DNA of 58,267 bases, the filler included, from Sphacelaria rigidula (Eukaryota), in NCBI GenBank assembly GCA_964200075.2. It is 9 parts of 9 records of this genome, joined end to end, with 100 filler letters (N's around TTAATTAATTAA, not from the genome) between each part and the next. Parts side by side here need not be neighbours in the genome. Positions count along the whole stretch, not along the records: positions 12,973 to 19,357 come from CAXNAA020020399.1; 8 more parts are not named here. One strand, 5' to 3'. The notes beneath the pieces were generated by a model. That model did not search any database. It was not told the origin of the DNA and saw only the letters and a list, made by a program, of their open reading frames with translations. The position numbers and the translations under genes are program-made. This document shows positions 1 to 58,267 of the stretch, in pieces. Numbering within the stretch: the first letter of the stretch is position 1; the number at the start of each line of letters is the position of its first letter.

Positions 1-1053
1 GAAGGCAAGCCCCTCCGCATTCGGACTCCCAAGCGACACGTGACTGCCGCCGTCGAGGTCCGCACCGAGACGGCGCAACCCGTCTTGCGCGAGGAGACGG
101 CTCTTCAGGGTGTGACGAAGAAGACGAAGAAGTTGCTGGCCGCGGCGGTCGACAAGCGCTTCTTCAAGCGTTACGACTTGGATGCCCCGGGCCCCAAACC
201 CGACTTCCTCTTCGAGATGGCAACCTGCATGAATCCATTTCTCGCCGACCTGAACTTGCTTCCTTCCATCTGCAAGAGCAAGGAGATGGTTGTCCGCGTA
301 CGGACGGTTGTTAGGGATAAAATCATTGACCTTGTGACGAAGATGGCAGAAGAGTGCGAATCAAGCGAGCCCACTACGGTGAGGAGCCCCAGGGCCAGTG
401 GTGCCAACACGAACGATGCTCGGCCCAAGAAGAAAATGCGCTCCAGCGGGGGGCGGGGCCGCTCAAGCACCCCGTCGAAGGCAGCATCAAAGGGGGCCGC
501 GCGCTTATTTGAAAGCGGCATGTTTGGGAACATCGTCACGGGCAGGGCAGTGGGATCGGCACCGAAGACACAACGACAGCTGTGCGCGGAGGAATTTGAC
601 CGCTTCGTGCTTGCTGGACGGGAGGAGACCCTGGAGACGAAGCCCATCGAGGGCATGCTCCGATACTGGTCCTCGGAAGGCTCACGTCTTTACCCGATTA
701 TGGCCCGCGCAGCCCGAGTGCTGCTGTCAATCCCGGCATCCGCGGCCGTTTTGGAGCGCGACTTCAGCACCGCCGGTCGACTGATCACCGGGTGCCGGAA
801 CCGCTTGGATGCCGCGCAGAACAAAATGGTTCTGTTTCTCAACGGCAGCTACGACAGCATCCCTAAAGAGGTGCCGATGCTCTCGGACGCTCAAGCGTTG
901 GCTGCCGTCCCTGAGCGGCTGAGCAACCCCTCAGAGAGCGCCAGCAAACTCTCCGAGGGGCCCGAAAAGGGGAATGATGAAAGCGATGTCGACGACTTCA
1001 TCGTCGAGCAGAGGGGATACGAGGAAGGAGACGGTCACGGGGCTGACGGATAG
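1..1053 (+). CDS. hAT-family transposase, C-terminal part (5'-truncated at contig edge)
   Basis: Frame is open from base 1 to TAG at 1051-1053. It contains the hAT C-terminal dimerisation signature LRYW...YPIMARAARVLLSIPASAAVLERDFSTAGRLITGCRNRL...MVLFLN, including the conserved ERxFS glutamate. Confidence 0.9.
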   Translation, partial: EGKPLRIRTPKRHVTAAVEVRTETAQPVLREETALQGVTKKTKKLLAAAVDKRFFKRYDLDAPGPKPDFLFEMATCMNPFLADLNLLPSICKSKEMVVRVRTVVRDKIIDLVTKMAEECESSEPTTVRSPRASGANTNDARPKKKMRSSGGRGRSSTPSKAASKGAARLFESGMFGNIVTGRAVGSAPKTQRQLCAEEFDRFVLAGREETLETKPIEGMLRYWSSEGSRLYPIMARAARVLLSIPASAAVLERDFSTAGRLITGCRNRLDAAQNKMVLFLNGSYDSIPKEVPMLSDAQALAAVPERLSNPSESASKLSEGPEKGNDESDVDDFIVEQRGYEEGDGHGADG

Positions 1054-1899
1054 AAAGATAGCCATCGGGATGAGCGGGATGTCCATTTGTTTGCTGTTCG
1101 TAAGCGAGATTAATGCAGTTGAAGCGGTCTCAATATCCCTCGTTGTTGGGTTGCTGCTGTTGGAGGACAATGACAACTCCGTCGACGGCTCGGGAGTGGT
1201 GTTTAGTAAGGAGGGGTTTGCAGCTGCCACGCCATGATCGTTGATCATGTTCGTGCGTATCTCGAGGCAAGAGGCAGCGGGGGAAGCCTTTTCGCAAATC
1301 CCGCACCCAAATCTGAAGGTTTCTGCTCTATAAATATTATATTACCATTACCGTGAAAAGAGAAGAGTTCTTTCTTTTCTGGCGAAGGTGTGAAGCTGTT
1401 GATGAATGAACTGGGGTGAGATGTAAGGTGAAGTGGACGGTGATTACGTGCGTGAACTCTGGATTACGATGAGCGATTAGTCGACAGTTCAGTGACTCGA
1501 TATTTCGGATTTTCCATTGATATCCACCGGTAAGTGTATATATAGATATACGTCGGTGTACTGCTTTTTCGTTCGCTGTGAAATGTGGGAGCTCGTTTTC
1601 ACTTGAATGGAGATCGCATCACGTCGCGTAGCAACGGTAATCGGGTTCGCCTCGATGAAAAAACAAATGTACCGGGGGTACGTCTCACGGTGGTCGAAAT
1701 TATGAACCACAGCTCATGGTTAAGGGGAAAATATTATAGCTTGTAGCGGTACCCTGGGATACCTCGTCGTGGACGATATCATGAAACATTCAAAGATCGC
1801 GGGGGAAGGGATGGGGGGAGTGGGGCACTCGAACTAGTATCGTCCTCCCGGTTGTGCGGCTTGAGGTGTGTTTTTGTTTTTCGAACATGCACGCTGCGC

Positions 1900-2522
1900 G
1901 TAGTGACTTCTCGGCTCATCACACGAAACGAATCCCCCGGTCCCGCCGTGGGCGGCAACTTGTTCTCGCTCCCCACCCGTGATTCATGACTCATCTATGA
2001 GTAATCCAGATGGACTATCCGCACCGCGAGAGTCGTGGGCGCGTGACTATGCATGCTTTCCGTCGTGAGTATGTTACTATCACTATGACTATTTCCCCTC
2101 AGAGTGTATGCCGGATGACTCCTGGGTACACAATAGTTACTCTTTGATTTGTGCGAGATGACAGATTCGATGATAAAGTAAGTCATGGAGATTGTCCCCC
2201 TTCGGTGCGTGTGAGATGAAGGTAGAGATGAATATGACTCACCCTTCGATAAACGCCACTGAATGGATACATATTACTCACCCTTGGCTTCATGGGGGGT
2301 GTAGAAGGAGTAAGTGTTTTCGATCAGTCATCACGCGTACATGAACCATGACCCGTATATGTTTTCCAACTCTCGGTCGCATTACACAATGCAGTGCAGG
2401 GAAGATGTCCAGCTCGTTACTCGTGCATGACCTTGAGTACACAACTTCATACCCCCCGTGACTTGAAGGATGACCCAAATATCCACGACTTATCCTCGGA
2501 CGTTCATCGGGAGTCAACTCGT
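1900..2522. repeat. Region dense in short RTGACT/AGTCAY motifs, possible transposon subterminal repeats
   Basis: Many ATGACTC/GAGTCA/GTGACT/TTACTC words occur in both orientations downstream of the transposase. Confidence 0.4.
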
Positions 2523-2562
2523 ATAAATCTTGATTTGTCCTAACCGTGAAATATTTATTTCA

Positions 2563-2846
2563 AGCTTCTTCTGCTGTTCAAATTCCGAATCTCTCAGTGT
2601 GCATGGGATTTGCGCAGCAGAAGAAGCTGTTCGAGATAGATCCTTCTTCGCTCATTTCAAAAATGGGCGAAAAAAGGATCGATCTTGAACAGCTTCTTTT
2701 GCTGTTCGAAATAAATCCTTTTTTTTGCAGAAATAAATTGGGCGAAAAAAAGATCTGTTTTGAAAAGCTCGTCCTGCTGTCCAAAATAAATTCCTTTTCG
2801 CCAGATTCAAATCGGGTGAAGAGGAATTTACCTCGGACAGGAGGAC
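2563..2846. repeat. Tandem array of hairpin units with 75-bp period
   Basis: Units start GCTGT at 2626, 2701 and 2776, and each is an imperfect palindrome. A preceding hairpin has arms AGCTTCTTCTGCTG (2563) and CAGCAGAAGAAGCT (2615-2628). Confidence 0.8.
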
Positions 2847-4488
2847 AAGCTATTTATTGAAAATATAGAAATTTACAGATTTTGTACCAAAATATTTGGA
2901 ATTAAAAAAAAAAACGTCAGGGTATTTTTTACCAAAACACTACCACGGGACTGTGCAGGGCTTTGCCGACGGGCCTACATAGAGCTGCAAATCCAACCCT
3001 GGGGAAAACCCTATGAAAACGCTACGAGGGGTACATATTTGGCTTTTCACTGCCAGGGTTTTTTCACGAAGACTGTGGACGACCCTGTACGGACCCTGCA
3101 CAGTGCGCCCGACAGGGTGCTATTTGTCCACGGGTGTCGATTTATTCGCGATTCGCTTTGTACCGGTGACTGCGGTATCAACCCTGTGTGAAGCAGTCTC
3201 TCATTTATGGCGAGCGCCTTCGAATAACATTATGACGAAGGATTTTTCCCGAAGAAAAAAACAAACTCTACGCCTTCTTCGCTGTTGGTGTTGTTGTCTT
3301 CACATTTATACCGTTCCGATATCTGCGTGGCACGTTCGTACTAGGCATATGATGCGGACCTCTTCCGTGGTCACAGGCTAGCTACGTATAATAAGGGGAG
3401 AGGAAATCGAATAAAATCAATATGAAAAACAAAAATGGATCGGGAGAAAAACTTACAAAACCCGATACAAGCAAAACAGGAATAAATGATGAAGAAATAG
3501 GATACATGTGGCCAGCCTAAGGAGATCCGGTGCCGCAGGTTGCCATTCCGGCTTCAGGGGGTGGCACTCGGCTTTCGAACTCGACGATGATTCGAAAAGA
3601 AAACAGAATTAATACATGTAGTGACCAAAACAATGAGAGCTGGCACCTTTCGAACGTCCACTCGACGGTCACTCACTGCTGACTCCGACGTCATAGTGAG
3701 CATTCGTCTCATCATTCGGGAACGTAGGCTGTACAAACCATTTCGTGACTATTCAACTACGGTGGACTTTCGACCGCGGGTACGGAGTATGTACATTTAT
3801 CTAGAAGAATACAAGGCGGGACCAGCTGCCGGCTTCAAGCAATGAGCTTACCTTCCCCGATCTTACAACAGAGCCGCGCAAATGCCTCGTCGCGAAAGCC
3901 GAGCGAAAATCCATGAAAAGTCTGGCCAGCGAAATTGTAATATATTCACCGTGAAAGCCTTAGAATGAGCTAGATCGATGAACATGAGACGATTACGTTT
4001 CCCTGTGACAAAGGGTCGAGAGCATCAACCTACCCCACTCCATGAAATACAGCTGTTGATAACGCACGGTAGCTCGAAAAATTGAGCTGGAAACATTCGT
4101 CAGTAGCACGGCGTATAAGAGGATGTGTGTGTGAGAGAGAGAGAAAGAGAGAGAGGGAGAGAGGAGGGCAGGCAGACAAACAGACAAACAGACAAACAGA
4201 CAGGCTAACAGTCGGACAGTACTAGCAGCGGAGTTGTCAAAATTCATCCGGGACTGTCCTGAGTGTAGAGAGCGTACAAGCTCAAAGACGTCTGCGGTTG
4301 ATCCGAAACCGTCGATGACGACAAGAGATGATATACTGCTACGTGTGTGATTTCATATACTGTGGGAAAAACAATCACAATCATCGTAAAATATGCGAGA
4401 ATAAACGTTGAAACTCATCATCACCTGTCTACAAGCCATAAAGTTCCGAGAAATATCCGTCAACTACCGAGTGGTAAACTCAACTTAA

Positions 4489-4674
4489 CCCTTAGACCGC
4501 GAGATTAGTCTCTCTGAATCATGTATACTTTGTTCACTTGAAATTGATTCCGATTCAATGGAAGACTAACCTCGCGGTTTATGGGTTACGAGGGAAGTCT
4601 TTCTGGATCATGCATACTTTTTCAAGTGAAATTGATGCCGATTCAACGCATGACCTACTCTCGCTGTCTAAGGG
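4489..4674. mobile_element. piggyBac-like MITE, tandem dimer of a ~97-bp unit
   Basis: TTAA(4485-4488) CCCTTAGACCGCGAG ... CTCGCTGTCTAAGGG TTAA(4675-4678), with two internal copies of the unit. Confidence 0.75.
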
Positions 4675-4676
4675 TT

Positions 4677-4927
4677 AACGGGGGAACAGAAACATCTGTC
4701 GACCTGGCTGAAGATGACGTGGAAGGGCTGAAGTGGGCCACTCATGCAGCCGCTACGAGGATCTCGATAAAATGGCCACACAACGGTGGTGTACCTGCGC
4801 GAGCTAACGCAAGTTTCACATTGTGTGGCCATTTTGTCAAGTCCTCGTAGCAGCTTCTTGAACGGCCGACTCCCGCCCTTGCGCATCATCATAAGCTAGG
4901 TCGACTGGTGTCTCGGCTCCTCCGTTC
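4677..4927. repeat. ~250-bp imperfect palindrome (foldback)
   Basis: 4677-4783 aligns with the reverse complement of about 4820-4927 (shared AACGG..GTCGACCT.GCT..GATGA..GCTACGAGGA..AAAATGGCCACACAA). Confidence 0.75.
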
Positions 4928-5634
4928 GCCTCCAAGTGTTCCTCGTAGTCTTGGGTCACCCTCGTGAACGAGCTGTCACCACCAGCGCTGTTGCAGGCGT
5001 TCACGGCATCCACCATCGCCTCACTTACGATATTTGTCCTACCGCCGTGTTCGGTAACCTTGGTCGTCATGGGGCAGGGTGTCTAGTTACGTTTCATAAC
5101 CCTGAGTTCGGTACTAACGCTTCGGAGTGTTTAGCAACGCAGGGTATATTTGGAAAATTGAAAATCAATCCTGAGTTGCTGCGCATATGTTTCTTCTCAG
5201 GGTTCAGTTTTCGGGGTTTACCTAGGGGAATTCGTCATATCCTGGCCTTAAATCCCAACTTGTGAACCCTAACCCTGAGTTTTTCAGGCCGATTTTGTGT
5301 TTCCGAAACTCTCCATTGACAAGGACTATACGTCATGAAAATTTGGATGTCGATAACCGAATTTTGGGGTCCTAGTTTGAAAATCACTTTTTGCGGAATT
5401 TCGACGATCCGATCGGATCACCTGTACTCCCCATAATTGCTTCTTTATCGAGGACCCCAACATTTTCATTATCGACATCCATATCTGTAGCTTGAAGCAA
5501 TTACCAATAGCTACCAACCAGTGAAGGAAATGAATCATATTTCGAAGATTTGGTGTGAATACGCAGATTTTAATCCTCCGGGTTCTCATCCTCACTAAAA
5601 GTTTCCATCCTCAATTTCGATGATCGGCTGTTAA

Positions 5635-5750
5635 TCCTTTGGGAACCCATTGACGACTTTGTTTTGTGAATCGGCATCATCTTAACTTGAAAATTACTGA
5701 AAATGATGTAGACGCACGAAAACAAAAATCGTTTATGTGTTTCAAAAGGG
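5635..5750. mobile_element. Second piggyBac-like MITE
   Basis: TTAA at 5631-5634 and 5751-5754. Imperfect TIRs are TCCTTTGGGAACCCAT / ATGTGTTTCAAAAGGG. Internal GAATCGGCATCATCTTAACTTGAAA is the core shared with the 97-bp family. Confidence 0.65.
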
Positions 5751-6310
5751 TTAACACGTGGATATTTGTCATCTATATGAAAATAGTACCGGAGAACCCC
5801 TGACCAGTGTTGACCCTGCAGCCGATTGCGCGCATAGTCGGTATGTATGTGTGCTGTACGTCTTCACTGGATCCAACCACGAGAGACAATATAAGTGTGC
5901 CGTCGCTCTCCACCGAACACAATCTACTGGATGCTACTGATGCCTGTGCCTAATGCTCAACAACAATATTACAGACAGTGTGAAGCTATGCTGGCAGCAC
6001 ATGAGGGATCAGGCAGGCAGCGTAGACCACGAGCAGAAATACAACACAATTTATTTATACCCTTGTAATTTATGGTTTATTTCCCGTGACCAAAATGAGT
6101 CGTGGGGGTAGACAACGAATTAGTCCCATGTAGTCCACCCGAACCGGAAGAACGTGCTCATTTTGACGATCGTCGTTGGTCAGAATGGGCATCCCACTCC
6201 TCTCGGACCTCGTACACGGCTCATACGTTTCCGCGGGAATTTTCTAAACACACATGGTCGACTCGGTGAGCTTTTCGGCTCCTCTGCGGATAGGCACCCC
6301 CCCCTCCCCA

Positions 6311-6386
6311 TCGTTTGATGCATTAGACAGTAGGGAGAGAACGATGGCTATACTAGGAGATAGATGGTGGCCAGAGACGGCGAAGC
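6311..6386 (+). mobile_element. 5'-truncated LINE 3' fragment (cut by contig end)
   Basis: Encodes ...LDSRERTMAILGDRWWPETAK, homologous to 16660-16720. It is preceded by a C-run at 6297-6309. Confidence 0.75.
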
Positions 6387-6486
6387 NNNNNNNNNNNNNN
6401 NNNNNNNNNNNNNNNNNNNNNNNNNNNNNNTTAATTAATTAANNNNNNNNNNNNNNNNNNNNNNNNNNNNNNNNNNNNNNNNNNNN
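6387..6486. other. Artificial contig linker
   Basis: N44-TTAATTAATTAA-N44 (six-frame stop spacer). Confidence 0.98.
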
Positions 6487-7707
6487 ATGATTTACGTGAA
6501 GATTTTGCCTTCCAAAACCATGCACTCTTTCGGGGGGGGGGCTATCGTAGAAAGTGCCCTCTCCCGACAGGAGGTGAACTGAGACAACTCGACATGCGCC
6601 GTGCAGTTCATACACATAGCTACCTTTCAGTATTCAGTGATGTTGTGATATATCCTTGGCGTGGAATTGATTAATTAGATTTGATTGTCGCATCGCACAT
6701 TAACTGACCATTATCCACAAGAGGGACCCGGACATGGTCATTATCCATAAGATGAATGTACCCAAGGTAAACAAAACGGAAACGCTCGCTAAAAAAATAT
6801 TTAAAAGGAGGGGATACAAAAAAGTATAAATCAAACATGATGAGTAAACGAAGAAACCAAGACTGAAATAAGTGAAGCCAAACTTATCAAAGAGGTTAGC
6901 CGAAACAATTACCAGCAAATATCGGACTATCTACTGCTGTTATGAGCACATTGTTCACCTCAATGACGGCTGCTAGCAGGTGCTACTTTCATGAGCAAAG
7001 CGGTTGCGCTGTGTTTCCTACCTACAGCGTGAGTTATCTGCGGTCGCTCCTCTGACTGGCGGAACGGAGAACAACTTTCGGACTTGTACAAACACCGTTC
7101 CTCTGTTATTGGTGCTGTTGAAGAGACATCCGTCGGCAATTTGTGCGCTGTAGTTGGCGGAATTGAGTCAAAGTTCCTTGACAACGTATCTCAGCAGAAA
7201 CTATCCACACAGACATGCGCCCGTTTTCTGGCGACTGTATGCTCGAACGACGTTGTCGACCCCCCCGTGTCTTGCTTCCTGATAACTGAGGCGACCTTTT
7301 CGTCAGCGAAACACTGGATGAGCGACCACACGACCATGCATGTTGTGCATTACGCTATATTAGAATATCCTCGTAGAAAGACTACTTCGCCCTCAGGTTC
7401 TGCTGAGGCTGCAAGCCAAAAGCGCCAGTGGTCGTCGAGACGAGAGTTGACATGCACGCATCACGTACAGAAGGTTGCCCCGCTAGGTGAAACTTTGAGC
7501 TATTGTATTCCTTCAAGTTGGTACAGAAACTGGGCGCGTTGCACGTGACGATCCCATTCGTGTAAAAAAAGCTGCAACAACGGAAACAGATCTGCGAAAG
7601 TTCTCCAATATCTGCCTTCTGCTGACGAGATGAATACACCCTGATTTAACAAAGGGCGGAATCAAGGGGATGGACGTGGTGCCGGGTACATACGCGTATG
7701 CACCTGG

Positions 7708-7905
7708 GCCACAAAGGTGGGTCATGGTGTCATGATCCTCCCGTGTATTGGAGGGTGATGGTACCGGGAAAGAAATGGGAGGAGATTGGGTGGCCCGAGC
7801 GCCGATCCTCTTCACAACAGTGTGTGGCAGTACACCGGCAACGGAATTGACAAACTCGAGGTGGTGAGGCACCCCTTCCTGAGGAACGTTGCCAAAACCA
7901 TGCCG
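7708..7905 (-). CDS. Possible internal exon (probably of the DCAF4-like gene), boundaries approximate
   Basis: Coding-like stretch HGFGNVPQEGVPHHLEFVNSVAGVLPHTVVKRIGARATQSPP...HLCGP ends at CCAG|GTGCAT. It is on the same strand as the upstream exons. Confidence 0.35.
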
Positions 7906-8022
7906 TGAGAGACTAAATATTCCGACGCACGTGTGTGCGTGCGCGCGCGCGTGCGTATTTATCACACGGATTATGACCGAGGACTTACGACAACACATTT
8001 GCACCACTACAGTACTACCGCC

Positions 8023-8100
8023 GCGCCTCGGTGGTGTAATAGTACGAATGCTGCCGTTAGGGCGGGAAAATCGCCGGTTCGATGCCCACCATATGCGTGT
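8023..8100 (+). mobile_element. tRNA-derived SINE head or tRNA pseudogene
   Basis: A-box-like TGGTGTAATAG (8032) and B-box-like GGTTCGATGCC (8076) at tRNA spacing, with no clean cloverleaf. Confidence 0.45.
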
Positions 8101-8419
8101 GGGTTGACTTTTCCCTCAGAAGTACGGAGTATCTGGTTTCCGCGGTTGAACGCGGGAGAACGTGAAGAGCAAAAAAAAGAGTCTGCTAGGCTGCATTTGT
8201 TGGACGACAGTCAACGCAGTGTGGGAGTGCTGATCCAACCCACGACGCGAACATTATGAGGCGTGTACTGGGGGAGAGATGGATTGTTCCCCTAATAATA
8301 TGGACTCATCCCGAGGAAGGGCAGAAGTTAAAAAGTGAGAACAAAAGATGAATTGCGCAGTACGATACAGTGCAGCAGCGCACATTGAAGAAGAAGAAAA
8401 AAACGAGGAAAGCTCCAAC

Positions 8420-8579
8420 TTCAACTGCATATATCGTTTGAGCCAGAGGTGGGTCTGCGGGGATACCCCCGACAGCTTGTACGTCACGAACCTGGAAACG
8501 CGGGCTGGAGACGACAGATTCGACCGCTGTGCGGCGGGCTCCTTCTTGAGTAGCCGGCGGACCTGCGTGCGTTCCAAGT
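8420..8579 (-). CDS. Possible internal exon (probably of the DCAF4-like gene), 3' boundary uncertain
   Basis: Acceptor ccatag| is followed by coding-like LGTHAGPPATQEGARRTAVESVVSSPRFQVRDVQAVGGIPADPPLAQTIYA. Confidence 0.35.
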
Positions 8580-10228
8580 CTATGGCGGATTATTGTTTGT
8601 TGGGATAAATTCATGACCTGAATGTGGTGTTGATGTTTGTGCCCTGTGCAAGTTCGAGAACCCACACTTGGTCGCCAAGAGAGAAAAACGCGGCGAGAGG
8701 ATGTAAATGGTCATTAATCACAAGTTGGCCAGTGAACACACGGCGGTACGATTCCCCCCCCTCGTGTTTGTGACTTATGTTTTGATGGACTCCGCCCGTT
8801 CCATTAGTCAAGGGGGTACTACACTACAGTAGTCAAACTTCAAACTTCGCATTTTCGATTGAAAGCGATTTTATCAGGCTTTGTAGCTACTACGACTGAT
8901 CACTGTTTATGCTTGATCCCAAACTTTGAGAATCGACGAACATGAGTAAACGGTACAAGTTTCGAAAAATAATCATGATCTGCGACCAATTTTGAACGAG
9001 TAAGGGCTCAACGGTCGTTCGGGGTCGTACGAGGTACAGCGCCTGGTCCTCGCTCGTTGATATTTTCTCTTGACCGAACCGATCACGATCATTATAATGA
9101 ATAATTCTACGCCTTCGGGGTTGCTATTTTCTCGATATCCATTGTTGCGCTACAGCCGAAAAGATGTGTTTTTGGTCCATATGCGGCCAGTAACACTCCC
9201 CCGAAAAACAAGGTTTTACTCCGTATCGTACCGACATCACAAATATGGGGAAAATATCCTGAGCACGACCTGCTCCTTTTTCCGACCCCTACCGAATGTC
9301 AAACTCTCGAGTGACGGTGGCGAATACTTTGTGTGAAAAAGCCCCAAGTGGATGGTTACCATATTTAAAGTTTGACAACTGTGATATGTATCGTGTTGCG
9401 GCAATCTTCCGCCCTTTTTTCGATGTCATCGCACCAGACAGTAGTACACTTGCCAGCTGCAGACATACGAATGTCACTTGAGTGAACAATCAGCGACACT
9501 GTCGTCGGGCTAAGCTGTCAACACTCCACACAAAAGACACAAAACGAAAAGGGACCCACCAGTCTTGCGCGTAAAAAATAAACATGAGTATACCGGAATG
9601 CCCGCTCTGTATTTGTGACTGCCCGCATTCGGCCAGCATACAAAAATCATTGCACTTTAGTACGGAAACTTTGCTTGTGCATTCCTCGACCGTGGGCAAG
9701 GGCACCACAATAAAAACTTGGTGCACTAGTTGGAGACAACACAGGCAGTATGTGCATCAAGCTTCAGTTCCTTTCGGTCAACAAGCAAATTGAACAAAGT
9801 GAATACCGATATACCGTCGATAGGCCCTCAAAACGGCTATCCCGCAGCCCAGATTCCGTGTACCGTGAGTGAGTGCATATGTGGACCTGGTGGTGCACTC
9901 ACTTCCATATCATGATATCCTGGGAGGGTCCAGTGCTGGCAAACGAACATAGATCAATACTGGCACACACTCTGGATAATGACAATATGTAGAAAAGTCA
10001 TTCCGGTATCGACTGTAGAGATGCGCAGGGCAGGAGGCACGGTCGTACACCGGCTGTCGTCGCTGTTATGCGTTGAAACTTCGGCAACATGTCATGTAGA
10101 CAACAATCAACAAGCCCATGCGTGTAGATCTGGGGCTGGGCGTTGCAGCAGCGCGCGAGGGGATGAAAAGAGTTCCAACTCTGTTCCGAAACAATTATTT
10201 ATTTTTATTTTCGCGCAAGACTGCCTAC

Positions 10229-10398
10229 CACACCCTGGACAACATGTGGTCAATACTTTCGATACACAATAAACGTACTGCATAAAGTATAGGCCTATTG
10301 CGACTATTGTCGGCCGGCAATACTTGCAATAGGCCTATACTTTATGCAGTACGTTTATTGTGTATTACAAGTATTGACCACATATTGTCCAGGGTGTG
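10229..10398. mobile_element. hAT-type MITE, 170-bp near-perfect hairpin with 8-bp TSD
   Basis: TIR CACACCCTGGACAA / TTGTCCAGGGTGTG, with arms pairing almost to the centre. TSD CTGCCTAC at 10221-10228 and 10399-10406. Confidence 0.9.
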
Positions 10399-10492
10399 CT
10401 GCCTACAACACATGTCGACATCATGACAAAACAGACAGTATTATAGCAGCACGAAGCACTCTAAGGCGACACTCAACATGCGATGAACCTAC

Positions 10493-11336
10493 CCTCTTTT
10501 CGCTCGGCATCCCGCCCATGTTGCGCCTCTTGTACTGCGTGCAAACTTTTCTCACCTCCTCTACACCACCCACTCAATCGACTGCCCGCCGACCCCAGGG
10601 CCCATCCACCGCCACCGCCATCGTACAAGCCTCTCCGACGATTCATGACGTATAAATGAAGATTCCCCCTTTTCCGGCTGGTAACAGGGCTGTTCCCTGC
10701 CCGCCCCGCTGTTCCTGTTGTTTCTGCTGCTGCTACTGGTTTCCCACTTTCACTACCCCAATAAGATGAGCAGCCAGGGCTAGAGGAAGCGTTGATGCCT
10801 TTTTCATCTCTCCTGTCCCCGCCTAGTGCCTCATAGCTGCGGCTGCGGCTGCTGCCGTCCTCGACTTTCTGGGTCTCCCGTAATTGTTTTCCGAAACCAT
10901 TTCGAGCCGCATTTCTGTTCGCGGATCGTGCCGTCCCAATAAGGTTGTCATCCCGTCGCCGCTTCGTTCTGTTTTCGCCGACGCTGGGGTAGACGCAGCT
11001 GCTAGGTTGCGTGACACCGGGCACCGTCTTGAAGTACCGGTTTCGCGCTCGATCGAAGTAAAACCCGGGCAGGGGTGCCGTGACTTCATTTTCTCCATCA
11101 CTTGCTCGTTGGTGCTTGTGTCGCTGCGGTTGTGATCCCGGGTTTGCGGCGAGATTCTCCGACGAGAGTGATGGTGCTCCCATACTTCCTCTCGCGGCAG
11201 CGTCAGTAATGTAACGAGCGTTCGAGTCATTTTGACGGCTGCAAGAGCTTGCAGCCACTTCAGGCTGTTGCCGCTGCTGGTCTTTCGATCTGGCCCGCTG
11301 GGCTGCTAGTGCGGCTAGGATATGGGGGGCGGTATC
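10493..11336 (-). CDS. Exon 2 of a DCAF4/WDR21-like (DDB1-CUL4-associated factor) gene
   Basis: Motif LPGFYFDRARNRYFK resembles the DCAF4/WDR21 N-terminal motif (LPGFYYDPEKxRYF). Acceptor caccag|GAT is in frame with exon 1, and the donor is G|GTAGGT. Confidence 0.6.
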
Positions 11337-11692
11337 CTGGTGTGTGCGGGAATTCAATGGTGGACACATCATGTGGGGAACAGCAGCGACGTTTGGCTAA
11401 TTGTCATCATTATTGTTGTGTCTGGGATTGCCATTTATTTACTATTCTATGCGACGGTCATTGTTGAGGCGCGTCTTTTCCTCTGCACCACCAGAGGGGT
11501 ACTGGGACCAGGTGCACTGCAAAAGGTGGTGTTAGGGCGCCATTGGAGCTGACAACATTCCCAGAGTCAAAACGATGTTACGATGAAGTGTCATACTTCA
11601 GACATTTGTCTGTGCTGACAGGACAGCACGGCTCCGATTCCAGGTTCAAGGATTATTCAACAGTACGGCAATGAGATACATCTGATACTCAC

Positions 11693-11788
11693 AGCTGTGC
11701 GATTTCCACCCCGACTACTTCGGTCACCAGCATGAGAATCACCACCCCTCCTGGAACTTCGTCCCTTTCCCTTCCCCTTGCTCTTCAT
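11693..11788 (-). CDS. Exon 1 of the DCAF4-like gene
   Basis: ATG at 11788 gives 32 codons (MKSKGKGKGRSSRRGG...NRTA) followed by a GTGAGT donor. Phase 0 matches the next acceptor. Confidence 0.6.
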
Positions 11789-12162
11789 ACTGCTGGAATG
11801 TGAGAGCAGTGCAGCTGCTGAAAACTGTCCGACGTCGGGAGGTAGAACCACAATAGTTCTGTCAAGAACCTTTCCGGGAGAACCGAAAATTGAATGAGAT
11901 TGGGTCCTGCTGCTCCCGAACTGTCAACACTGCCAACTGTGGTCTGTTGTTGTGTACAACTGCTACCTGCTACTACTGCTTCCATGCACGACCGTCCTTC
12001 ACTTCTCTACATGCATACTTACGGACAAAATTTGAAGTATGGTTGGCTCAATCAGCCCCATTCATTTTGGCAGACACCCGAGTCTTACTCTCGTTCTCCA
12101 AGAAGCGGACATACCAATTCATTAACTATATGTGAGACACATCTGGCCGGTCGAAGGGTTAT

Positions 12163-12263
12163 AACAGTTACACGGCGATGCCGGTAGTCCATCCGAATCA
12201 CAACATATTTTCTTGTGAAATTGATGCCGATTCATCAGGTGACCTACCCTCGCGATCAAAGGG
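12163..12263. mobile_element. Diverged copy of the piggyBac-like 97-bp MITE
   Basis: GTAGTCCATC...GTGAAATTGATGCCGATTCA...GACCTACCCTCGCGATCAAAGGG. Confidence 0.6.
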
Positions 12264-12872
12264 TCAAGTGCATTTGTAGTTCACGTTGGTGAATTATGTG
12301 GCCCTTTCTTCCGTCAATGACTCTGATGTGCACGAAATCTGGTATTCTATCATGAGTGATGCCGCGATAGCCGCCTCACCCCCCAGAAGAATAGCTGGTT
12401 TGAGGAGGCAGCATCTACATTTGAACCAAAACGACGAAAGCTCGACACTCGCACGTTTGTGATCGTTTCCGCCAACGTCCCCCATATCAAAGTCAAAGAC
12501 TTCATAAAGTCTGGAACTATAGCTACCATGCGCTGTACGGCCATTTTCTCAGTGACAGTTTCTTGACAGTTTTGGTATGAGCTGGGCCAGCCAAGAGTAG
12601 GCGCGAACCTCGCTCAGGCGACGCACGGCGAGATATGAGGAGTTGGACGCTGAAATTTTGACAGCAGCTTTTTATGATCTAAATAATTTAGAAGATCACG
12701 AGAGCAGCAAGGAAAAAAAAAGAAAAAGTGAGGAAGTTATGGGGATTCGAAATTTCAGAAAAAAAAACTGGATAATGCCCTAAGTCCAGGAAAAAAGGAG
12801 AAGCTGCAGCTGGACTCGTGAAGTATCATTTCCTTGGGTGCAGAAGGTCTTCCTGAAATTTCAGCTCAAGAC

Positions 12873-12972
12873 NNNNNNNNNNNNNNNNNNNNNNNNNNNN
12901 NNNNNNNNNNNNNNNNTTAATTAATTAANNNNNNNNNNNNNNNNNNNNNNNNNNNNNNNNNNNNNNNNNNNN
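12873..12972. other. Artificial contig linker
   Basis: N44-TTAATTAATTAA-N44. Confidence 0.98.
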
Positions 12973-13040
12973 CTTAGTCATTTGACCATTGACTAAGGCA
13001 AGCAACAAATGAGTACGCCCCCCCCCCCACCTCCCCCCAC
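12973..13040 (+). mobile_element. LINE extreme 3' end with C-run, fused to an inverted piece of the same element
   Basis: GACTAAGGCAAGCAACAAATGAGTACG is followed by C11. It is preceded by CTTAGTCATTTGACCATTGAC, the reverse complement of the family consensus. Confidence 0.75.
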
Positions 13041-15144
13041 CGCCCTTAACCGGCCCAAACAAGTAGGGAGGTGGGTGAACGTGGTAGCTTCTACGATCTG
13101 CAAAGGTGATTGGGGTGGGAAAGGGTGCGGGTATTGGTGCGTTTCGGGTACCGTTGAATACTCGATGTTGGTAGTGTTCGAAACCCCAGGTATTCGGTAG
13201 GACAAGTATGTCGAAAATTTCAGGGCAAGTTGCGGGCACGGTATCGTACGTGATGCTTGCTCGTGCTGCTGCTACTACTGCTACTACTGCTACTGCTGTT
13301 TCTGTGTTGTAATTCTAAGAATGACGGCGCTTTCTGAGTTTTTCGCTGATATGGGTGGCATTGGTGGGTGGAGCGTTATTATCAAGGGGTAAGCGTAGCT
13401 TGGCTTGGCTTGGCTTGGTGTACAGCCTTTCAAGAGCATTCGCTCTGCATGGACGAAGCCTTGTACCGCACGTGTTCTCGTGGTGGAGGTGTTGGTGAAT
13501 TCGTATTTAGCGGAAATCATGAAGTGGTACACACAAACTTGCTTATCTGACTTCTTTTTTGTTGTTGGTCCTCTCTCCTTTTGCTGGAATTTTCTTGAAT
13601 TTTTCCCGAGTAAGTTTGCCACCGAATTCCGCGTGTTTGAAACTACTTACTCTTCCGGGGCTGCAGACTAGAAGAGGAAGTATAGTGTACCTGCTTGTGT
13701 TTTGCACCCTGAAATGCATTGTTTCTGTGCAAAATCTCGCAGTGGAGAAAAACACGCCACATGCACTCCTTATGTTCGGAACTTTTGTGACATACTGTGT
13801 CAATCGGGGATACGTGCTGTGCCCGTGCCTGAAAATATGGAATGCAAGGGAAGTTATCTTCGCCTCATACCGGCCCGTGCACAGAGAGAGATTTCTCCAC
13901 ATTTGTATACCGTATTCTTGTTGAGCCAGATTTACACGGGTGCATCTGATCTAGTCATTTTTGTTCGTACGTATCTTTTCTGGGCTGCCCGTCCAACGTT
14001 GTCAAGGCGGTTGGGGACTCCTCCCTCCCTCAGTACCCCCATGTAGTCGGTGCGCGCGCCGAAACTCAAATCTCCAGCTATGGCGACATGGCACCCGCTC
14101 AATCGAATCTTGACCGACACATTTGCCCTTCACCGAACAACACAACAATCAATTTTGGAGTGTCCACGGCAAAAAAAAAAAGTCTGATTGTGTCCGCCCT
14201 AGGCGCCTACCAACTTGTCGGGGTTTGCGGGGGAACTGTGTGGCGATTTCGTGCTCTTCTTCCACGACTATTAATACTCCACAAACGAACCAAAGTGTTG
14301 ACGGGGTGGTGGCGGAAATGGACGGTTCTCCCGTGTCGAAGACATGAGAACATCGCTCAGCACCAGTATCCCGGGAAAACCCGCGTTGTATGTCCACGGA
14401 CAGTGTTTGGGAAGAATAATGACTGCACCTCATGTGCCTGTGCAAATCTGGCCTAACTAAGATATGTTGTAGATTATTGTGGAACTTCTGGCGTACGGGA
14501 AGCCAGCACACTTTATATAGGGTGCATGCAGGCGCGATGTAGAAAAGAAGCGGGCAACGCGATATACAGACAGCACAGCTTTCTGACGCTCTGCATTCAG
14601 GAGGATGCGAAGCAAATTTGAAGTACGTGGAGTTTTGCACCGCCTCTACTGTCCATGAGCGCGTTGGCAATTCGATCGCCCACCCCAACACGCAACTCCG
14701 TCGGTGGTCTCTGCCGCAAAATTAGATGCCCAAGTTTTCGCCAACAAAAAAGAAAAATATCATGCCAAAAGAGGGGTGGTGTCGGTTTTCTATAACTGCA
14801 GTGTATGTATCGCTGTACTCCGTTCGTGATTTATGCCGCAAGGTTGAGTAGATAGCTGGGAATGAACCATCCGGAGTTCACGTTGTTCTGTGAAAAGTGG
14901 CATCTGGCACGATTGTCTGTTACATGGGAGTTACGTGCCCCTTCGTTCATTCCGCCGCTAGTTTCGTTCGAAAAAGCTAAGCTTTCCAATTTTTTACCCT
15001 GCCCGCCGCGCGCAACTAATTAAAAATGGACTGGAAGCCATCTGAGAACATAACTGCTGTGGACGTATCTGATACGGCCTCGTAGCGACCGATTTAATTT
15101 GACCGCATGTTTTCGAGTCGAAAATAAATTGATAAGACACGGTA

Positions 15145-15490
15145 TCAACCTTGGGAACCTTCATGAACATGTAAATGTTTTCGAAAAAGGGATGCAAATG
15201 CAGTCCCCGGCTGTGATGTGTGGCCTCGCTCATCCTCGAAAACAAATCCTTCCGCAGCTTATTTTAAAATGTCATGTTAACGGGGCTCTGTGACAAGAAA
15301 GGACAATTTCTTGTACGGGAATGAACGAAGGTGAAAATTTTTGGGGGATGAACACGGGCTTCTACAACGTGCGGATGGATTATCTCGGGAACGGGCGACG
15401 CCACACATCACGGTCGGAGAGTGCATTCGCATTTTTTTTCCTAATTCGAAAACATTTCGCTGCTCACGATGAAGGTTCCCCAAGTTCATC
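15145..15490. repeat. Diverged inverted repeat / foldback element
   Basis: 15148-15265 aligns with the reverse complement of about 15368-15488 (AACCTTGGGAACCTTCAT..AAATGTTTTCGAA..GTGATGTGTGGC). Confidence 0.7.
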
Positions 15491-16447
15491 CTCGAAAAAG
15501 ATCGATCCACAATCTGCAAAATCCCGTGATATTATCTTGATGGGTCGATCATGATCGGTACATACAATCGTGGAACAGTGGTGAGACACGCACACACGTG
15601 CAACATGTAAGATATGTCTATGCATGCTGTAGTGTGTCTTCCATCTGTATTTGAATGTAATCCCCCCCACCCCCCCCCCCCCCCCCCCCCCCCCCTCTCC
15701 AACCCCCCTCTTTCTTCTTTCCTATTTGNNNNNNNNNNTCAACTTGTCTTTCTTTTTTCTTTCGCTTTTGTTTTGTCTCTTTTTTTTTTTTTATTTATTC
15801 CCCCCCCCCCCCCCCCCCTGTCCAAACCAGGCTTTATTCTTTTCGTTTAGGTCGTTATCCGGGAGCCGAGCTTTCGTCTGATATCTCAGCAATACGAATT
15901 AATGAGTGTAGGTGTTAATGACGCAGTTAGTCACTCCCGACTTCGTGTTTTTCTCTCGTGACTTGTTCGAAATTCTTCATCCCTGAACTACTCCAATGAC
16001 CTTCGGCCCTAGGTTCACAGGCGTGGTTGCACCACTTTACCATGACATCGGCAGGCATGACTGATTCTTGTGCTGTCACCGTTGCGAACGCGTACAACAG
16101 CCGCGCCAGTGGTCAATGGACTTGATTGATTGACACACGTAATCTGATCCCCTACGACATTCAGCGGTGGCCTATCACAAGGAATAGTATCCAAGGCGCA
16201 AATAAACGGAAAGGAAAATAAGAAAAATCGCGGGAGGAAACTCGGGTAGAAAACTATGAACATGAAGAAGATGGAAAGAGGGCGAGGGAAACGGAGGAAA
16301 TAGATAGCACGGGCTAAATGGACTGCAAACGAAAATGTTGACAATCATCACAAGCATGACCCCAAAAGTATACTACGGTACAGTACACCGTTTTCTTCCA
16401 TCCTTTGCCTTGGAAGGAATCAGATCACCCGGTTACCCCCTCCCCCG

Positions 16448-16889
16448 GTGGGGGACCCGGACCTGCCAGAAAGAAAAAATATATTTACCAGTCGTCGAAA
16501 GGAGGAGGAAGTAGATGGACAGAACTGTCCCTGTGGCAAAGGAATCGAGAGCAGGGATCATATAGGGGCAGAGTGTGAGCTATACAAGCAAGAACGGGAC
16601 GTGCTAGAGGGGGGAAATGCGGGACGTGAACAAAGATAGCATGAAATGTTTTTATGCTTCAGACAGTAGGAAGAAAACGATAGCTAAACCAGGAGATAGA
16701 TGGTGGCCAGAGACGGCGAAACAGGACGGGGATAAGATATGTAAAAGGTTTCTGTGTAATGTATGGAAGAAACGTATTGAGCGCCGGAGTGTTGAAGGTG
16801 TCTCTAATATGAGTGGGAACGGTGCTCCGTCTCAAAAGGGATGCGTGGTCAGTGGTCAAACGACCAAGGCAAACAACAAATGAGTAGGG
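16448..16889 (+). mobile_element. 5'-truncated LINE: ORF2 C-terminus with CCHC-like zinc motif and 3' end followed by C tract
   Basis: Reads CPCGKGIESRDHIGAEC (CxCx7Hx4C), then a frameshift, then GDRWWPETAK...KGCVVSGQTTKANNK-stop. There are six other homologous fragments in the window. Confidence 0.8.
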
Positions 16890-16927
16890 CCACCAACACC
16901 CCGCCCACCCCCCCTACACCCCCCCCC

Positions 16928-16958
<31 letters not shown>

Positions 16959-16959
16959 G

Positions 16960-17148
16960 ACAATGGACCTACCCCTTATGAGCGGCGGAGATAGTAAGCG
17001 AGTCAACAACAGCAACAAGGAAGAGTTCGTCACCCTCGCCACGAAGCGCCGTTTGCTGGGCGGCGCGGATGCGATGATGACGGCCATGCGCTCCGGTGTG
17101 ACGGACGTGATTCCCAAAAACCTGCTCGCTGTGCTCCTGCCCTCTGAG
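16960..17148 (+). CDS. Internal exon of a HECT-domain E3 ubiquitin ligase
   Basis: cccag|ACA...GAG|gtacgc, 63 codons. DLPLMSGGDSKRVNNSNKEEFVTLATKRRLL...MRSGVTDVIPKNLLAVLLPSE matches the HECT N-lobe pattern (L.pGG..i.Vt..Nk.eyv...f..Gf..vip..ll..f...E). Confidence 0.85.
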
Positions 17149-17329
17149 GTACGCTTCCGTTTCTTTGTTTTTTCTCGTGTGTGCGTTTTTTCGTGAAGAG
17201 GAAATTTCCTGTAAAAACTGGGGAGCGATGTTTGTTTCTGGATAAATACATTAAGCAGGGAAGGGAGGGACCGTGACTTCACCAACCTGCCCCCCCCCAG
17301 TGCCCTGACTACATCCCCCCGCAACAATC

Positions 17330-19357
17330 AACATGAACAAGCTGGAGATACTCTCGAAAGAGATTGAGAGAGAGAGACGGCAAGGAAGGGCGGAGGGAGA
17401 AGTAAAGAGTGGTCGGGCAGAGCATTAGAAGTGCTGGTATTTGGAGTCCGTGGTGACATGATGAAAATAGGGTTGAAAAGGAAATGCAATGGAGTTGGAT
17501 TATACAGTTTTGCAAGAGAAGAAGTAAAAAGGGAGAGAGAACACTTACGAGTCACGCTGAAGCAGAGCGCGAGCAAGGAGTGGGAAACGTTAGAGACCGG
17601 TGAAGTGTCAGCATGGCTTAGAAGGGTAGGATGGAGAGTATGCATAGCTACTGGAACAACAAACCTAAGACGTAGTCCACGGGTAAACGGGGTGAAAGAG
17701 GGGTAGGAACAGGTAAGTGTCCGGAAGGGGAACGGGGGGGACATAGCGGCCGGAAGCAAATGGACAAAAACCAAACCGCAAACGGGAAGAAAATCAAGCA
17801 AGGGAAAGTAGAAGTAAAAGCGACAATGAGGGAATAGTAGACAACAGGAGAGCAGACAATGATTCGGAAAGGAAGTTGAGCATAGGATCGGGGAACGTGT
17901 GTGGATTCGCCACAGTCAAGCGCGAAAAAATGGAGATGGCGCTATGAGTAAGAAACCGCGACCTAGATACCGTAGGAATCGAAGAGTCATGGGAGAAAGA
18001 GGGGGCGGAAATAGAATGCAAATTGAAGAGTACGCATGGACAGCGAAACAGCGGAAGGGACAGAAGCCCAAGAGCAAGGGAGCGGGGGGAGTAGGATTTT
18101 TCGTCAAGGGGTAGCTGTGTGGCAGTATAGAAGTGATCGACGACATTATTTCGACAAGGCCGTATGGATGAGGGTACCAGGAGAGCGGGGAACGAAGGAC
18201 TTCTTCGTAGAAAACATCTACATGCCCCCAGGATCGAAGAGTGGGGTGGACGATATACAGCGGAGGTTTGGGGAGATCGCAGCAGATGTATTCAAGTATA
18301 AAAGGCAAGTGAAAGCGATGTTGGTGTGAAATTTCAACGCAAGGGCAGGAAAAGCAGGTCAACCGGATTATATCATCGGGGCAATGCGGGGAAGATGGGA
18401 AGAACACAAATGGGGTAGAAATGCTCAAGTTCCTTGAGCATAACGAGATGAAGACGCTGAACGATAGAGCATAAAAGTCAGAGGCGCAATGGACATGGAC
18501 CAGGAAATTCAAAGACGAGAGAGAACGCTCCATTCTTGACTCAATAGTGGTGAAGCATGGAAATAGTTACGAAATGAAAGTACATGTATGCGCGGAGGAC
18601 GTGGGAACCACAGATCATTGCCCAATATGGACATGAAGCCATCAGACGAGAGCCAGAAGAAATAGGCGGAGTAGGAAGTTGTACAAATGGAGAGTCGGTT
18701 AACTAGACTTGGAAGAAAAACAGCAAGAGTTCCAAGAAGAGATGGCCAAGATTGCAGTGATTTTATTAACTATTGGAACGCGTAGGTAAAGTTGATACCG
18801 AGATGGAAAGAGATCGGGCAGGAGCGACGATTATAGGAGGATGGGAGCAGTTGGTCAGGAACACAGCGAGTAAAGTCATGGGGAAGAAACTGATCGTATG
18901 CAACAGAGCAGTAGAATGGTGGGATGAGAAGGTAAAATAAGCTAAAATAGTAAGGAGAGAGGCCTACGCGAGATGCATATCGAGTTAAACTACGGCAGGA
19001 TGAGAGGAGTATACTCTAGCTCGAAAGGAAAGGGAATATCGGGAAGGTGTAGTGAGTGAGGGTTTCGATGGCGGGATGAAAAAAATGTGGGCAGGGATAA
19101 AACGAAGATCGGGAAACCAGGCGGGAAATATGGACGAGGGGATAGCTACACTTCGGGGACAAAACGGTAAAATGGTCAGTAGTTCGAAGGGAAAGAGAGG
19201 AATGCTAGTCGTGCACTCCCGTAAACTACGAACGCCGAAAACTAACACGAAGTTCGACACGGAATTCGAAAAAGAGATTAACCCGTGGGCAAAGGCAAAT
19301 GTAGAGACGTGGAAACGGGAGGATAGTGGCTCGACAGAATTGCAGAGAGAGATTACA
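17330..19357 (+). pseudogene. Decayed LINE: ORF1 remnant, APE-type endonuclease and linker (RT lost at contig end)
   Basis: Endonuclease motifs appear in order: IGSGNVCG (17882), GIEESW, GAGGVGFFVK, NIYMPP, xNFNA, SILDSIVV, TTDHCPIW (18607-18630), then WWDEKVK. There are many stops and frameshifts. Confidence 0.85.
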
Positions 19358-19457
19358 NNNNNNNNNNNNNNNNNNNNNNNNNNNNNNNNNNNNNNNNNNN
19401 NTTAATTAATTAANNNNNNNNNNNNNNNNNNNNNNNNNNNNNNNNNNNNNNNNNNNN
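19358..19457. other. Artificial contig linker
   Basis: N44-TTAATTAATTAA-N44. Confidence 0.98.
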
Positions 19458-19602
19458 AACGTTGAAAATAACTGCGCCTCACTACCCAAGCTATACCCGA
19501 TATTCAAGCAATGCTGAAAAGGACCACGCTCGCTGAAAGGAGTAAAATCCATGTTCAACCTTGCTCGAGTGTCTACCCAATCATGTGATGATAATCAAAC
19601 TG

Positions 19603-19727
19603 TACACTAAACTGAAGCAGTCTAATTCTACACTAAGTTCAAGTAGTTGATGATTACACTAAGATCAAGTTGTTTACAAGTACACTAAAGTCAAGTAGTC
19701 TACCGCTACACTAAATTCAAGTAACTA
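19603..19727. repeat. Minisatellite, 5 x 26 bp
   Basis: TACACTAA..TCAAGTAGT core at 19603, 19629, 19655, 19681 and 19707. Confidence 0.9.
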
Positions 19728-20334
19728 GCGCAGGCTCGCCGCCCGGCGCCCAACCCCCCCTGACGAACCCCCTTTTTCCTTTTTTGCCTCGATTTTTTTA
19801 ACGTTGGGGGGTTATGTTCCTTTTAAAAAGAAAATGAACCACCCCTGGTGGCATTGCGGGGCTTCATTAATTCTTTGAGCTGCCGTGGCTCCCTTCTTGG
19901 CTGATGTTGGAGTCTCTCCATGATGATCAGCTAGCCCTCTCGACGTTGTGTGCCTCACGGTATTTTTCACAACCCGCTGGTGACTACACGAATTTGAAGT
20001 GTTCAATAACTCACGCGAACATCATGTGGTTATTTTTCCCTCTCTAGAACCAGATAACGTGTACCTGACCGAGATGAATTAATTATCTGGTGATACACTG
20101 AAAGGCTAATATTTCGTTGGTGGCATCCTCAAAGCTTGAGTTGTTCCTCCCTCATTCCCGCCCCATCGAGTTTGGTTGACTCTGGGGTTGTTCCCCCTTT
20201 CAACTTAATCCTGACAACCCCTTGCGTATACTGAATGCGGTCAAAACACCAAGCCACAAGGTGAGACCTTGCGGCGCGCTAGGCCCCCTGTACCGACCCG
20301 CACTGTTTTCGCGTCCTTTTTCATGGGGACGTCA

Positions 20335-20407
20335 AGTGCGCCCACATATACCGAAAGTTGTGGACTGGCGTCTAGAATAGATGGGACGAGAACATAACAC
20401 ACAACAC
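20335..20407 (+). mobile_element. 3' fragment of the tRNA-SINE family (see 28553)
   Basis: CCACATATACCGAAAG..GGCGTCTAGAATAGATGGGACGA plus a CA-rich tail. Confidence 0.7.
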
Positions 20408-21063
20408 TGATTATTCAACACCTTTTCATTTGAGCAGTTTCCCTTGCCGTATTTTTGTGTCTGATTTTATCATCACACGACGGTGTCATGTCCCAGCTGG
20501 CGATAGCTTTGTTGACTTCACCTCGACTGATTTGAAAAATCATGGCATACCACTTGATGTCGAATACAGCCGTGCATGTGTCCTCCTGGTTTGGGCTGTT
20601 TCCAGTCACTTGTATTTGGGATTTGGGGGCCGGAGGAAGCCGACGGCGAGAGTTAGGGTAGTCTGTTTTCCATTATTTTAGCAGCTGCTCTGCTCGCGGC
20701 GACAACGATTTGAGTATCCTGGTGTGCAGGTTGAGCGGTACCCATAATATTCTACGCCTTCGATAACGTCTAGACTCAACCTGTGCACATGTTTTGTGTC
20801 CCTGCTATAGTGTTGCATGCACTTGCATCTTCGTTGTCTCTTGCCCGCCTACAGCAGTCTCAAGTACGAGGAAAGACTACACAAAAAATACACAAGACTT
20901 GACGACCCGGCTCTGCGATATCTTCATTTCATAGTCAGTCGTCTTGGACGAATTGACTTACTCGTCTCGAGAATAACTACCGACCAACCACCGTGTTTCG
21001 TTTTTCCCGTGGGTGCGAACGCCGGTCACATTCTGCGTTCGTTTACACGGTGTATCCATCCAG

Positions 21064-21239
21064 GGCTGAAGTACGAAGACTTGTTCTTCGATGATGATCC
21101 GGCAGTGAAGGAGGCGATCAGACGCCTCACCCCAGAGCAGAAGCTCGCCCGCGAGCGCCGTCTTTTCAGGGCGATGGACATCTCCCTCAAGCGCGTGCCC
21201 CTACCCGAGCACATCCAGAAGGCCCACGATCCCTTCGAG
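21064..21239 (+). CDS. QCR7: Cytochrome b-c1 complex subunit 7, internal exon
   Basis: ccag|GG...GAG|gtgaaa. GLKYEDLFFDDDPAVKEAIRRLTPEQKLARERRLFRAMDISLKRVPLP matches QCR7/UQCRB (GL.YdDl..e...V.EAlrRLp....aR..Rl.RA.dlSlk...LP). Exon 1 was not found on this contig. Confidence 0.92.
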
Positions 21240-21834
21240 GTGAAACGCTTTATAAAAGGATTTTGAGTGTGGCGCTGTAATATTTCCGACGACAACCCTT
21301 TGTTTGGTGTGGTCGAGGTCAGCGATTGTGATTATTGCTTTGATTGAGCCTGCACACTCAGTAAAACCGTCCTTCATCTGCACTAAAACCATGAACGAGA
21401 AAAAAGCTGTGGCCAACATGTTCGCGGCTCCGCAGGGGAAGGCACCTGCGAAATACGGAGACTTCAACACAGTTTAAGATGCGAATCGCTCGCAATACAT
21501 GTAGGAATTTCCCCCCAAAAGTGTCGTGGCTCTTCCGGATGGATGAGTCAAGCTAGCCAATCAGAAGCAAAGGGTCCGTCCGGTCGGTTCCAAGTGAACG
21601 CCGGAAGGCCTCCTGCGCACGCTACACACAATGCCGCAGGTACAGTGCTCATAGTCGTACTGATTTTTTTTGAAGGGAAGATTATTCGATGCAGATGGCC
21701 CACCCTCGGGGTGACTATAGACAAACCTGAATCGAAACAGAATACAGAAGCAACAGGAGTACAATGCAGTACAAAAGCTGTGTGGTACAGTGCAGTGTTG
21801 TCTCATTCCCCCCCCCCGCCCGCCGCTGATTTAC

Positions 21835-22011
21835 TTCCCTTCTTCTATGGGCACCACCTGTGATCAGATTACACGAAAACTCTGAAAAGCGTTGAACCTG
21901 TGAGCCTCGACGGTGGGTCATCTGTGTCTTGCGTTCATCTTTCAAGTCAAAGTTATGCCAATGCACAACAGATGACCCGCCCGGAAGGTGGTTGTATACA
22001 GTACTCTTCTC

Positions 22012-22053
<42 letters not shown>

Positions 22054-22650
22054 ACCTCCCTTTCTTCTGCCCCCCCTCCTCCCCCCCACAAACACNNNNN
22101 NNNNNTGCGGTCTCCTTTTAAGTCAAAGTTTTGCCAATGCAACACAAGACCCCCCCCCGGAAGGGGGTTTTTTTCAGTTCCTCTTCCCCCCCCCCCCCCC
22201 CCCCTGCGTTCCTTCCCATTGCTCCCATTATCTGTGGGTATCACCATGGACCAGAGTCAGAAACCTTCGGAGAGCGTGAACCCGTCCTGCCCCTAGCCCT
22301 GAAAGTGAAATATTTGGCCTCCACGGTGGGAAATCCGTGTCTTACATTCATCTTTCAAGTCAAAATTGTGCCAATGCACAACATATGACTCGCCCTGAAG
22401 GTGGTTGTATATAGATGGACAAAGCTAAACAACAAGGCACAGTACATTGCAGGACAGTACAGTTCGGTAGCTTGTTGTCTTCTCTCTCTCCTTCCCTGTG
22501 TTCCTTCCCCTTGCTCCCATTATCTATGGTTTATCACCATGAACCACATTACAAGAAACCTTGGAGAGCATGAAATCGTCCTTCCCGCAGCTCTGAAAGG
22601 GGACCTTCGGGAGTCCACGGTGGGTCATCTGCGTTTTGTTCATATTTCGA
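21835..22650. repeat. Diverged tandem repeat (~290-400-bp units) in the QCR7 intron
   Basis: CCCATTATCT.TGG..ATCACCATG...CCACGGTGGGTCATCTG...TTTCAAGTCAAA.TT.TGCCAATGCACAAC recurs near 21835, 22225 and 22517. Confidence 0.7.
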
Positions 22651-23789
22651 GTTCCAGTACACCACGCTTTCCGACGTGGGTCCCTAGAGCGGCTGAGTAT
22701 ACAGTAGCAATGCTTCTCTGTTTCTCACTTGTCAGAGTGCATTATACCCTAGCACGCTTTTGACCACAGAAACAAAGTTACTCCGAATCAGACCTCTTCT
22801 CCCATTTTGCCCCACCTCCGTCCCGTCTGCGAGGTTTTATTTCGTATGCTCTTGCGGGGGTGGTGGCTTGTTAAGGAAGTTCCATCGATAAATCAGAGAC
22901 GATCTCGCCGGCCACGAGCGCGGTTCGAGCGCTGTTTCTTGCGTTGTGTGCTTCAAATCACAATGCATGTTTGGTCGAACTCGCTTTCTGGGAAAGTCTC
23001 ACGCTCGGCACACCAAACCGCAGAAAGTATTTTTTTGCCGAGTTTCAAGGAACGCCAGAAGAGTTGAGAAAAAAGGAGTGTGACGAGGCATGTGTATCAG
23101 GGGTGTGGAGGTGGAGGTGGCGCCTGAACAGGGAGGGCGTCGCTTGAACACACGATTTGCTCGTTCTAGGGATGTAGTTTTTTATCAAGTCTATCCACAT
23201 GAAGGAAATGAAACGAGGATGAGTTGAACTGCCTGACAGAATTCGGAGGCTAACCCTCCCCCCCCGATTCGCATCTCTACAGTTGCCCTCTGTCACGTAC
23301 GATCTTATACATCGCGGCACCGCGAAGTTGAAGCTTGATGCTTCGGCGAGGTATTTTACTACCGCCAAACAAGGATGCCTGGAAACATCAAGATTGTTCT
23401 TTCCGAAAAATCGAAGTTGTAAAAACTTATGAACCGGCGGTGCTTCAAAGGTCCGTTGAATCATCGCTGGTTCGAACCGCTATATCTACAATTTCTGACG
23501 CTTGACTACTCGAAGGAGAGAAGATTGTTTGCCGCGGGTCAACAACGTCTCTGTGCGTTTTTTTGCACTAGTCCACGTGCCTGGAGTGCGCGCACCTGGG
23601 GTGGAACGCGGAAGACAGAGCCATAGGATCGATTAGTACGATACGGATCAATTACAACACTAGGAGCAAGTTTTTTTCCAAACGAAGCGTTCTTCGTCCC
23701 ACCCTTCGGGTTTTCGGTTGCAAATCCGTCAGCGACGGCAGAGTAGTAACACTCAGATTTGACGCCCTACACGAAAACGACAGTCTTGA

Positions 23790-24126
23790 GTGTGTGTGTG
23801 TGTGTTGTCGTCCCATCTATTCTGGCCGCCGGTCTACACCTTTTGGTACATGTGGGCGCACCAGATGGGGCCACACAGTGGAAGGTCAACACAGGATGTA
23901 TGTATTTTTCATTTGATTTTAGTACCCCACCTTCCTTCTGCGGTGCTTGCCTTCATTCTTTTTATCGCGAGAGGGGTTCAGCAGTCCCTTTCCCTCGTCG
24001 ATCGTTAGGTCGAATTTTGTGTACCCACGACATAGTCGCTCTCTACTGTCAAGTATGCTGTGAGAAAAAATTCCAGATCGCTCCGAGATTTGGAGCCACA
24101 ACCCAACCGTCAAAAGGTTTCGAGGG
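23790..24126 (-). mobile_element. tRNA-derived SINE (head displaced to 24372-24416)
   Basis: Reverse-complement homolog of 28575-28899 with a (TG)n tail. Confidence 0.85.
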
Positions 24127-24626
24127 TCGGCCAAATAAGGAGTCGTCTGGAAATGACTTGGTTTTAGTAAAATTGATTCGAATCCTACGAATCAATCCCT
24201 AGGCTTTGTTGTCAGCGTTGCAACCCAAGTACACGCAGCCCAAACACGTGGAATGGCGCAAAAGTTGCGTGGATACATACCCCTTGGACCAGCGGTCAAC
24301 TTTTTTCTCCCTTGTGGACAATCAGGCCGAAGAAATCGTGGATTTGGTGATTTGTAGTCGTCATGGTTCGTCCAAACCGTGGAAGGTTTCGAGGTTACCA
24401 ACTGAGCCACCGGGGCTCAGTCTTGAGTATCGGGTGTCTAATTTAGTGTCGCGTCATATTTCACCACAACTGGCTCCATTGCGGATCATTTGGTCGTGGA
24501 CAGTCATCAATCGTTTGTGTGGGATTGATCGTCCGTGCGTCCCACTCAACAGTGATTTTCTTCGCTCGATCTCACCCTCGCATTGAATTTCGTTCCCTCT
24601 TTTTTCGTCTCCGAATGCTTCTTCAG

Positions 24627-24698
24627 TCTTACTTGGAAGACAAGGTCAAGGAGGTGGAAGCTGAGCGGGAAGAGCGCGAGCTGCTCAACAGCCGGTAA
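24627..24698 (+). CDS. QCR7: Cytochrome b-c1 complex subunit 7, last exon
   Basis: ttcag|TCT reads SYLEDKVKEVEAEREERELLNSR-stop, matching the QCR7 C-terminus (pYL.pyl.eV..Er.Ere). Phase 0 is compatible with the previous exon. Confidence 0.9.
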   Translation, partial: SYLEDKVKEVEAEREERELLNSR

Positions 24699-25842
24699 AT
24701 TTGGACGAGCAAAAGAGAGGAGGGGGTCGCCGTACCCCAATCTACCTCTTTGACGACTGCAGTCTAAGCGCTTTCGTGCGTATATGACGAGGTTTCCAAG
24801 AGGCCGATAAAAGGGCAACGTCCTACGCAGTTTCTAATTGGCAGTTGGCAAAACAAGAAGTGGATACGTTTATCGCGATCAAGGCGGAAAGGGGGGGGGT
24901 GGGTGGGGGCGGCAGTTGTAGTTGCTCTTGGGCAAGAAGCTAGAGGGCTATGCGACGGTGCTTGTGATATGCGTCATACTGAGCGGGGCACGGGGCTTTC
25001 GTCTATTTTCGCGCATTAGGGAGCGACAAAAGTTTGTAGCGCAGCAGAGGTACATCGACATGCAGTGGTGTGCAATCAGTTTTTTATTTTTTTATTTTTC
25101 TTCTTTCACCGTCAGCAAACTTCGGCGTGTGCTCTCATCTGGCGGACGCTGTCTATCGACATGTGCATCTTGACTGATTTTTGGACACTAGCTAAACCCC
25201 AAGGGACGCAGCTGTGTCATCGACAAGATGGACGTACTCAATCTTGGTGAACAAAACCGAAACGTTAGCGTCAGAGAAATAAAAATAGAACACAAAATGT
25301 GTGCGTGCCAGGGGAAAAATCTGGAAGGGAGGGGCTCGGAGCGAGCTTGGATCGACGTTTTCGGGGGGGATAAATCTGATGTGTTTCATTGGACTTTGCA
25401 CCGCTTACTGCTATCTCCCCACCCCCAAATTATGGCATCGAACGTTCACACGATCTTTCATGGTAGGAAATTCTCTTCAGCCCAAATCCTCTTCACAGGT
25501 GCATCCCAGTGTCCCAGCACTTTGCCAGTTTTCGATCACCGCCACGACGTGATGCTGCACAACACAACACATCGACCACTGATGATCGTGGTCAGTGACC
25601 AACGGCGAGAATCGACTGGCGGATCGCTCTGGTCCAAAAATGAAAACATATCCAATAACGGCAACAGCAGCAGCAGCACCTGAGGAAAGGACAGAAAGTG
25701 GATGCTGCTGTATCGTGCATGAGATGAACGATGGATGCTGGTACTGGTGCAAGTGTCAGCTCTTGGCGCCGTTAGATGCGGTTGCTCTGGAGACGATTAA
25801 CAGTGTTTTCGTGAAATAGAGAGTAGATGACACGATTGAGAG

Positions 25843-25942
25843 NNNNNNNNNNNNNNNNNNNNNNNNNNNNNNNNNNNNNNNNNNNNTTAATTAATTAANN
25901 NNNNNNNNNNNNNNNNNNNNNNNNNNNNNNNNNNNNNNNNNN
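25843..25942. other. Artificial contig linker
   Basis: N44-TTAATTAATTAA-N44. Confidence 0.98.
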
Positions 25943-27419
25943 TGATCGACTTCATCAGTCGTGTCCAGCTGTCCCTCTTTATGGACCATGTGTCATGGAA
26001 CAGGCGATTGGCCGCGTGTGTAAGTTCAACATCATCTCACAACCAGAAGAAGCAGTTGCCATAGAGCTCTATAATGAAATCAGCACTACAAGCTTGACAC
26101 CGATAGCATTGAAGACAGCTAGTCGCATAAAACTTGTTGCGTCAGTCAAAACCATCATGACTAACACATACAACAGCGGGAACCCTGTGAGGGTAAAACG
26201 TTTCAGCAACCCACCAGAGTTACAGTAACCGATTCTCCTCTCTACAGCATTTCAAGGCAGACCACCGTACGTAGAGGATATGCTTCCCACAGCCCTCTTC
26301 TCAGTAAGTGCTACCTTGTCCCTGTAGAGGATATAGTAAGGAATCCGCCACGAGAGGATGCCAGCAGAGTGTTTGAAAGAGCTCAAAACGACTAGGAAAC
26401 AGTGAAAATGAATGGTTTCTGCGCAAATAAGAGGCCGGGCATTTCCAGTTTTTTCGCGTGTTTTTCTTGCCTTGTTCTCCTTTTTATTTCATCTTATTTC
26501 CGTAGGCTGCTCTGATCTACCTTTTGTTTTCTTCGCTTTTCTTCGGCGAGTGTTTCCACTTTGTCCTTGTCTCGGGTACGCACGTCCATCATGTGGATCA
26601 TAACAACGGCGGATCATGACTCCTGGGGGGAACCGTGAAAGTGCGACAACCAAACAAACTAATCAACCCCTGGGGGATTCAAACTGCCCACCAAGTGGAG
26701 GATTTGCAACGTCTGAAATGCTCGACTTCAAAATAGACTATTTTGAAACAAGATCTCCAGATGATATCAAAAACGACCAACACCGGGTACAGGAAATTTT
26801 AGAAAATCCGCGGAAGGATTCAACTGCCTGTCCTCTGCAGGATATTTTCGGGAGCCGATGGGCTGCGTGTGCAACCTTTCTTTGATGAACGAAACAAGTA
26901 TTCTGAGCCTACTGTGGACGCAAGATTGTCCATCGACTCAAGTGATGGTACTGCGGGTGTAGAGAGCACAACGCAGTCTTTCGCATCCCATACACGTGAA
27001 ATAAGAGGCCGCGCAGAGTGTACGACACGGTATGCTCAGGGCCCGTTGCAAGTTCGAAGAGTGGCGCGCTTGCTTACCTAATCGTCGTTACCATGCATCG
27101 TATATGTTACGGTACAAAACAGTAGGGGTTTTCGCATTTTCCAATACCATGGTATATCACGGGACCATGCAAAGTGCCGACGCGACGTGCTGCGCAAGTA
27201 CTAGAGAACTGCGTCCATCGGGAATGACTGAACGGTGTGGGTTTTGCTCTCCATCGAACGACCACTGTGCACCATTATAAGCGGACAGTAGCTTTGGAGG
27301 GAACTGACCCCCGGCCACAGCGCGGTGCCTGTCGTTCACGCGTATCCCATACGGTTGTAGATGCTCTCTTTGTCGCCCTTACGCAACCGTGAGGGGACGG
27401 TTCCGAGAGAGTTTTGATC

Positions 27420-27515
27420 CTTCTTCCATGTCTTGGGTACGTCTATCATGTAACCACGGCTGGACCCCTGGGGGCGTCAGTTAAAGTGCGAAGATAAATC
27501 AAATCAAATCAAATC
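27420..27515 (+). mobile_element. Retroposon 3' end with (AAATC)n tail
   Basis: GTACGTCTATCATGTAACCACGGCTGGA ... (AAATC)4. Related ends lie on the minus strand at 39010-39085 and 42512-42610. Confidence 0.6.
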
Positions 27516-28552
27516 CACCGCCAGGGTGGATCATCTGGGCCCTACATCCATTTTTCGAGTGAAAAGTGTGCTGACTAAAGGGACGACCCAACCTGACGAT
27601 CGAAGGGTTGAGAAGACGAACACTGCCTCCACTGGATCCACGATCAAAGAGACACGAATTCTGGTCGCAATAAAAAATTGAATGATTGAGAAAACCAGGA
27701 CTCGAGAGAAGAAACGACAGTCGCTGATTCCGAAAGAGACCCCGGGCATTTCTCAAATGAAGCGTGCTACTCTCCAAGGTCTGCGGCTGACAATTCCAAA
27801 TCTTCCAGCACATATTCCTCCAAGAACCCTTGGTCATACCCTGCTGCTGCCTCGTTAAGACCGCCAGATAGTCCGGCTCGCATCGATGTAAATCTGCCAA
27901 TCGGCGCAAACAAGACGGGAGAACGTAAGAAGATAAGACGTATCCGTTCCATGAAATGTCTTACAGAATACCCGTTGTTTACCGGCCATATGGTACTACA
28001 GTAGTTGGCGGTCTGACTACTTAATGGGGTTTGGGGTTTTCCTCGCGTAATACTCTTCGATAGGCGTCGAAATTGCTAGCGTCGGTAGATTTTGGTACAA
28101 TAGACGAATCGTCCTCGAAACACAGTGCCCAAGTCAGTGCTAGTTGGTGTCATCGGGCGAAACGAGTAAATACCCCGTTCATCAGGAGGGTGTTATTGAC
28201 CGTGAAACACACTTTTTCGGCTCTAGTACAATGAGTAGGCAGAATTGTGAAAAAATAACCTGTTAATTCGCTAGAAAAATGATCGGGACAGGCTCGATCG
28301 AGCGAAAATACCCACGAGTAAGAATCTGGGCTGAAACGTCGCAGGATCCCCGATGACCGGTCAGCCCGCAAGTCACTCAACAGTGAGTAGAGATGTTTTT
28401 GTTTCCTTGGAATATTGGGCGGATACAAATATCTTAAGATGCCCAACGTGATAAAGCGGTGGCAAGCGAAAAGAGCCCATGAAAATTGCTAACTACCAAG
28501 AAATCACAAAATGCTTCAAAATGAGTAATTAGACCGCCCACTACTGTAAGCC

Positions 28553-28899
28553 GGTCGCCCCGGTGGCTCAGTTGGTAACCTCGAAACCTTCTGACGGTTG
28601 GGTCGTGGGGTTGAATCTCGAAGCGATTTGGGATTTTTTTCTCACACAATGCTCAACAGTGGAGAGCGACTACGTCGTGGGTACACAAATTCAACTTAAC
28701 GGTCGACGAGGGAAAGGGACTGCTGAAACCCTCTCGCGATAAATAAAAGGCAAGCACCGCAGAAGGAAGGTGGAGTAACTAGAAAAAAAAAAACTCCTGT
28801 GTTAGCCTCCCTCCTGTGTGACCCCGGCAGAACCTACCACATACACCGAAAGGTGTAGACCGGCGTCCAGAACAGATGGGACGACAACACACAACACAC
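28553..28899 (+). mobile_element. Full-length tRNA-derived SINE
   Basis: A box TGGCTCAGTTGG (28564), B-box-like GGTTGAATC (28609), a body shared with 23790-24126, and an (ACAC/AAC) tail. Confidence 0.88.
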
Positions 28900-29752
28900 G
28901 CATGGTGCTGGATATCACGGAAATCACTTGTCCATTGCTTTGATATATGAATATCTATGTACCTCTCAATCTACCCGTGCATATAGTCTACTGATCCATT
29001 TTTTTCTTCCCTCTGCGAGCGGTATTCTTCTAGTTTCTGTGCCGCGCTCCTGCACGACTGGCGGGCGAGAGTCCCTACTCAAATCGTACGGTCCCCAGCT
29101 GGCTGCGTCGCAACCTGCTTCCATGGCCTCGCCATTCAAACCTCCATCTTGCCTCAGGTCCTGTCAGGCGCCGGTCCGGTTTTTTGTGGGACCGGTACTG
29201 AATCTCAGCCTGGTAGTGTTCTTGCTTCTTCTTTTCTCTTCCCATACCTCCCGCACTTGTTCTCTTTTCCTCCTTTTTTCCCCCTTTTTCTTCATCTTTT
29301 CCGAGTAGTTTTTTTTTCTCAGTTACTGCACTTTTTTTTTCGTTTTCTCCTTCTGTCTTTTTCATTTTCCTTTCCATTCCCTCCCCCTGTTCTCGATTTT
29401 CCTGCAGCATTTTCCCCTTCCTTCATTTCGGGTACGTGCATCTTGTAGCGATGAACAGATCCTTAGCAGTTCGCTTAATAATCGATACATGCATGCACAC
29501 GTACAAATCAGCTGTATGTACACGTACAATTGTTAGCTGCCTGTCACGGGGGAAAAGATCGGCGAGGCTTCACAGGCTCAACAAGGACAAAACGGCAGCA
29601 TACGGACAGATTACAAAGCACAAAAATCTACCAGCAATATGTAGAATAGGAGACGGAATACACACCCTTTATAGCAAAAATGTCGTCAGACCAACGCATA
29701 CACGGCACCCTTTGCTTCCAACGAATGACACAGGCCGGAACCCAAACGGAGC

Positions 29753-29758
<6 letters not shown>

Positions 29759-29795
<37 letters not shown>
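29759..29795. repeat. (GCA)n microsatellite
   Basis: Direct reading. Confidence 0.95.
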
Positions 29796-29796
<1 letters not shown>

Positions 29797-29854
29797 CAAC
29801 TGTGGCAGCAGTCACAACGAGAACAACTAGAACACAAAACCTTACGAGCATCAC

Positions 29855-30028
29855 CTGAGCTCGCACATAAACAGGACAGACGGCCCTCCTCCGCCCCCCA
29901 CACCCCCAGAAGTAATGCTGCTACCGTGCGGTCTAGATCGAACAAGGACCGTGTAGCAAGATCCGGACCCATGCGGTGCAAGTGCAGGCAAGTGCCTCTC
30001 CGTTTTGATCGAGTAAAGATCCGGATCA
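29855..30028 (-). CDS. Putative internal exon, unknown protein
   Basis: ctcag|TG...CAG|gtgatg, 174 nt, symmetric phase 1. A C-rich tract lies upstream. It reads IRIFTRSKRRGTCLHLHRMGPDLATRSLFDLDRTVAALLLGVWGAEEGRLSCLCASS. Confidence 0.55.
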
Positions 30029-31786
30029 CTGAGATGGCATATAGCAGGCGCGTGAGAGAACAGAGCATAGGGGTAGGTGGGTGAGGGAGGGGGGTGGGGA
30101 GGGGGGGGAGTGGGGATCAGACAAAACGCAAGATATAACACATAATACTTGACAAAACAGATGAACATCGGACGTGGCATGGGAAGGAAGCGTTATTGAC
30201 TAACTTCATTTGGCAAACGATAGACACCCCCGCCCCCACGAACGAGCTAACATTCGTATATCAGCTGACACGCTGGAATTCATGGTGTCTCCAAGAACCC
30301 TACATAGTCTATATGGACCTATGGGACGCGCAGTGCCAGTGCAAGAGCTCGGACTTCCTCCCGTTGGGTCTGGTTTTCGCGTGTGTGGAGGAGTGTCTGC
30401 CTTCGCACTCGGTTGAGAGTCAGCCACGCTCAGCTGTCATCACTTACTGTCGTGGTCCGAGGTGGACATGTCAAATCGTGTGGACTGCTCAAGTGTGGTG
30501 CTGTCAACATTAACTTTGTTGTTTCATCACCATCATCAATCCATCAAGATCGACACTGGGATAGCCAACGCCCGCTTCGACCTCAAGACCGCAAGCACGG
30601 CGAGCTCCAGAGACCAAGGGTCTCTTGATATGCTTCGTAATATATTACCCATAAGTGCAGAGACAGGCGAGTAGCCCCAACACAGAATTTTTACATGGAT
30701 TTTCAAGTAATCGATGCGGCATGTACGTTCCGGCGTCAAGCAGTCCATACATACCTGGGCTGCTAACGACGATTTTACTCTTTTGAAAAGGTGGGAAGGG
30801 GACGGGGGCCGCGAAGGGTTTAGTTTGATTCATGCGTTCGAGTCTGCGACGCAAGATAGCTCGATCAAGTACCCTGGTGAGACACACGGAATTGCTGTCT
30901 CTTCAAAGCTCAGAAACACCGAAAGAACCGCAGCAGAAAAAGACAGCATCTCACACAAGAAATGGCTCTCACTACACAGGGCGTACAACTTGAAGGCGTT
31001 CTGGTCTTGGGAGGAGCAACTGGATCTTTGGAAAGATTCTGTTTCAGAGCACGACAATGAAGTTTGACGATGTACTCAGCGGAGCTTAGCTCTTGCGCCT
31101 CGAAAGCAGAATACAGCAGGGAGTTTACTTTTCGAAGATGGATCAGCGCACGGAGACGTACCGTAGGTTATGGGGGACAGGACCCCCTCCCCTCGATTCA
31201 CAACCACTTCAGCCTCGAGTTTCCCCCGAAGCCGATGGTACTATGCTGTACCGCCGAGATCGTTCACCGTCTCGCAGGGTCGTCGAAACTTATCCATGCG
31301 CGAGGTGTGCTGGTCATGCAGGGTTTTTGCCTGTCAAAAACCTCGAGGTCACAACAATCGTCCCTCGCGAGGTGTTACATCACCACGCGCAAAAATTCAC
31401 GGTATCAAAATCCATTTACGCTGACTGGCATGGGATTGATGACTGCATGTACGCACCGATTGTGATATATATTCCCACCTCACATGATGAAGGAAGCACA
31501 ACACAAGAGGTATGAATGCCGCCGAGAGTACGCCATACTAACATCAGGAGAAGGCTACGCCGAAATGCAGCGTTACTGCCATGTTCCATAGATTTGGGGA
31601 TGACCGGCCAACTTCCCAGAGGTAAGCTTGCGACTAATTAGTGGTATAATTTTATACTTTTCTCGAGGAGTATTCCACTCTGTGGGAGTATGAAGTGGAT
31701 ACGATGGTAAGTGAAACGCGTTGAGGTGACAGACTGGCAGAAATGCCGCACGATAAAATTACGGTTCGAGAAGGAGACGGACTACT

Positions 31787-32073
31787 GATGTAAACACTTT
31801 ACATGTCGGGCAACTCATGAGTTAACGCCGTCATGTGATATAACTCAACACGCCGAAAATGGTATCGCCGACTTGTACCGTATAACTCAGCCATTGGAGA
31901 ATGGTACCGCTGAGATAATCGTCAACTCAGCCAGTGTGAAGAGGAATCGCTGAGTCATACCGTACAACTTAGCGTGTGGATTTCGGTACCTCTGGTTTAT
32001 ACCGCATAACTTCTTAGCCACTGGAACTACATAGCGCTGAGTTGAGTTGTCCGACGTGCGAAACAGTTACACC
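31787..32073. mobile_element. MITE-like element with imperfect TIRs and ~42-bp internal repeats
   Basis: Left GATGTAAA..ATGTCGGGCAACTCA pairs with right TGAGTTGTCCGACGT..TTACACC. AACTCAGCCA-type units start at about 31840, 31882, 31923, 31965 and 32007. Confidence 0.7.
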
Positions 32074-32327
32074 TTTCGCGAGTTGTCCCGGTTATTTAGC
32101 TTGAGCATGTCAATCTCGTGAACGCAGTGGAGCCGTGGCTGATGAGAAAAAAACGACAACCAATCGGTCAGTATACCAATCACGTCATCAAAATCAACAA
32201 AACACTCACTCGTCCACACTTTTTACGATACCCCCCCCCCCCCCCCCCCCCCCCCCAACACCCACAGCGCTAGGAGGGGCGGCGGAACAATCTGGCCGGG
32301 GGCGGACGGGGCAAACAAAAAAAAAAA

Positions 32328-32427
32328 NNNNNNNNNNNNNNNNNNNNNNNNNNNNNNNNNNNNNNNNNNNNTTAATTAATTAANNNNNNNNNNNNNNNNN
32401 NNNNNNNNNNNNNNNNNNNNNNNNNNN
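32328..32427. other. Artificial contig linker
   Basis: N44-TTAATTAATTAA-N44. Confidence 0.98.
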
Positions 32428-35400
32428 CCCCCCACCCACCCCCTAATCGGTCCCAAATGTAAAAAAAGGGGTGTGGGTCCAAAAAATATATTTTTGTGCG
32501 CCCTTGAGTCAACTGCCAAGATTCCCGCATACAAAAATCATAGGCACCTCATCATGTATCTTTCGACGGTTCAACAGGGTTTAGTATTGTATTTTCAGTA
32601 TAAATCAAGCGTCATTTTGCTTGTGGATTTCTCCGCCGTGTCTGTTCTATCAAGCCTGAAACTTGGCACAGAGGTAGATCACAACACAGGCAGCATATTC
32701 CCGGAGCGGCGGCGCGTTTTACGAGGTGCGCTAGACGCACGCAGCAAAATACGTTTTTTGGGCAATGCCATCGATACGCCCTTAAAACGCAGTCCCCTCG
32801 GCCCAGACTGCGTGAGACGTCAGTGGATACATATATTACGGGTTCCGAAAAATAACGTTGTCGTGCGCTGCTGCCGAAGGATCTCCAAAGCAAGGCGTGA
32901 TTTTCCCTTTGTCGTTCAGGCAAGGTTTTTGCCGTGGAACGATGATAGGCAGGAAGAACATTGGAACCGACCGGTACGGCACTACCGGCAACGCTCAACC
33001 AGGGTTCATGCGGCGACTTTATTGTTCCAAGCTCTTTCTACCGGAGACCCCGTTGCCAAGGTTGCCAAAGATCCAGTTTCACAGGTTTGAACGTTTCGAG
33101 TCCGCTCATGTATGTCACTGGCGGACCTCGTTCCCGATACTGTTTCCCGGCTTAAATGTGTATGCTGGTGTTCATTACGAGCCCATACATATGTGGTCTC
33201 CACACACTCACACACACACACATATATATATATATATAGGATTACTTACTCGGAGCTCGCATGCTTTCGAACCCCGCTAACCCCGAGTCTCCTGGAGGAA
33301 ATGTGGGTGAAAATCGTCAGCAACAACGATAATGATAGCTTGGTGGTGGTGGCAGAGTGTTGCACGTACATTTAGCAGGTCCATTATCAGAATATTCAGA
33401 ATCGCCTTGCTCATATAGTACCAACAACTACATACACGCATAACCTTCCCCCCTCCCGCCTGAATCTCAGGACTCCCTTGCGCTGAAGGAATAATACGTG
33501 TTACTCTTAGATCCAGTAGTACACGATGTGGAGCCCATAAACCCCCCTTTCACTGCCACCACCTTCCAAGCATAGCAACGTTCCACCCCCCTTCTTCGAG
33601 GCCACTTCATCGAGTAGATCGCCGTCGTCGTTTTCAGCAGTTCACTTCCACCCCACAACACCTGTAACGGGACTAATGGTGGGTAGGTACGATAGTATAT
33701 ATGTCAAGTCTTCCCCTCCCTCCTTCTCAAACTCGGTGGGGCACTCTTCAGCAAGGCCTCCAAGATGCTTATGCAGTTACCCTAAGCTCAGTTGGAGTCA
33801 ATACTACTGCTCTGTTTGGTCGCATATCTGGAGCGCCAAATATAAACGAGGTTGGTATTGGAGCAAATGCACTGAAACTAGTCAAACGGAGCCAATCACC
33901 ACCACCACCGTTCCCCCAACTGAACCCGTGTTTCTTTTCTCCCATCGTGAGTACGTTCCGCCGACTCATGTCTTGTATCTTCCTTTTGGAAGAGTTTTCT
34001 CTGAAGCAGTGAAGGCTAGTTATCAAGTATGCTGCACGTTTCCTACATTTATTCGTTGTTTCTGCTGTTGTTGTTCGTCGTCCCACGGACGTCCAGCGTT
34101 TAATCAACCGTTCAATGGTGACACTATTACTGTTGTCACTTCTACGCATTCCTCTGTCGCCCTCCTGTATACATGCTAATCGATGCCCAGATATATTTTG
34201 TCGCTTCCTTGAAGCACCTGTAATTCGTGTCCTCGCTACCCTCTTGTGTTCATCGCATCTCTCCATCGTTACCCGGGGGCAGGCACCTTTCATCTTGCAC
34301 CACAGGACGACCTGCTACGATCAGAAGACGAAAACACATGCATTTACACACACCATCGCGCGCGCGTACTTCACGCGTTCGACCAAATACACAAAACGAA
34401 AGCGCCAGAAACAAGCCAGCCCAAAACCAACCTACGACCCGCATCAATCACCGTTGTCAAACATGAATAATATTGTCAAATACGAAAAAAATAACAGAAA
34501 CACTACCACGCAAAATTAGCAGCGGCAGCGACAGCCACTTGCCATTCCAGCGCAAGAGAAGCAGCAAGCTGTCGAGCGCGCATTACCCCCCCCCCCCCCC
34601 CCCGCCCATTCACCCTTTCTCCCTAGTCAGGACGGATTGAAATTTTTCTTCATCACATTCTCATGCCGTGTTTGTGTAGTTAGTTCATCAACACAACCGT
34701 GTTCCCGTCACTCTTCTATCGGGAGCTATCCACAACAATAAACGGGATTTTACTACAGCTTCACATTCAAATTGATACCGTGTCTTTGGGGGGACCACCG
34801 AGTTGCACCGGAATTCAAACGTTGTCCTCTTGCTATCTTCCTGGTTTGTGCGTCGACATGACCGCACAAAGGCGCTTGGTGCCATTCATCACATCAAGAA
34901 TCGAAATAGACACAACACACAACCCGATACTGAGCGCTGCAGCTCCATCTGCAAACCTAGGAGATGACAAAGCGTAGGTATAATATGGATATGGGTATGG
35001 TTTTATCAGGTTCATCACGAAGTCAACCAACGTCTTTGCCACAAAAATGAAGTTCATTCTCCATCATCATCACCACTGTCATCGTCATCATCATCGAGCG
35101 TCAACAGTTTCCCTCAGCCGACTACTACCCTCATAACCACAACCGCTGCCGTCACCGGTGCTGCTGCACTGTTTTAACCCTGAAGGGCGACTTTTAGCCC
35201 TGAAGGGCGACAGCTGCACCCTTCCATCACCAAAAAAGGGTAGCCAAGCGCAAGGACCAAAAGAAGATTCCCGTGATTCTCCATCACCCTTCGCCACGAT
35301 CCATCACACCACCACCGTGGTCCTCGCGATCTCCTCCGCCGCAACGGACAAGCTATCAACTTCCGGACAGGATGGTGATTTTATCGTCACGATTATCATC

Positions 35401-36238
35401 ATCATTGTCGTCATCACCAAAATCGCAACCTCTCACATAAGACCATATAACCAACGCTGACGATCGCGTTTGGTGAATGTATAATACCCATAAATGCAGC
35501 AGCTCCCGGTCGACGGCTTCCATCGATGCCCCACCGGCAACCACCGCCGCCACGTCCTAGTCCTAATCCTCATCATGACACCATCGCCACACCCACCACT
35601 ATAAGTAGTAGCAGCTTCCCTCGGGTGATTGGTACCCCCGCCCTTCCCCCCCTCCCCTCTCCTATCGTCCCCCCCCTTCCCCCATGTTCCTAAACGGACA
35701 GGTACCGACTTTCAAACGAAATCGTGACCACCATAATCAACACAAAAAGGTATAACCATGATTATGGTGACGAGTGCTGACGGCGCTGGGGAATGACAAA
35801 AATGAAAATGATGGGGTTAGCGGCGACGACACATGAGAAGCGGTAGCTGCAGCCACCTGACGGTTACAGCAGTCGTCATCGCCGCCACTGCGCCCGTACC
35901 CATCCGCGCTGGCCGCAGCAGCCGCCGCTGTTGCGTTACATGACCGCATCCTTCCAAAAGCCAACAAGTTATGAGACACCAAAACATCATCAGTACCTCA
36001 TGTATGATGAGCATCGCCACCACCTTTACCACGGCCAACCTTACCCGCCACCATCTGAGCAGCAGCAACTGTCCCCCAACCCACTCGAAGGAGGAGCCTC
36101 CCGCCACGATGGGGGCGGGTAAGCAGCCAGCTGTAAAACAAACGCATCTCACCAGCATCATCATTATGAATCATCGTCATTTGGACGATGATGGTGGTGA
36201 TGATAGTGGGGGTGGAAAATAACAATAAATCAAAGGGA

Positions 36239-36552
36239 TCAAGCCGCTGCCGCTTCCTCTTGCCGACTACTGGGCGCTTGCGGCGGCGGCGATACCACCG
36301 CCGCCTCCCCCGACCCCCCGCCGGCTCCGGGTTCGGCGCTCGCAGCCCCAGTATTTGCCGCTTGTGCCTCTGCTCTTTGCCTCTGCTCTTCTTCGAAGGC
36401 CGCCTTCTTCGCCTGGCCGGCCTCATATGCCTCCCTCTTTTCCCTAGTGCAGAAGATCACGCAGCCATATCTCAAGTCTTGCATTGTCTTGAGTGCGTGT
36501 GCCTCGTCGATCTTGGCGTATTGCAGGAATCTCTCACCGGCCGTGCCGGTAC
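36239..36552 (-). CDS. Last exon of an uncharacterised gene
   Basis: acttag|GT ACC reads GTGTAGERFLQYAKIDEAHALKTMQDLRYGCVIFCTREKREAYE...AAAA-stop. Codon usage is GC3-rich. Confidence 0.75.
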
Positions 36553-37643
36553 CTAAGTTCACGGGAGAGGACGGGATGGGACGGGACGGGCGGCGCGGGG
36601 GGGGGGGAGTCATGAGTGGTACGCAGTATCGTCATCTTCCACCATGTCAACCGAAAAGAGAGAATCGCCATCCGCTTCGACTTCTCGATGATCACGGCGG
36701 ACGCTCACCCCCATGGACCAGGGGTGCTCTCAACACGAAGAATTTTCCTTTTGACATGCTTGGTAAGAGTACATGGTACGTGGTATTAATTCAGCAGTAA
36801 CTATTGAAGTAACGCAAACAATCGAAATGCGATGAAAGATCTTTTGAATGAAACATGGACGGTATCGTACGCTCCTGAACGAGAAATCTGGCTGTAAACT
36901 AACTCTACGATAAGCTGACAACAAGTAACACGAACTCCGCTGCTTCACAGGGAGGGGTGAAGGGGAGGGCAGGTACACCCGGTACTATTTCGCCGTCACA
37001 TCAATCGGTTTCAAGACGCAGAACACCACCCCTCCCACGGCGTGCCCCAGGGATCGAGGACCTTCGACAACACAGGGAGAAGTAGTATACGCGAGAAAGA
37101 AATGCCGCCTGTGCTGCTTGACGAGATGGCCGAACAATACTGTACTGTACCGCCGTTCAATCGAAATCACAAGACAGCTGTCTCTCTTCTTCCGATCCCT
37201 GGATCAATCATGTGTATCCGATTATGCCGAATCCAATTCCTACTCCACTGTAACCCGTTCGCTGAACCAGCTGCATTTTGTAACGATCCATCCCGATCCG
37301 CAAACCGCAGATCCCGCTATGCTCCGATCCTCCGCTTTTGATGCGCGTAGTAATGTAAGGCACGTGGAACCAATTCAGAGTCCACTCCCCCGAAGCATTG
37401 ACGTTTTTCCAGCACGTTTTAATCATCATTGTGGTATATAAGCCCAGGCGTCAAATTTACTCTTCGCTTTCGGTGCAATGACACCCGACAACTGAGAACA
37501 GCAACAAAAAAACATGTTGAAAGCGGAGGAAAGGGTGTGGGCGTGGGGGGTGGGGGAGGGGGAGGCAAGACACAAGCGGCCGTGTTCGTTGAAGTACGTG
37601 TACATGCACGTGCACACATACGATCATGATCGTAATGCCTCAC

Positions 37644-37726
37644 CCGTGAATCTTGTCGTCTTGAGGAATTCGACCACTGGACGCAGTCGGGTGGCCAAAC
37701 GGTTGCCCAATCCTCCGCCAAGTACT
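37644..37726 (-). CDS. Penultimate exon of the same gene
   Basis: gcgcag|A...G|gtgagg reads VLGGGLGNRLATRLRPVVEFLKTTRFT and ends in phase 1, matching the 36552 acceptor. Confidence 0.7.
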
Positions 37727-37758
37727 CTGCGCACACGAAACAACCATTGGGACGGGGC

Positions 37759-37795
37759 GCCGGGCGGGAGGGCGTACTCATGCCGGGCGGGAGGG
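37759..37795 (-). mobile_element. 9-nt LINE 3'-terminal insertion with 14-bp TSD
   Basis: GCCGGGCGGGAGGG - CGTACTCAT - GCCGGGCGGGAGGG. The insert is the reverse complement of the family terminus ATGAGTACG. Confidence 0.7.
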
Positions 37796-38334
37796 GGGGA
37801 ACAAAAGAGAGCGGTGGGGCGCACGCATTTGTTCGTCGGAAAACAAGATCGGCCTTATTTTCATTACTCATGAGGAGAAGGGCGACACTCGCAATCTCAA
37901 AATTATCCCCATCATAGACACGAGAGAAAGAAAAAAAGTGTGGGGGGGGGGGGGAAGAAACAATGCAAGATGGTAAGAAAACGAGCGTAGAACCCAAGGA
38001 AATCAATGAAAACACGTGTGCGTATCGTAGACCGGACTACACATACTGCAGCATGGTGTCTTGACAGTAAGCACCTGCCGATATGATTCAAGACCACATT
38101 CCTACGGACGACAATGTAGGTTACGCTCCAACGCCTCGCGTTTACAGGATTCCTGCGCGAAACCAGAGTCAGATTATTTCACGCGCCCTTTGATCTAGCA
38201 TCGATAATCACAGCACGAGTAAAAAGCCCGACCTCTCGTCGCGATCACTTGGTATCCTGCCCGCAAGCATTATTCCCTCACGCAATTGCATTTACACTAC
38301 TACCGTTGGGGAAGTACTGCAGTATGATGCATTC

Positions 38335-38600
38335 CTACTCCAGTTTTGAGTACGTCGAGCACGGCCTCCAATACTCTACTCAAATTGTGAGTAGATCGAG
38401 TACGACCTCAAATACTCTCCTCAAATATTGAGTAAGCACTCTCAGTAATACTTGAGTACAGAGTATCACTTGAGTATGACCTCAATGCTCCACTCAAATT
38501 TCGAGTAGATTAAGTATGATCTCAAATACTCTACTCAAACTTTGAGTACTAAAAGTATGACTCTTCAAAAATTCTGAGTATTGAGTATACTTTGCTCGAC
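38335..38600. repeat. TACTC/GAGTA hairpin-motif array (~41-bp period in part)
   Basis: Repeated AATACTCTACTCAAA...TGAGTA..AGTA(C/T)GA(C/T)CTC units. Confidence 0.8.
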
Positions 38601-38812
38601 CTACCCTTGCACTCTTTCACTTCATCTCTAGTAAACCCTCTCTGCAATTCTGTCGAGCCACTATCTTCCCGTTTCGACGCCTCTACAATTGCCGTTGCCC
38701 ACGCATTGATTTTTTTTCGAATTCCTTGTCGAACTCCGTGCTTGTTTCTGGGGTTCCTAGTTTACGGTAATGCTCGACTAGCATTTCTCTCTTCCCCTTC
38801 GAAATACCGACC

Positions 38813-38912
38813 NNNNNNNNNNNNNNNNNNNNNNNNNNNNNNNNNNNNNNNNNNNNTTAATTAATTAANNNNNNNNNNNNNNNNNNNNNNNNNNNNNNNN
38901 NNNNNNNNNNNN
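38813..38912. other. Artificial contig linker
   Basis: N44-TTAATTAATTAA-N44. Confidence 0.98.
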
Positions 38913-39204
38913 CACAATCCCGGGGAGCGGTGGATTCTCATTTCAAAATACGTTCTCATTTTTCTGGCAACCCTGTTACTTGGTGTTCGTAAAACCCAGC
39001 TCCCTGCGGATTGATTGATTTTGATTGATTGCTTTTATTGATAATCTCACATCAGCTGATTGCAACAGTCCAGCCCGTGGTCAGGAGCAGCAAAAATAGA
39101 ATAGAATAATAAAAAGAATACAATGAAGAAAGAAAGGAACAGAAAAACGACAGAAGCAACGGCCTCAGAAAGGAAAGAAAGGGGGCAGCGATGACAACAA
39201 CAAA

Positions 39205-39214
39205 CACCACCACC

Positions 39215-39246
<32 letters not shown>

Positions 39247-39256
39247 CAACAACAAA
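39205..39256. repeat. (CCA)n(ACA)n compound microsatellite
   Basis: Direct reading. Confidence 0.9.
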
Positions 39257-41370
39257 CAGCAGCAGTAACAACAAAATAACGACAAACACAAAGACAAACA
39301 CAAGGACGAACAAAGACAAAAAGGATGATGATCGTGCATTACGTAGCTGATTGCAACACTCCAGCTCGTAATCAGAAACAAAAAGGAGAAACATGAAAAA
39401 AAGCGGACGCAGGTGAACTTCTATGCCACGCGCGGCACGCGGTGCCGCGATATGTTCAACCGCCTTTTCCGATTGAGTGCTATCTAGCTCTTGATTGGGT
39501 GTGAGCTTCGAGTGGGAGGCCGTTGCTTCCATGTATCCCATTAATGGATGGAACGCTAACATGTGTGACTTCTATGTATAAATGATGCCGATTCAAAGTA
39601 TCATCTACCCTAGCGGTCAAAGTAGATGCTCCTCCGATTTAAAAGTTGAATGTGCAGGTCTAGGGTATCAACCCGCCGAGATTCCAAAGAATGTATATTA
39701 CGTAATATTTGTTTTATTTCGGGTTATATATCCAACGACTACCTCTTCGAGATTATAACCATTTTACCGTGAGGGTTAACAATCTGGGTCGCGCTGTAAA
39801 TTTTCAAGTGAAAATCATGCCGATTCCATCAATAGACACCAGCGGCGCTGAGTGTTCGTTTGTGGAATCAGCATCAGTTTCACTTCTTTCTCGAGTAAAT
39901 GGCTGACAAGCTCATACTCAGTCGAATCCTAGACACTCAATCTGGAGAAAAAATTGCTGCTTACACTCAAATCGACACCGTAGGACAACCACACCCTCGA
40001 CAACAGATTACGTTGTCAAAAAGTGTACTGCGTACAGTAGCGACTGTTACGTGTGTTTGTCGTAATAGGCAAAAGATTCCATACTGTACGCAGTACACTT
40101 TTGAACAAAGCAATCTATCGTTCAGGGTGTAGGGACAACACATCCCTTGGCTACGTAGGACATGGTCGCTGGCCGAGTCTTCGGTCTGCTTTCGCCGGGG
40201 TTAGTATTAGGGCCGGCGTTACATTGTAATTGGGGCAGTCTGTGGAGAAGATTCGGACACGTGTTTCTACCCACGATTTATGAAACAGGCCTTGGAGGGG
40301 GGGGGGGAAATGCCAATGCTTGCACCACAGGGCCTGAGATAGGGCGGGAAAAATGTGAGTACTGAGCTTTCAGAGCTCCAAGAGAACAAAATGCGGTATA
40401 AGCGCGAACATAATTTGTTGCTCAGTACACATATATAATACATGTTTGGATGGCAGTGTGTTTCGGTGGATGAACAGGTGTGCCGCGAGCGGGGAATGGG
40501 ACAGGGAGAAGAGATAGAGCTCCCGTCACGCTGGCGACTGATGACGTGTCCGGGCAGAGAGGCCCGTCGCGCACGTGCGAGAGAGAGAGAGTATGGGAGC
40601 GAAACAGCACAAACGTTCTGTCTCCTAAATTATCGGAATGGACGAAGGGCTCGGACGGAAAACGAATGTACTCTAGTTCTAAGTGAGAACTCGCGAGCGC
40701 GCCGAATACTAGTCTGTGACATGTCGAGAGAGTTTTTCTCCTGGGCTCCGAGGAAATTTTCTAATATATAATTAGGTTATGCGTAGGGTGACACCACGAT
40801 AACCCCCCACACACTCAAACAAACCAGGCCCAAAACTTTCACGAAGAAAATGGACATACAAACAACACTTAAGTTATCGTTTCAGACTGCATGAAGCGCG
40901 CCTCGACCGGGTGAAAATGACGAAAATGATCCCGAGCGTGCGAGTCCCCGGCTGCCCCATGTGCTCGGCTTCTGTCACTTTGATTTGCATGAATATTTTG
41001 CCTCCTCGAACCAGTCCCTTTTCTGGGGGGAGCAATCGCGGCATCACGCCGTAGCTGTGTATGAAAACCATCATTATTACATGTGGACGCCCTGACTCTA
41101 ATGCAGCGCTTGTACCGTTTGACTACTCATTCATTTGTTTCCCTCCCCATCGGATAGCACAGGTGGTGATAACCGTTCCAAGTACACCGTGTTGGAAAGA
41201 CGATGCCGTCATTTCCAGCCGAACGCGGAAAGATACCTGACAGGAAATCGCGAAGACCATGCGTCAGCTTCGTAGCAGTTTTTTTTCGTGGCGTCATTAC
41301 ACACCGCCCCTACTTGGTACGTCCCCGAGAGTCGCTCGCGCAACGCAATGCATTCAGCACTACTAGTTAC

Positions 41371-42448
41371 TTTCCGCGACGTTCAAGGTCAAATGTCGCC
41401 TGAGCTGTTTCAACTTGTTTAATGTTTCTCGTGCTTCACCCCAATCCTCCGGGCGTCCAGCCTGTAGATCTTTCGCCGTGGCTTCTTTCAAACTTGCTAC
41501 TGTCACTATGTTTGACAGTCTCTCGCGTATTCTCCCAAGTGCCAGCAGCCTTCGTTTAGCACTTTTTGCCGCAAACCCTTGAGAACCAGCATGATCATCA
41601 ACGTGATCCCTTGCCTTTCCCACAGAGTGGGGAGAGCTCTGCACGCTCTGCAGGGAGATATCCGTCAGATTCTCGGACACTTGCAGGTACTGAGGTGGTT
41701 CTCGTTGCTTCTTCATGCCCGGGGCTTGACGATTTCGGGTCCGCGCTGTGGCACTGACAAAAGCTTCGGCACCAACGTCAACAGGGGCGGGCTGCAATAA
41801 GGGATTCATACTACGTGCCACGTGTGGCAAGGGGGCAGAGGGTGCCGGGCGAAAATTTCCCGTCACACTGGATGTGATGGGGTGTAACAAAGATGCTCGA
41901 TGTACCGTTCTGGCGCTGAATCCGGGGGGTCGTGACGTGAGGTCAACAGCATTTCCTTTGGCTTCAAGAACGTCATGTCCTGTGCCCGTGGTGATATTTG
42001 CCCTCGTGTCTTGTGGACGACTTAGATTGAACAAATCATGAAAAGTTACAGATGACGGCTGGCACGGATCTGAATGAGGCGACAGTACACCTGCACCCTC
42101 GTTCAACTCAGCTGCCCGCCGAGAGGCCGACTCGGGCAGACTGCCCGGGGGCACTCTGCTGAAAAAATCAGAGCCTTTGGTGTCTATCGCCGCCACACCC
42201 CCTCGATCGATGTCATGTGTAAAGTAGGGCCATTCACCGTGGCCAACTTCAAGTTGTTGGTAAGGCTCAGCATCGTTTTTGGGACGGTTGGTGGGAGGTT
42301 TGCATTCTATGGAGGGCACCGACATCTCATCGAGAAGTCCTTCTTCCTTTTCTTTGACATCGTTATCCAATCTGGTGACATCCTTTGCAGACGGTGGTTT
42401 GTTGGAATCTTCCATAACGATGGGCGGCCCTTGGATGGTGATTGGTTC
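41371..42448 (-). CDS. Large exon of an uncharacterised, mostly disordered protein
   Basis: More than 1 kb of open frame. Acceptor cagcag|GAA is in frame, and the donor is A|gtaact. It ends in a helical segment AKRRLLALGRIRERLSNIV...LNKLKQLRRHL. Confidence 0.7.
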
Positions 42449-42869
42449 CTGCTGAGCGTAGATTAAGGCGTTGATGCGACAACACGCATCGATCGATCGT
42501 GGTCACTGATAGATTGGTTTTCACACGTCAAGTGATCCCCTACAGTACAGTACATTATAATGCACAGTAGGAACCATAATCCAGCCGTGGTCACATGACA
42601 GACGTACGCGAGGCAAATGAAAGCGGAAGACACTTGCTATTGGTGACGGAAAGCACAGGAAAAACTGAAATGGAGAAACAAAGAAATCGAAAACAAGAAC
42701 AAACAGGACAAAATAGATGCACAAGACGAAGGAAAGTAAGGAAAGGGAATAAAAATAACGGCAGGGGTAAAGAAGTACAGCCCGATATCCCAATTAGCCG
42801 GATATATAAAGTCAGACAGTCCACACTCGATACCGAGGACTCTTTCATGGAAATAGCGAAATACATCAC

Positions 42870-43328
42870 CTTGCCGAGTCGTTTCTGCATGCAGAGGATA
42901 GCCACCTCTAGATCTGCGCAGATACCTTGCCCAATCGCCTTGAGCGAAGAATCTCCACTAAGCCATGGTTGCGGGATGATCGCCTGAACGGCACTGAGGT
43001 CGCAGCAGGGCGACATTCCCCGCTGCTCGTTATGTACGGCCCATTGGCCAGCGTTTTCAGTGGAAGGGGGTTGAAAGTGGCCAGTTATCGCAAGGTTCTG
43101 GCCTGTTGCCAAATCCACAAGCCCCTCCCGGTCAAGTAGCAATTCCTCCTCTGACCCCGTGATGGAACCGACCGGCACAGGGGTTTCGAACCCTCCGTCT
43201 GCCGACACGTTATGCACCACCTCCGACGATCCTGTATCTGCACAAGCAGGCGTTGGGCTGCAGGGACGCTCAGAAGTAGAATTGGGTAGGTTGTCTTCTC
43301 GAGGCATGGATTCCCCAGATTCTAGTAC
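42870..43328 (-). CDS. Exon of the same gene
   Basis: cgaag|GTA...AAG|gtgatg, 153 codons, phase 0-0. Confidence 0.65.
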
Positions 43329-43498
43329 CTTCGAACAGCCAGCAATCGGCAACGAATTGGAAATACGGAAGGGTTGAGATGGAAAACAGACGCTAACATC
43401 ACGAGCATCACGCCGCGAGCATCTGAAATATAATATGAGCGTGAAACGACGACGTGCGCGGTCTCACCCCACATCCGTTTGTGCTTCACCTACTTCAC

Positions 43499-43825
43499 CT
43501 TCTCCCCCTTGTCCTTCACAGCCTGCAAAACTCCAGACATGTGATGCGCAACCGTTTCTGCAGCGGCGCTACATTGAGCCATGCGTTGACAGCCTTGACA
43601 GGACCCCGAAGGGGCGGCAAGGTCCAGGCTGAACACATCATCGCACCCCTCGCGGTGTCGTCGATAGTTGGGCACTCCAGAACCATTCTTGGGACTATCG
43701 GATTGAAATACGTCAGAGAGATACCCAGTGTCCTCGAAATTCGTCTTGGATGGCCAGGTACTATCTCGTCGTGTAAACACGCCATTTCCATTTTGCAAAG
43801 CCGCCTCGGCATGCTCTTGTCTGAC
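43499..43825 (-). CDS. Exon of the same gene
   Basis: aatag|GTC...AAG|gtgaag, 109 codons, phase 0-0. Confidence 0.6.
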
Positions 43826-44094
43826 CTATTTAGGCGATTCAAAAATGGGCCGTAATCGTTCAGGCAAAGGAGGATCTCGTATGATACCGAGGATTATACC
43901 TTACGTAAGATAAAAAGGTGCGGTGATATCCAGGCTCAGAGCATACTTTTTATGCTGTAAGCCACCGTGCTTGCTTCGGATGTAGTATAATACCCCTGCC
44001 TGAAGCCCAATAATTTCGGTAAATAGCCCACGAATATGCGAGAGCCATCATTGGATTTGGTAGAGAAAGAGCATATCTTGGTAGTTTTTGCCCC

Positions 44095-45190
44095 TACAAG
44101 GAACTATTCTTGTACAAAATCGCGTAATTGGTAAAACCCACCACAGGCACTGCTTTCGCTAGGAGTTCTTCAGGCACATCAATTGGGGGTACGTTCTACA
44201 CCCGTGCCTCGAAAAAAAACCCGGAGCAAACGCCTTATCGTCCCACACGATTCATGCTTAAGATGGGGCTTCTCGCCAAAAATCTACACCGTACCGTAGC
44301 TGGGGTAGATCCGCACAGGTACATCCGATATGGTAATTCTTTCTCTTCGAACCCTTTTCTTGACTGCCCTCCCAATATTTTTCGAGTAGGTGGCCGACAC
44401 CCCGTGCCTCACGTAGTCAGCGCCGACGGCTACCCAAACTCCCACCGGAAGAAACCGTGGGACCCGCAGAATCGATACTTTACCGTCTTGTTCGCCCCTT
44501 GCCCATGAACACATCAATGACTAAACCTCATGAATTATTATAGAAGATGTTTTCGAGCTTGCCCTCTCTCGGCGCCAACTATATAAAATACACCACTCGT
44601 CGGAATTTACGTTGGAGATATGTTTGGTGGGGAGTTTGCATTCTCGTTTTTCGGCTCGCCCATCAACAGCACCAACAGGTATATCAAAAACATGAAAAAT
44701 TATTTACTTCGTGGTGTATTTGTCACAGAAATAGCGTCTAACACCCATCTCTCGAAGAAAAGCGTACATTGTAGTTGAGAGCGTGCTAATGAGGGCGAAG
44801 GTCTGTAAAATACCGATTCTGCGCGTGTCATGGTTGCTTCCGGTGGGAGTTTGGGTAGCCACCCGCGCTGACTACATAAGGCACGGGGATAGTCCGCCAC
44901 CTACCTTGAAGAGGTTGGGAGGGCAGTCCAGAGAAGGTTTCAAATAAACAGAAAGGCAACATCGGAAGTACCCGCGTGAATCTACCCCAACTAGGGTACG
45001 GTGTAGAGTTCAGGGAGAAGGCCTCTTTTTTCGGATATGAACCGTATGGGACTAGAAGCTGTTTCCCTTCAGTTTTTTCAAGACACGGATGAAATATATA
45101 TTTCCAGTTGATACGCCCGAATACATCAAATCAAAAGCAGTGCTTTTGGCGGGTTTATTTTACCAATTGCACTTTTTTTTACAAGGAAGA
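44095..45190. mobile_element. ~1.1-kb diverged foldback (long inverted repeat) element
   Basis: About 44095-44490 aligns with the reverse complement of about 44795-45190 (e.g. TTCCGGTGGGAGTTTGGGTAGCC, GGTACGGTGTAGA, AAAGCAGTGC, TTTTACCAATT). Confidence 0.8.
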
Positions 45191-45297
45191 GTATATTGTG
45201 TGGTAAAAAACACCGAGTTACAACTTTTCTTGACTAAGGCCGCTTCCTATGATAGACAAAAATAAAAACCCGGAAAAATGTCTTTTTGGAGCTTTTA

Positions 45298-45397
45298 NNN
45301 NNNNNNNNNNNNNNNNNNNNNNNNNNNNNNNNNNNNNNNNNTTAATTAATTAANNNNNNNNNNNNNNNNNNNNNNNNNNNNNNNNNNNNNNNNNNNN
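45298..45397. other. Artificial contig linker
   Basis: N44-TTAATTAATTAA-N44. Confidence 0.98.
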
Positions 45398-46379
45398 AAA
45401 AAAACAAACAACCCCAAACCAACACCACCCCCCCCCCCCCCCCCCCCCGCCCCCCAACCCCCCCTCCTCCCTCTTCCCGGTGTTGCGCAAAAAACAATTA
45501 TTAAATTAACCATTTTTGTTTGTTTGTTTGTTTTTCGAACCCTTCAAGGCAACCCACCACAGGCTGTTCTCCAACCACTGGTTCACTTCATGCTAACGGT
45601 GAAGCAGCTCGAGCGATGGGTTATTAAGCCAAACACACTTACAAGAATCCCCGGTCCCCCACACCATCAGCGTGCGCTACGGATATCAAAGACACCTCTT
45701 GCAGACAACTAGACCCCACACGGTGAATCGACAGCCACAAACACACACACACCACCACAAAAGCCAGTCAAGCTACTCACTCCGCATCCCACCTCCACTT
45801 CCACGTATGCTTTTTTCTCTTCTTTGTCGGCGCACTTTGAACCCCTCCCCTTCCTCAGGACGAGTCCGTGGTCTCAGGGGATTATCCCATCTCACCACGG
45901 TACGGTACACGCCTTGCACTTTGGTGTCGCGGATTTAGTCAACACTCGCGCACCCCGTCAACTCTCGACAAACAAACTCAGTCAACTGTATGAATGGCCA
46001 GAATCATGGAACCGTACCGAGTAGCATTACGCAGGTTCATTGGTTAAGGTTCCAAACGATGGAAAAAACGACAAACAACTGCCAAACTCTCCGATATACT
46101 TCACTGCGTGTGCCAGACACCCACTACACAATGATCATTGGTCTTCAATCCGTCATACGATTGGCATTCTTTTGATTTCGTCTTCCTCACGCGCCGATGC
46201 TGAAAGCAGGCCCGCCTCGGCACCCACGCCCCGCTGTTTTATCCAACGCCGCGGCGGTGGCGGAGGCAACGAAATGACCTCCGAACCGGAATTCCCACCC
46301 GGAGCCATATGAACCGAAAGAGAACAAAATCATGCACATATTTTCAAAAGTATAGGTGTTCAGCTAAGTCCTCACTTAA

Positions 46380-46476
46380 CCCTTAGACAGCGAGAGTAGG
46401 TCATCTGTTGATTCGGCATCATTTTCACTTGACAGAGAATGCATGATCCAGATGGACTACTCTCGCGGTCTAAGGG
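46380..46476. mobile_element. piggyBac-like MITE, best-preserved monomer (97 bp)
   Basis: TTAA CCCTTAGACAGCGAGAGTAG ... CTACTCTCGCGGTCTAAGGG TACA. The TIRs are 19/20 identical. Confidence 0.8.
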
Positions 46477-47352
46477 TACAGTTGACTCTCGGTGCGCAAC
46501 CCCGACCTTCATTTTATGATCCCAGCTAATACTCCAGTACAGAGTTCAGACACATGGAACATTGCTTTAGAGCAAATAGAGTCCGCCCGCAGCTCGACAG
46601 GTTGAAGTGCGGAACGGGATATACCGCACCGGCGTTACAAGCTAACCTCTTCCCATTGCCTCTGGGAAAACAGAACAACAATACAGAGGACCGTGGACAT
46701 ACGCTAGACCAAACAATCAACACCCTCTCACCTCTCTCGTTGGAACAACAGACATGAAAACAGCACACGACTGTCACGAGCACTGTTTCCCCTCCCCAAA
46801 AAACGCAAAACGAAATGCGGAAATATCGCAACAAAACGAGAACTCAATTCACCGTGTCATGTTCCCGCCTGTCTGCCCCCGGAGAGTACTGGCCAGCAAC
46901 CAACTTGTCTCTCAACTCAACAGACGTAAAAAAATAAGAGAGGCTCTGGACAGGAGAAAACAAAGGGGGGGAGAGAAGAGAAGAATACAAAGTCAACCCC
47001 AAGTGGATGAAGGCAATTTGACCTGGAAACAAGCGCCAACGCTTTTGAAAACAAAGCGTTCACGGGGGATACTTGCATGCATGACGACCAGCTCGACGTC
47101 AGCACGATGGCAAATTTCTTGCCTACTTAATACGGAAACCGTCAAAATACACGGTAACGTACACATCCGATTTCTTACACACCACTGTCCGCCAGGTCAT
47201 CACTCGGCATTTCCATGACACGACACTATGCTCGATCACAAGCAGGAAGTCATGCGAGCCGCTAGAGCAAACCCACCGCTAGAGCAAACCCACCTCTTGT
47301 CCGCAGCAGCACATCAATCCATCAAACCTCGCGGATGCAGGGTACAATCACC

Positions 47353-50299
47353 TTAAACCACTGCCTCTTCGAAGTTACTGATTATACCCTGCATCAAGTT
47401 CATTTCACCGGCGCTACCCGCCTTCGCGAGCGGAGTCCACCACGAATCGTCTCCTTCCTCCTCAGCGGCAGGTGCCGGCACGGAGACGCCTCCGCCTGCG
47501 GCTTGCTCCGGTGCCCACCCCGCGTCGCCACTGCTGTCGGCTGCTATCCCTCCGAACAAGTCATCTTTCACCCCCGACAGCAGTTGTTGCTGTTGCTGAT
47601 GTTGGGCGCCCAGCTCGGGAAATTGAGACTGCGCCAGGGGAGGGAGGGGGGCGCTGTGACGGCGACGCAGCTGCTGACCTTTGGTCGCGCGTGCCATCGC
47701 CGCCGCCTCTGCCACCTGCTCGTCCATGCTGGTGACGTTGTTGCTTAGCTCCTTACCACCGCTGCTGTTGCTGTTCACGCGCCCGTTCCACCGTACCCCC
47801 GACTCGGCCGAACTCAAGGACGACAAGACGCCGCCGACTTTAGTTAGGTCAGAATCGGACACATCGGACATGCCCGTCGAGGCACGCCGAGGAATCTCCG
47901 AGAGTTGCGGCGGCAGCTGCTGCTGCAAAGGTTTGTTCGATTTCTCTCCGCCCAAGACTTGGCTCAATACGCCGCCGTCTCCACCAGAACCATGAAGAGG
48001 GGCCGAGATCCAGGTTTTGCTCGATGTGCGATGGTGGCTTCGATTGGACCCGTTCAATGGAGACGTCGAGCGCATCGCGGCGCTTGCCGCTGGCGCCGGA
48101 AAGTACGTCCGTTCGTTGCCACCACCATCCAGCGGCGGGAGACCTACACGCGGCGACAGCGCTGCAGACGGAGACTTGGGAAAACGCTCGGGGAACGCCT
48201 TGCCCCCGACCCGCCGCGCCTTTGGGCTCGGTGCCCCGCGGCCGGTTCCGCCGGTACCGTCTCCGTTAGGGGAGGGCAGGCCAAACTCAGGGAACGCTTC
48301 CTCTCCTCTCCGTCGAGCCTTCGGACTGGGGCCGGTCCCCACCCGGCCGCCGGGCTGGACATAAACGCCACTTCCACCCATGCGGCCTCCGACCGCGGTG
48401 CTCCCCTGTGGTGTTGTCGGCGGGCGCGGTGATGAGCCCACCCTGGGGCTGATGCCCCCACCGAGACCTTGAGACAACCACGGCACATTTCCGCCGCGCG
48501 AGGACTTGCTGGGAGTGTACGCCCGAGGCGGCACTTGGTTTCGGGGCCTGCCCAGCCCGCGGGGCCCCGGGCGGGGCGCCCCGTTCCCCGAGCCCTGGAC
48601 GAGTGAACTGTTGCCGGAACCCGCGCAGTTGACGGGCGAAGCTGTGGCGGCGTGAATGGGAGACGCGCCGCCAAACATTTGCTGCTGACCGAAGAGTTGG
48701 GGAGACCCGACACCTCCGGAGGCTAAGCTCCGCGGCGTACCCCGCTGGCCATTCGTTCCTCGTGGGAGAGGTGGCAAACTAGCGCCGACGTTCTGTAGGT
48801 CTGGGAACGTGTTGTTACCATTGAGATCCGGGAATGGACCGGGGACATCCTCACCCTCCAGCAGCTCGTCCATGACGCCGAAGCTTTCCATGAGCAGGGC
48901 GTCCTCCAGCTCTTGTAGGTCCTCAGGGGACACTCCTACGGGATCCGAGGTCCCACCACCGCTGCCTGCCTTGTTGCCAGTGGCGGTCGCCGATTTTTGT
49001 GCACTCCCCACAGATGAGTCAACGCCAACAACGCCGTCTCCCGCCCCAGTTTCTAGATGCTGCTGAGAACCGCAGGAAGGCTCATCGTCATCGTCATCGT
49101 CGAACTCGAGGAGGTGCGAAGTATCCAGGCTCTCGACATCCGTCGAAGCCAGAGACGATGTGGTGGACAAGGACTTCTGAGGTCGTTGGCGACGGGGGTG
49201 AGAGGAGTGAATGGATTGCATTTGAGTCTGACCCCAGTGGCTTACACGAGGCGCGGAGGGCCGCCTTGACGCCCCGGCGGCCGGAGCAGACTTGGCCCCT
49301 TCCGGCATGACGAACATTCCCGTCATGGCATCCACTTTCCCCCCGATCTGTTGCAGGCCACCCGCCCGCATCATCCTGTTGTGCCTCGCGATATACTGCT
49401 CGGCTGTTGTCGGCGACAAACAGTGTTTCGCCGCGGGCGAGAACCCTCCCGGGAAAGAAGCCCCGGGCGAAATACGATCACCGCCGCCGGGACTTGTGCC
49501 CGCCACAAGGGTATCACAGCTGCTCACCGGGCTGTCGAAAAGCGACTGCTCCAGGGGCATCGGTTCCTGAAGAAAACTGCCACTTTCAAGGCCGTGTCGC
49601 GCAGGCGCAGACAGTGGTGGGCCCTGGGACAGGACGCGGGTCCCACCGGGGGTGTGCTGCTGCTGTCGCGCCTGCCAGTGTTGACCCTTCGTGGATGATC
49701 CGGATCCCGCGTAAGCCGCGTTGTTGTGGCCCCAACCCACACGCGCGGGGTCCTCGCCAATGCCGCTGTTCCCATTCCCAAGGTTGCTAAGTGCTGGTGA
49801 GACGCTGGTCGTCCCGGACGCCGACGATCCCGGCCGGTTAACGCTGCCGTATGCCTGGGCCAGATTGGCCGTGTACTCTTCGTGCGACGTAGCGATCGCG
49901 TCCACGAGGGCTGGGGGGCGGGCGCCTCGCCGGGCGCCCGGGCGAGCCATGACGTCGCCCACTGAGGCGGAGCGTCCCAAGGATTGTGACGATGGGTTGG
50001 ACGAGGACGAGGACGGTGCACCGTTGGTTTGCACGCAGGCCGGCAGTGAACCATCGCGCTGGACGGTGGCAATGAGCTCGACGAGCGGCTTGCCCTTGAC
50101 GCGCTTGCGCTTCGTGATGGTCTTAAGGGCGGCGCTGAGCTTAGGCATAAGCTCCGGGTTTCCAAATATGTCCTCCTCAGAGACGTTGTCGGTGTCGGCC
50201 AGGTACAGCGCATTGCGGACGTTGGGGTCAACGCCCGCGGCAGCGCCGCGGGTGATTAGTCGCTTCTTCTTCAGGGCGGCCTCGATCAGCTTGCGAAAT
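47353..50299 (-). CDS. ~2.9-kb terminal exon of an uncharacterised protein (basic helical N-part plus long S/G/P-rich disordered region)
   Basis: 998-codon ORF. The likely acceptor is acgcag|ATTTCGC. It reads FRKLIEAALKKKRLITRG...KLSAALKTITKRKRVKGKPL and then becomes low complexity. Confidence 0.88.
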
Positions 50300-50520
50300 C
50301 TGCGTCGTTCGGTTGTTCGGCACATGGGGATCGTTCGTCTCGGGAGCATTTAGCACTGCAGGTTTGTATCCCAGTATATTTCGCCTTACCATTTACAAAA
50401 TGTTTGGGCATGCCGAGTGTACAGGTCATGACAAAAGGAGGCGAGAAGTGCAAACTACCGTGAAAAAAAGCAAGAGACGGGCACGTGTCAGACGGCGGCT
50501 GAGCGATGGACCCACCTCAA

Positions 50521-50615
50521 CCCCTTGGCCATGAGGGTAGTCCATCTGGATCATGCATACTTCTTTCAAGAAAGATTAAAGCCGATAACGGATCACCTAT
50601 GCTACCCTTGAAGGG
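50521..50615. mobile_element. Diverged intronic copy of the piggyBac-like MITE
   Basis: CCCCTTGGCCATGAGGGTAGTCCATCTGGATCATGCATACT...AAGGG. Confidence 0.6.
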
Positions 50616-50667
50616 TTTCTGAGACAAAACAGAGAAGCGGGAAAAAGAACCGAACAAGGTAACTTAC

Positions 50668-50692
50668 CTGCCCACAAGTACCCCTTTGGGTC
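50668..50692 (-). CDS. Putative 25-nt microexon upstream of the large exon
   Basis: cttccttag|GACCCAAAGGGGTACTTGTGGGCAG|gtaagt ends in phase 2 and joins to give PKGVLVGRFRKLIEAAL. Confidence 0.55.
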
Positions 50693-51460
50693 CTAAGGAA
50701 GATTTACAAAACTGGCTTGCTGAGAGGAGCGGCGACTCATTCCGCTACACCCACAGCACAAGTGCATCACGCCTGGCGCTAGCTGTTGCCAGTGTATACA
50801 CAATGCTGTTTGTTTCACGGCCACTCTTTCGGTATCGCCCGAGGATCGCCCGTATGTCCGCACAATAAATTTCTCAACATGGAGCCGTGAGCAATTTGGG
50901 GACGTCTTATACGGCGCCTGACAGAAATCATTGTGTCTCATTCAACATTGAACCGATTCGCCCCGAGCCGAAAACGTCGTACTCAGGTAATCATTGGCTG
51001 GATTGTGTACGTGTAGTGTGCTTCCATCGTGTGCTTCAGTCACGCTCATTAAGATTTCCAATTTTGTACCCGACTGCGTCCAATGCGGAATGAGTGCGGA
51101 TATTATTCACTAGACGGGTGTACCGTAGTACTTTTTACAGCAACAGTCATTACGCCGCTGATTCATGTTGCTGTTCATGGCGAATACTATCTGAGCCAGC
51201 CGACAGTCTCTTCTTGTCAGTTTACAGGTGATACGACACATCAACACGCGCACCATCTCACCATCTCAGGGAATGCCAAGAAGAAGAAAAAAACAGGAGG
51301 AGTAATTTGAAACTTCAACCAAAACTAGAAAATGTCGAAGAAAAAAACGGCGGCATCCGTCACGAATTTTGTACTTGCGCGCAGAAGATCATGAGATTCC
51401 GGCTAAATACTCCCGGAATTGGGTCGAGAGTGGAACTTTTCGTGTGACGCCGGCCGCTGC

Positions 51461-51530
51461 ACCCCGGTGGTCCACCTGATATAGGAGCCTCTATTTACAA
51501 GGGTAACGAGTTCGAATTCCGACACGGATA
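51461..51530 (+). mobile_element. Degenerate tRNA-like SINE head
   Basis: CCCCGGTGGTCCACCTGA ... GAGTTCGAATTCC. The downstream AAGGCCGCTTC.TAT motif is also at about 45237. Confidence 0.35.
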
Positions 51531-51782
51531 TGTTTTTTCCTAGAAGGCCGCTTCTTATAGACTGAAAAAGAGTCTGTCTGAGAACTGCCCTTTTGAACCT
51601 TTCACCTCAGATTATTGGCGGAATACGGGCCTTGGCGGATTTGGGCCCCTCGGAAAGATTTGAATATTTTTCACGAGGATTCCAACGCCGCTTGTCCGAT
51701 CTTTCGTACTCCCAGTTTCACTCTTGACCAGATCCTGGATTTTTTCAGTCGCCGCGAAAATCGTCCAGTTGTCGGGAAAAAT

Positions 51783-51882
51783 NNNNNNNNNNNNNNNNNN
51801 NNNNNNNNNNNNNNNNNNNNNNNNNNTTAATTAATTAANNNNNNNNNNNNNNNNNNNNNNNNNNNNNNNNNNNNNNNNNNNN
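51783..51882. other. Artificial contig linker
   Basis: N44-TTAATTAATTAA-N44. Confidence 0.98.
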
Positions 51883-51900
51883 TGTCAGGAGGTCAGTGAG

Positions 51901-51978
51901 AGGGGTTGGGGTTGTACTCATTTGTGGCTTGCCTTGGTCGTATGACCATTAACCACGCATCCCTTTCGAGACGGAGCG
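51901..51978 (-). mobile_element. LINE 3' fragment with C-rich tail
   Basis: APSRKGCVVNGHTTKASHK-stop followed by GTACAACCCCAACCCC. Confidence 0.8.
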
Positions 51979-53814
51979 GGTGGAGGAACCAGGGGAGACA
52001 TACGTCGATCCCTTAGGACCATGAACTCGTCCAGAGAAGTGGGCGGGGGGGGGGATTGAAAGTGTGACAGGAAATAACAAACAAAAAAAACACCGAATGG
52101 CATGCACATATCAAATGTCATCGCCTAATTTATCACCGAATAGCCGAATTAGGTATGTGTCAAACGTCAAAAATGCCACTTCGCGGAAGAGACAGCGCTG
52201 CATCCACCACCCCAAGCTCAACCGCCAGAGCTACCACGTACACTGTACTACTCATCATGGCTGCACAAACTCTCGCTTGGCCCTCGGGTACCGCCGTCGT
52301 GTGGGGCGCGCGTTTGAACTGCCTGCACGTCTTCCATCCAGAAGACTAGGCCCGAAGCTCATGAGAGTAGGGCGGCACGTGCACTGCACCAGGTCGACAG
52401 GGGCTCAATATGGGTCGATCCCCCGCACGGCCTCAAGCAAAGGTTGCGAACGCTCGAGGCGATTACCCCACGTCCACATCACTGCCAGGAGGCAGCTAAT
52501 CCGAGCCTTCAGGTAATCGTCACACGAACCCGCTCGCGGGATGAGTGTTGGGTCAGGTTTCTTCCTTTCTAGAATGAAAGAAAAAAAAAAGTATTCAATC
52601 TCAACCGGACATTTTTTGGGGACTTGAGAACTCCGCAGCTTTGGGTGCCGGCAGCGGATGTCCACGTTCCACACAAGACCCCGATTCTTCTGCGGTGGAG
52701 GACAAAAATGGCACGGTTCTCCTGTAACAGCGCGAGGCAATAGTATGCGGTGCTTGCGCCCTGGAGTGCAGCACGTGCTGGGAACAGTTTGTTCGACCCC
52801 CCAAGGACTACTATCCAAGATTCTGCTATCGCAGGCTGGGGGGGGAGGGGGAGGAGGCACTGAAGCAGTCATACTCAATCGCGTACAGTTTCCATGAGCA
52901 CCGGAAGTCCAGATATTGCTGAGTGCCTTCACGACAAGTACCAAGGCACACCGCGACATTCACATCGGTAGGTAGGATACAACGTGCTGGGCACAGCAGG
53001 GCGATCAGGACGTCTGCCTCTGATCATCGATAGCTCCGCGAACTTTCATCCCCCGTTACACCCCGTAAGACATGAGATGCAATGAACAGGGGACGCTTCC
53101 TCCGGATTCATGTAAAAAATGATATTTCGTATGACGCTTGACGTTTGCACACAAAGGAATGCCGGAGAGAAGTGGGAAACAGATGTAGTCACTTAAATTT
53201 CAAAGACGCAAACACCCGTTGGCGAGCAGATGCGAAGCCAGCCAATACTGCACCCCCAGGCACACGAAAAAAACGGTCATGAAGGTCGGCGGGACGGCGC
53301 AGCTGCTAAAGTGCCCATGACAAGCGAGGAATAGGGCAACATAAGCAGCATCGGAAGCGAGCAATGACATGCAAGATGGAGCCTCGGTCAACATACTCGC
53401 TTCTGCTTGCGAGTCGCGCCTGAGCGAATCGGGCTACGCTACAAAGAGCTTCCATCGCCACCGATCTCGATCGAATTTATCCGCAACCCTGTAGCAACGC
53501 GCTTGAGATGCGGCAGTCTTTCAAAGGCGTCCATCTCGGCAACTACAGGTTTTGCCGACCACTACTCATACAGGCGTTTCGCATCGCAAGACCTTCCCGG
53601 GGACGCAGCGTTCAGTCTTCATATTCTTCAGCAGCGCCGTGCAGGACTGTACACAATCGTACGATAGTGGTCGACGCTAACCCTTTTGGAGCCGTCCCCC
53701 CCATCCCCGGGTCAGACGCCTGATTCCATCGAGCCTTGGAAAAAAAAAAACTATATATATATATATGGGAAAACGGAGGAAGACCGAGCCCAACCATGGA
53801 TAGAAATCAATAGC

Positions 53815-53908
53815 CATCAATAGAGGGCGGGGGGGCGTACTCATTTGTTGCTTGCCTTAGTCGTTTGACCATTGATCATACCTCCCTTACGAGATGCATC
53901 CATAGAGG
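53815..53908 (-). mobile_element. LINE 3' fragment (~61 nt) with C tail and TSD
   Basis: Ends ...AACAAATGAGTACG followed by a short C-run. It is flanked by CATC(A/C)ATAGAGG at 53815-53826 and 53897-53908. Confidence 0.8.
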
Positions 53909-56020
53909 AGAAGGTCGAGGAAAAATACCCAACAGCACACGCCGGGGGCTACAAAAAACGTCACCCCGGTGTGGTCGGGCCATTGTCGTCCAATAAGAGC
54001 ATGCTCCGGGTGGAGTGTTCACCATCGCATTCATGTCGTCATATCATCGGTCAGTCGTAGCATGATAAAAATCCCATACCGCAAATCGTCAGCATGAGGT
54101 CTAGCAGTTCCCGGGTTCAGCATGTCGCGTTTGTGGAGGTGACAGCAGCATGCAGGAGCATGCAAAGTTGTAAACCCCATGCTGTACAGATTGTTATCCT
54201 GTACGTACTATTAATGTGAATAATGGATGGTGACGATGACCATGTAAGCGAGCGGCACCCCGCTCTCCGTGCCCTGTTGTACATATCGCGGCTTTTCGTC
54301 ATGCGTAAATGAGCAGACAGGGAGGGAGGGCTGTGTTATCGTCTTCCTCCACTGGCGGCAGCATCAGCCAATTAGCCAAGCCAAGAGATAGCTTTGGTCT
54401 AGCCTTGACTCGACACGTTTATTCCTTCATCTCAGAAAAATTGCTGCTCGAGCTGTGAGTCAGGTAGAATTATGAGTTTTGTCTATCAGTTCTCGCTTGC
54501 CGAAGGTGATTCTGGCGTCTGACTGTGAGTAAAGCGTTACTAGGCCCATTATGTTTCAAAGCACATGATGCTGGTTAGATCGTCTATCGTGTAGCCCGTG
54601 CAAGGAGGGAGGGGCCGTTGACGGCATGCCCGAAACAGGGAAAGGATGTATCAGTGCGAAATTGTAAGTGGCCCAGCTCACGCCTGCGGCATACATGAAG
54701 GTTGTGTTCATTGTTACTGTACAAAATATGACACGCCCTCCAGGTGCTGATAATGGATTGCTGTACGCGTGGAGGACAATAGTGCTTGATAGCGTGCTAC
54801 TTATTATTTTGTGTCCCCCGGCTGTCTGTACTGTCGGCTCGTACTGTGTATGAACAAAAGGCAGCGAACCGGTCGACAATGCGTGACGTTGCCGTCCATT
54901 GCTGCGGGTGTGCGGATCTGAGAATCCAGCGTTCTGTCTAATATACCGGATAAAAAAACTGGTAATGCATCAACCACAGTTGCACGGAATATCGTCAGTC
55001 CGAAATTGCCAGTCTTTATACAAAGAGCTCCCAAAAGGGTTAGCAGCGCTTTTTAAAATCATCGGCACCCCAGTTCATTACTCGGCGCAGTCTCGCTCAC
55101 GCCCCCCAAAGGTTGGTGAGGGGGCCTCACCGGAGGGGCCGCCTGATCCAAGGAAGTGTTGAAGCTCAAGATCGTGTCACTTGGCTTGCGGTCAAATTGT
55201 GCTCGGAACTATTGCTTTTCCGGGTGACATGGCGTGCCCGTGTACGAAAACGCGGAGATGTTTTTTTAGGATTTTCATAGAAAATAATGGAGCAGAACCC
55301 CTGCTCGATTTCGAGACAAGTGAGGCGTAGATTTTCGCTTTACATCGCGTTCATGGGGCACATGCTTTGCAAGTGGTGCACGCTGGGCAATACTACTGCT
55401 GCAACATGCGCGGAGACAACATACCGTCCGCCGATGCTTTCGCATTCTTGGCACTTTGCGGGCGATACCGGCATACCTAGAGCATGTTTTAAAATAGTGC
55501 TGCAATGCGTGTCACATCGTCTCGACTGCGCCGTTCGGCACTGCTGCTGTACCACACAGACAGTACTCCTTCACCGGTCGCGAAGCACAGCAGTACAGGA
55601 CAATTCTTGTGCCAGTGCCCTCCACTGCACACAATCTACGCCGTTCTCGTCTCTGCATGAGTGTTTACAACACTGTCCACTACCTCAACAACACAGCAGG
55701 TGACAGACAGTTGGCAAAAACTGCCCAAAAGAGTAAAAACCACCCCATGTTTTGTGACCCTGAACTACTCAGTGTGTTGCTACATAAATGGTGAGACAAA
55801 GTTTGACTGCGAGACAAGCAGTGACAGGTGACCGTTCGGAGAACATAACCGACCATTTGACAAATCGAAAGTATCGAGATAATCACGGCTCTCCCTCATT
55901 AGCCCGCATCTTATCCAAACACTTCCTGGGGACACGCATGGTTGATCTGACCGTATACTCGGCTGATACGTGAACCCTACCCCTCCCCTTCGAAAAAAAG
56001 CACATCCACCCCCTCGCTTT

Positions 56021-56109
56021 GCTCCGTCTCGAAAGGGATGCGTTGTCAATGGTCAGATAACTAAGGCGAGCAACAGATGGATACGCCCCCCCCCCCCCCC
56101 CCCCTCCCC
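56021..56109 (+). mobile_element. LINE 3' fragment with long C-run
   Basis: GCTCCGTCTCGAAAGGGATGCG...CAACAGATGGATACG followed by a C-run of about 18 nt. Confidence 0.8.
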
Positions 56110-56124
56110 GATCCACCCATCGGA

Positions 56125-56345
56125 CTGTGCGGAGTGGGAGAACCTCAATTCCGCGCAAAGGAGATGGTACGGTGTTGGTCCTGGGTACCCCAAAAAACAT
56201 TGGTCCGAGTGTAAAGCTCAAATCAACGAAAGCGGGGAGCTCGACCTCTCAAACAAACCTCGTAGTGGGCGGCCGTCACATCTTACCCCAACCAAAGCTG
56301 CGCTGCGGAAGATCAACAAGGAGAATCGGTCGTTCACGCTCAGGG
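56125..56345 (+). pseudogene. Tc1/mariner-like transposase N-terminal (HTH) remnant
   Basis: ESGELDLSNKPRSGRPSHLTP...INKENRSFTLR resembles the conserved dkpRSGRP linker and the second HTH start of Tc1/mariner transposases. No DDE domain was found. Confidence 0.55.
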
Positions 56346-57024
56346 ACAAATTTAGCCCCCCGAAAAAAGAGGCAAAATACGGCCAACTTAGGGCCTACTG
56401 TTTTTCTCTCGGCCGTTCATGCATGCAGGGGGGGTGCATGCAAAAAAAAAAAAACGGAGTTCAACTGAAAAAATGCCGAAGATTTGAAAAAAAAATCGCC
56501 TACGGCATCGGATACCGTTAAGGGTCCGTGCAATCATAGGGACCTTTATCTATGGCACAGAGGAAGTATATCGTTATCGTACGCGGTGAGGGCTTCGTGG
56601 TTGGTGCTTGGCCCGACAGATAAGCCACACACCTTGGTCCGGGTGGTGAAAAGGAAAACGGGTTCAAGTCCTTGCGGTAATGCAACATGATCTTGGTCAG
56701 GCGATCAAGAAAACCAGATGGCCGGGTGCGTGGATCTAATATGAGAAGATGTTCGCCGCAACTGGCCAATGCCCACTTGCACAAGGATCGGTCCAGTCGA
56801 TTGTCAGCGCTGCCGTGTTGCTGCCAGCCTCTCCCGTACGTTGTGCTACTTTTCGAGATTTTTCGTTACACAACCTCCTTCCCGCAGTTTCTGATTTATT
56901 CGAGTGCACTCAACTCATGCCCACGGTTTTTCCTGGTGGAAAGACCAACGATCCGAAAGTTGGATAAAATATGGTGTTTTCCTACAGGCTGGTTCACGCT
57001 CATCACCCCAAAAAACGCTCATCG

Positions 57025-57295
57025 GCAAAACTCCACGCCGTTTTGAAGAGTTAGACACTGAAATTTAGCACGAATGTTATATGGGTCATTACGCAACTCA
57101 GCAGGAACGTTTGTTTCTTTTTTTACTTTTTCACCGTTTTTCGGGGGTCCCAGTTTTTCTGCGGAAACTTCGACCGAATCGGACCCCCGTAAAACGGTAA
57201 CAAAAAAAAAAAAACGTTCCTGCAAAGTTGCGTAATGTCCCAAAGCACAGTTGTGCAAGACTTCAGGGTCTAACTCCTTTAAACGGCGTGAAGTT
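57025..57295. repeat. ~270-bp imperfect palindrome (foldback/MITE)
   Basis: CACGCCGTTT..GAGTTAGAC.CTGAA..CATTACGCAACT..GCAGGAACGTTT..ACCGTTTT.CGGGGGTCC is mirrored at 57181-57292. A related partial copy lies at 57510-57600. Confidence 0.8.
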
Positions 57296-58267
57296 CTCGG
57301 CCTTTGTGCGATGAATTTTGCCGTACCGTGGTGGAACCGCGAACTACGTGACTTCAGTCACAAAACGGCGTTTTTGGGCCTTCGTTGACGTGAACATGGA
57401 AATTCAAGCATCAGTTGATCGAGTTTTGCGACGAAAAATTGTGGAGCCCATCCTTCGGTCATGCGGAGGCAAATAGTTTGCGAAAATGAAAAAAAATATC
57501 GTTGTGCGTTTTTCTGGGGTCCCAGAATGGAGACTACTTCGAAAAACGACTTCGCTCCCGTCGGACCTCCGAAAAACGGTGAAAAACTCAAAAGTACAAA
57601 AACCATCGTCCGTAGAAAGTCGTGTAATGATGCATAGCATATTTATGCAGAGTTTCAGTATCTCACTCCTAATGACAGCGTGAAAATTTGCGCGTTTGTG
57701 GAGGACGTCGGCTTGAAACGTGCAACCCCTAACTACTTGGTTTTAGTATGGAAACGTCTTTTGGGGTAAATTTGACGTCAAGGCAAGAAAAACTGTATGA
57801 AATCTTCGAGTTTCTCCGCCAAACTTTGTACATGTGTTCCTTGGACTCTCCCGGGACGCACCATTTCATTATTTTTCTTTTAGGGTATTCTGTACCGCCT
57901 TCCGGGGGACTTCATGCTGGAACCCCCGGCAGCCGGTAGAGAACGGAGAAAACATGATATATAATCAAGATTACAATTTTGCCATTTTGAGCATCAACAC
58001 CTACGGAACTGCCGAGTTTGAGGGCGATCTGAGCTTTTCTACAACAGATGTAGGGGATACCGTCACGAGACTCCCCGGGTCTTTCGTGCGTATCATTAGT
58101 GGAAATTAAACGACGCTAACACCCGACATCACCGAAACATCACGGTTTCGGGTATAATTCGACCCCTGTAGTAACTGTTTAAAAAATATGACCTTCTCCT
58201 TAGATTCCCGTGTCGATGACGGTTACTACGGTTTGAAGCATGTAGAGATTGGGTGAAAATTGGGCTT

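Follow-up and report, generated by a model that had tools for sequence, protein, structure and literature searches.

A single LINE is present in a 58,267-nt stretch of DNA (hereafter the window) as six or seven copies with truncated 5' ends. It is probably of RTE-X type, in a brown-alga-like genome, with an APE endonuclease, one ORF that stops 5 nt short of the element end, a (C)n tail and mobilization by target-primed reverse transcription (TPRT). The window is made up of nine pieces of 6385–6386 nt each, joined by N44-TTAATTAATTAA-N44 spacers, with N10 gaps in two of the pieces. An earlier note on this DNA had described seven fragments on five contigs. The copies lie on four spacer-bounded pieces; taking the N10 gap at 15729 as a further boundary gives five contigs. 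In the window, the 23-mer given in that note was matched four times with at most three mismatches, where no match was expected.

The position of each copy was determined by alignment to an intact copy outside the window (L002) and was counted from the last G of GTACG. The longest copy (c3; 16447–16888, + strand) spans −441 to 0 of the ORF end with one frameshift, and has its stop codon TGA at 16882–16884 and a mutated end, GTAGG. Its 5' flank on the + strand is GTTACCCCCTCCCCC, and a C-rich tail of 69 nt follows it (16889–16957, +), the last part of which is C9 G C29. The translation of c3 carries the CCHC motif (CPCG..H....C). Copy c1 (6310–6384, +) is an internal fragment of the ORF (−243 to −168), 5' truncated behind the flank CACCCCCCCCTCCCC (6295–6309, +), with its 3' side lost at the piece end. 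Copy c2 (12991–13017, +) consists of the final 27 nt of the element, with the terminus ATGAGTACG, and is cut by the piece start at 12973; the intervening 12973–12990 is not collinear with the consensus and looks like a short stretch of the same 3' region that has been inverted locally. The C-rich tail and flank of c2 (13018–13045, +) read C11 ACCT C6 ACCGCCC. Copy c5 (51913–51977, − strand) comprises the final 65 nt and ends in GTACA, followed by ACCCCAACCCCTCTCAC..., the flank being lost to the piece end after 30 nt. Copy c6 (53836–53896, −; whole locus 53815–53909) comprises the final 61 nt and lies between an upstream TSD copy, TCCTCTATGGATG (53909–53897), and a tail, CCCCCCCG (53835–53828), beyond which stands the downstream TSD copy, CCCTCTATTGATG (53827–53815). 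Copy c7 (56020–56085, +) is a diverged version of the final 66 nt, with 76% identity, the end GATACG and the tail C19 TCCCCG (56086–56110, +); its candidate TSD, ATCCACCC.. (56004–56015 and 56111–56122, +), was not significant in an ungapped test. The remaining copy, c4 (37781–37773, −), consists of the terminal 9 nt only, ATGAGTACG. As 0.25 occurrences of such a 9-mer are expected by chance, c4 is credible only because it is flanked by perfect 14-nt direct repeats, CCCTCCCGCCCGGC (37795–37782 and 37772–37759, −; whole locus 37759–37795), and we read it as a putative, extremely truncated insertion with a TSD.

The 3' terminus was fixed in all six copies that retain a 3' end: it lies 5 nt past TGA (...AAA-TGA-GTACG), and C-rich sequence follows. 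The first 10 nt past the end contained 10, 5, 8, 7, 9, and 10 C residues in the six copies, as compared with a background in which at least 8 C occur in the next 10 nt at 0.54% of window positions and at least 6 C at 3.5%. The length of the tail varied from 7 to >29 nt. The same boundary was seen in four contigs from outside the window, in which GTACG was followed by C8 (L001), C10 (L002), CCTC7TCCTCCC (L003) or C13 (L004) and then by unrelated sequence. No A-run or poly(A) was present at any of these 10 ends (six in the window and four on outside contigs). To look at this boundary genome-wide, Logan contigs of four public runs (at most three samples from two studies) were aligned to 16380–17000, giving 20,810 to 37,487 aligned contigs per run. 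The summed depth in run X1 fell from 1.6 million (bin 16863–16883) to 11 (bin 16905–16925). Among the loose ends listed, the best-supported one lay behind 16886 (567, 545, 385, and 533 contigs in the four runs), and its consensus was CG followed by a C-run in all four runs (agreement, 0.53–0.57); these figures describe the best-supported loose ends, beside which 2166 further ones exist. A longer shared 3' UTR or poly(A) past GTACG, which the earlier note had put forward as evidence against its reading, was absent from the four outside contigs and from the best-supported loose ends of the four runs. The claim of one LINE family that ends in a C-run a few bases past the ORF stop, with no poly(A), thus held at six of six window ends, on four of four outside contigs and in four of four runs.

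The same alignments contained tandem copies. Four of the 12 "letters between" entries listed consisted of a 3' end, a C-rich linker of 14–25 nt and an internal position of another copy; copies therefore lie head to tail, joined via C-rich linkers. With respect to a possible 3' end of 60–100 nt shared with abundant non-autonomous elements, the summed depth increased about 4-fold at about −67 (bins 16800–16820 vs 16821–16841), no non-autonomous body being identified in these data, and the start points of three of the six window copies mapped fall between −59 and −66.

At the other end of the element, the point of 5' truncation varied between copies, and the 15 nt upstream of six copies contained 13, 10, 11, 8, 4, and 9 C residues against a background mean of 3.8 C per 15 nt. 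Five of the six flanks carried at least 8 C, which places them in the top 3.8% of background positions, as the earlier claim of variable truncation next to C-rich sequence would have it. The C-richness of the flanks is partly background, because the window has many C/G runs: 26 of at least 8 nt were counted, and 22 of these lie outside the 3' tail of any recognisable copy, the other four belonging to the tails of c2, c7, and c3 (two runs). Very long C-runs were also observed beside both N10 gaps of the window (15670–15695, with the gap at 15729, and 22013–22053, with the gap at 22096), and homopolymers clearly disturb this assembly. Target site duplications were searched for in the five window copies with both junctions, and two of the five had a significant TSD, 13–14 nt in length. 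The TSD of c4 matched at 14 of 14 positions (0 of 1000 shuffles equal) and begins with CCC, and that of c6 matched at 11 of 12 positions (10 of 1000 shuffles equal) and begins with (T/C)CCTC. No significant TSD was found in c3, c5, or c7. C-rich target sites are thus seen in the TSDs of c4 (CCCTCCCGCCCGGC) and c6 and in five of six 5' flanks, with three of the five TSD searches not significant. Since the sense strand is the C-rich one at the insertion sites, the priming strand would be G-rich.

The coding capacity of the element was examined in its relatives. Proteins P0001 and P0002 gave RVT_1 matches, and the full-length proteins P0003 (1360 aa) and P0004 (1328 aa) each contain Exo_endo_phos and RVT_1 domains in a single ORF (170–392 and 740–989, respectively, in P0003, with the same layout in P0004). 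A whole ORF was present at 1068–5144 of L004. In this ORF, an N-terminal region is followed by APE endonuclease and reverse transcriptase domains and by a CCHC motif, and the stop lies 5 nt before the element end. Between the translation of c3 and the end of P0003, identity was 62%. A protein model from Ectocarpus sp. was 92% identical over 475 aa to P0004, a full-length relative, and 66% identical to the window family, and the C-terminal ...NGQMT.ASNK is common to the model and this family. The closest solved structures by sequence were those of human L1 ORF2p, in the RT region only (E = 7e-21).

A 5-bp hairpin was predicted within the coding sequence, some 25 nt before the 3' end. For a test of it, 22 3' ends of three lineages were used, and columns 13–17 of alignment A3 were paired with columns 22–26. 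Pairing was possible in 93.3% of the cells; shuffles gave 82.7%, with 0 of 500 reaching the observed value, and slid partners gave 26–54%. Both sides had changed in 13 cells, which was again reached by 0 of 500 shuffles. The pair 16–23 was CG in 10, UA in six, and UG in three sequences, and the pair 17–22 was GC in 10, CG in six, and AU in one. This pattern points to a 3' stem-loop kept by compensatory changes in about three independent lineages, in a region that is also coding. Within the brown-alga lineage alone, no compensatory change was found in 18 predicted pairs, and the fold was no better than those of shuffles (z = −0.85).

The relatives in the hairpin alignment include a sister lineage of LINEs (loci L006–L016, L018, and L021 of a eukaryotic genome deposited as a bacterial MAG, and also L007). 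These have the ORF layout of the window family, at 33–57% identity in the best matching segment. GCGTGGTCAATGG is a DNA motif of both, the hairpin occurs in both, and both terminate in ...CATGAGTA a few bases past the stop. The tails of the sister copies, in contrast, are (ATT)2–4 or (TATT)n rather than (C)n, the copies terminating in ...CATGAGTAT followed by (ATT)2–4. TSDs could be read by eye in two of the 10 sister copies examined and start with AATTG.. and ATTAC.., that is, with A/T-rich bases, unlike those of the window family. Because relatives with the same 3' motif and hairpin bear (ATT)n, (C)n would be a lineage-specific simple-repeat tail, and the conserved sequence of the 3' end suggests that recognition is probably sequence-specific and not by the tail only.

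The earlier note had proposed a G/C mirror image of L1, which has a poly(A) tail and nicks at T-rich sites. The C-rich sense-strand sites and the G-rich priming strand of that proposal stand, and the window family resembles L1 in its APE endonuclease, its TPRT hallmarks and a homopolymer tail able to pair with the nicked target strand. It differs in that it has no poly(A), its full-length proteins come without a separate ORF1, and a C tail could not be remade by polyadenylation. An L1-type LINE was rejected as a candidate, since an A-run is missing from all 10 3' ends and the genome-wide loose end is a C-run. In the eel element UnaL2, a stringent LINE, a 3' stem-loop is combined with a repeat tail; such LINEs share with the window family a conserved 3' hairpin near a short repeat tail and, probably, a 3' end common to short non-autonomous elements, whereas the hairpin here is predicted, lies in coding sequence and is followed by a mononucleotide tail. 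A "stringent" LINE of RTE-X type with a simple-repeat tail is a better description than a mirror image of L1, because of the single EN-RT ORF, the 3' hairpin inside the coding end and the (ATT)n tails of the sister lineage.

The trait itself turned out to be on record. A 2025 paper on Ectocarpus transposons, with a curated library from a long-read genome (PMC12477816), lists in Supplementary Material 3 RTEX-1_Ec32 as "single EN-RT ORF; (C)n 3'" and RTEX-2_Ec32 with "(C)n termini/TSD", the TSDs of both being "C-rich". The poly(C)-type LINE is therefore already known, the note's statement that none had been described does not hold, and its novelty falls with this prior description, which the note itself had named as removing it. 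The same source gives RTEX-4_NV and RTEX-1_BF as the best blastp matches of the Ectocarpus elements, and states that the non-autonomous partner RTEX-N1 (there is also an RTEX-N2_Ec32) "can be present in tandem" (PMC12477816). The window family is like RTEX-1/2_Ec32 in the single EN-RT ORF, the (C)n 3' end and the C-rich TSDs, and also in its very high abundance, its tandem occurrence and, probably, a short 3' end relevant to mobilization, but belongs to another host genome, with a protein identity of about 66–80%; the likeness to RTEX-1/2_Ec32 (element length, 5.5–5.9 kb) is one of shared features, not of consensus alignment. From these features and the Ectocarpus protein, itself presumably an RTEX-1/2 product, we infer that the two are the same family. 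The window family is thus probably another member of the already listed C-tailed RTE-X LINEs of brown algae. In the literature searched, the C-tail trait appears only as a supplementary-table note, with no study of its mechanism. RTE-1/2_Ec32 have (CAA)n tails (PMC12477816, Supplementary Material 3). RTE-clade LINEs of this sort likewise have a single EN-RT ORF that stops only just short of the 3' end, and bear a simple-repeat tail instead of poly(A), whereas the repeat unit of the window family is a single base, C, and its ORF is longer (about 1330–1360 aa) and encodes a C-terminal CCHC. RTE proper is not known to have a C-terminal CCHC motif.

The C-runs could also be target DNA, if the element had no tail of its own, ended at GTACG and inserted into pre-existing poly(C), as microsatellite-specific LINEs do. 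At c4, the 14-nt TSD begins directly past GTACG, so the C residues there are target sequence and not tail; the C-rich 5' flanks (five of six) and the frequency of C-runs in the window (26 of at least 8 nt) fit this explanation, and the interrupted 69-nt C-rich stretch past c3 and the ambiguous c7 could be target as well. We nevertheless consider it unlikely. The upstream TSD copy of c6 has no C-run, yet CCCCCCCG stands between GTACG and the downstream copy; because the TSD copy sits beyond the C-run, the run at this copy was inserted along with the element. On L001, L002, and L004, short discrete runs (C8, C10, and C13) give way at once to flanks that are not rich in C. "(C)n 3'" is also part of the curated consensus sequences from Ectocarpus (PMC12477816), and (ATT)n in the same place in the sister copies fits an element-borne tail.

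The variable tail length (7 to >29 nt) would also suit a C-run that is absent from the RNA, with the reverse transcriptase adding untemplated G to the primer, an activity known for LINE reverse transcriptases, and the endonuclease alone picking C-rich targets. This is less probable still, as the interruptions of the tails (T, A, G) are of the same kinds as those of the flanks, C-rich linkers are common to tandem copies, and the 3-nt repeat (ATT)n of the sister lineage is not easily made in this way. Errors of sequencing or assembly, for instance the fusion of poly-G read ends to repeat ends, would agree with the two N10 gaps next to very long C-runs (15670–15695 and 22013–22053), but can be almost entirely discounted: the runs lie internally between unique flanks and TSDs, are always on the sense strand past GTACG, were found again both in four independent outside assemblies and in contigs of four runs, and are also present in the curated library from the long-read Ectocarpus genome (PMC12477816).

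For a stringent LINE with an element-borne (C)n tail, the following mechanism can be proposed. The reverse transcriptase would recognise its own RNA by the conserved 3' end, that is, the hairpin and the ...GAGUACG terminus, and the transcript would carry C residues past GUACG. The endonuclease would nick the G-rich strand at C-rich sites, and the resulting G-rich 3'-OH end would pair with the C tail and prime cDNA synthesis. Slippage on the homopolymer, at priming or in later replication, may give the variable tail lengths, and older tails may serve as fresh targets, generating tandem copies and spreading poly(C)/poly(G) tracts. The (C)n tail would be the form that RTE-like simple-repeat tails take in this lineage, with (ATT)n on the same 3' motif in the sister lineage.

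What is new here is the existence of sister relatives that share the 3' motif and the covarying hairpin but have (ATT)n tails. They raise a possibility that we advance only tentatively, namely that the repeat tail, with which the nicked target strand would have to pair, sets the landing site, that a switch from (ATT)n to (C)n moved the brown-alga lineage from A/T-rich to C-rich sites, and that the family has since seeded itself and become the main source of poly(C)/poly(G). If this is true, each insertion would leave a new C-run as a target, and the family would be the main source of such tracts and of tandem arrays in these genomes.

The window comprises nine pieces of 6385–6386 nt each, joined by spacers of the form N44-TTAATTAATTAA-N44, with an N10 scaffold gap inside two of the pieces. 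A 23-mer from the first reading gave four matches with no more than three mismatches in this stretch, where none was expected, and seven fragments of one LINE family were mapped by BLAST and local alignment with an intact outside copy (L002) as the reference; negative positions count from the final G of its GTACG terminus. Fragment c1 (6310–6384, +) spans −243 to −168 and breaks off where its piece ends, c2 (12991–13017, +) consists of the final 27 nt of the element, and c3 (16447–16888, +) carries the final 441 nt with one frameshift. On the minus strand lie c4 (37773–37781), which is ATGAGTACG only, and the LINE fragments c5 (51913–51977) and c6 (53836–53896); c7 (56020–56085, +) is a fragment with 76% identity. 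The earlier note's count of five contigs for these copies holds only when the N10 gap at 15729 is taken as a boundary; by the spacers, they are spread over four pieces. The 18 nt preceding the collinear c2 (12973–12990, +) match the hairpin region of the element in reverse complement, which reads as a small local inversion on the 5′ side of this truncated copy, with the sequence beyond the piece start out of view. Such an arrangement recalls twin priming. About 40 nt upstream of c4, AACAAATGCGTGCG (37820–37833, −) matches the LINE end at 12 of 14 positions and is followed by CCCC, a possible, very short second micro-fragment of that end.

All six copies possessing a 3′ end stop at the identical point, 5 bases past the TGA, and the first 10 nt beyond it contain 10, 5, 8, 7, 9, and 10 C, against a background in which at least eight C within the next ten nt occur at just 0.54% of window positions. 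No A-run was found at any window copy. The 5′ truncation points vary (−441, −243, −66, −65, −59, and −9), and the 15 nt on the 5′ side hold at least eight C in five of six copies, a level reached at no more than 3.8% of background positions. The window contains 26 runs of C or G of at least 8 nt, only four of which are accounted for by the 3′ tails of recognisable copies, and none of the other repeats in the window self-BLAST was seen to end at a C-run.

The same 3′ end was recovered outside the window. The exact 23-mer was present at three loci in metagenome contigs, in which C8, C10, or CCTC7TCCTCCC comes after GTACG and gives way to unrelated sequence. A protein-profile scan of a prokaryote genome collection further returned L004, a mis-binned contig of 5259 nt with a complete ORF (1068–5144) and the end ...AAATGAGTACG followed by C13. 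L004 also carries, some 550 nt before its ORF begins, a diverged, inverted 3′ end region (470–530, +; ..GGTGCTCCGTCTC.. on the other strand) and then a C-rich stretch, which could represent an older, oppositely oriented copy or belong to the 5′ UTR. We also compared 16380–17000, at 80% likeness or more, with Logan contigs from four public runs, which represent no more than three samples and two studies; 20,810 to 37,487 contigs per run matched. None of the runs listed as carrying the family is recorded as RNA. Their summed depth rises at 16443, reaches its maximum at 16821–16862, and collapses past 16884. Among the loose ends listed, the best supported is the one behind 16886 (567, 545, 385, and 533 contigs), with a consensus of CG and then a C-run (agreement 0.53–0.57). 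Neither a longer shared 3′ UTR nor poly(A) was present at the ends listed. A continuation of that kind would, by the earlier note, have refuted the observation of LINE copies that end at a fixed point and run directly into C, which was instead borne out by six of six window 3′ ends, the outside contigs, and all four runs. In four of the 12 junctions listed with the letters between, the 3′ end is joined through a C-rich linker of 14–25 nt to the interior of another copy, which makes these joins head-to-tail tandems. Viral contigs yielded neither a DNA match to the family nor a protein relative.

Outside copies contain open frames of 671 aa with an RVT_1 domain. Two full-length relatives with a Met start, P0003 (1360 aa, 80% identical) and P0004 (1328 aa, 73%), have a single ORF in the order Exo_endo_phos, RVT_1, and a C-terminal CPCG..H....C motif. 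The translation of c3 matches the end of P0003 at 62% identity. In a chimeric gene model from Ectocarpus sp. CCAP 1310/34, the LINE portion shares 92% identity with P0004 over 475 aa, which points to a brown alga, or a near relative of one, as the probable host. A PDB sequence search returned only L1 and R2 RT domains and thus did not place the clade. The most suitable assignment for the family is to the RTE-X-type LINEs, as a member bearing a simple-repeat tail, set beside RTEX-1_Ec32 and RTEX-2_Ec32 of Ectocarpus by their published description.

That description bears directly on novelty. In Supplementary Material 3 of a study of the Ectocarpus transposon landscape (Genome Biol 2025, PMC12477816), RTEX-1_Ec32 (5867 and 5511 bp) is annotated as “single EN-RT ORF; (C)n 3'” and RTEX-2_Ec32 (5582 bp) as “(C)n termini/TSD”, both with a “C-rich” TSD. 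The non-autonomous RTEX-N1 and RTEX-N2 possess the same 60–100 bp 3′ end as these elements and “can be present in tandem”, whereas the entries for Ectocarpus RTE families give (CAA)n tails and that for the CRE family (CA)n (PMC12477816). The term “C-rich” has no occurrence in the main text, and the trait is therefore confined to the supplementary table. Among the titles and abstracts listed, no other paper was found to describe a C-tailed LINE; the parts consulted of PMC4421812 (Saccharina RTEX-1), PMC5753468, PMC11203168, and PMC3905857 provide clade-level context only. The suggestion that a poly(C)-type LINE had not been described must accordingly be withdrawn, and since the trait is already on record for RTE-X, our data add no new category and extend the Ectocarpus record to another genome.

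Related elements with a different tail were found by the profile scan that gave L004, which also returned many copies in one MAG filed as bacterial and in contig L007. Their best segments are 33–57% identical to the query, with nearly the whole ORF matched in several. The 3′ ends of this sister lineage have the motif GCGTGGTCAATGG in common and a ...CATGAGTA terminus a few bases past the stop, followed by (ATT)2-4 or (TATT)n, after which the flanks diverge. TSDs were legible by eye in two of 10 copies and start with AATTG.. and ATTAC.., and the tail repeat is therefore continued in the TSD. With (ATT)n or (TATT)n standing here on the shared 3′ end, (C)n is one form of a simple-repeat tail, specific to its lineage. 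The record set filed as a Nitrospirales MAG (L006, L008–L016, L018, and L021–L032; contigs of 0.09–2.8 Mb) holds dozens of eukaryotic APE-type LINE copies and is most likely a eukaryote genome, or large eukaryotic contamination, misfiled as a prokaryote. Similar mis-binned contigs occur in other MAGs (L004, L005, L007, L017, L019, L020, and L026).

Across 22 3′ ends of three lineages, a hairpin with a 5-bp stem and a loop of 4 nt stands some 25 nt short of the terminus, in the forms GGTC-AAAC-GACT, GGCG-TAAG-CGCT, and GGCA-GAGA-TGCT. Paired cells amount to 93.3%, as against 82.7% in shuffles (0 of 500 reaching the observed value) and 26–54% with slid partners, and two of the hairpin pairs show changes on both sides. 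Over its final 78 nt, the intact copy folds no better than shuffles (z = −0.85), and RNAalifold on seven ends of the brown-alga lineage gave no compensatory pairs (0 of 18); this lineage alone shows no covariation, and the hairpin is testable only with the sister lineage added. With about three independent lineages in a coding region, the evidence for its conservation is real but thin.

Whether the C-run belongs to the element or to its target was judged from the target-site duplications. In one rival account, the element has no tail of its own and purely targets C-runs already in place. At c6, the duplication TCCTCTATGGATG / CCCTCTATTGATG (11 of 12 matching; reached by 10 of 1000 shuffles) lies beyond the run, CCCCCCCG precedes its downstream copy, and the upstream copy lacks a C-run, so the run was inserted together with the element. 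The tails of L001 (another outside contig), L002, and L004, which are short and discrete, likewise speak against pure targeting. At c4, a perfect 14-nt duplication, CCCTCCCGCCCGGC (0 of 1000 shuffles), directly abuts GTACG and begins with C; a 9-mer such as c4 is expected 0.25 times by chance, and the copy is credible because of its flanking duplications, not the 9-mer alone. An ungapped search gave no significant duplication at c3, c5, or c7, the candidate ATCCACCC at c7 having been read by eye. The C-runs thus seem to serve as both element tail and target. An assembly artefact is excluded, since the runs recur in independent assemblies, keep to one strand, and come with TSDs; non-templated addition by the reverse transcriptase is a further rival account of the run.

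The earlier interpretation, in which a nicked G-rich strand primes on a C-rich RNA end, survives in substance, but not as a new class of element. In the mechanism we propose, the protein would recognise its own RNA by the hairpin and the terminus, C residues would be present on that RNA past GUACG, and the endonuclease would nick the G-rich strand at a C-rich site, whose 3′ end, paired with the C tail, would prime reverse transcription. Slippage would account for the variable tail length, and older tails may become targets again.

Several other features were noted in the window. The gaps at 15729–15738 and 22096–22105 sit between long C-runs (C26 and C19 in 15670–15818; C41 and C19 in 22013–22204), and the sequences on the two sides of the second gap nearly duplicate each other (21930–22031 vs 22106–22204, 81% identical); poly(C) seems to make the assembly break or stutter. 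None of the 10 longest window ORFs matched a Pfam family, and they thus offered no gene by which to place the host. Among open frames, 47353–50349 (−) is Met-initiated, encodes 998 aa in a 65% GC stretch, and is Ser/Gly/Pro-rich and of low complexity, with no Pfam family; a single-exon gene encoding a disordered protein is one possibility. Self-BLAST also revealed self-complementary stretches of 90–280 nt with arms 72–92% identical (10229–10398, 4677–4926, 57029–57295, 2615–2704, and 39991–40130), which may represent foldback repeats, of MITE-like or other type, with no relation to the LINE. The sequence ..TACGAT(A/T/AG) precedes C-runs at 6532–6541 (−), 8754–8761 (+), and 32231–32256 (+); it could be the 3′ motif of a second C-tailed family, but the three sites gave no longer similarity in support.

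LINE tails are usually poly(A) or short repeats containing A/T, and a homopolymer C tail is therefore rare. Within this genome the family is exceedingly common, tens of thousands of assembled contigs matching it, and it probably seeds poly(C)/poly(G) tracts, which are called assembly-breaking here because the N10 gaps adjoin runs of C26–C41, and which can form G-quadruplex-prone DNA. The C tail offers a natural test of tail–primer pairing versus endonuclease specificity in LINE target choice, for which the (ATT)n-tailed sister lineage is a ready comparison.

Follow-up and report, generated by a model that had tools for sequence, protein, structure and literature searches.

In the window, by which we mean the whole 58,267-nucleotide stretch of Sphacelaria rigidula DNA analysed here, a 5'-truncated LINE is followed by a C-rich tract that leads into the predicted acceptor of a HECT-domain exon on the same strand (Table 1). 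The window is made up of nine unrelated contigs of ~6.4 kb, sorted by length and set apart by N44-TTAATTAATTAA-N44 spacers (joints at 6387-6486, 12873-12972 and six more); adjacency across these joints carries no meaning. The LINE/HECT locus lies on G000:C20399 (window 12973-19357), and the genome assembly to which it belongs is fragmented (27,214 contigs, 244 Mb). Elsewhere the window holds an exon of the cytochrome bc1 14-kDa subunit (20811-21266, +; PF02271, E 1.2e-12), a GC-rich open frame of 998 codons (47353-50349, -) and MITE-like short palindromes or inverted repeats (10229-10398, 57029-57295, 4677-4926, 39991-40130 and 15144-15489). Beyond the window, G000:C1, a contig of more than 110 kb on which tRNA- and rRNA-like sequences lie in an inverted repeat, is likely the plastid genome.

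Table 1. Features of the LINE/HECT locus and of a minimal insertion of the same LINE family (positions in the window)
Feature	Position	Strand	Basis or remark
C-rich 5' flank, 10/11 C	16436..16446	+	Sequence; probable upstream TSD copy
RTE-X-like LINE, 5'-truncated	16447..16888	+	tblastn with P0002 and copy alignment
C-rich tract, 68 nt, 58 C (85%)	16890..16957	+	Pure C only in 16929-16957 (29 nt)
Predicted acceptor AG	16958..16959	+	No other AG from 16888 to 16966; ranked first as exon start by the exon model
HECT-domain exon, 63 codons (189 nt open frame), phase 0 at both ends	16960..17148	+	PF00632
Donor GT	17149..17150	+	Three RNA-like contigs leave the genome exactly at 17148
Second LINE copy, same family, longer, broken, in the next intron	17296..19357	+	P0002 match; contig end cuts the copy
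Minimal insertion (37773 scar), on another contig than the HECT locus	37759..37795	-	Sequence

An earlier note on this DNA had described the tract as running into the CAG of an intact HECT exon on the LINE's strand, and this description held. The exon matches the Pfam HECT domain with an E-value of 2.6e-9, is open throughout, has GT-AG borders (the acceptor as predicted) and is covered by RNA-like contigs. An exon model based on codon and splice-site signals, trained without the focal contig, ranked it first with a score of 31.6 (the threshold of 15 is reached by 7% of wrong-strand controls). The RNA-like contigs (3107, 1946 and 3109 nt; runs X1, X3 and X8 from two studies) match 16966-17148 with zero differences and extend off the focal contig at both ends; their RNA status is an automatic guess for X1 and X3, X8 is unlabelled, and none of the runs is on record as RNA. 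Since the left edge at 16966, which the DNA-like run X5 shares, reflects a repeat that was skipped in contig matching, the junction 16959/16960 has no direct reading and the acceptor stays predicted. The HECT exon is likely spliced. According to parts of a preprint on brown-algal genomes, most introns in this group are GT-AG and ancient (bioRxiv 10.1101/2024.02.19.579948). We also observed intronless HECT domains at G000:C265:2648-3487 and C1408:1985-2920, though genes in this genome are intron-rich; these are possibly retrocopies or large exons.

The LINE was identified with P0002, a protein of 1360 aa encoded by a single ORF, in which an AP endonuclease is followed by a reverse transcriptase (PF03372, PF14529 and PF00078). 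P0002 shares 83% identity with an RT segment from the LINE family and aligns to both copies in the HECT gene region, from aa 2 to aa 1360. At the focal copy, 16448-16880 correspond to aa 1217-1360, i.e., the final 144 codons of its EN-RT reading frame, in a fragment disrupted by a frameshift and stops. The stop codon TGA occupies 16881-16883 and the element ends 5 nt later, while the 5' junction was placed at 16444-16447; the fragment previously reported at 16448-16889 is thus a real element, but its end is at 16888, not 16889. The last 200 nt are ~90% identical to 29 further copies. The second copy, also sense, matches aa 2-671 of P0002 over 17383-19357 and begins within a C9 run (17290-17298); because other copies continue upstream of 17296, its start is a truncation junction. 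All copies of this LINE that we examined in the genome are broken. An exact 24-nt end motif (the element end plus C4) occurs 2,821 times genome-wide, versus 0 times for the reversed control. A second, non-coding end family (35 ends, alignable to ~560 nt) has ~34 of the 45 terminal bases in common with the LINE, and protein comparison gave no ORF matches inside this family. Another EN-RT LINE family, RTE-like and broken by frameshifts, was seen at L087 (3196-5500 of G000:C21302).

Next, we considered whether the C run belongs to the element or to its target. The run had been described as ~70 nt of almost pure C and taken for the element's tail. A tract of this size is present, with 58 C in 68 nt, but pure C makes up only 29 nt of it. 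At the family level, C-rich DNA follows 128 of 144 distinct ends, as compared to 779 of 12,693 random places (6%), and it also precedes the element in 60 of the 102 copies with both junctions, against a background of 1,360/12,644 (11%). TSD scores of at least 12 were obtained for 6/102 copies versus 2.9% of permuted pairs, an excess that is weak because C-rich flanks resemble each other anyway. Where TSDs are clear, the number of extra bases after the element end is 2 (L002), 0 (L013), 3 (L135) and 0 (the 37773 scar). The C-rich stretch after ends has a median of 12 nt, which is about the length of a TSD, and the focal stretch is the longest of 76 (69 nt by that measure). The C-rich flanks on both sides, the clear TSDs and the nesting described below indicate that C-tracts are the target of the family and that any tail it adds is short. 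Some genuine short C tail is likely, given the higher share of C-rich flanks on the 3' than on the 5' side (89% vs 59%). A long C tail as a property of the family was accordingly rejected, and the tail reading of the earlier note is not supported. The note's suggestion that C-rich TSDs leave a tract downstream of the insertion, by contrast, agrees with the clear TSD cases.

If the focal element had arrived with a long poly(C) tail, now the polypyrimidine tract in place of the original one, and if such tails fed the long C runs of the genome, the 11 C-rich bases of the 5' flank against 68 downstream would leave room for a tail of up to ~55 nt at this copy; the greater C-richness of 3' flanks would fit as well, as would the (C)n 3' end annotated for Ectocarpus RTEX-1 in the relevant passages of PMC12477816. 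We regard this account as highly improbable, given that insertions with clear TSDs add only 0-3 nt, that the median tract is 12 nt, and that an element end lies within 60 nt upstream of only 12 of 96 runs of at least 10 C, 4 of 41 of at least 15 and 2 of 15 of at least 20. This count omits copies of the TSD on the 5' side, the inclusion of which could about double the 4/41. By this count the element was rejected as the main source of the long C homopolymers in this genome, a role suggested as possible in the earlier note. For the focal copy itself, the best match of the 5' flank in the 3' tract (12/14, ~16915-16928; score 9) does not exceed low-complexity chance and so places no TSD, and a longer tail may exist at this copy. 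Likely the tract represents the target site together with the host polypyrimidine tract, and at most part of it a tail or later slippage.

Assembly or sequencing might also have produced a pure C run of false length, the real tract being an ordinary one of 10-40 nt. The assembly is fragmented and several C runs at the loci examined adjoin N gaps, but the DNA-like contig of X5 has 88 bases upstream of 16966, which is space for a long tract. We consider such an artefact improbable, and it would alter the length of the tract only, leaving the layout unchanged.

The 37773 scar provides the smallest insertion of the family: its nine terminal bases (37773-37781) are flanked on each side by the same C-rich direct repeat of 14 nt, and no C tail has been added. 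It had been cited as a second sense-oriented insertion just upstream of an acceptor. The scar and its 14-nt repeats are real, but the exon proposed downstream scored 12.7, below the threshold of 15, has no Pfam match and is unconfirmed. Short pieces of the LINE family were further observed at 12975-13017 (+), 56020-56085 (+), 53836-53894 (-), 51913-51977 (-), 37820 (-), 6314-6385 and 38609-38812 (-), and C-rich DNA follows their 3' ends. Scoring with the exon model revealed no convincing exon behind the ends at 13017, 56085 and 53836. In L003, L021, L023, L107 and L168, copies are nested head-to-tail in the C-tract behind an older copy, so that each LINE insertion creates a new target for nesting. 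The LINE also inserts into another abundant repeat, which starts with TAG or TAA plus a C run (e.g., G000:C7:41484-41558, C8:2049-2121 and C89:2225-2297).

Brown-algal LINEs with these properties have been annotated before. In passages of PMC12477816, the Ectocarpus elements RTEX-1, -2, -N1 and -N2 are described with a (C)n 3' end or termini, C-rich TSDs and tandem copies, RTE-X with a single EN-RT ORF and a full length of 5.5-5.9 kb, and the RTE or CRE LINEs with a (CAA)n or (CA)n 3' end. The Sphacelaria family has the single ORF with AP endonuclease then RT (P0002), the (C)n 3' end (at 128/144 ends, and in the 2,821 end-plus-C4 matches), the C-rich TSD (in the four clear cases and the 60/102 C-rich 5' flanks, not at the focal copy) and a short non-autonomous partner with a common 3' end (the second end family). 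An assignment to the RTE or CRE type was rejected, since (CAA)n or (CA)n ends are absent and the ends are followed by ~80% C over the first 6 positions. Among 19 matches to an RT piece was an Ectocarpus protein with 78% identity. Compared by annotated features rather than by consensus sequences, the family is likely of the brown-algal RTE-X kind: it resembles RTEX-1_Ec32, RTEX-2_Ec32 and the non-autonomous RTEX-N1/N2, as presented in parts of PMC12477816, in the EN-RT ORF, the (C)n end and the C-rich TSD, and likewise in its thousands of copies, a short non-coding partner with a common 3' end and tandem copies, while it differs in belonging to another genome and in having older copies (~82-90% alike). 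C-rich targeting is therefore already known for the RTE-X kind from the Ectocarpus annotation. Those passages of PMC12477816 contain no test of orientation or of splice-site distance for RTE-X, and our literature search did not find the position of RTE-X relative to splice acceptors reported.

We then examined whether acceptors are favoured over other C-tracts, as the earlier note had proposed in suggesting that C-rich acceptor tracts may be the element's preferred niche. The first sample comprised 245 Pfam exon matches (HECT, kinase, kinesin and mitochondrial carrier) on 134 contigs (533 kb), of which 185 predicted acceptors were retained after exclusion of the focal acceptor, of 49 with a long upstream open frame, of 8 that shared an exon with the match before them and of 2 lacking any candidate AG. 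The detector of element ends found 69 ends versus 4 on the reversed sequence. Within 200 nt upstream of the 185 acceptors there were 12 sense ends (on 11 contigs; one of the 12 doubtful) and 0 antisense ends; away from acceptors, this sample had no sense bias (26 sense : 25 antisense). Sense C-tracts are themselves ~2.4-fold denser in the last 100 nt of introns (25.7 per 10 kb vs ~11 elsewhere). Quantification of tract occupancy revealed an element end at 12 of 63 C-tracts within 200 nt of acceptors and at 45 of 872 others (p 2e-4), with an odds ratio of 3.9 (p 0.0025) when adjusted for tract composition and a p of 0.002 after pooling with 40 extra acceptors. The 12:0 contrast with antisense ends near acceptors was discarded as biased, since the 5' end of an antisense copy faces the acceptor, and antisense ends near donors were used instead. 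With 189 predicted donors, this control gave 12 sense versus 2 antisense ends within 200 nt (p 0.007), 8 versus 1 at 100 nt (p 0.02) and 13 versus 6 at 300 nt (p 0.11). The LINE-at-acceptor layout occurs at ~3% of predicted acceptors (7-8/225 within 100 nt). Copies near acceptors did not differ in length from the others (p 0.84). Beside the remaining ends, a search for unrecognised exons gave 0-1 for the 20 sense ends and 3-4 for the 22 antisense ends; as these were partly known exons with another donor, the comparison says little. None of four candidate branch-point words was enriched 15-60 nt upstream of the 185 predicted acceptors, so the position of the branch point is not inferable from sequence.

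This initial excess did not recur. Around 40 further acceptors (7,793 nt) there was no sense end and none of the 17 tracts was occupied, where 2.7 ends were expected at the first-sample rate (P 0.07) and 0.5 at background; the power of this replication was low, as 40 exons were run instead of 100. Among 57 ends at loci chosen for carrying the element, sense ends near acceptors versus antisense ends near donors within 200 nt numbered 1:1 at an exon-model threshold of 20 (sensitivity 0.70) and 4:5 at a threshold of 15. For a genome-wide count, the acceptor word CAGG (present at 87/185 predicted acceptors) was compared to the matched control ACGG downstream of intact element ends on the one hand and of ordinary C5 runs on the other. 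In the interval of 25-55 nt, the CAGG/ACGG counts were 642/724 for element ends and 6507/7263 for ordinary C-tracts; at 56-86 nt they were 830/716 and 8259/7222, both CAGG counts in this interval being inflated by another repeat with a C run at its start (~8/100 and ~13/100 of the rows listed, judged by eye). The ratios of ratios were 0.99 and 1.01, pooled 1.00 (0.93-1.08), i.e., this count gave no acceptor preference, and it did not support the enrichment of ends near acceptors over ordinary C-tracts that would follow from the earlier note. An enrichment of the size in the first sample, 6-7-fold, predicts a ratio of ~1.08-1.17 if 80,000-140,000 acceptors are assumed (our pre-stated expectation of 1.2 was too high against this recomputed range), and a 4-fold enrichment predicts 1.03-1.06, which is compatible with the observed ratio; the count covers well-preserved ends only and is disturbed by other repeats.

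A mild residual enrichment at acceptors is thus possible. Sense copies could be inserted or retained there 2-4 times more often than the supply of C-tracts would provide, be it that these tracts persist under selection and are exposed longer, that deletions next to 3' splice sites are purged, or that the element end takes the place of the branch point. The 12 sense : 0 antisense ends and the odds ratio of the first sample speak for such an effect, as do the 9:0 within 150 nt obtained on anchoring to Pfam match starts instead of predicted acceptors and the restriction of the genome-wide count to well-preserved ends. We nonetheless judge it unlikely, considering that the 200-nt window was picked after looking, that one of the 12 ends is doubtful, that the 40 further acceptors had no occupied tract and the 57 independent ends no excess, that the genome-wide ratio was 1.00 and that no branch-point word was enriched. 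A stronger proposal, in which RTE-X ends are several-fold enriched, in sense only, upstream of brown-algal 3' splice sites as long-lived safe C-tract targets, with their last 30 nt serving as branch point at thousands of introns, appears quite unlikely to us.

Acceptors are probably hit about in proportion to their C-tracts, in line with the genome-wide ratio and the two replications without excess. We conclude that a very abundant LINE, present at this locus as a 5'-truncated copy, probably landed on the 5' edge of a C-rich acceptor tract that already existed, its family targeting C-tracts wherever they are located. The LINE at the HECT acceptor is thus probably a passive hit by a known kind of LINE and is mostly ordinary.

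How such an insertion might arise can be outlined as follows. We infer that the AP endonuclease would nick the G-rich strand. The element RNA, which would end 5 nt past the stop codon, could carry a few C bases by read-through into the flank of the donor copy, as suggested by the 5-nt 3' UTR and by the lack of poly(A) in the copies seen. By pairing with the G run at the nick, these terminal C bases might start target-primed reverse transcription, so that the element would land at or inside the 5' part of the C-tract, with ~14-19 nt duplicated. Because all DNA downstream of the nick would remain host DNA, a sense insertion would keep both the tract and the AG, and no repair would be needed for splicing to go on as before. 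Mammalian L1 and Alu elements use A-tail/T-tract priming, in which a homopolymer that terminates the RNA base-pairs with the cut strand of the target, and antisense Alu U-tracts serve as acceptor tracts. The Sphacelaria family resembles them in the proposed homopolymer priming and in the association of a retroelement with the pyrimidine run of a 3' splice site, but with C/G in place of A/T and in sense rather than antisense orientation; unlike with Alu, the tract here likely stems from the host and belongs to an exon that was already there, and no new exon is made. Targeted insertion into (C)n repeats, which obscures TSDs, is also described for the Chlamys Penelope-like elements in passages of PMC8557442; those combine a GIY-YIG endonuclease with a PLE-type RT, in contrast to the AP-type endonuclease followed by a LINE RT in the family studied here.

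The locus is a clear example of how a LINE that targets C-tracts can enter the tract of a splice acceptor without removing it. It adds evidence at the level of TSDs that the (C)n end of this LINE family is mainly target, which refines, and does not change, the annotation of RTE-X in Ectocarpus. If a residual enrichment should prove true in an annotated genome, 3' splice sites would be a safe harbour for a LINE, and transposon targeting would be linked to the great length of brown-algal introns; and if the branch-point reading were true, the end of a LINE would be a working part of a host splice signal.
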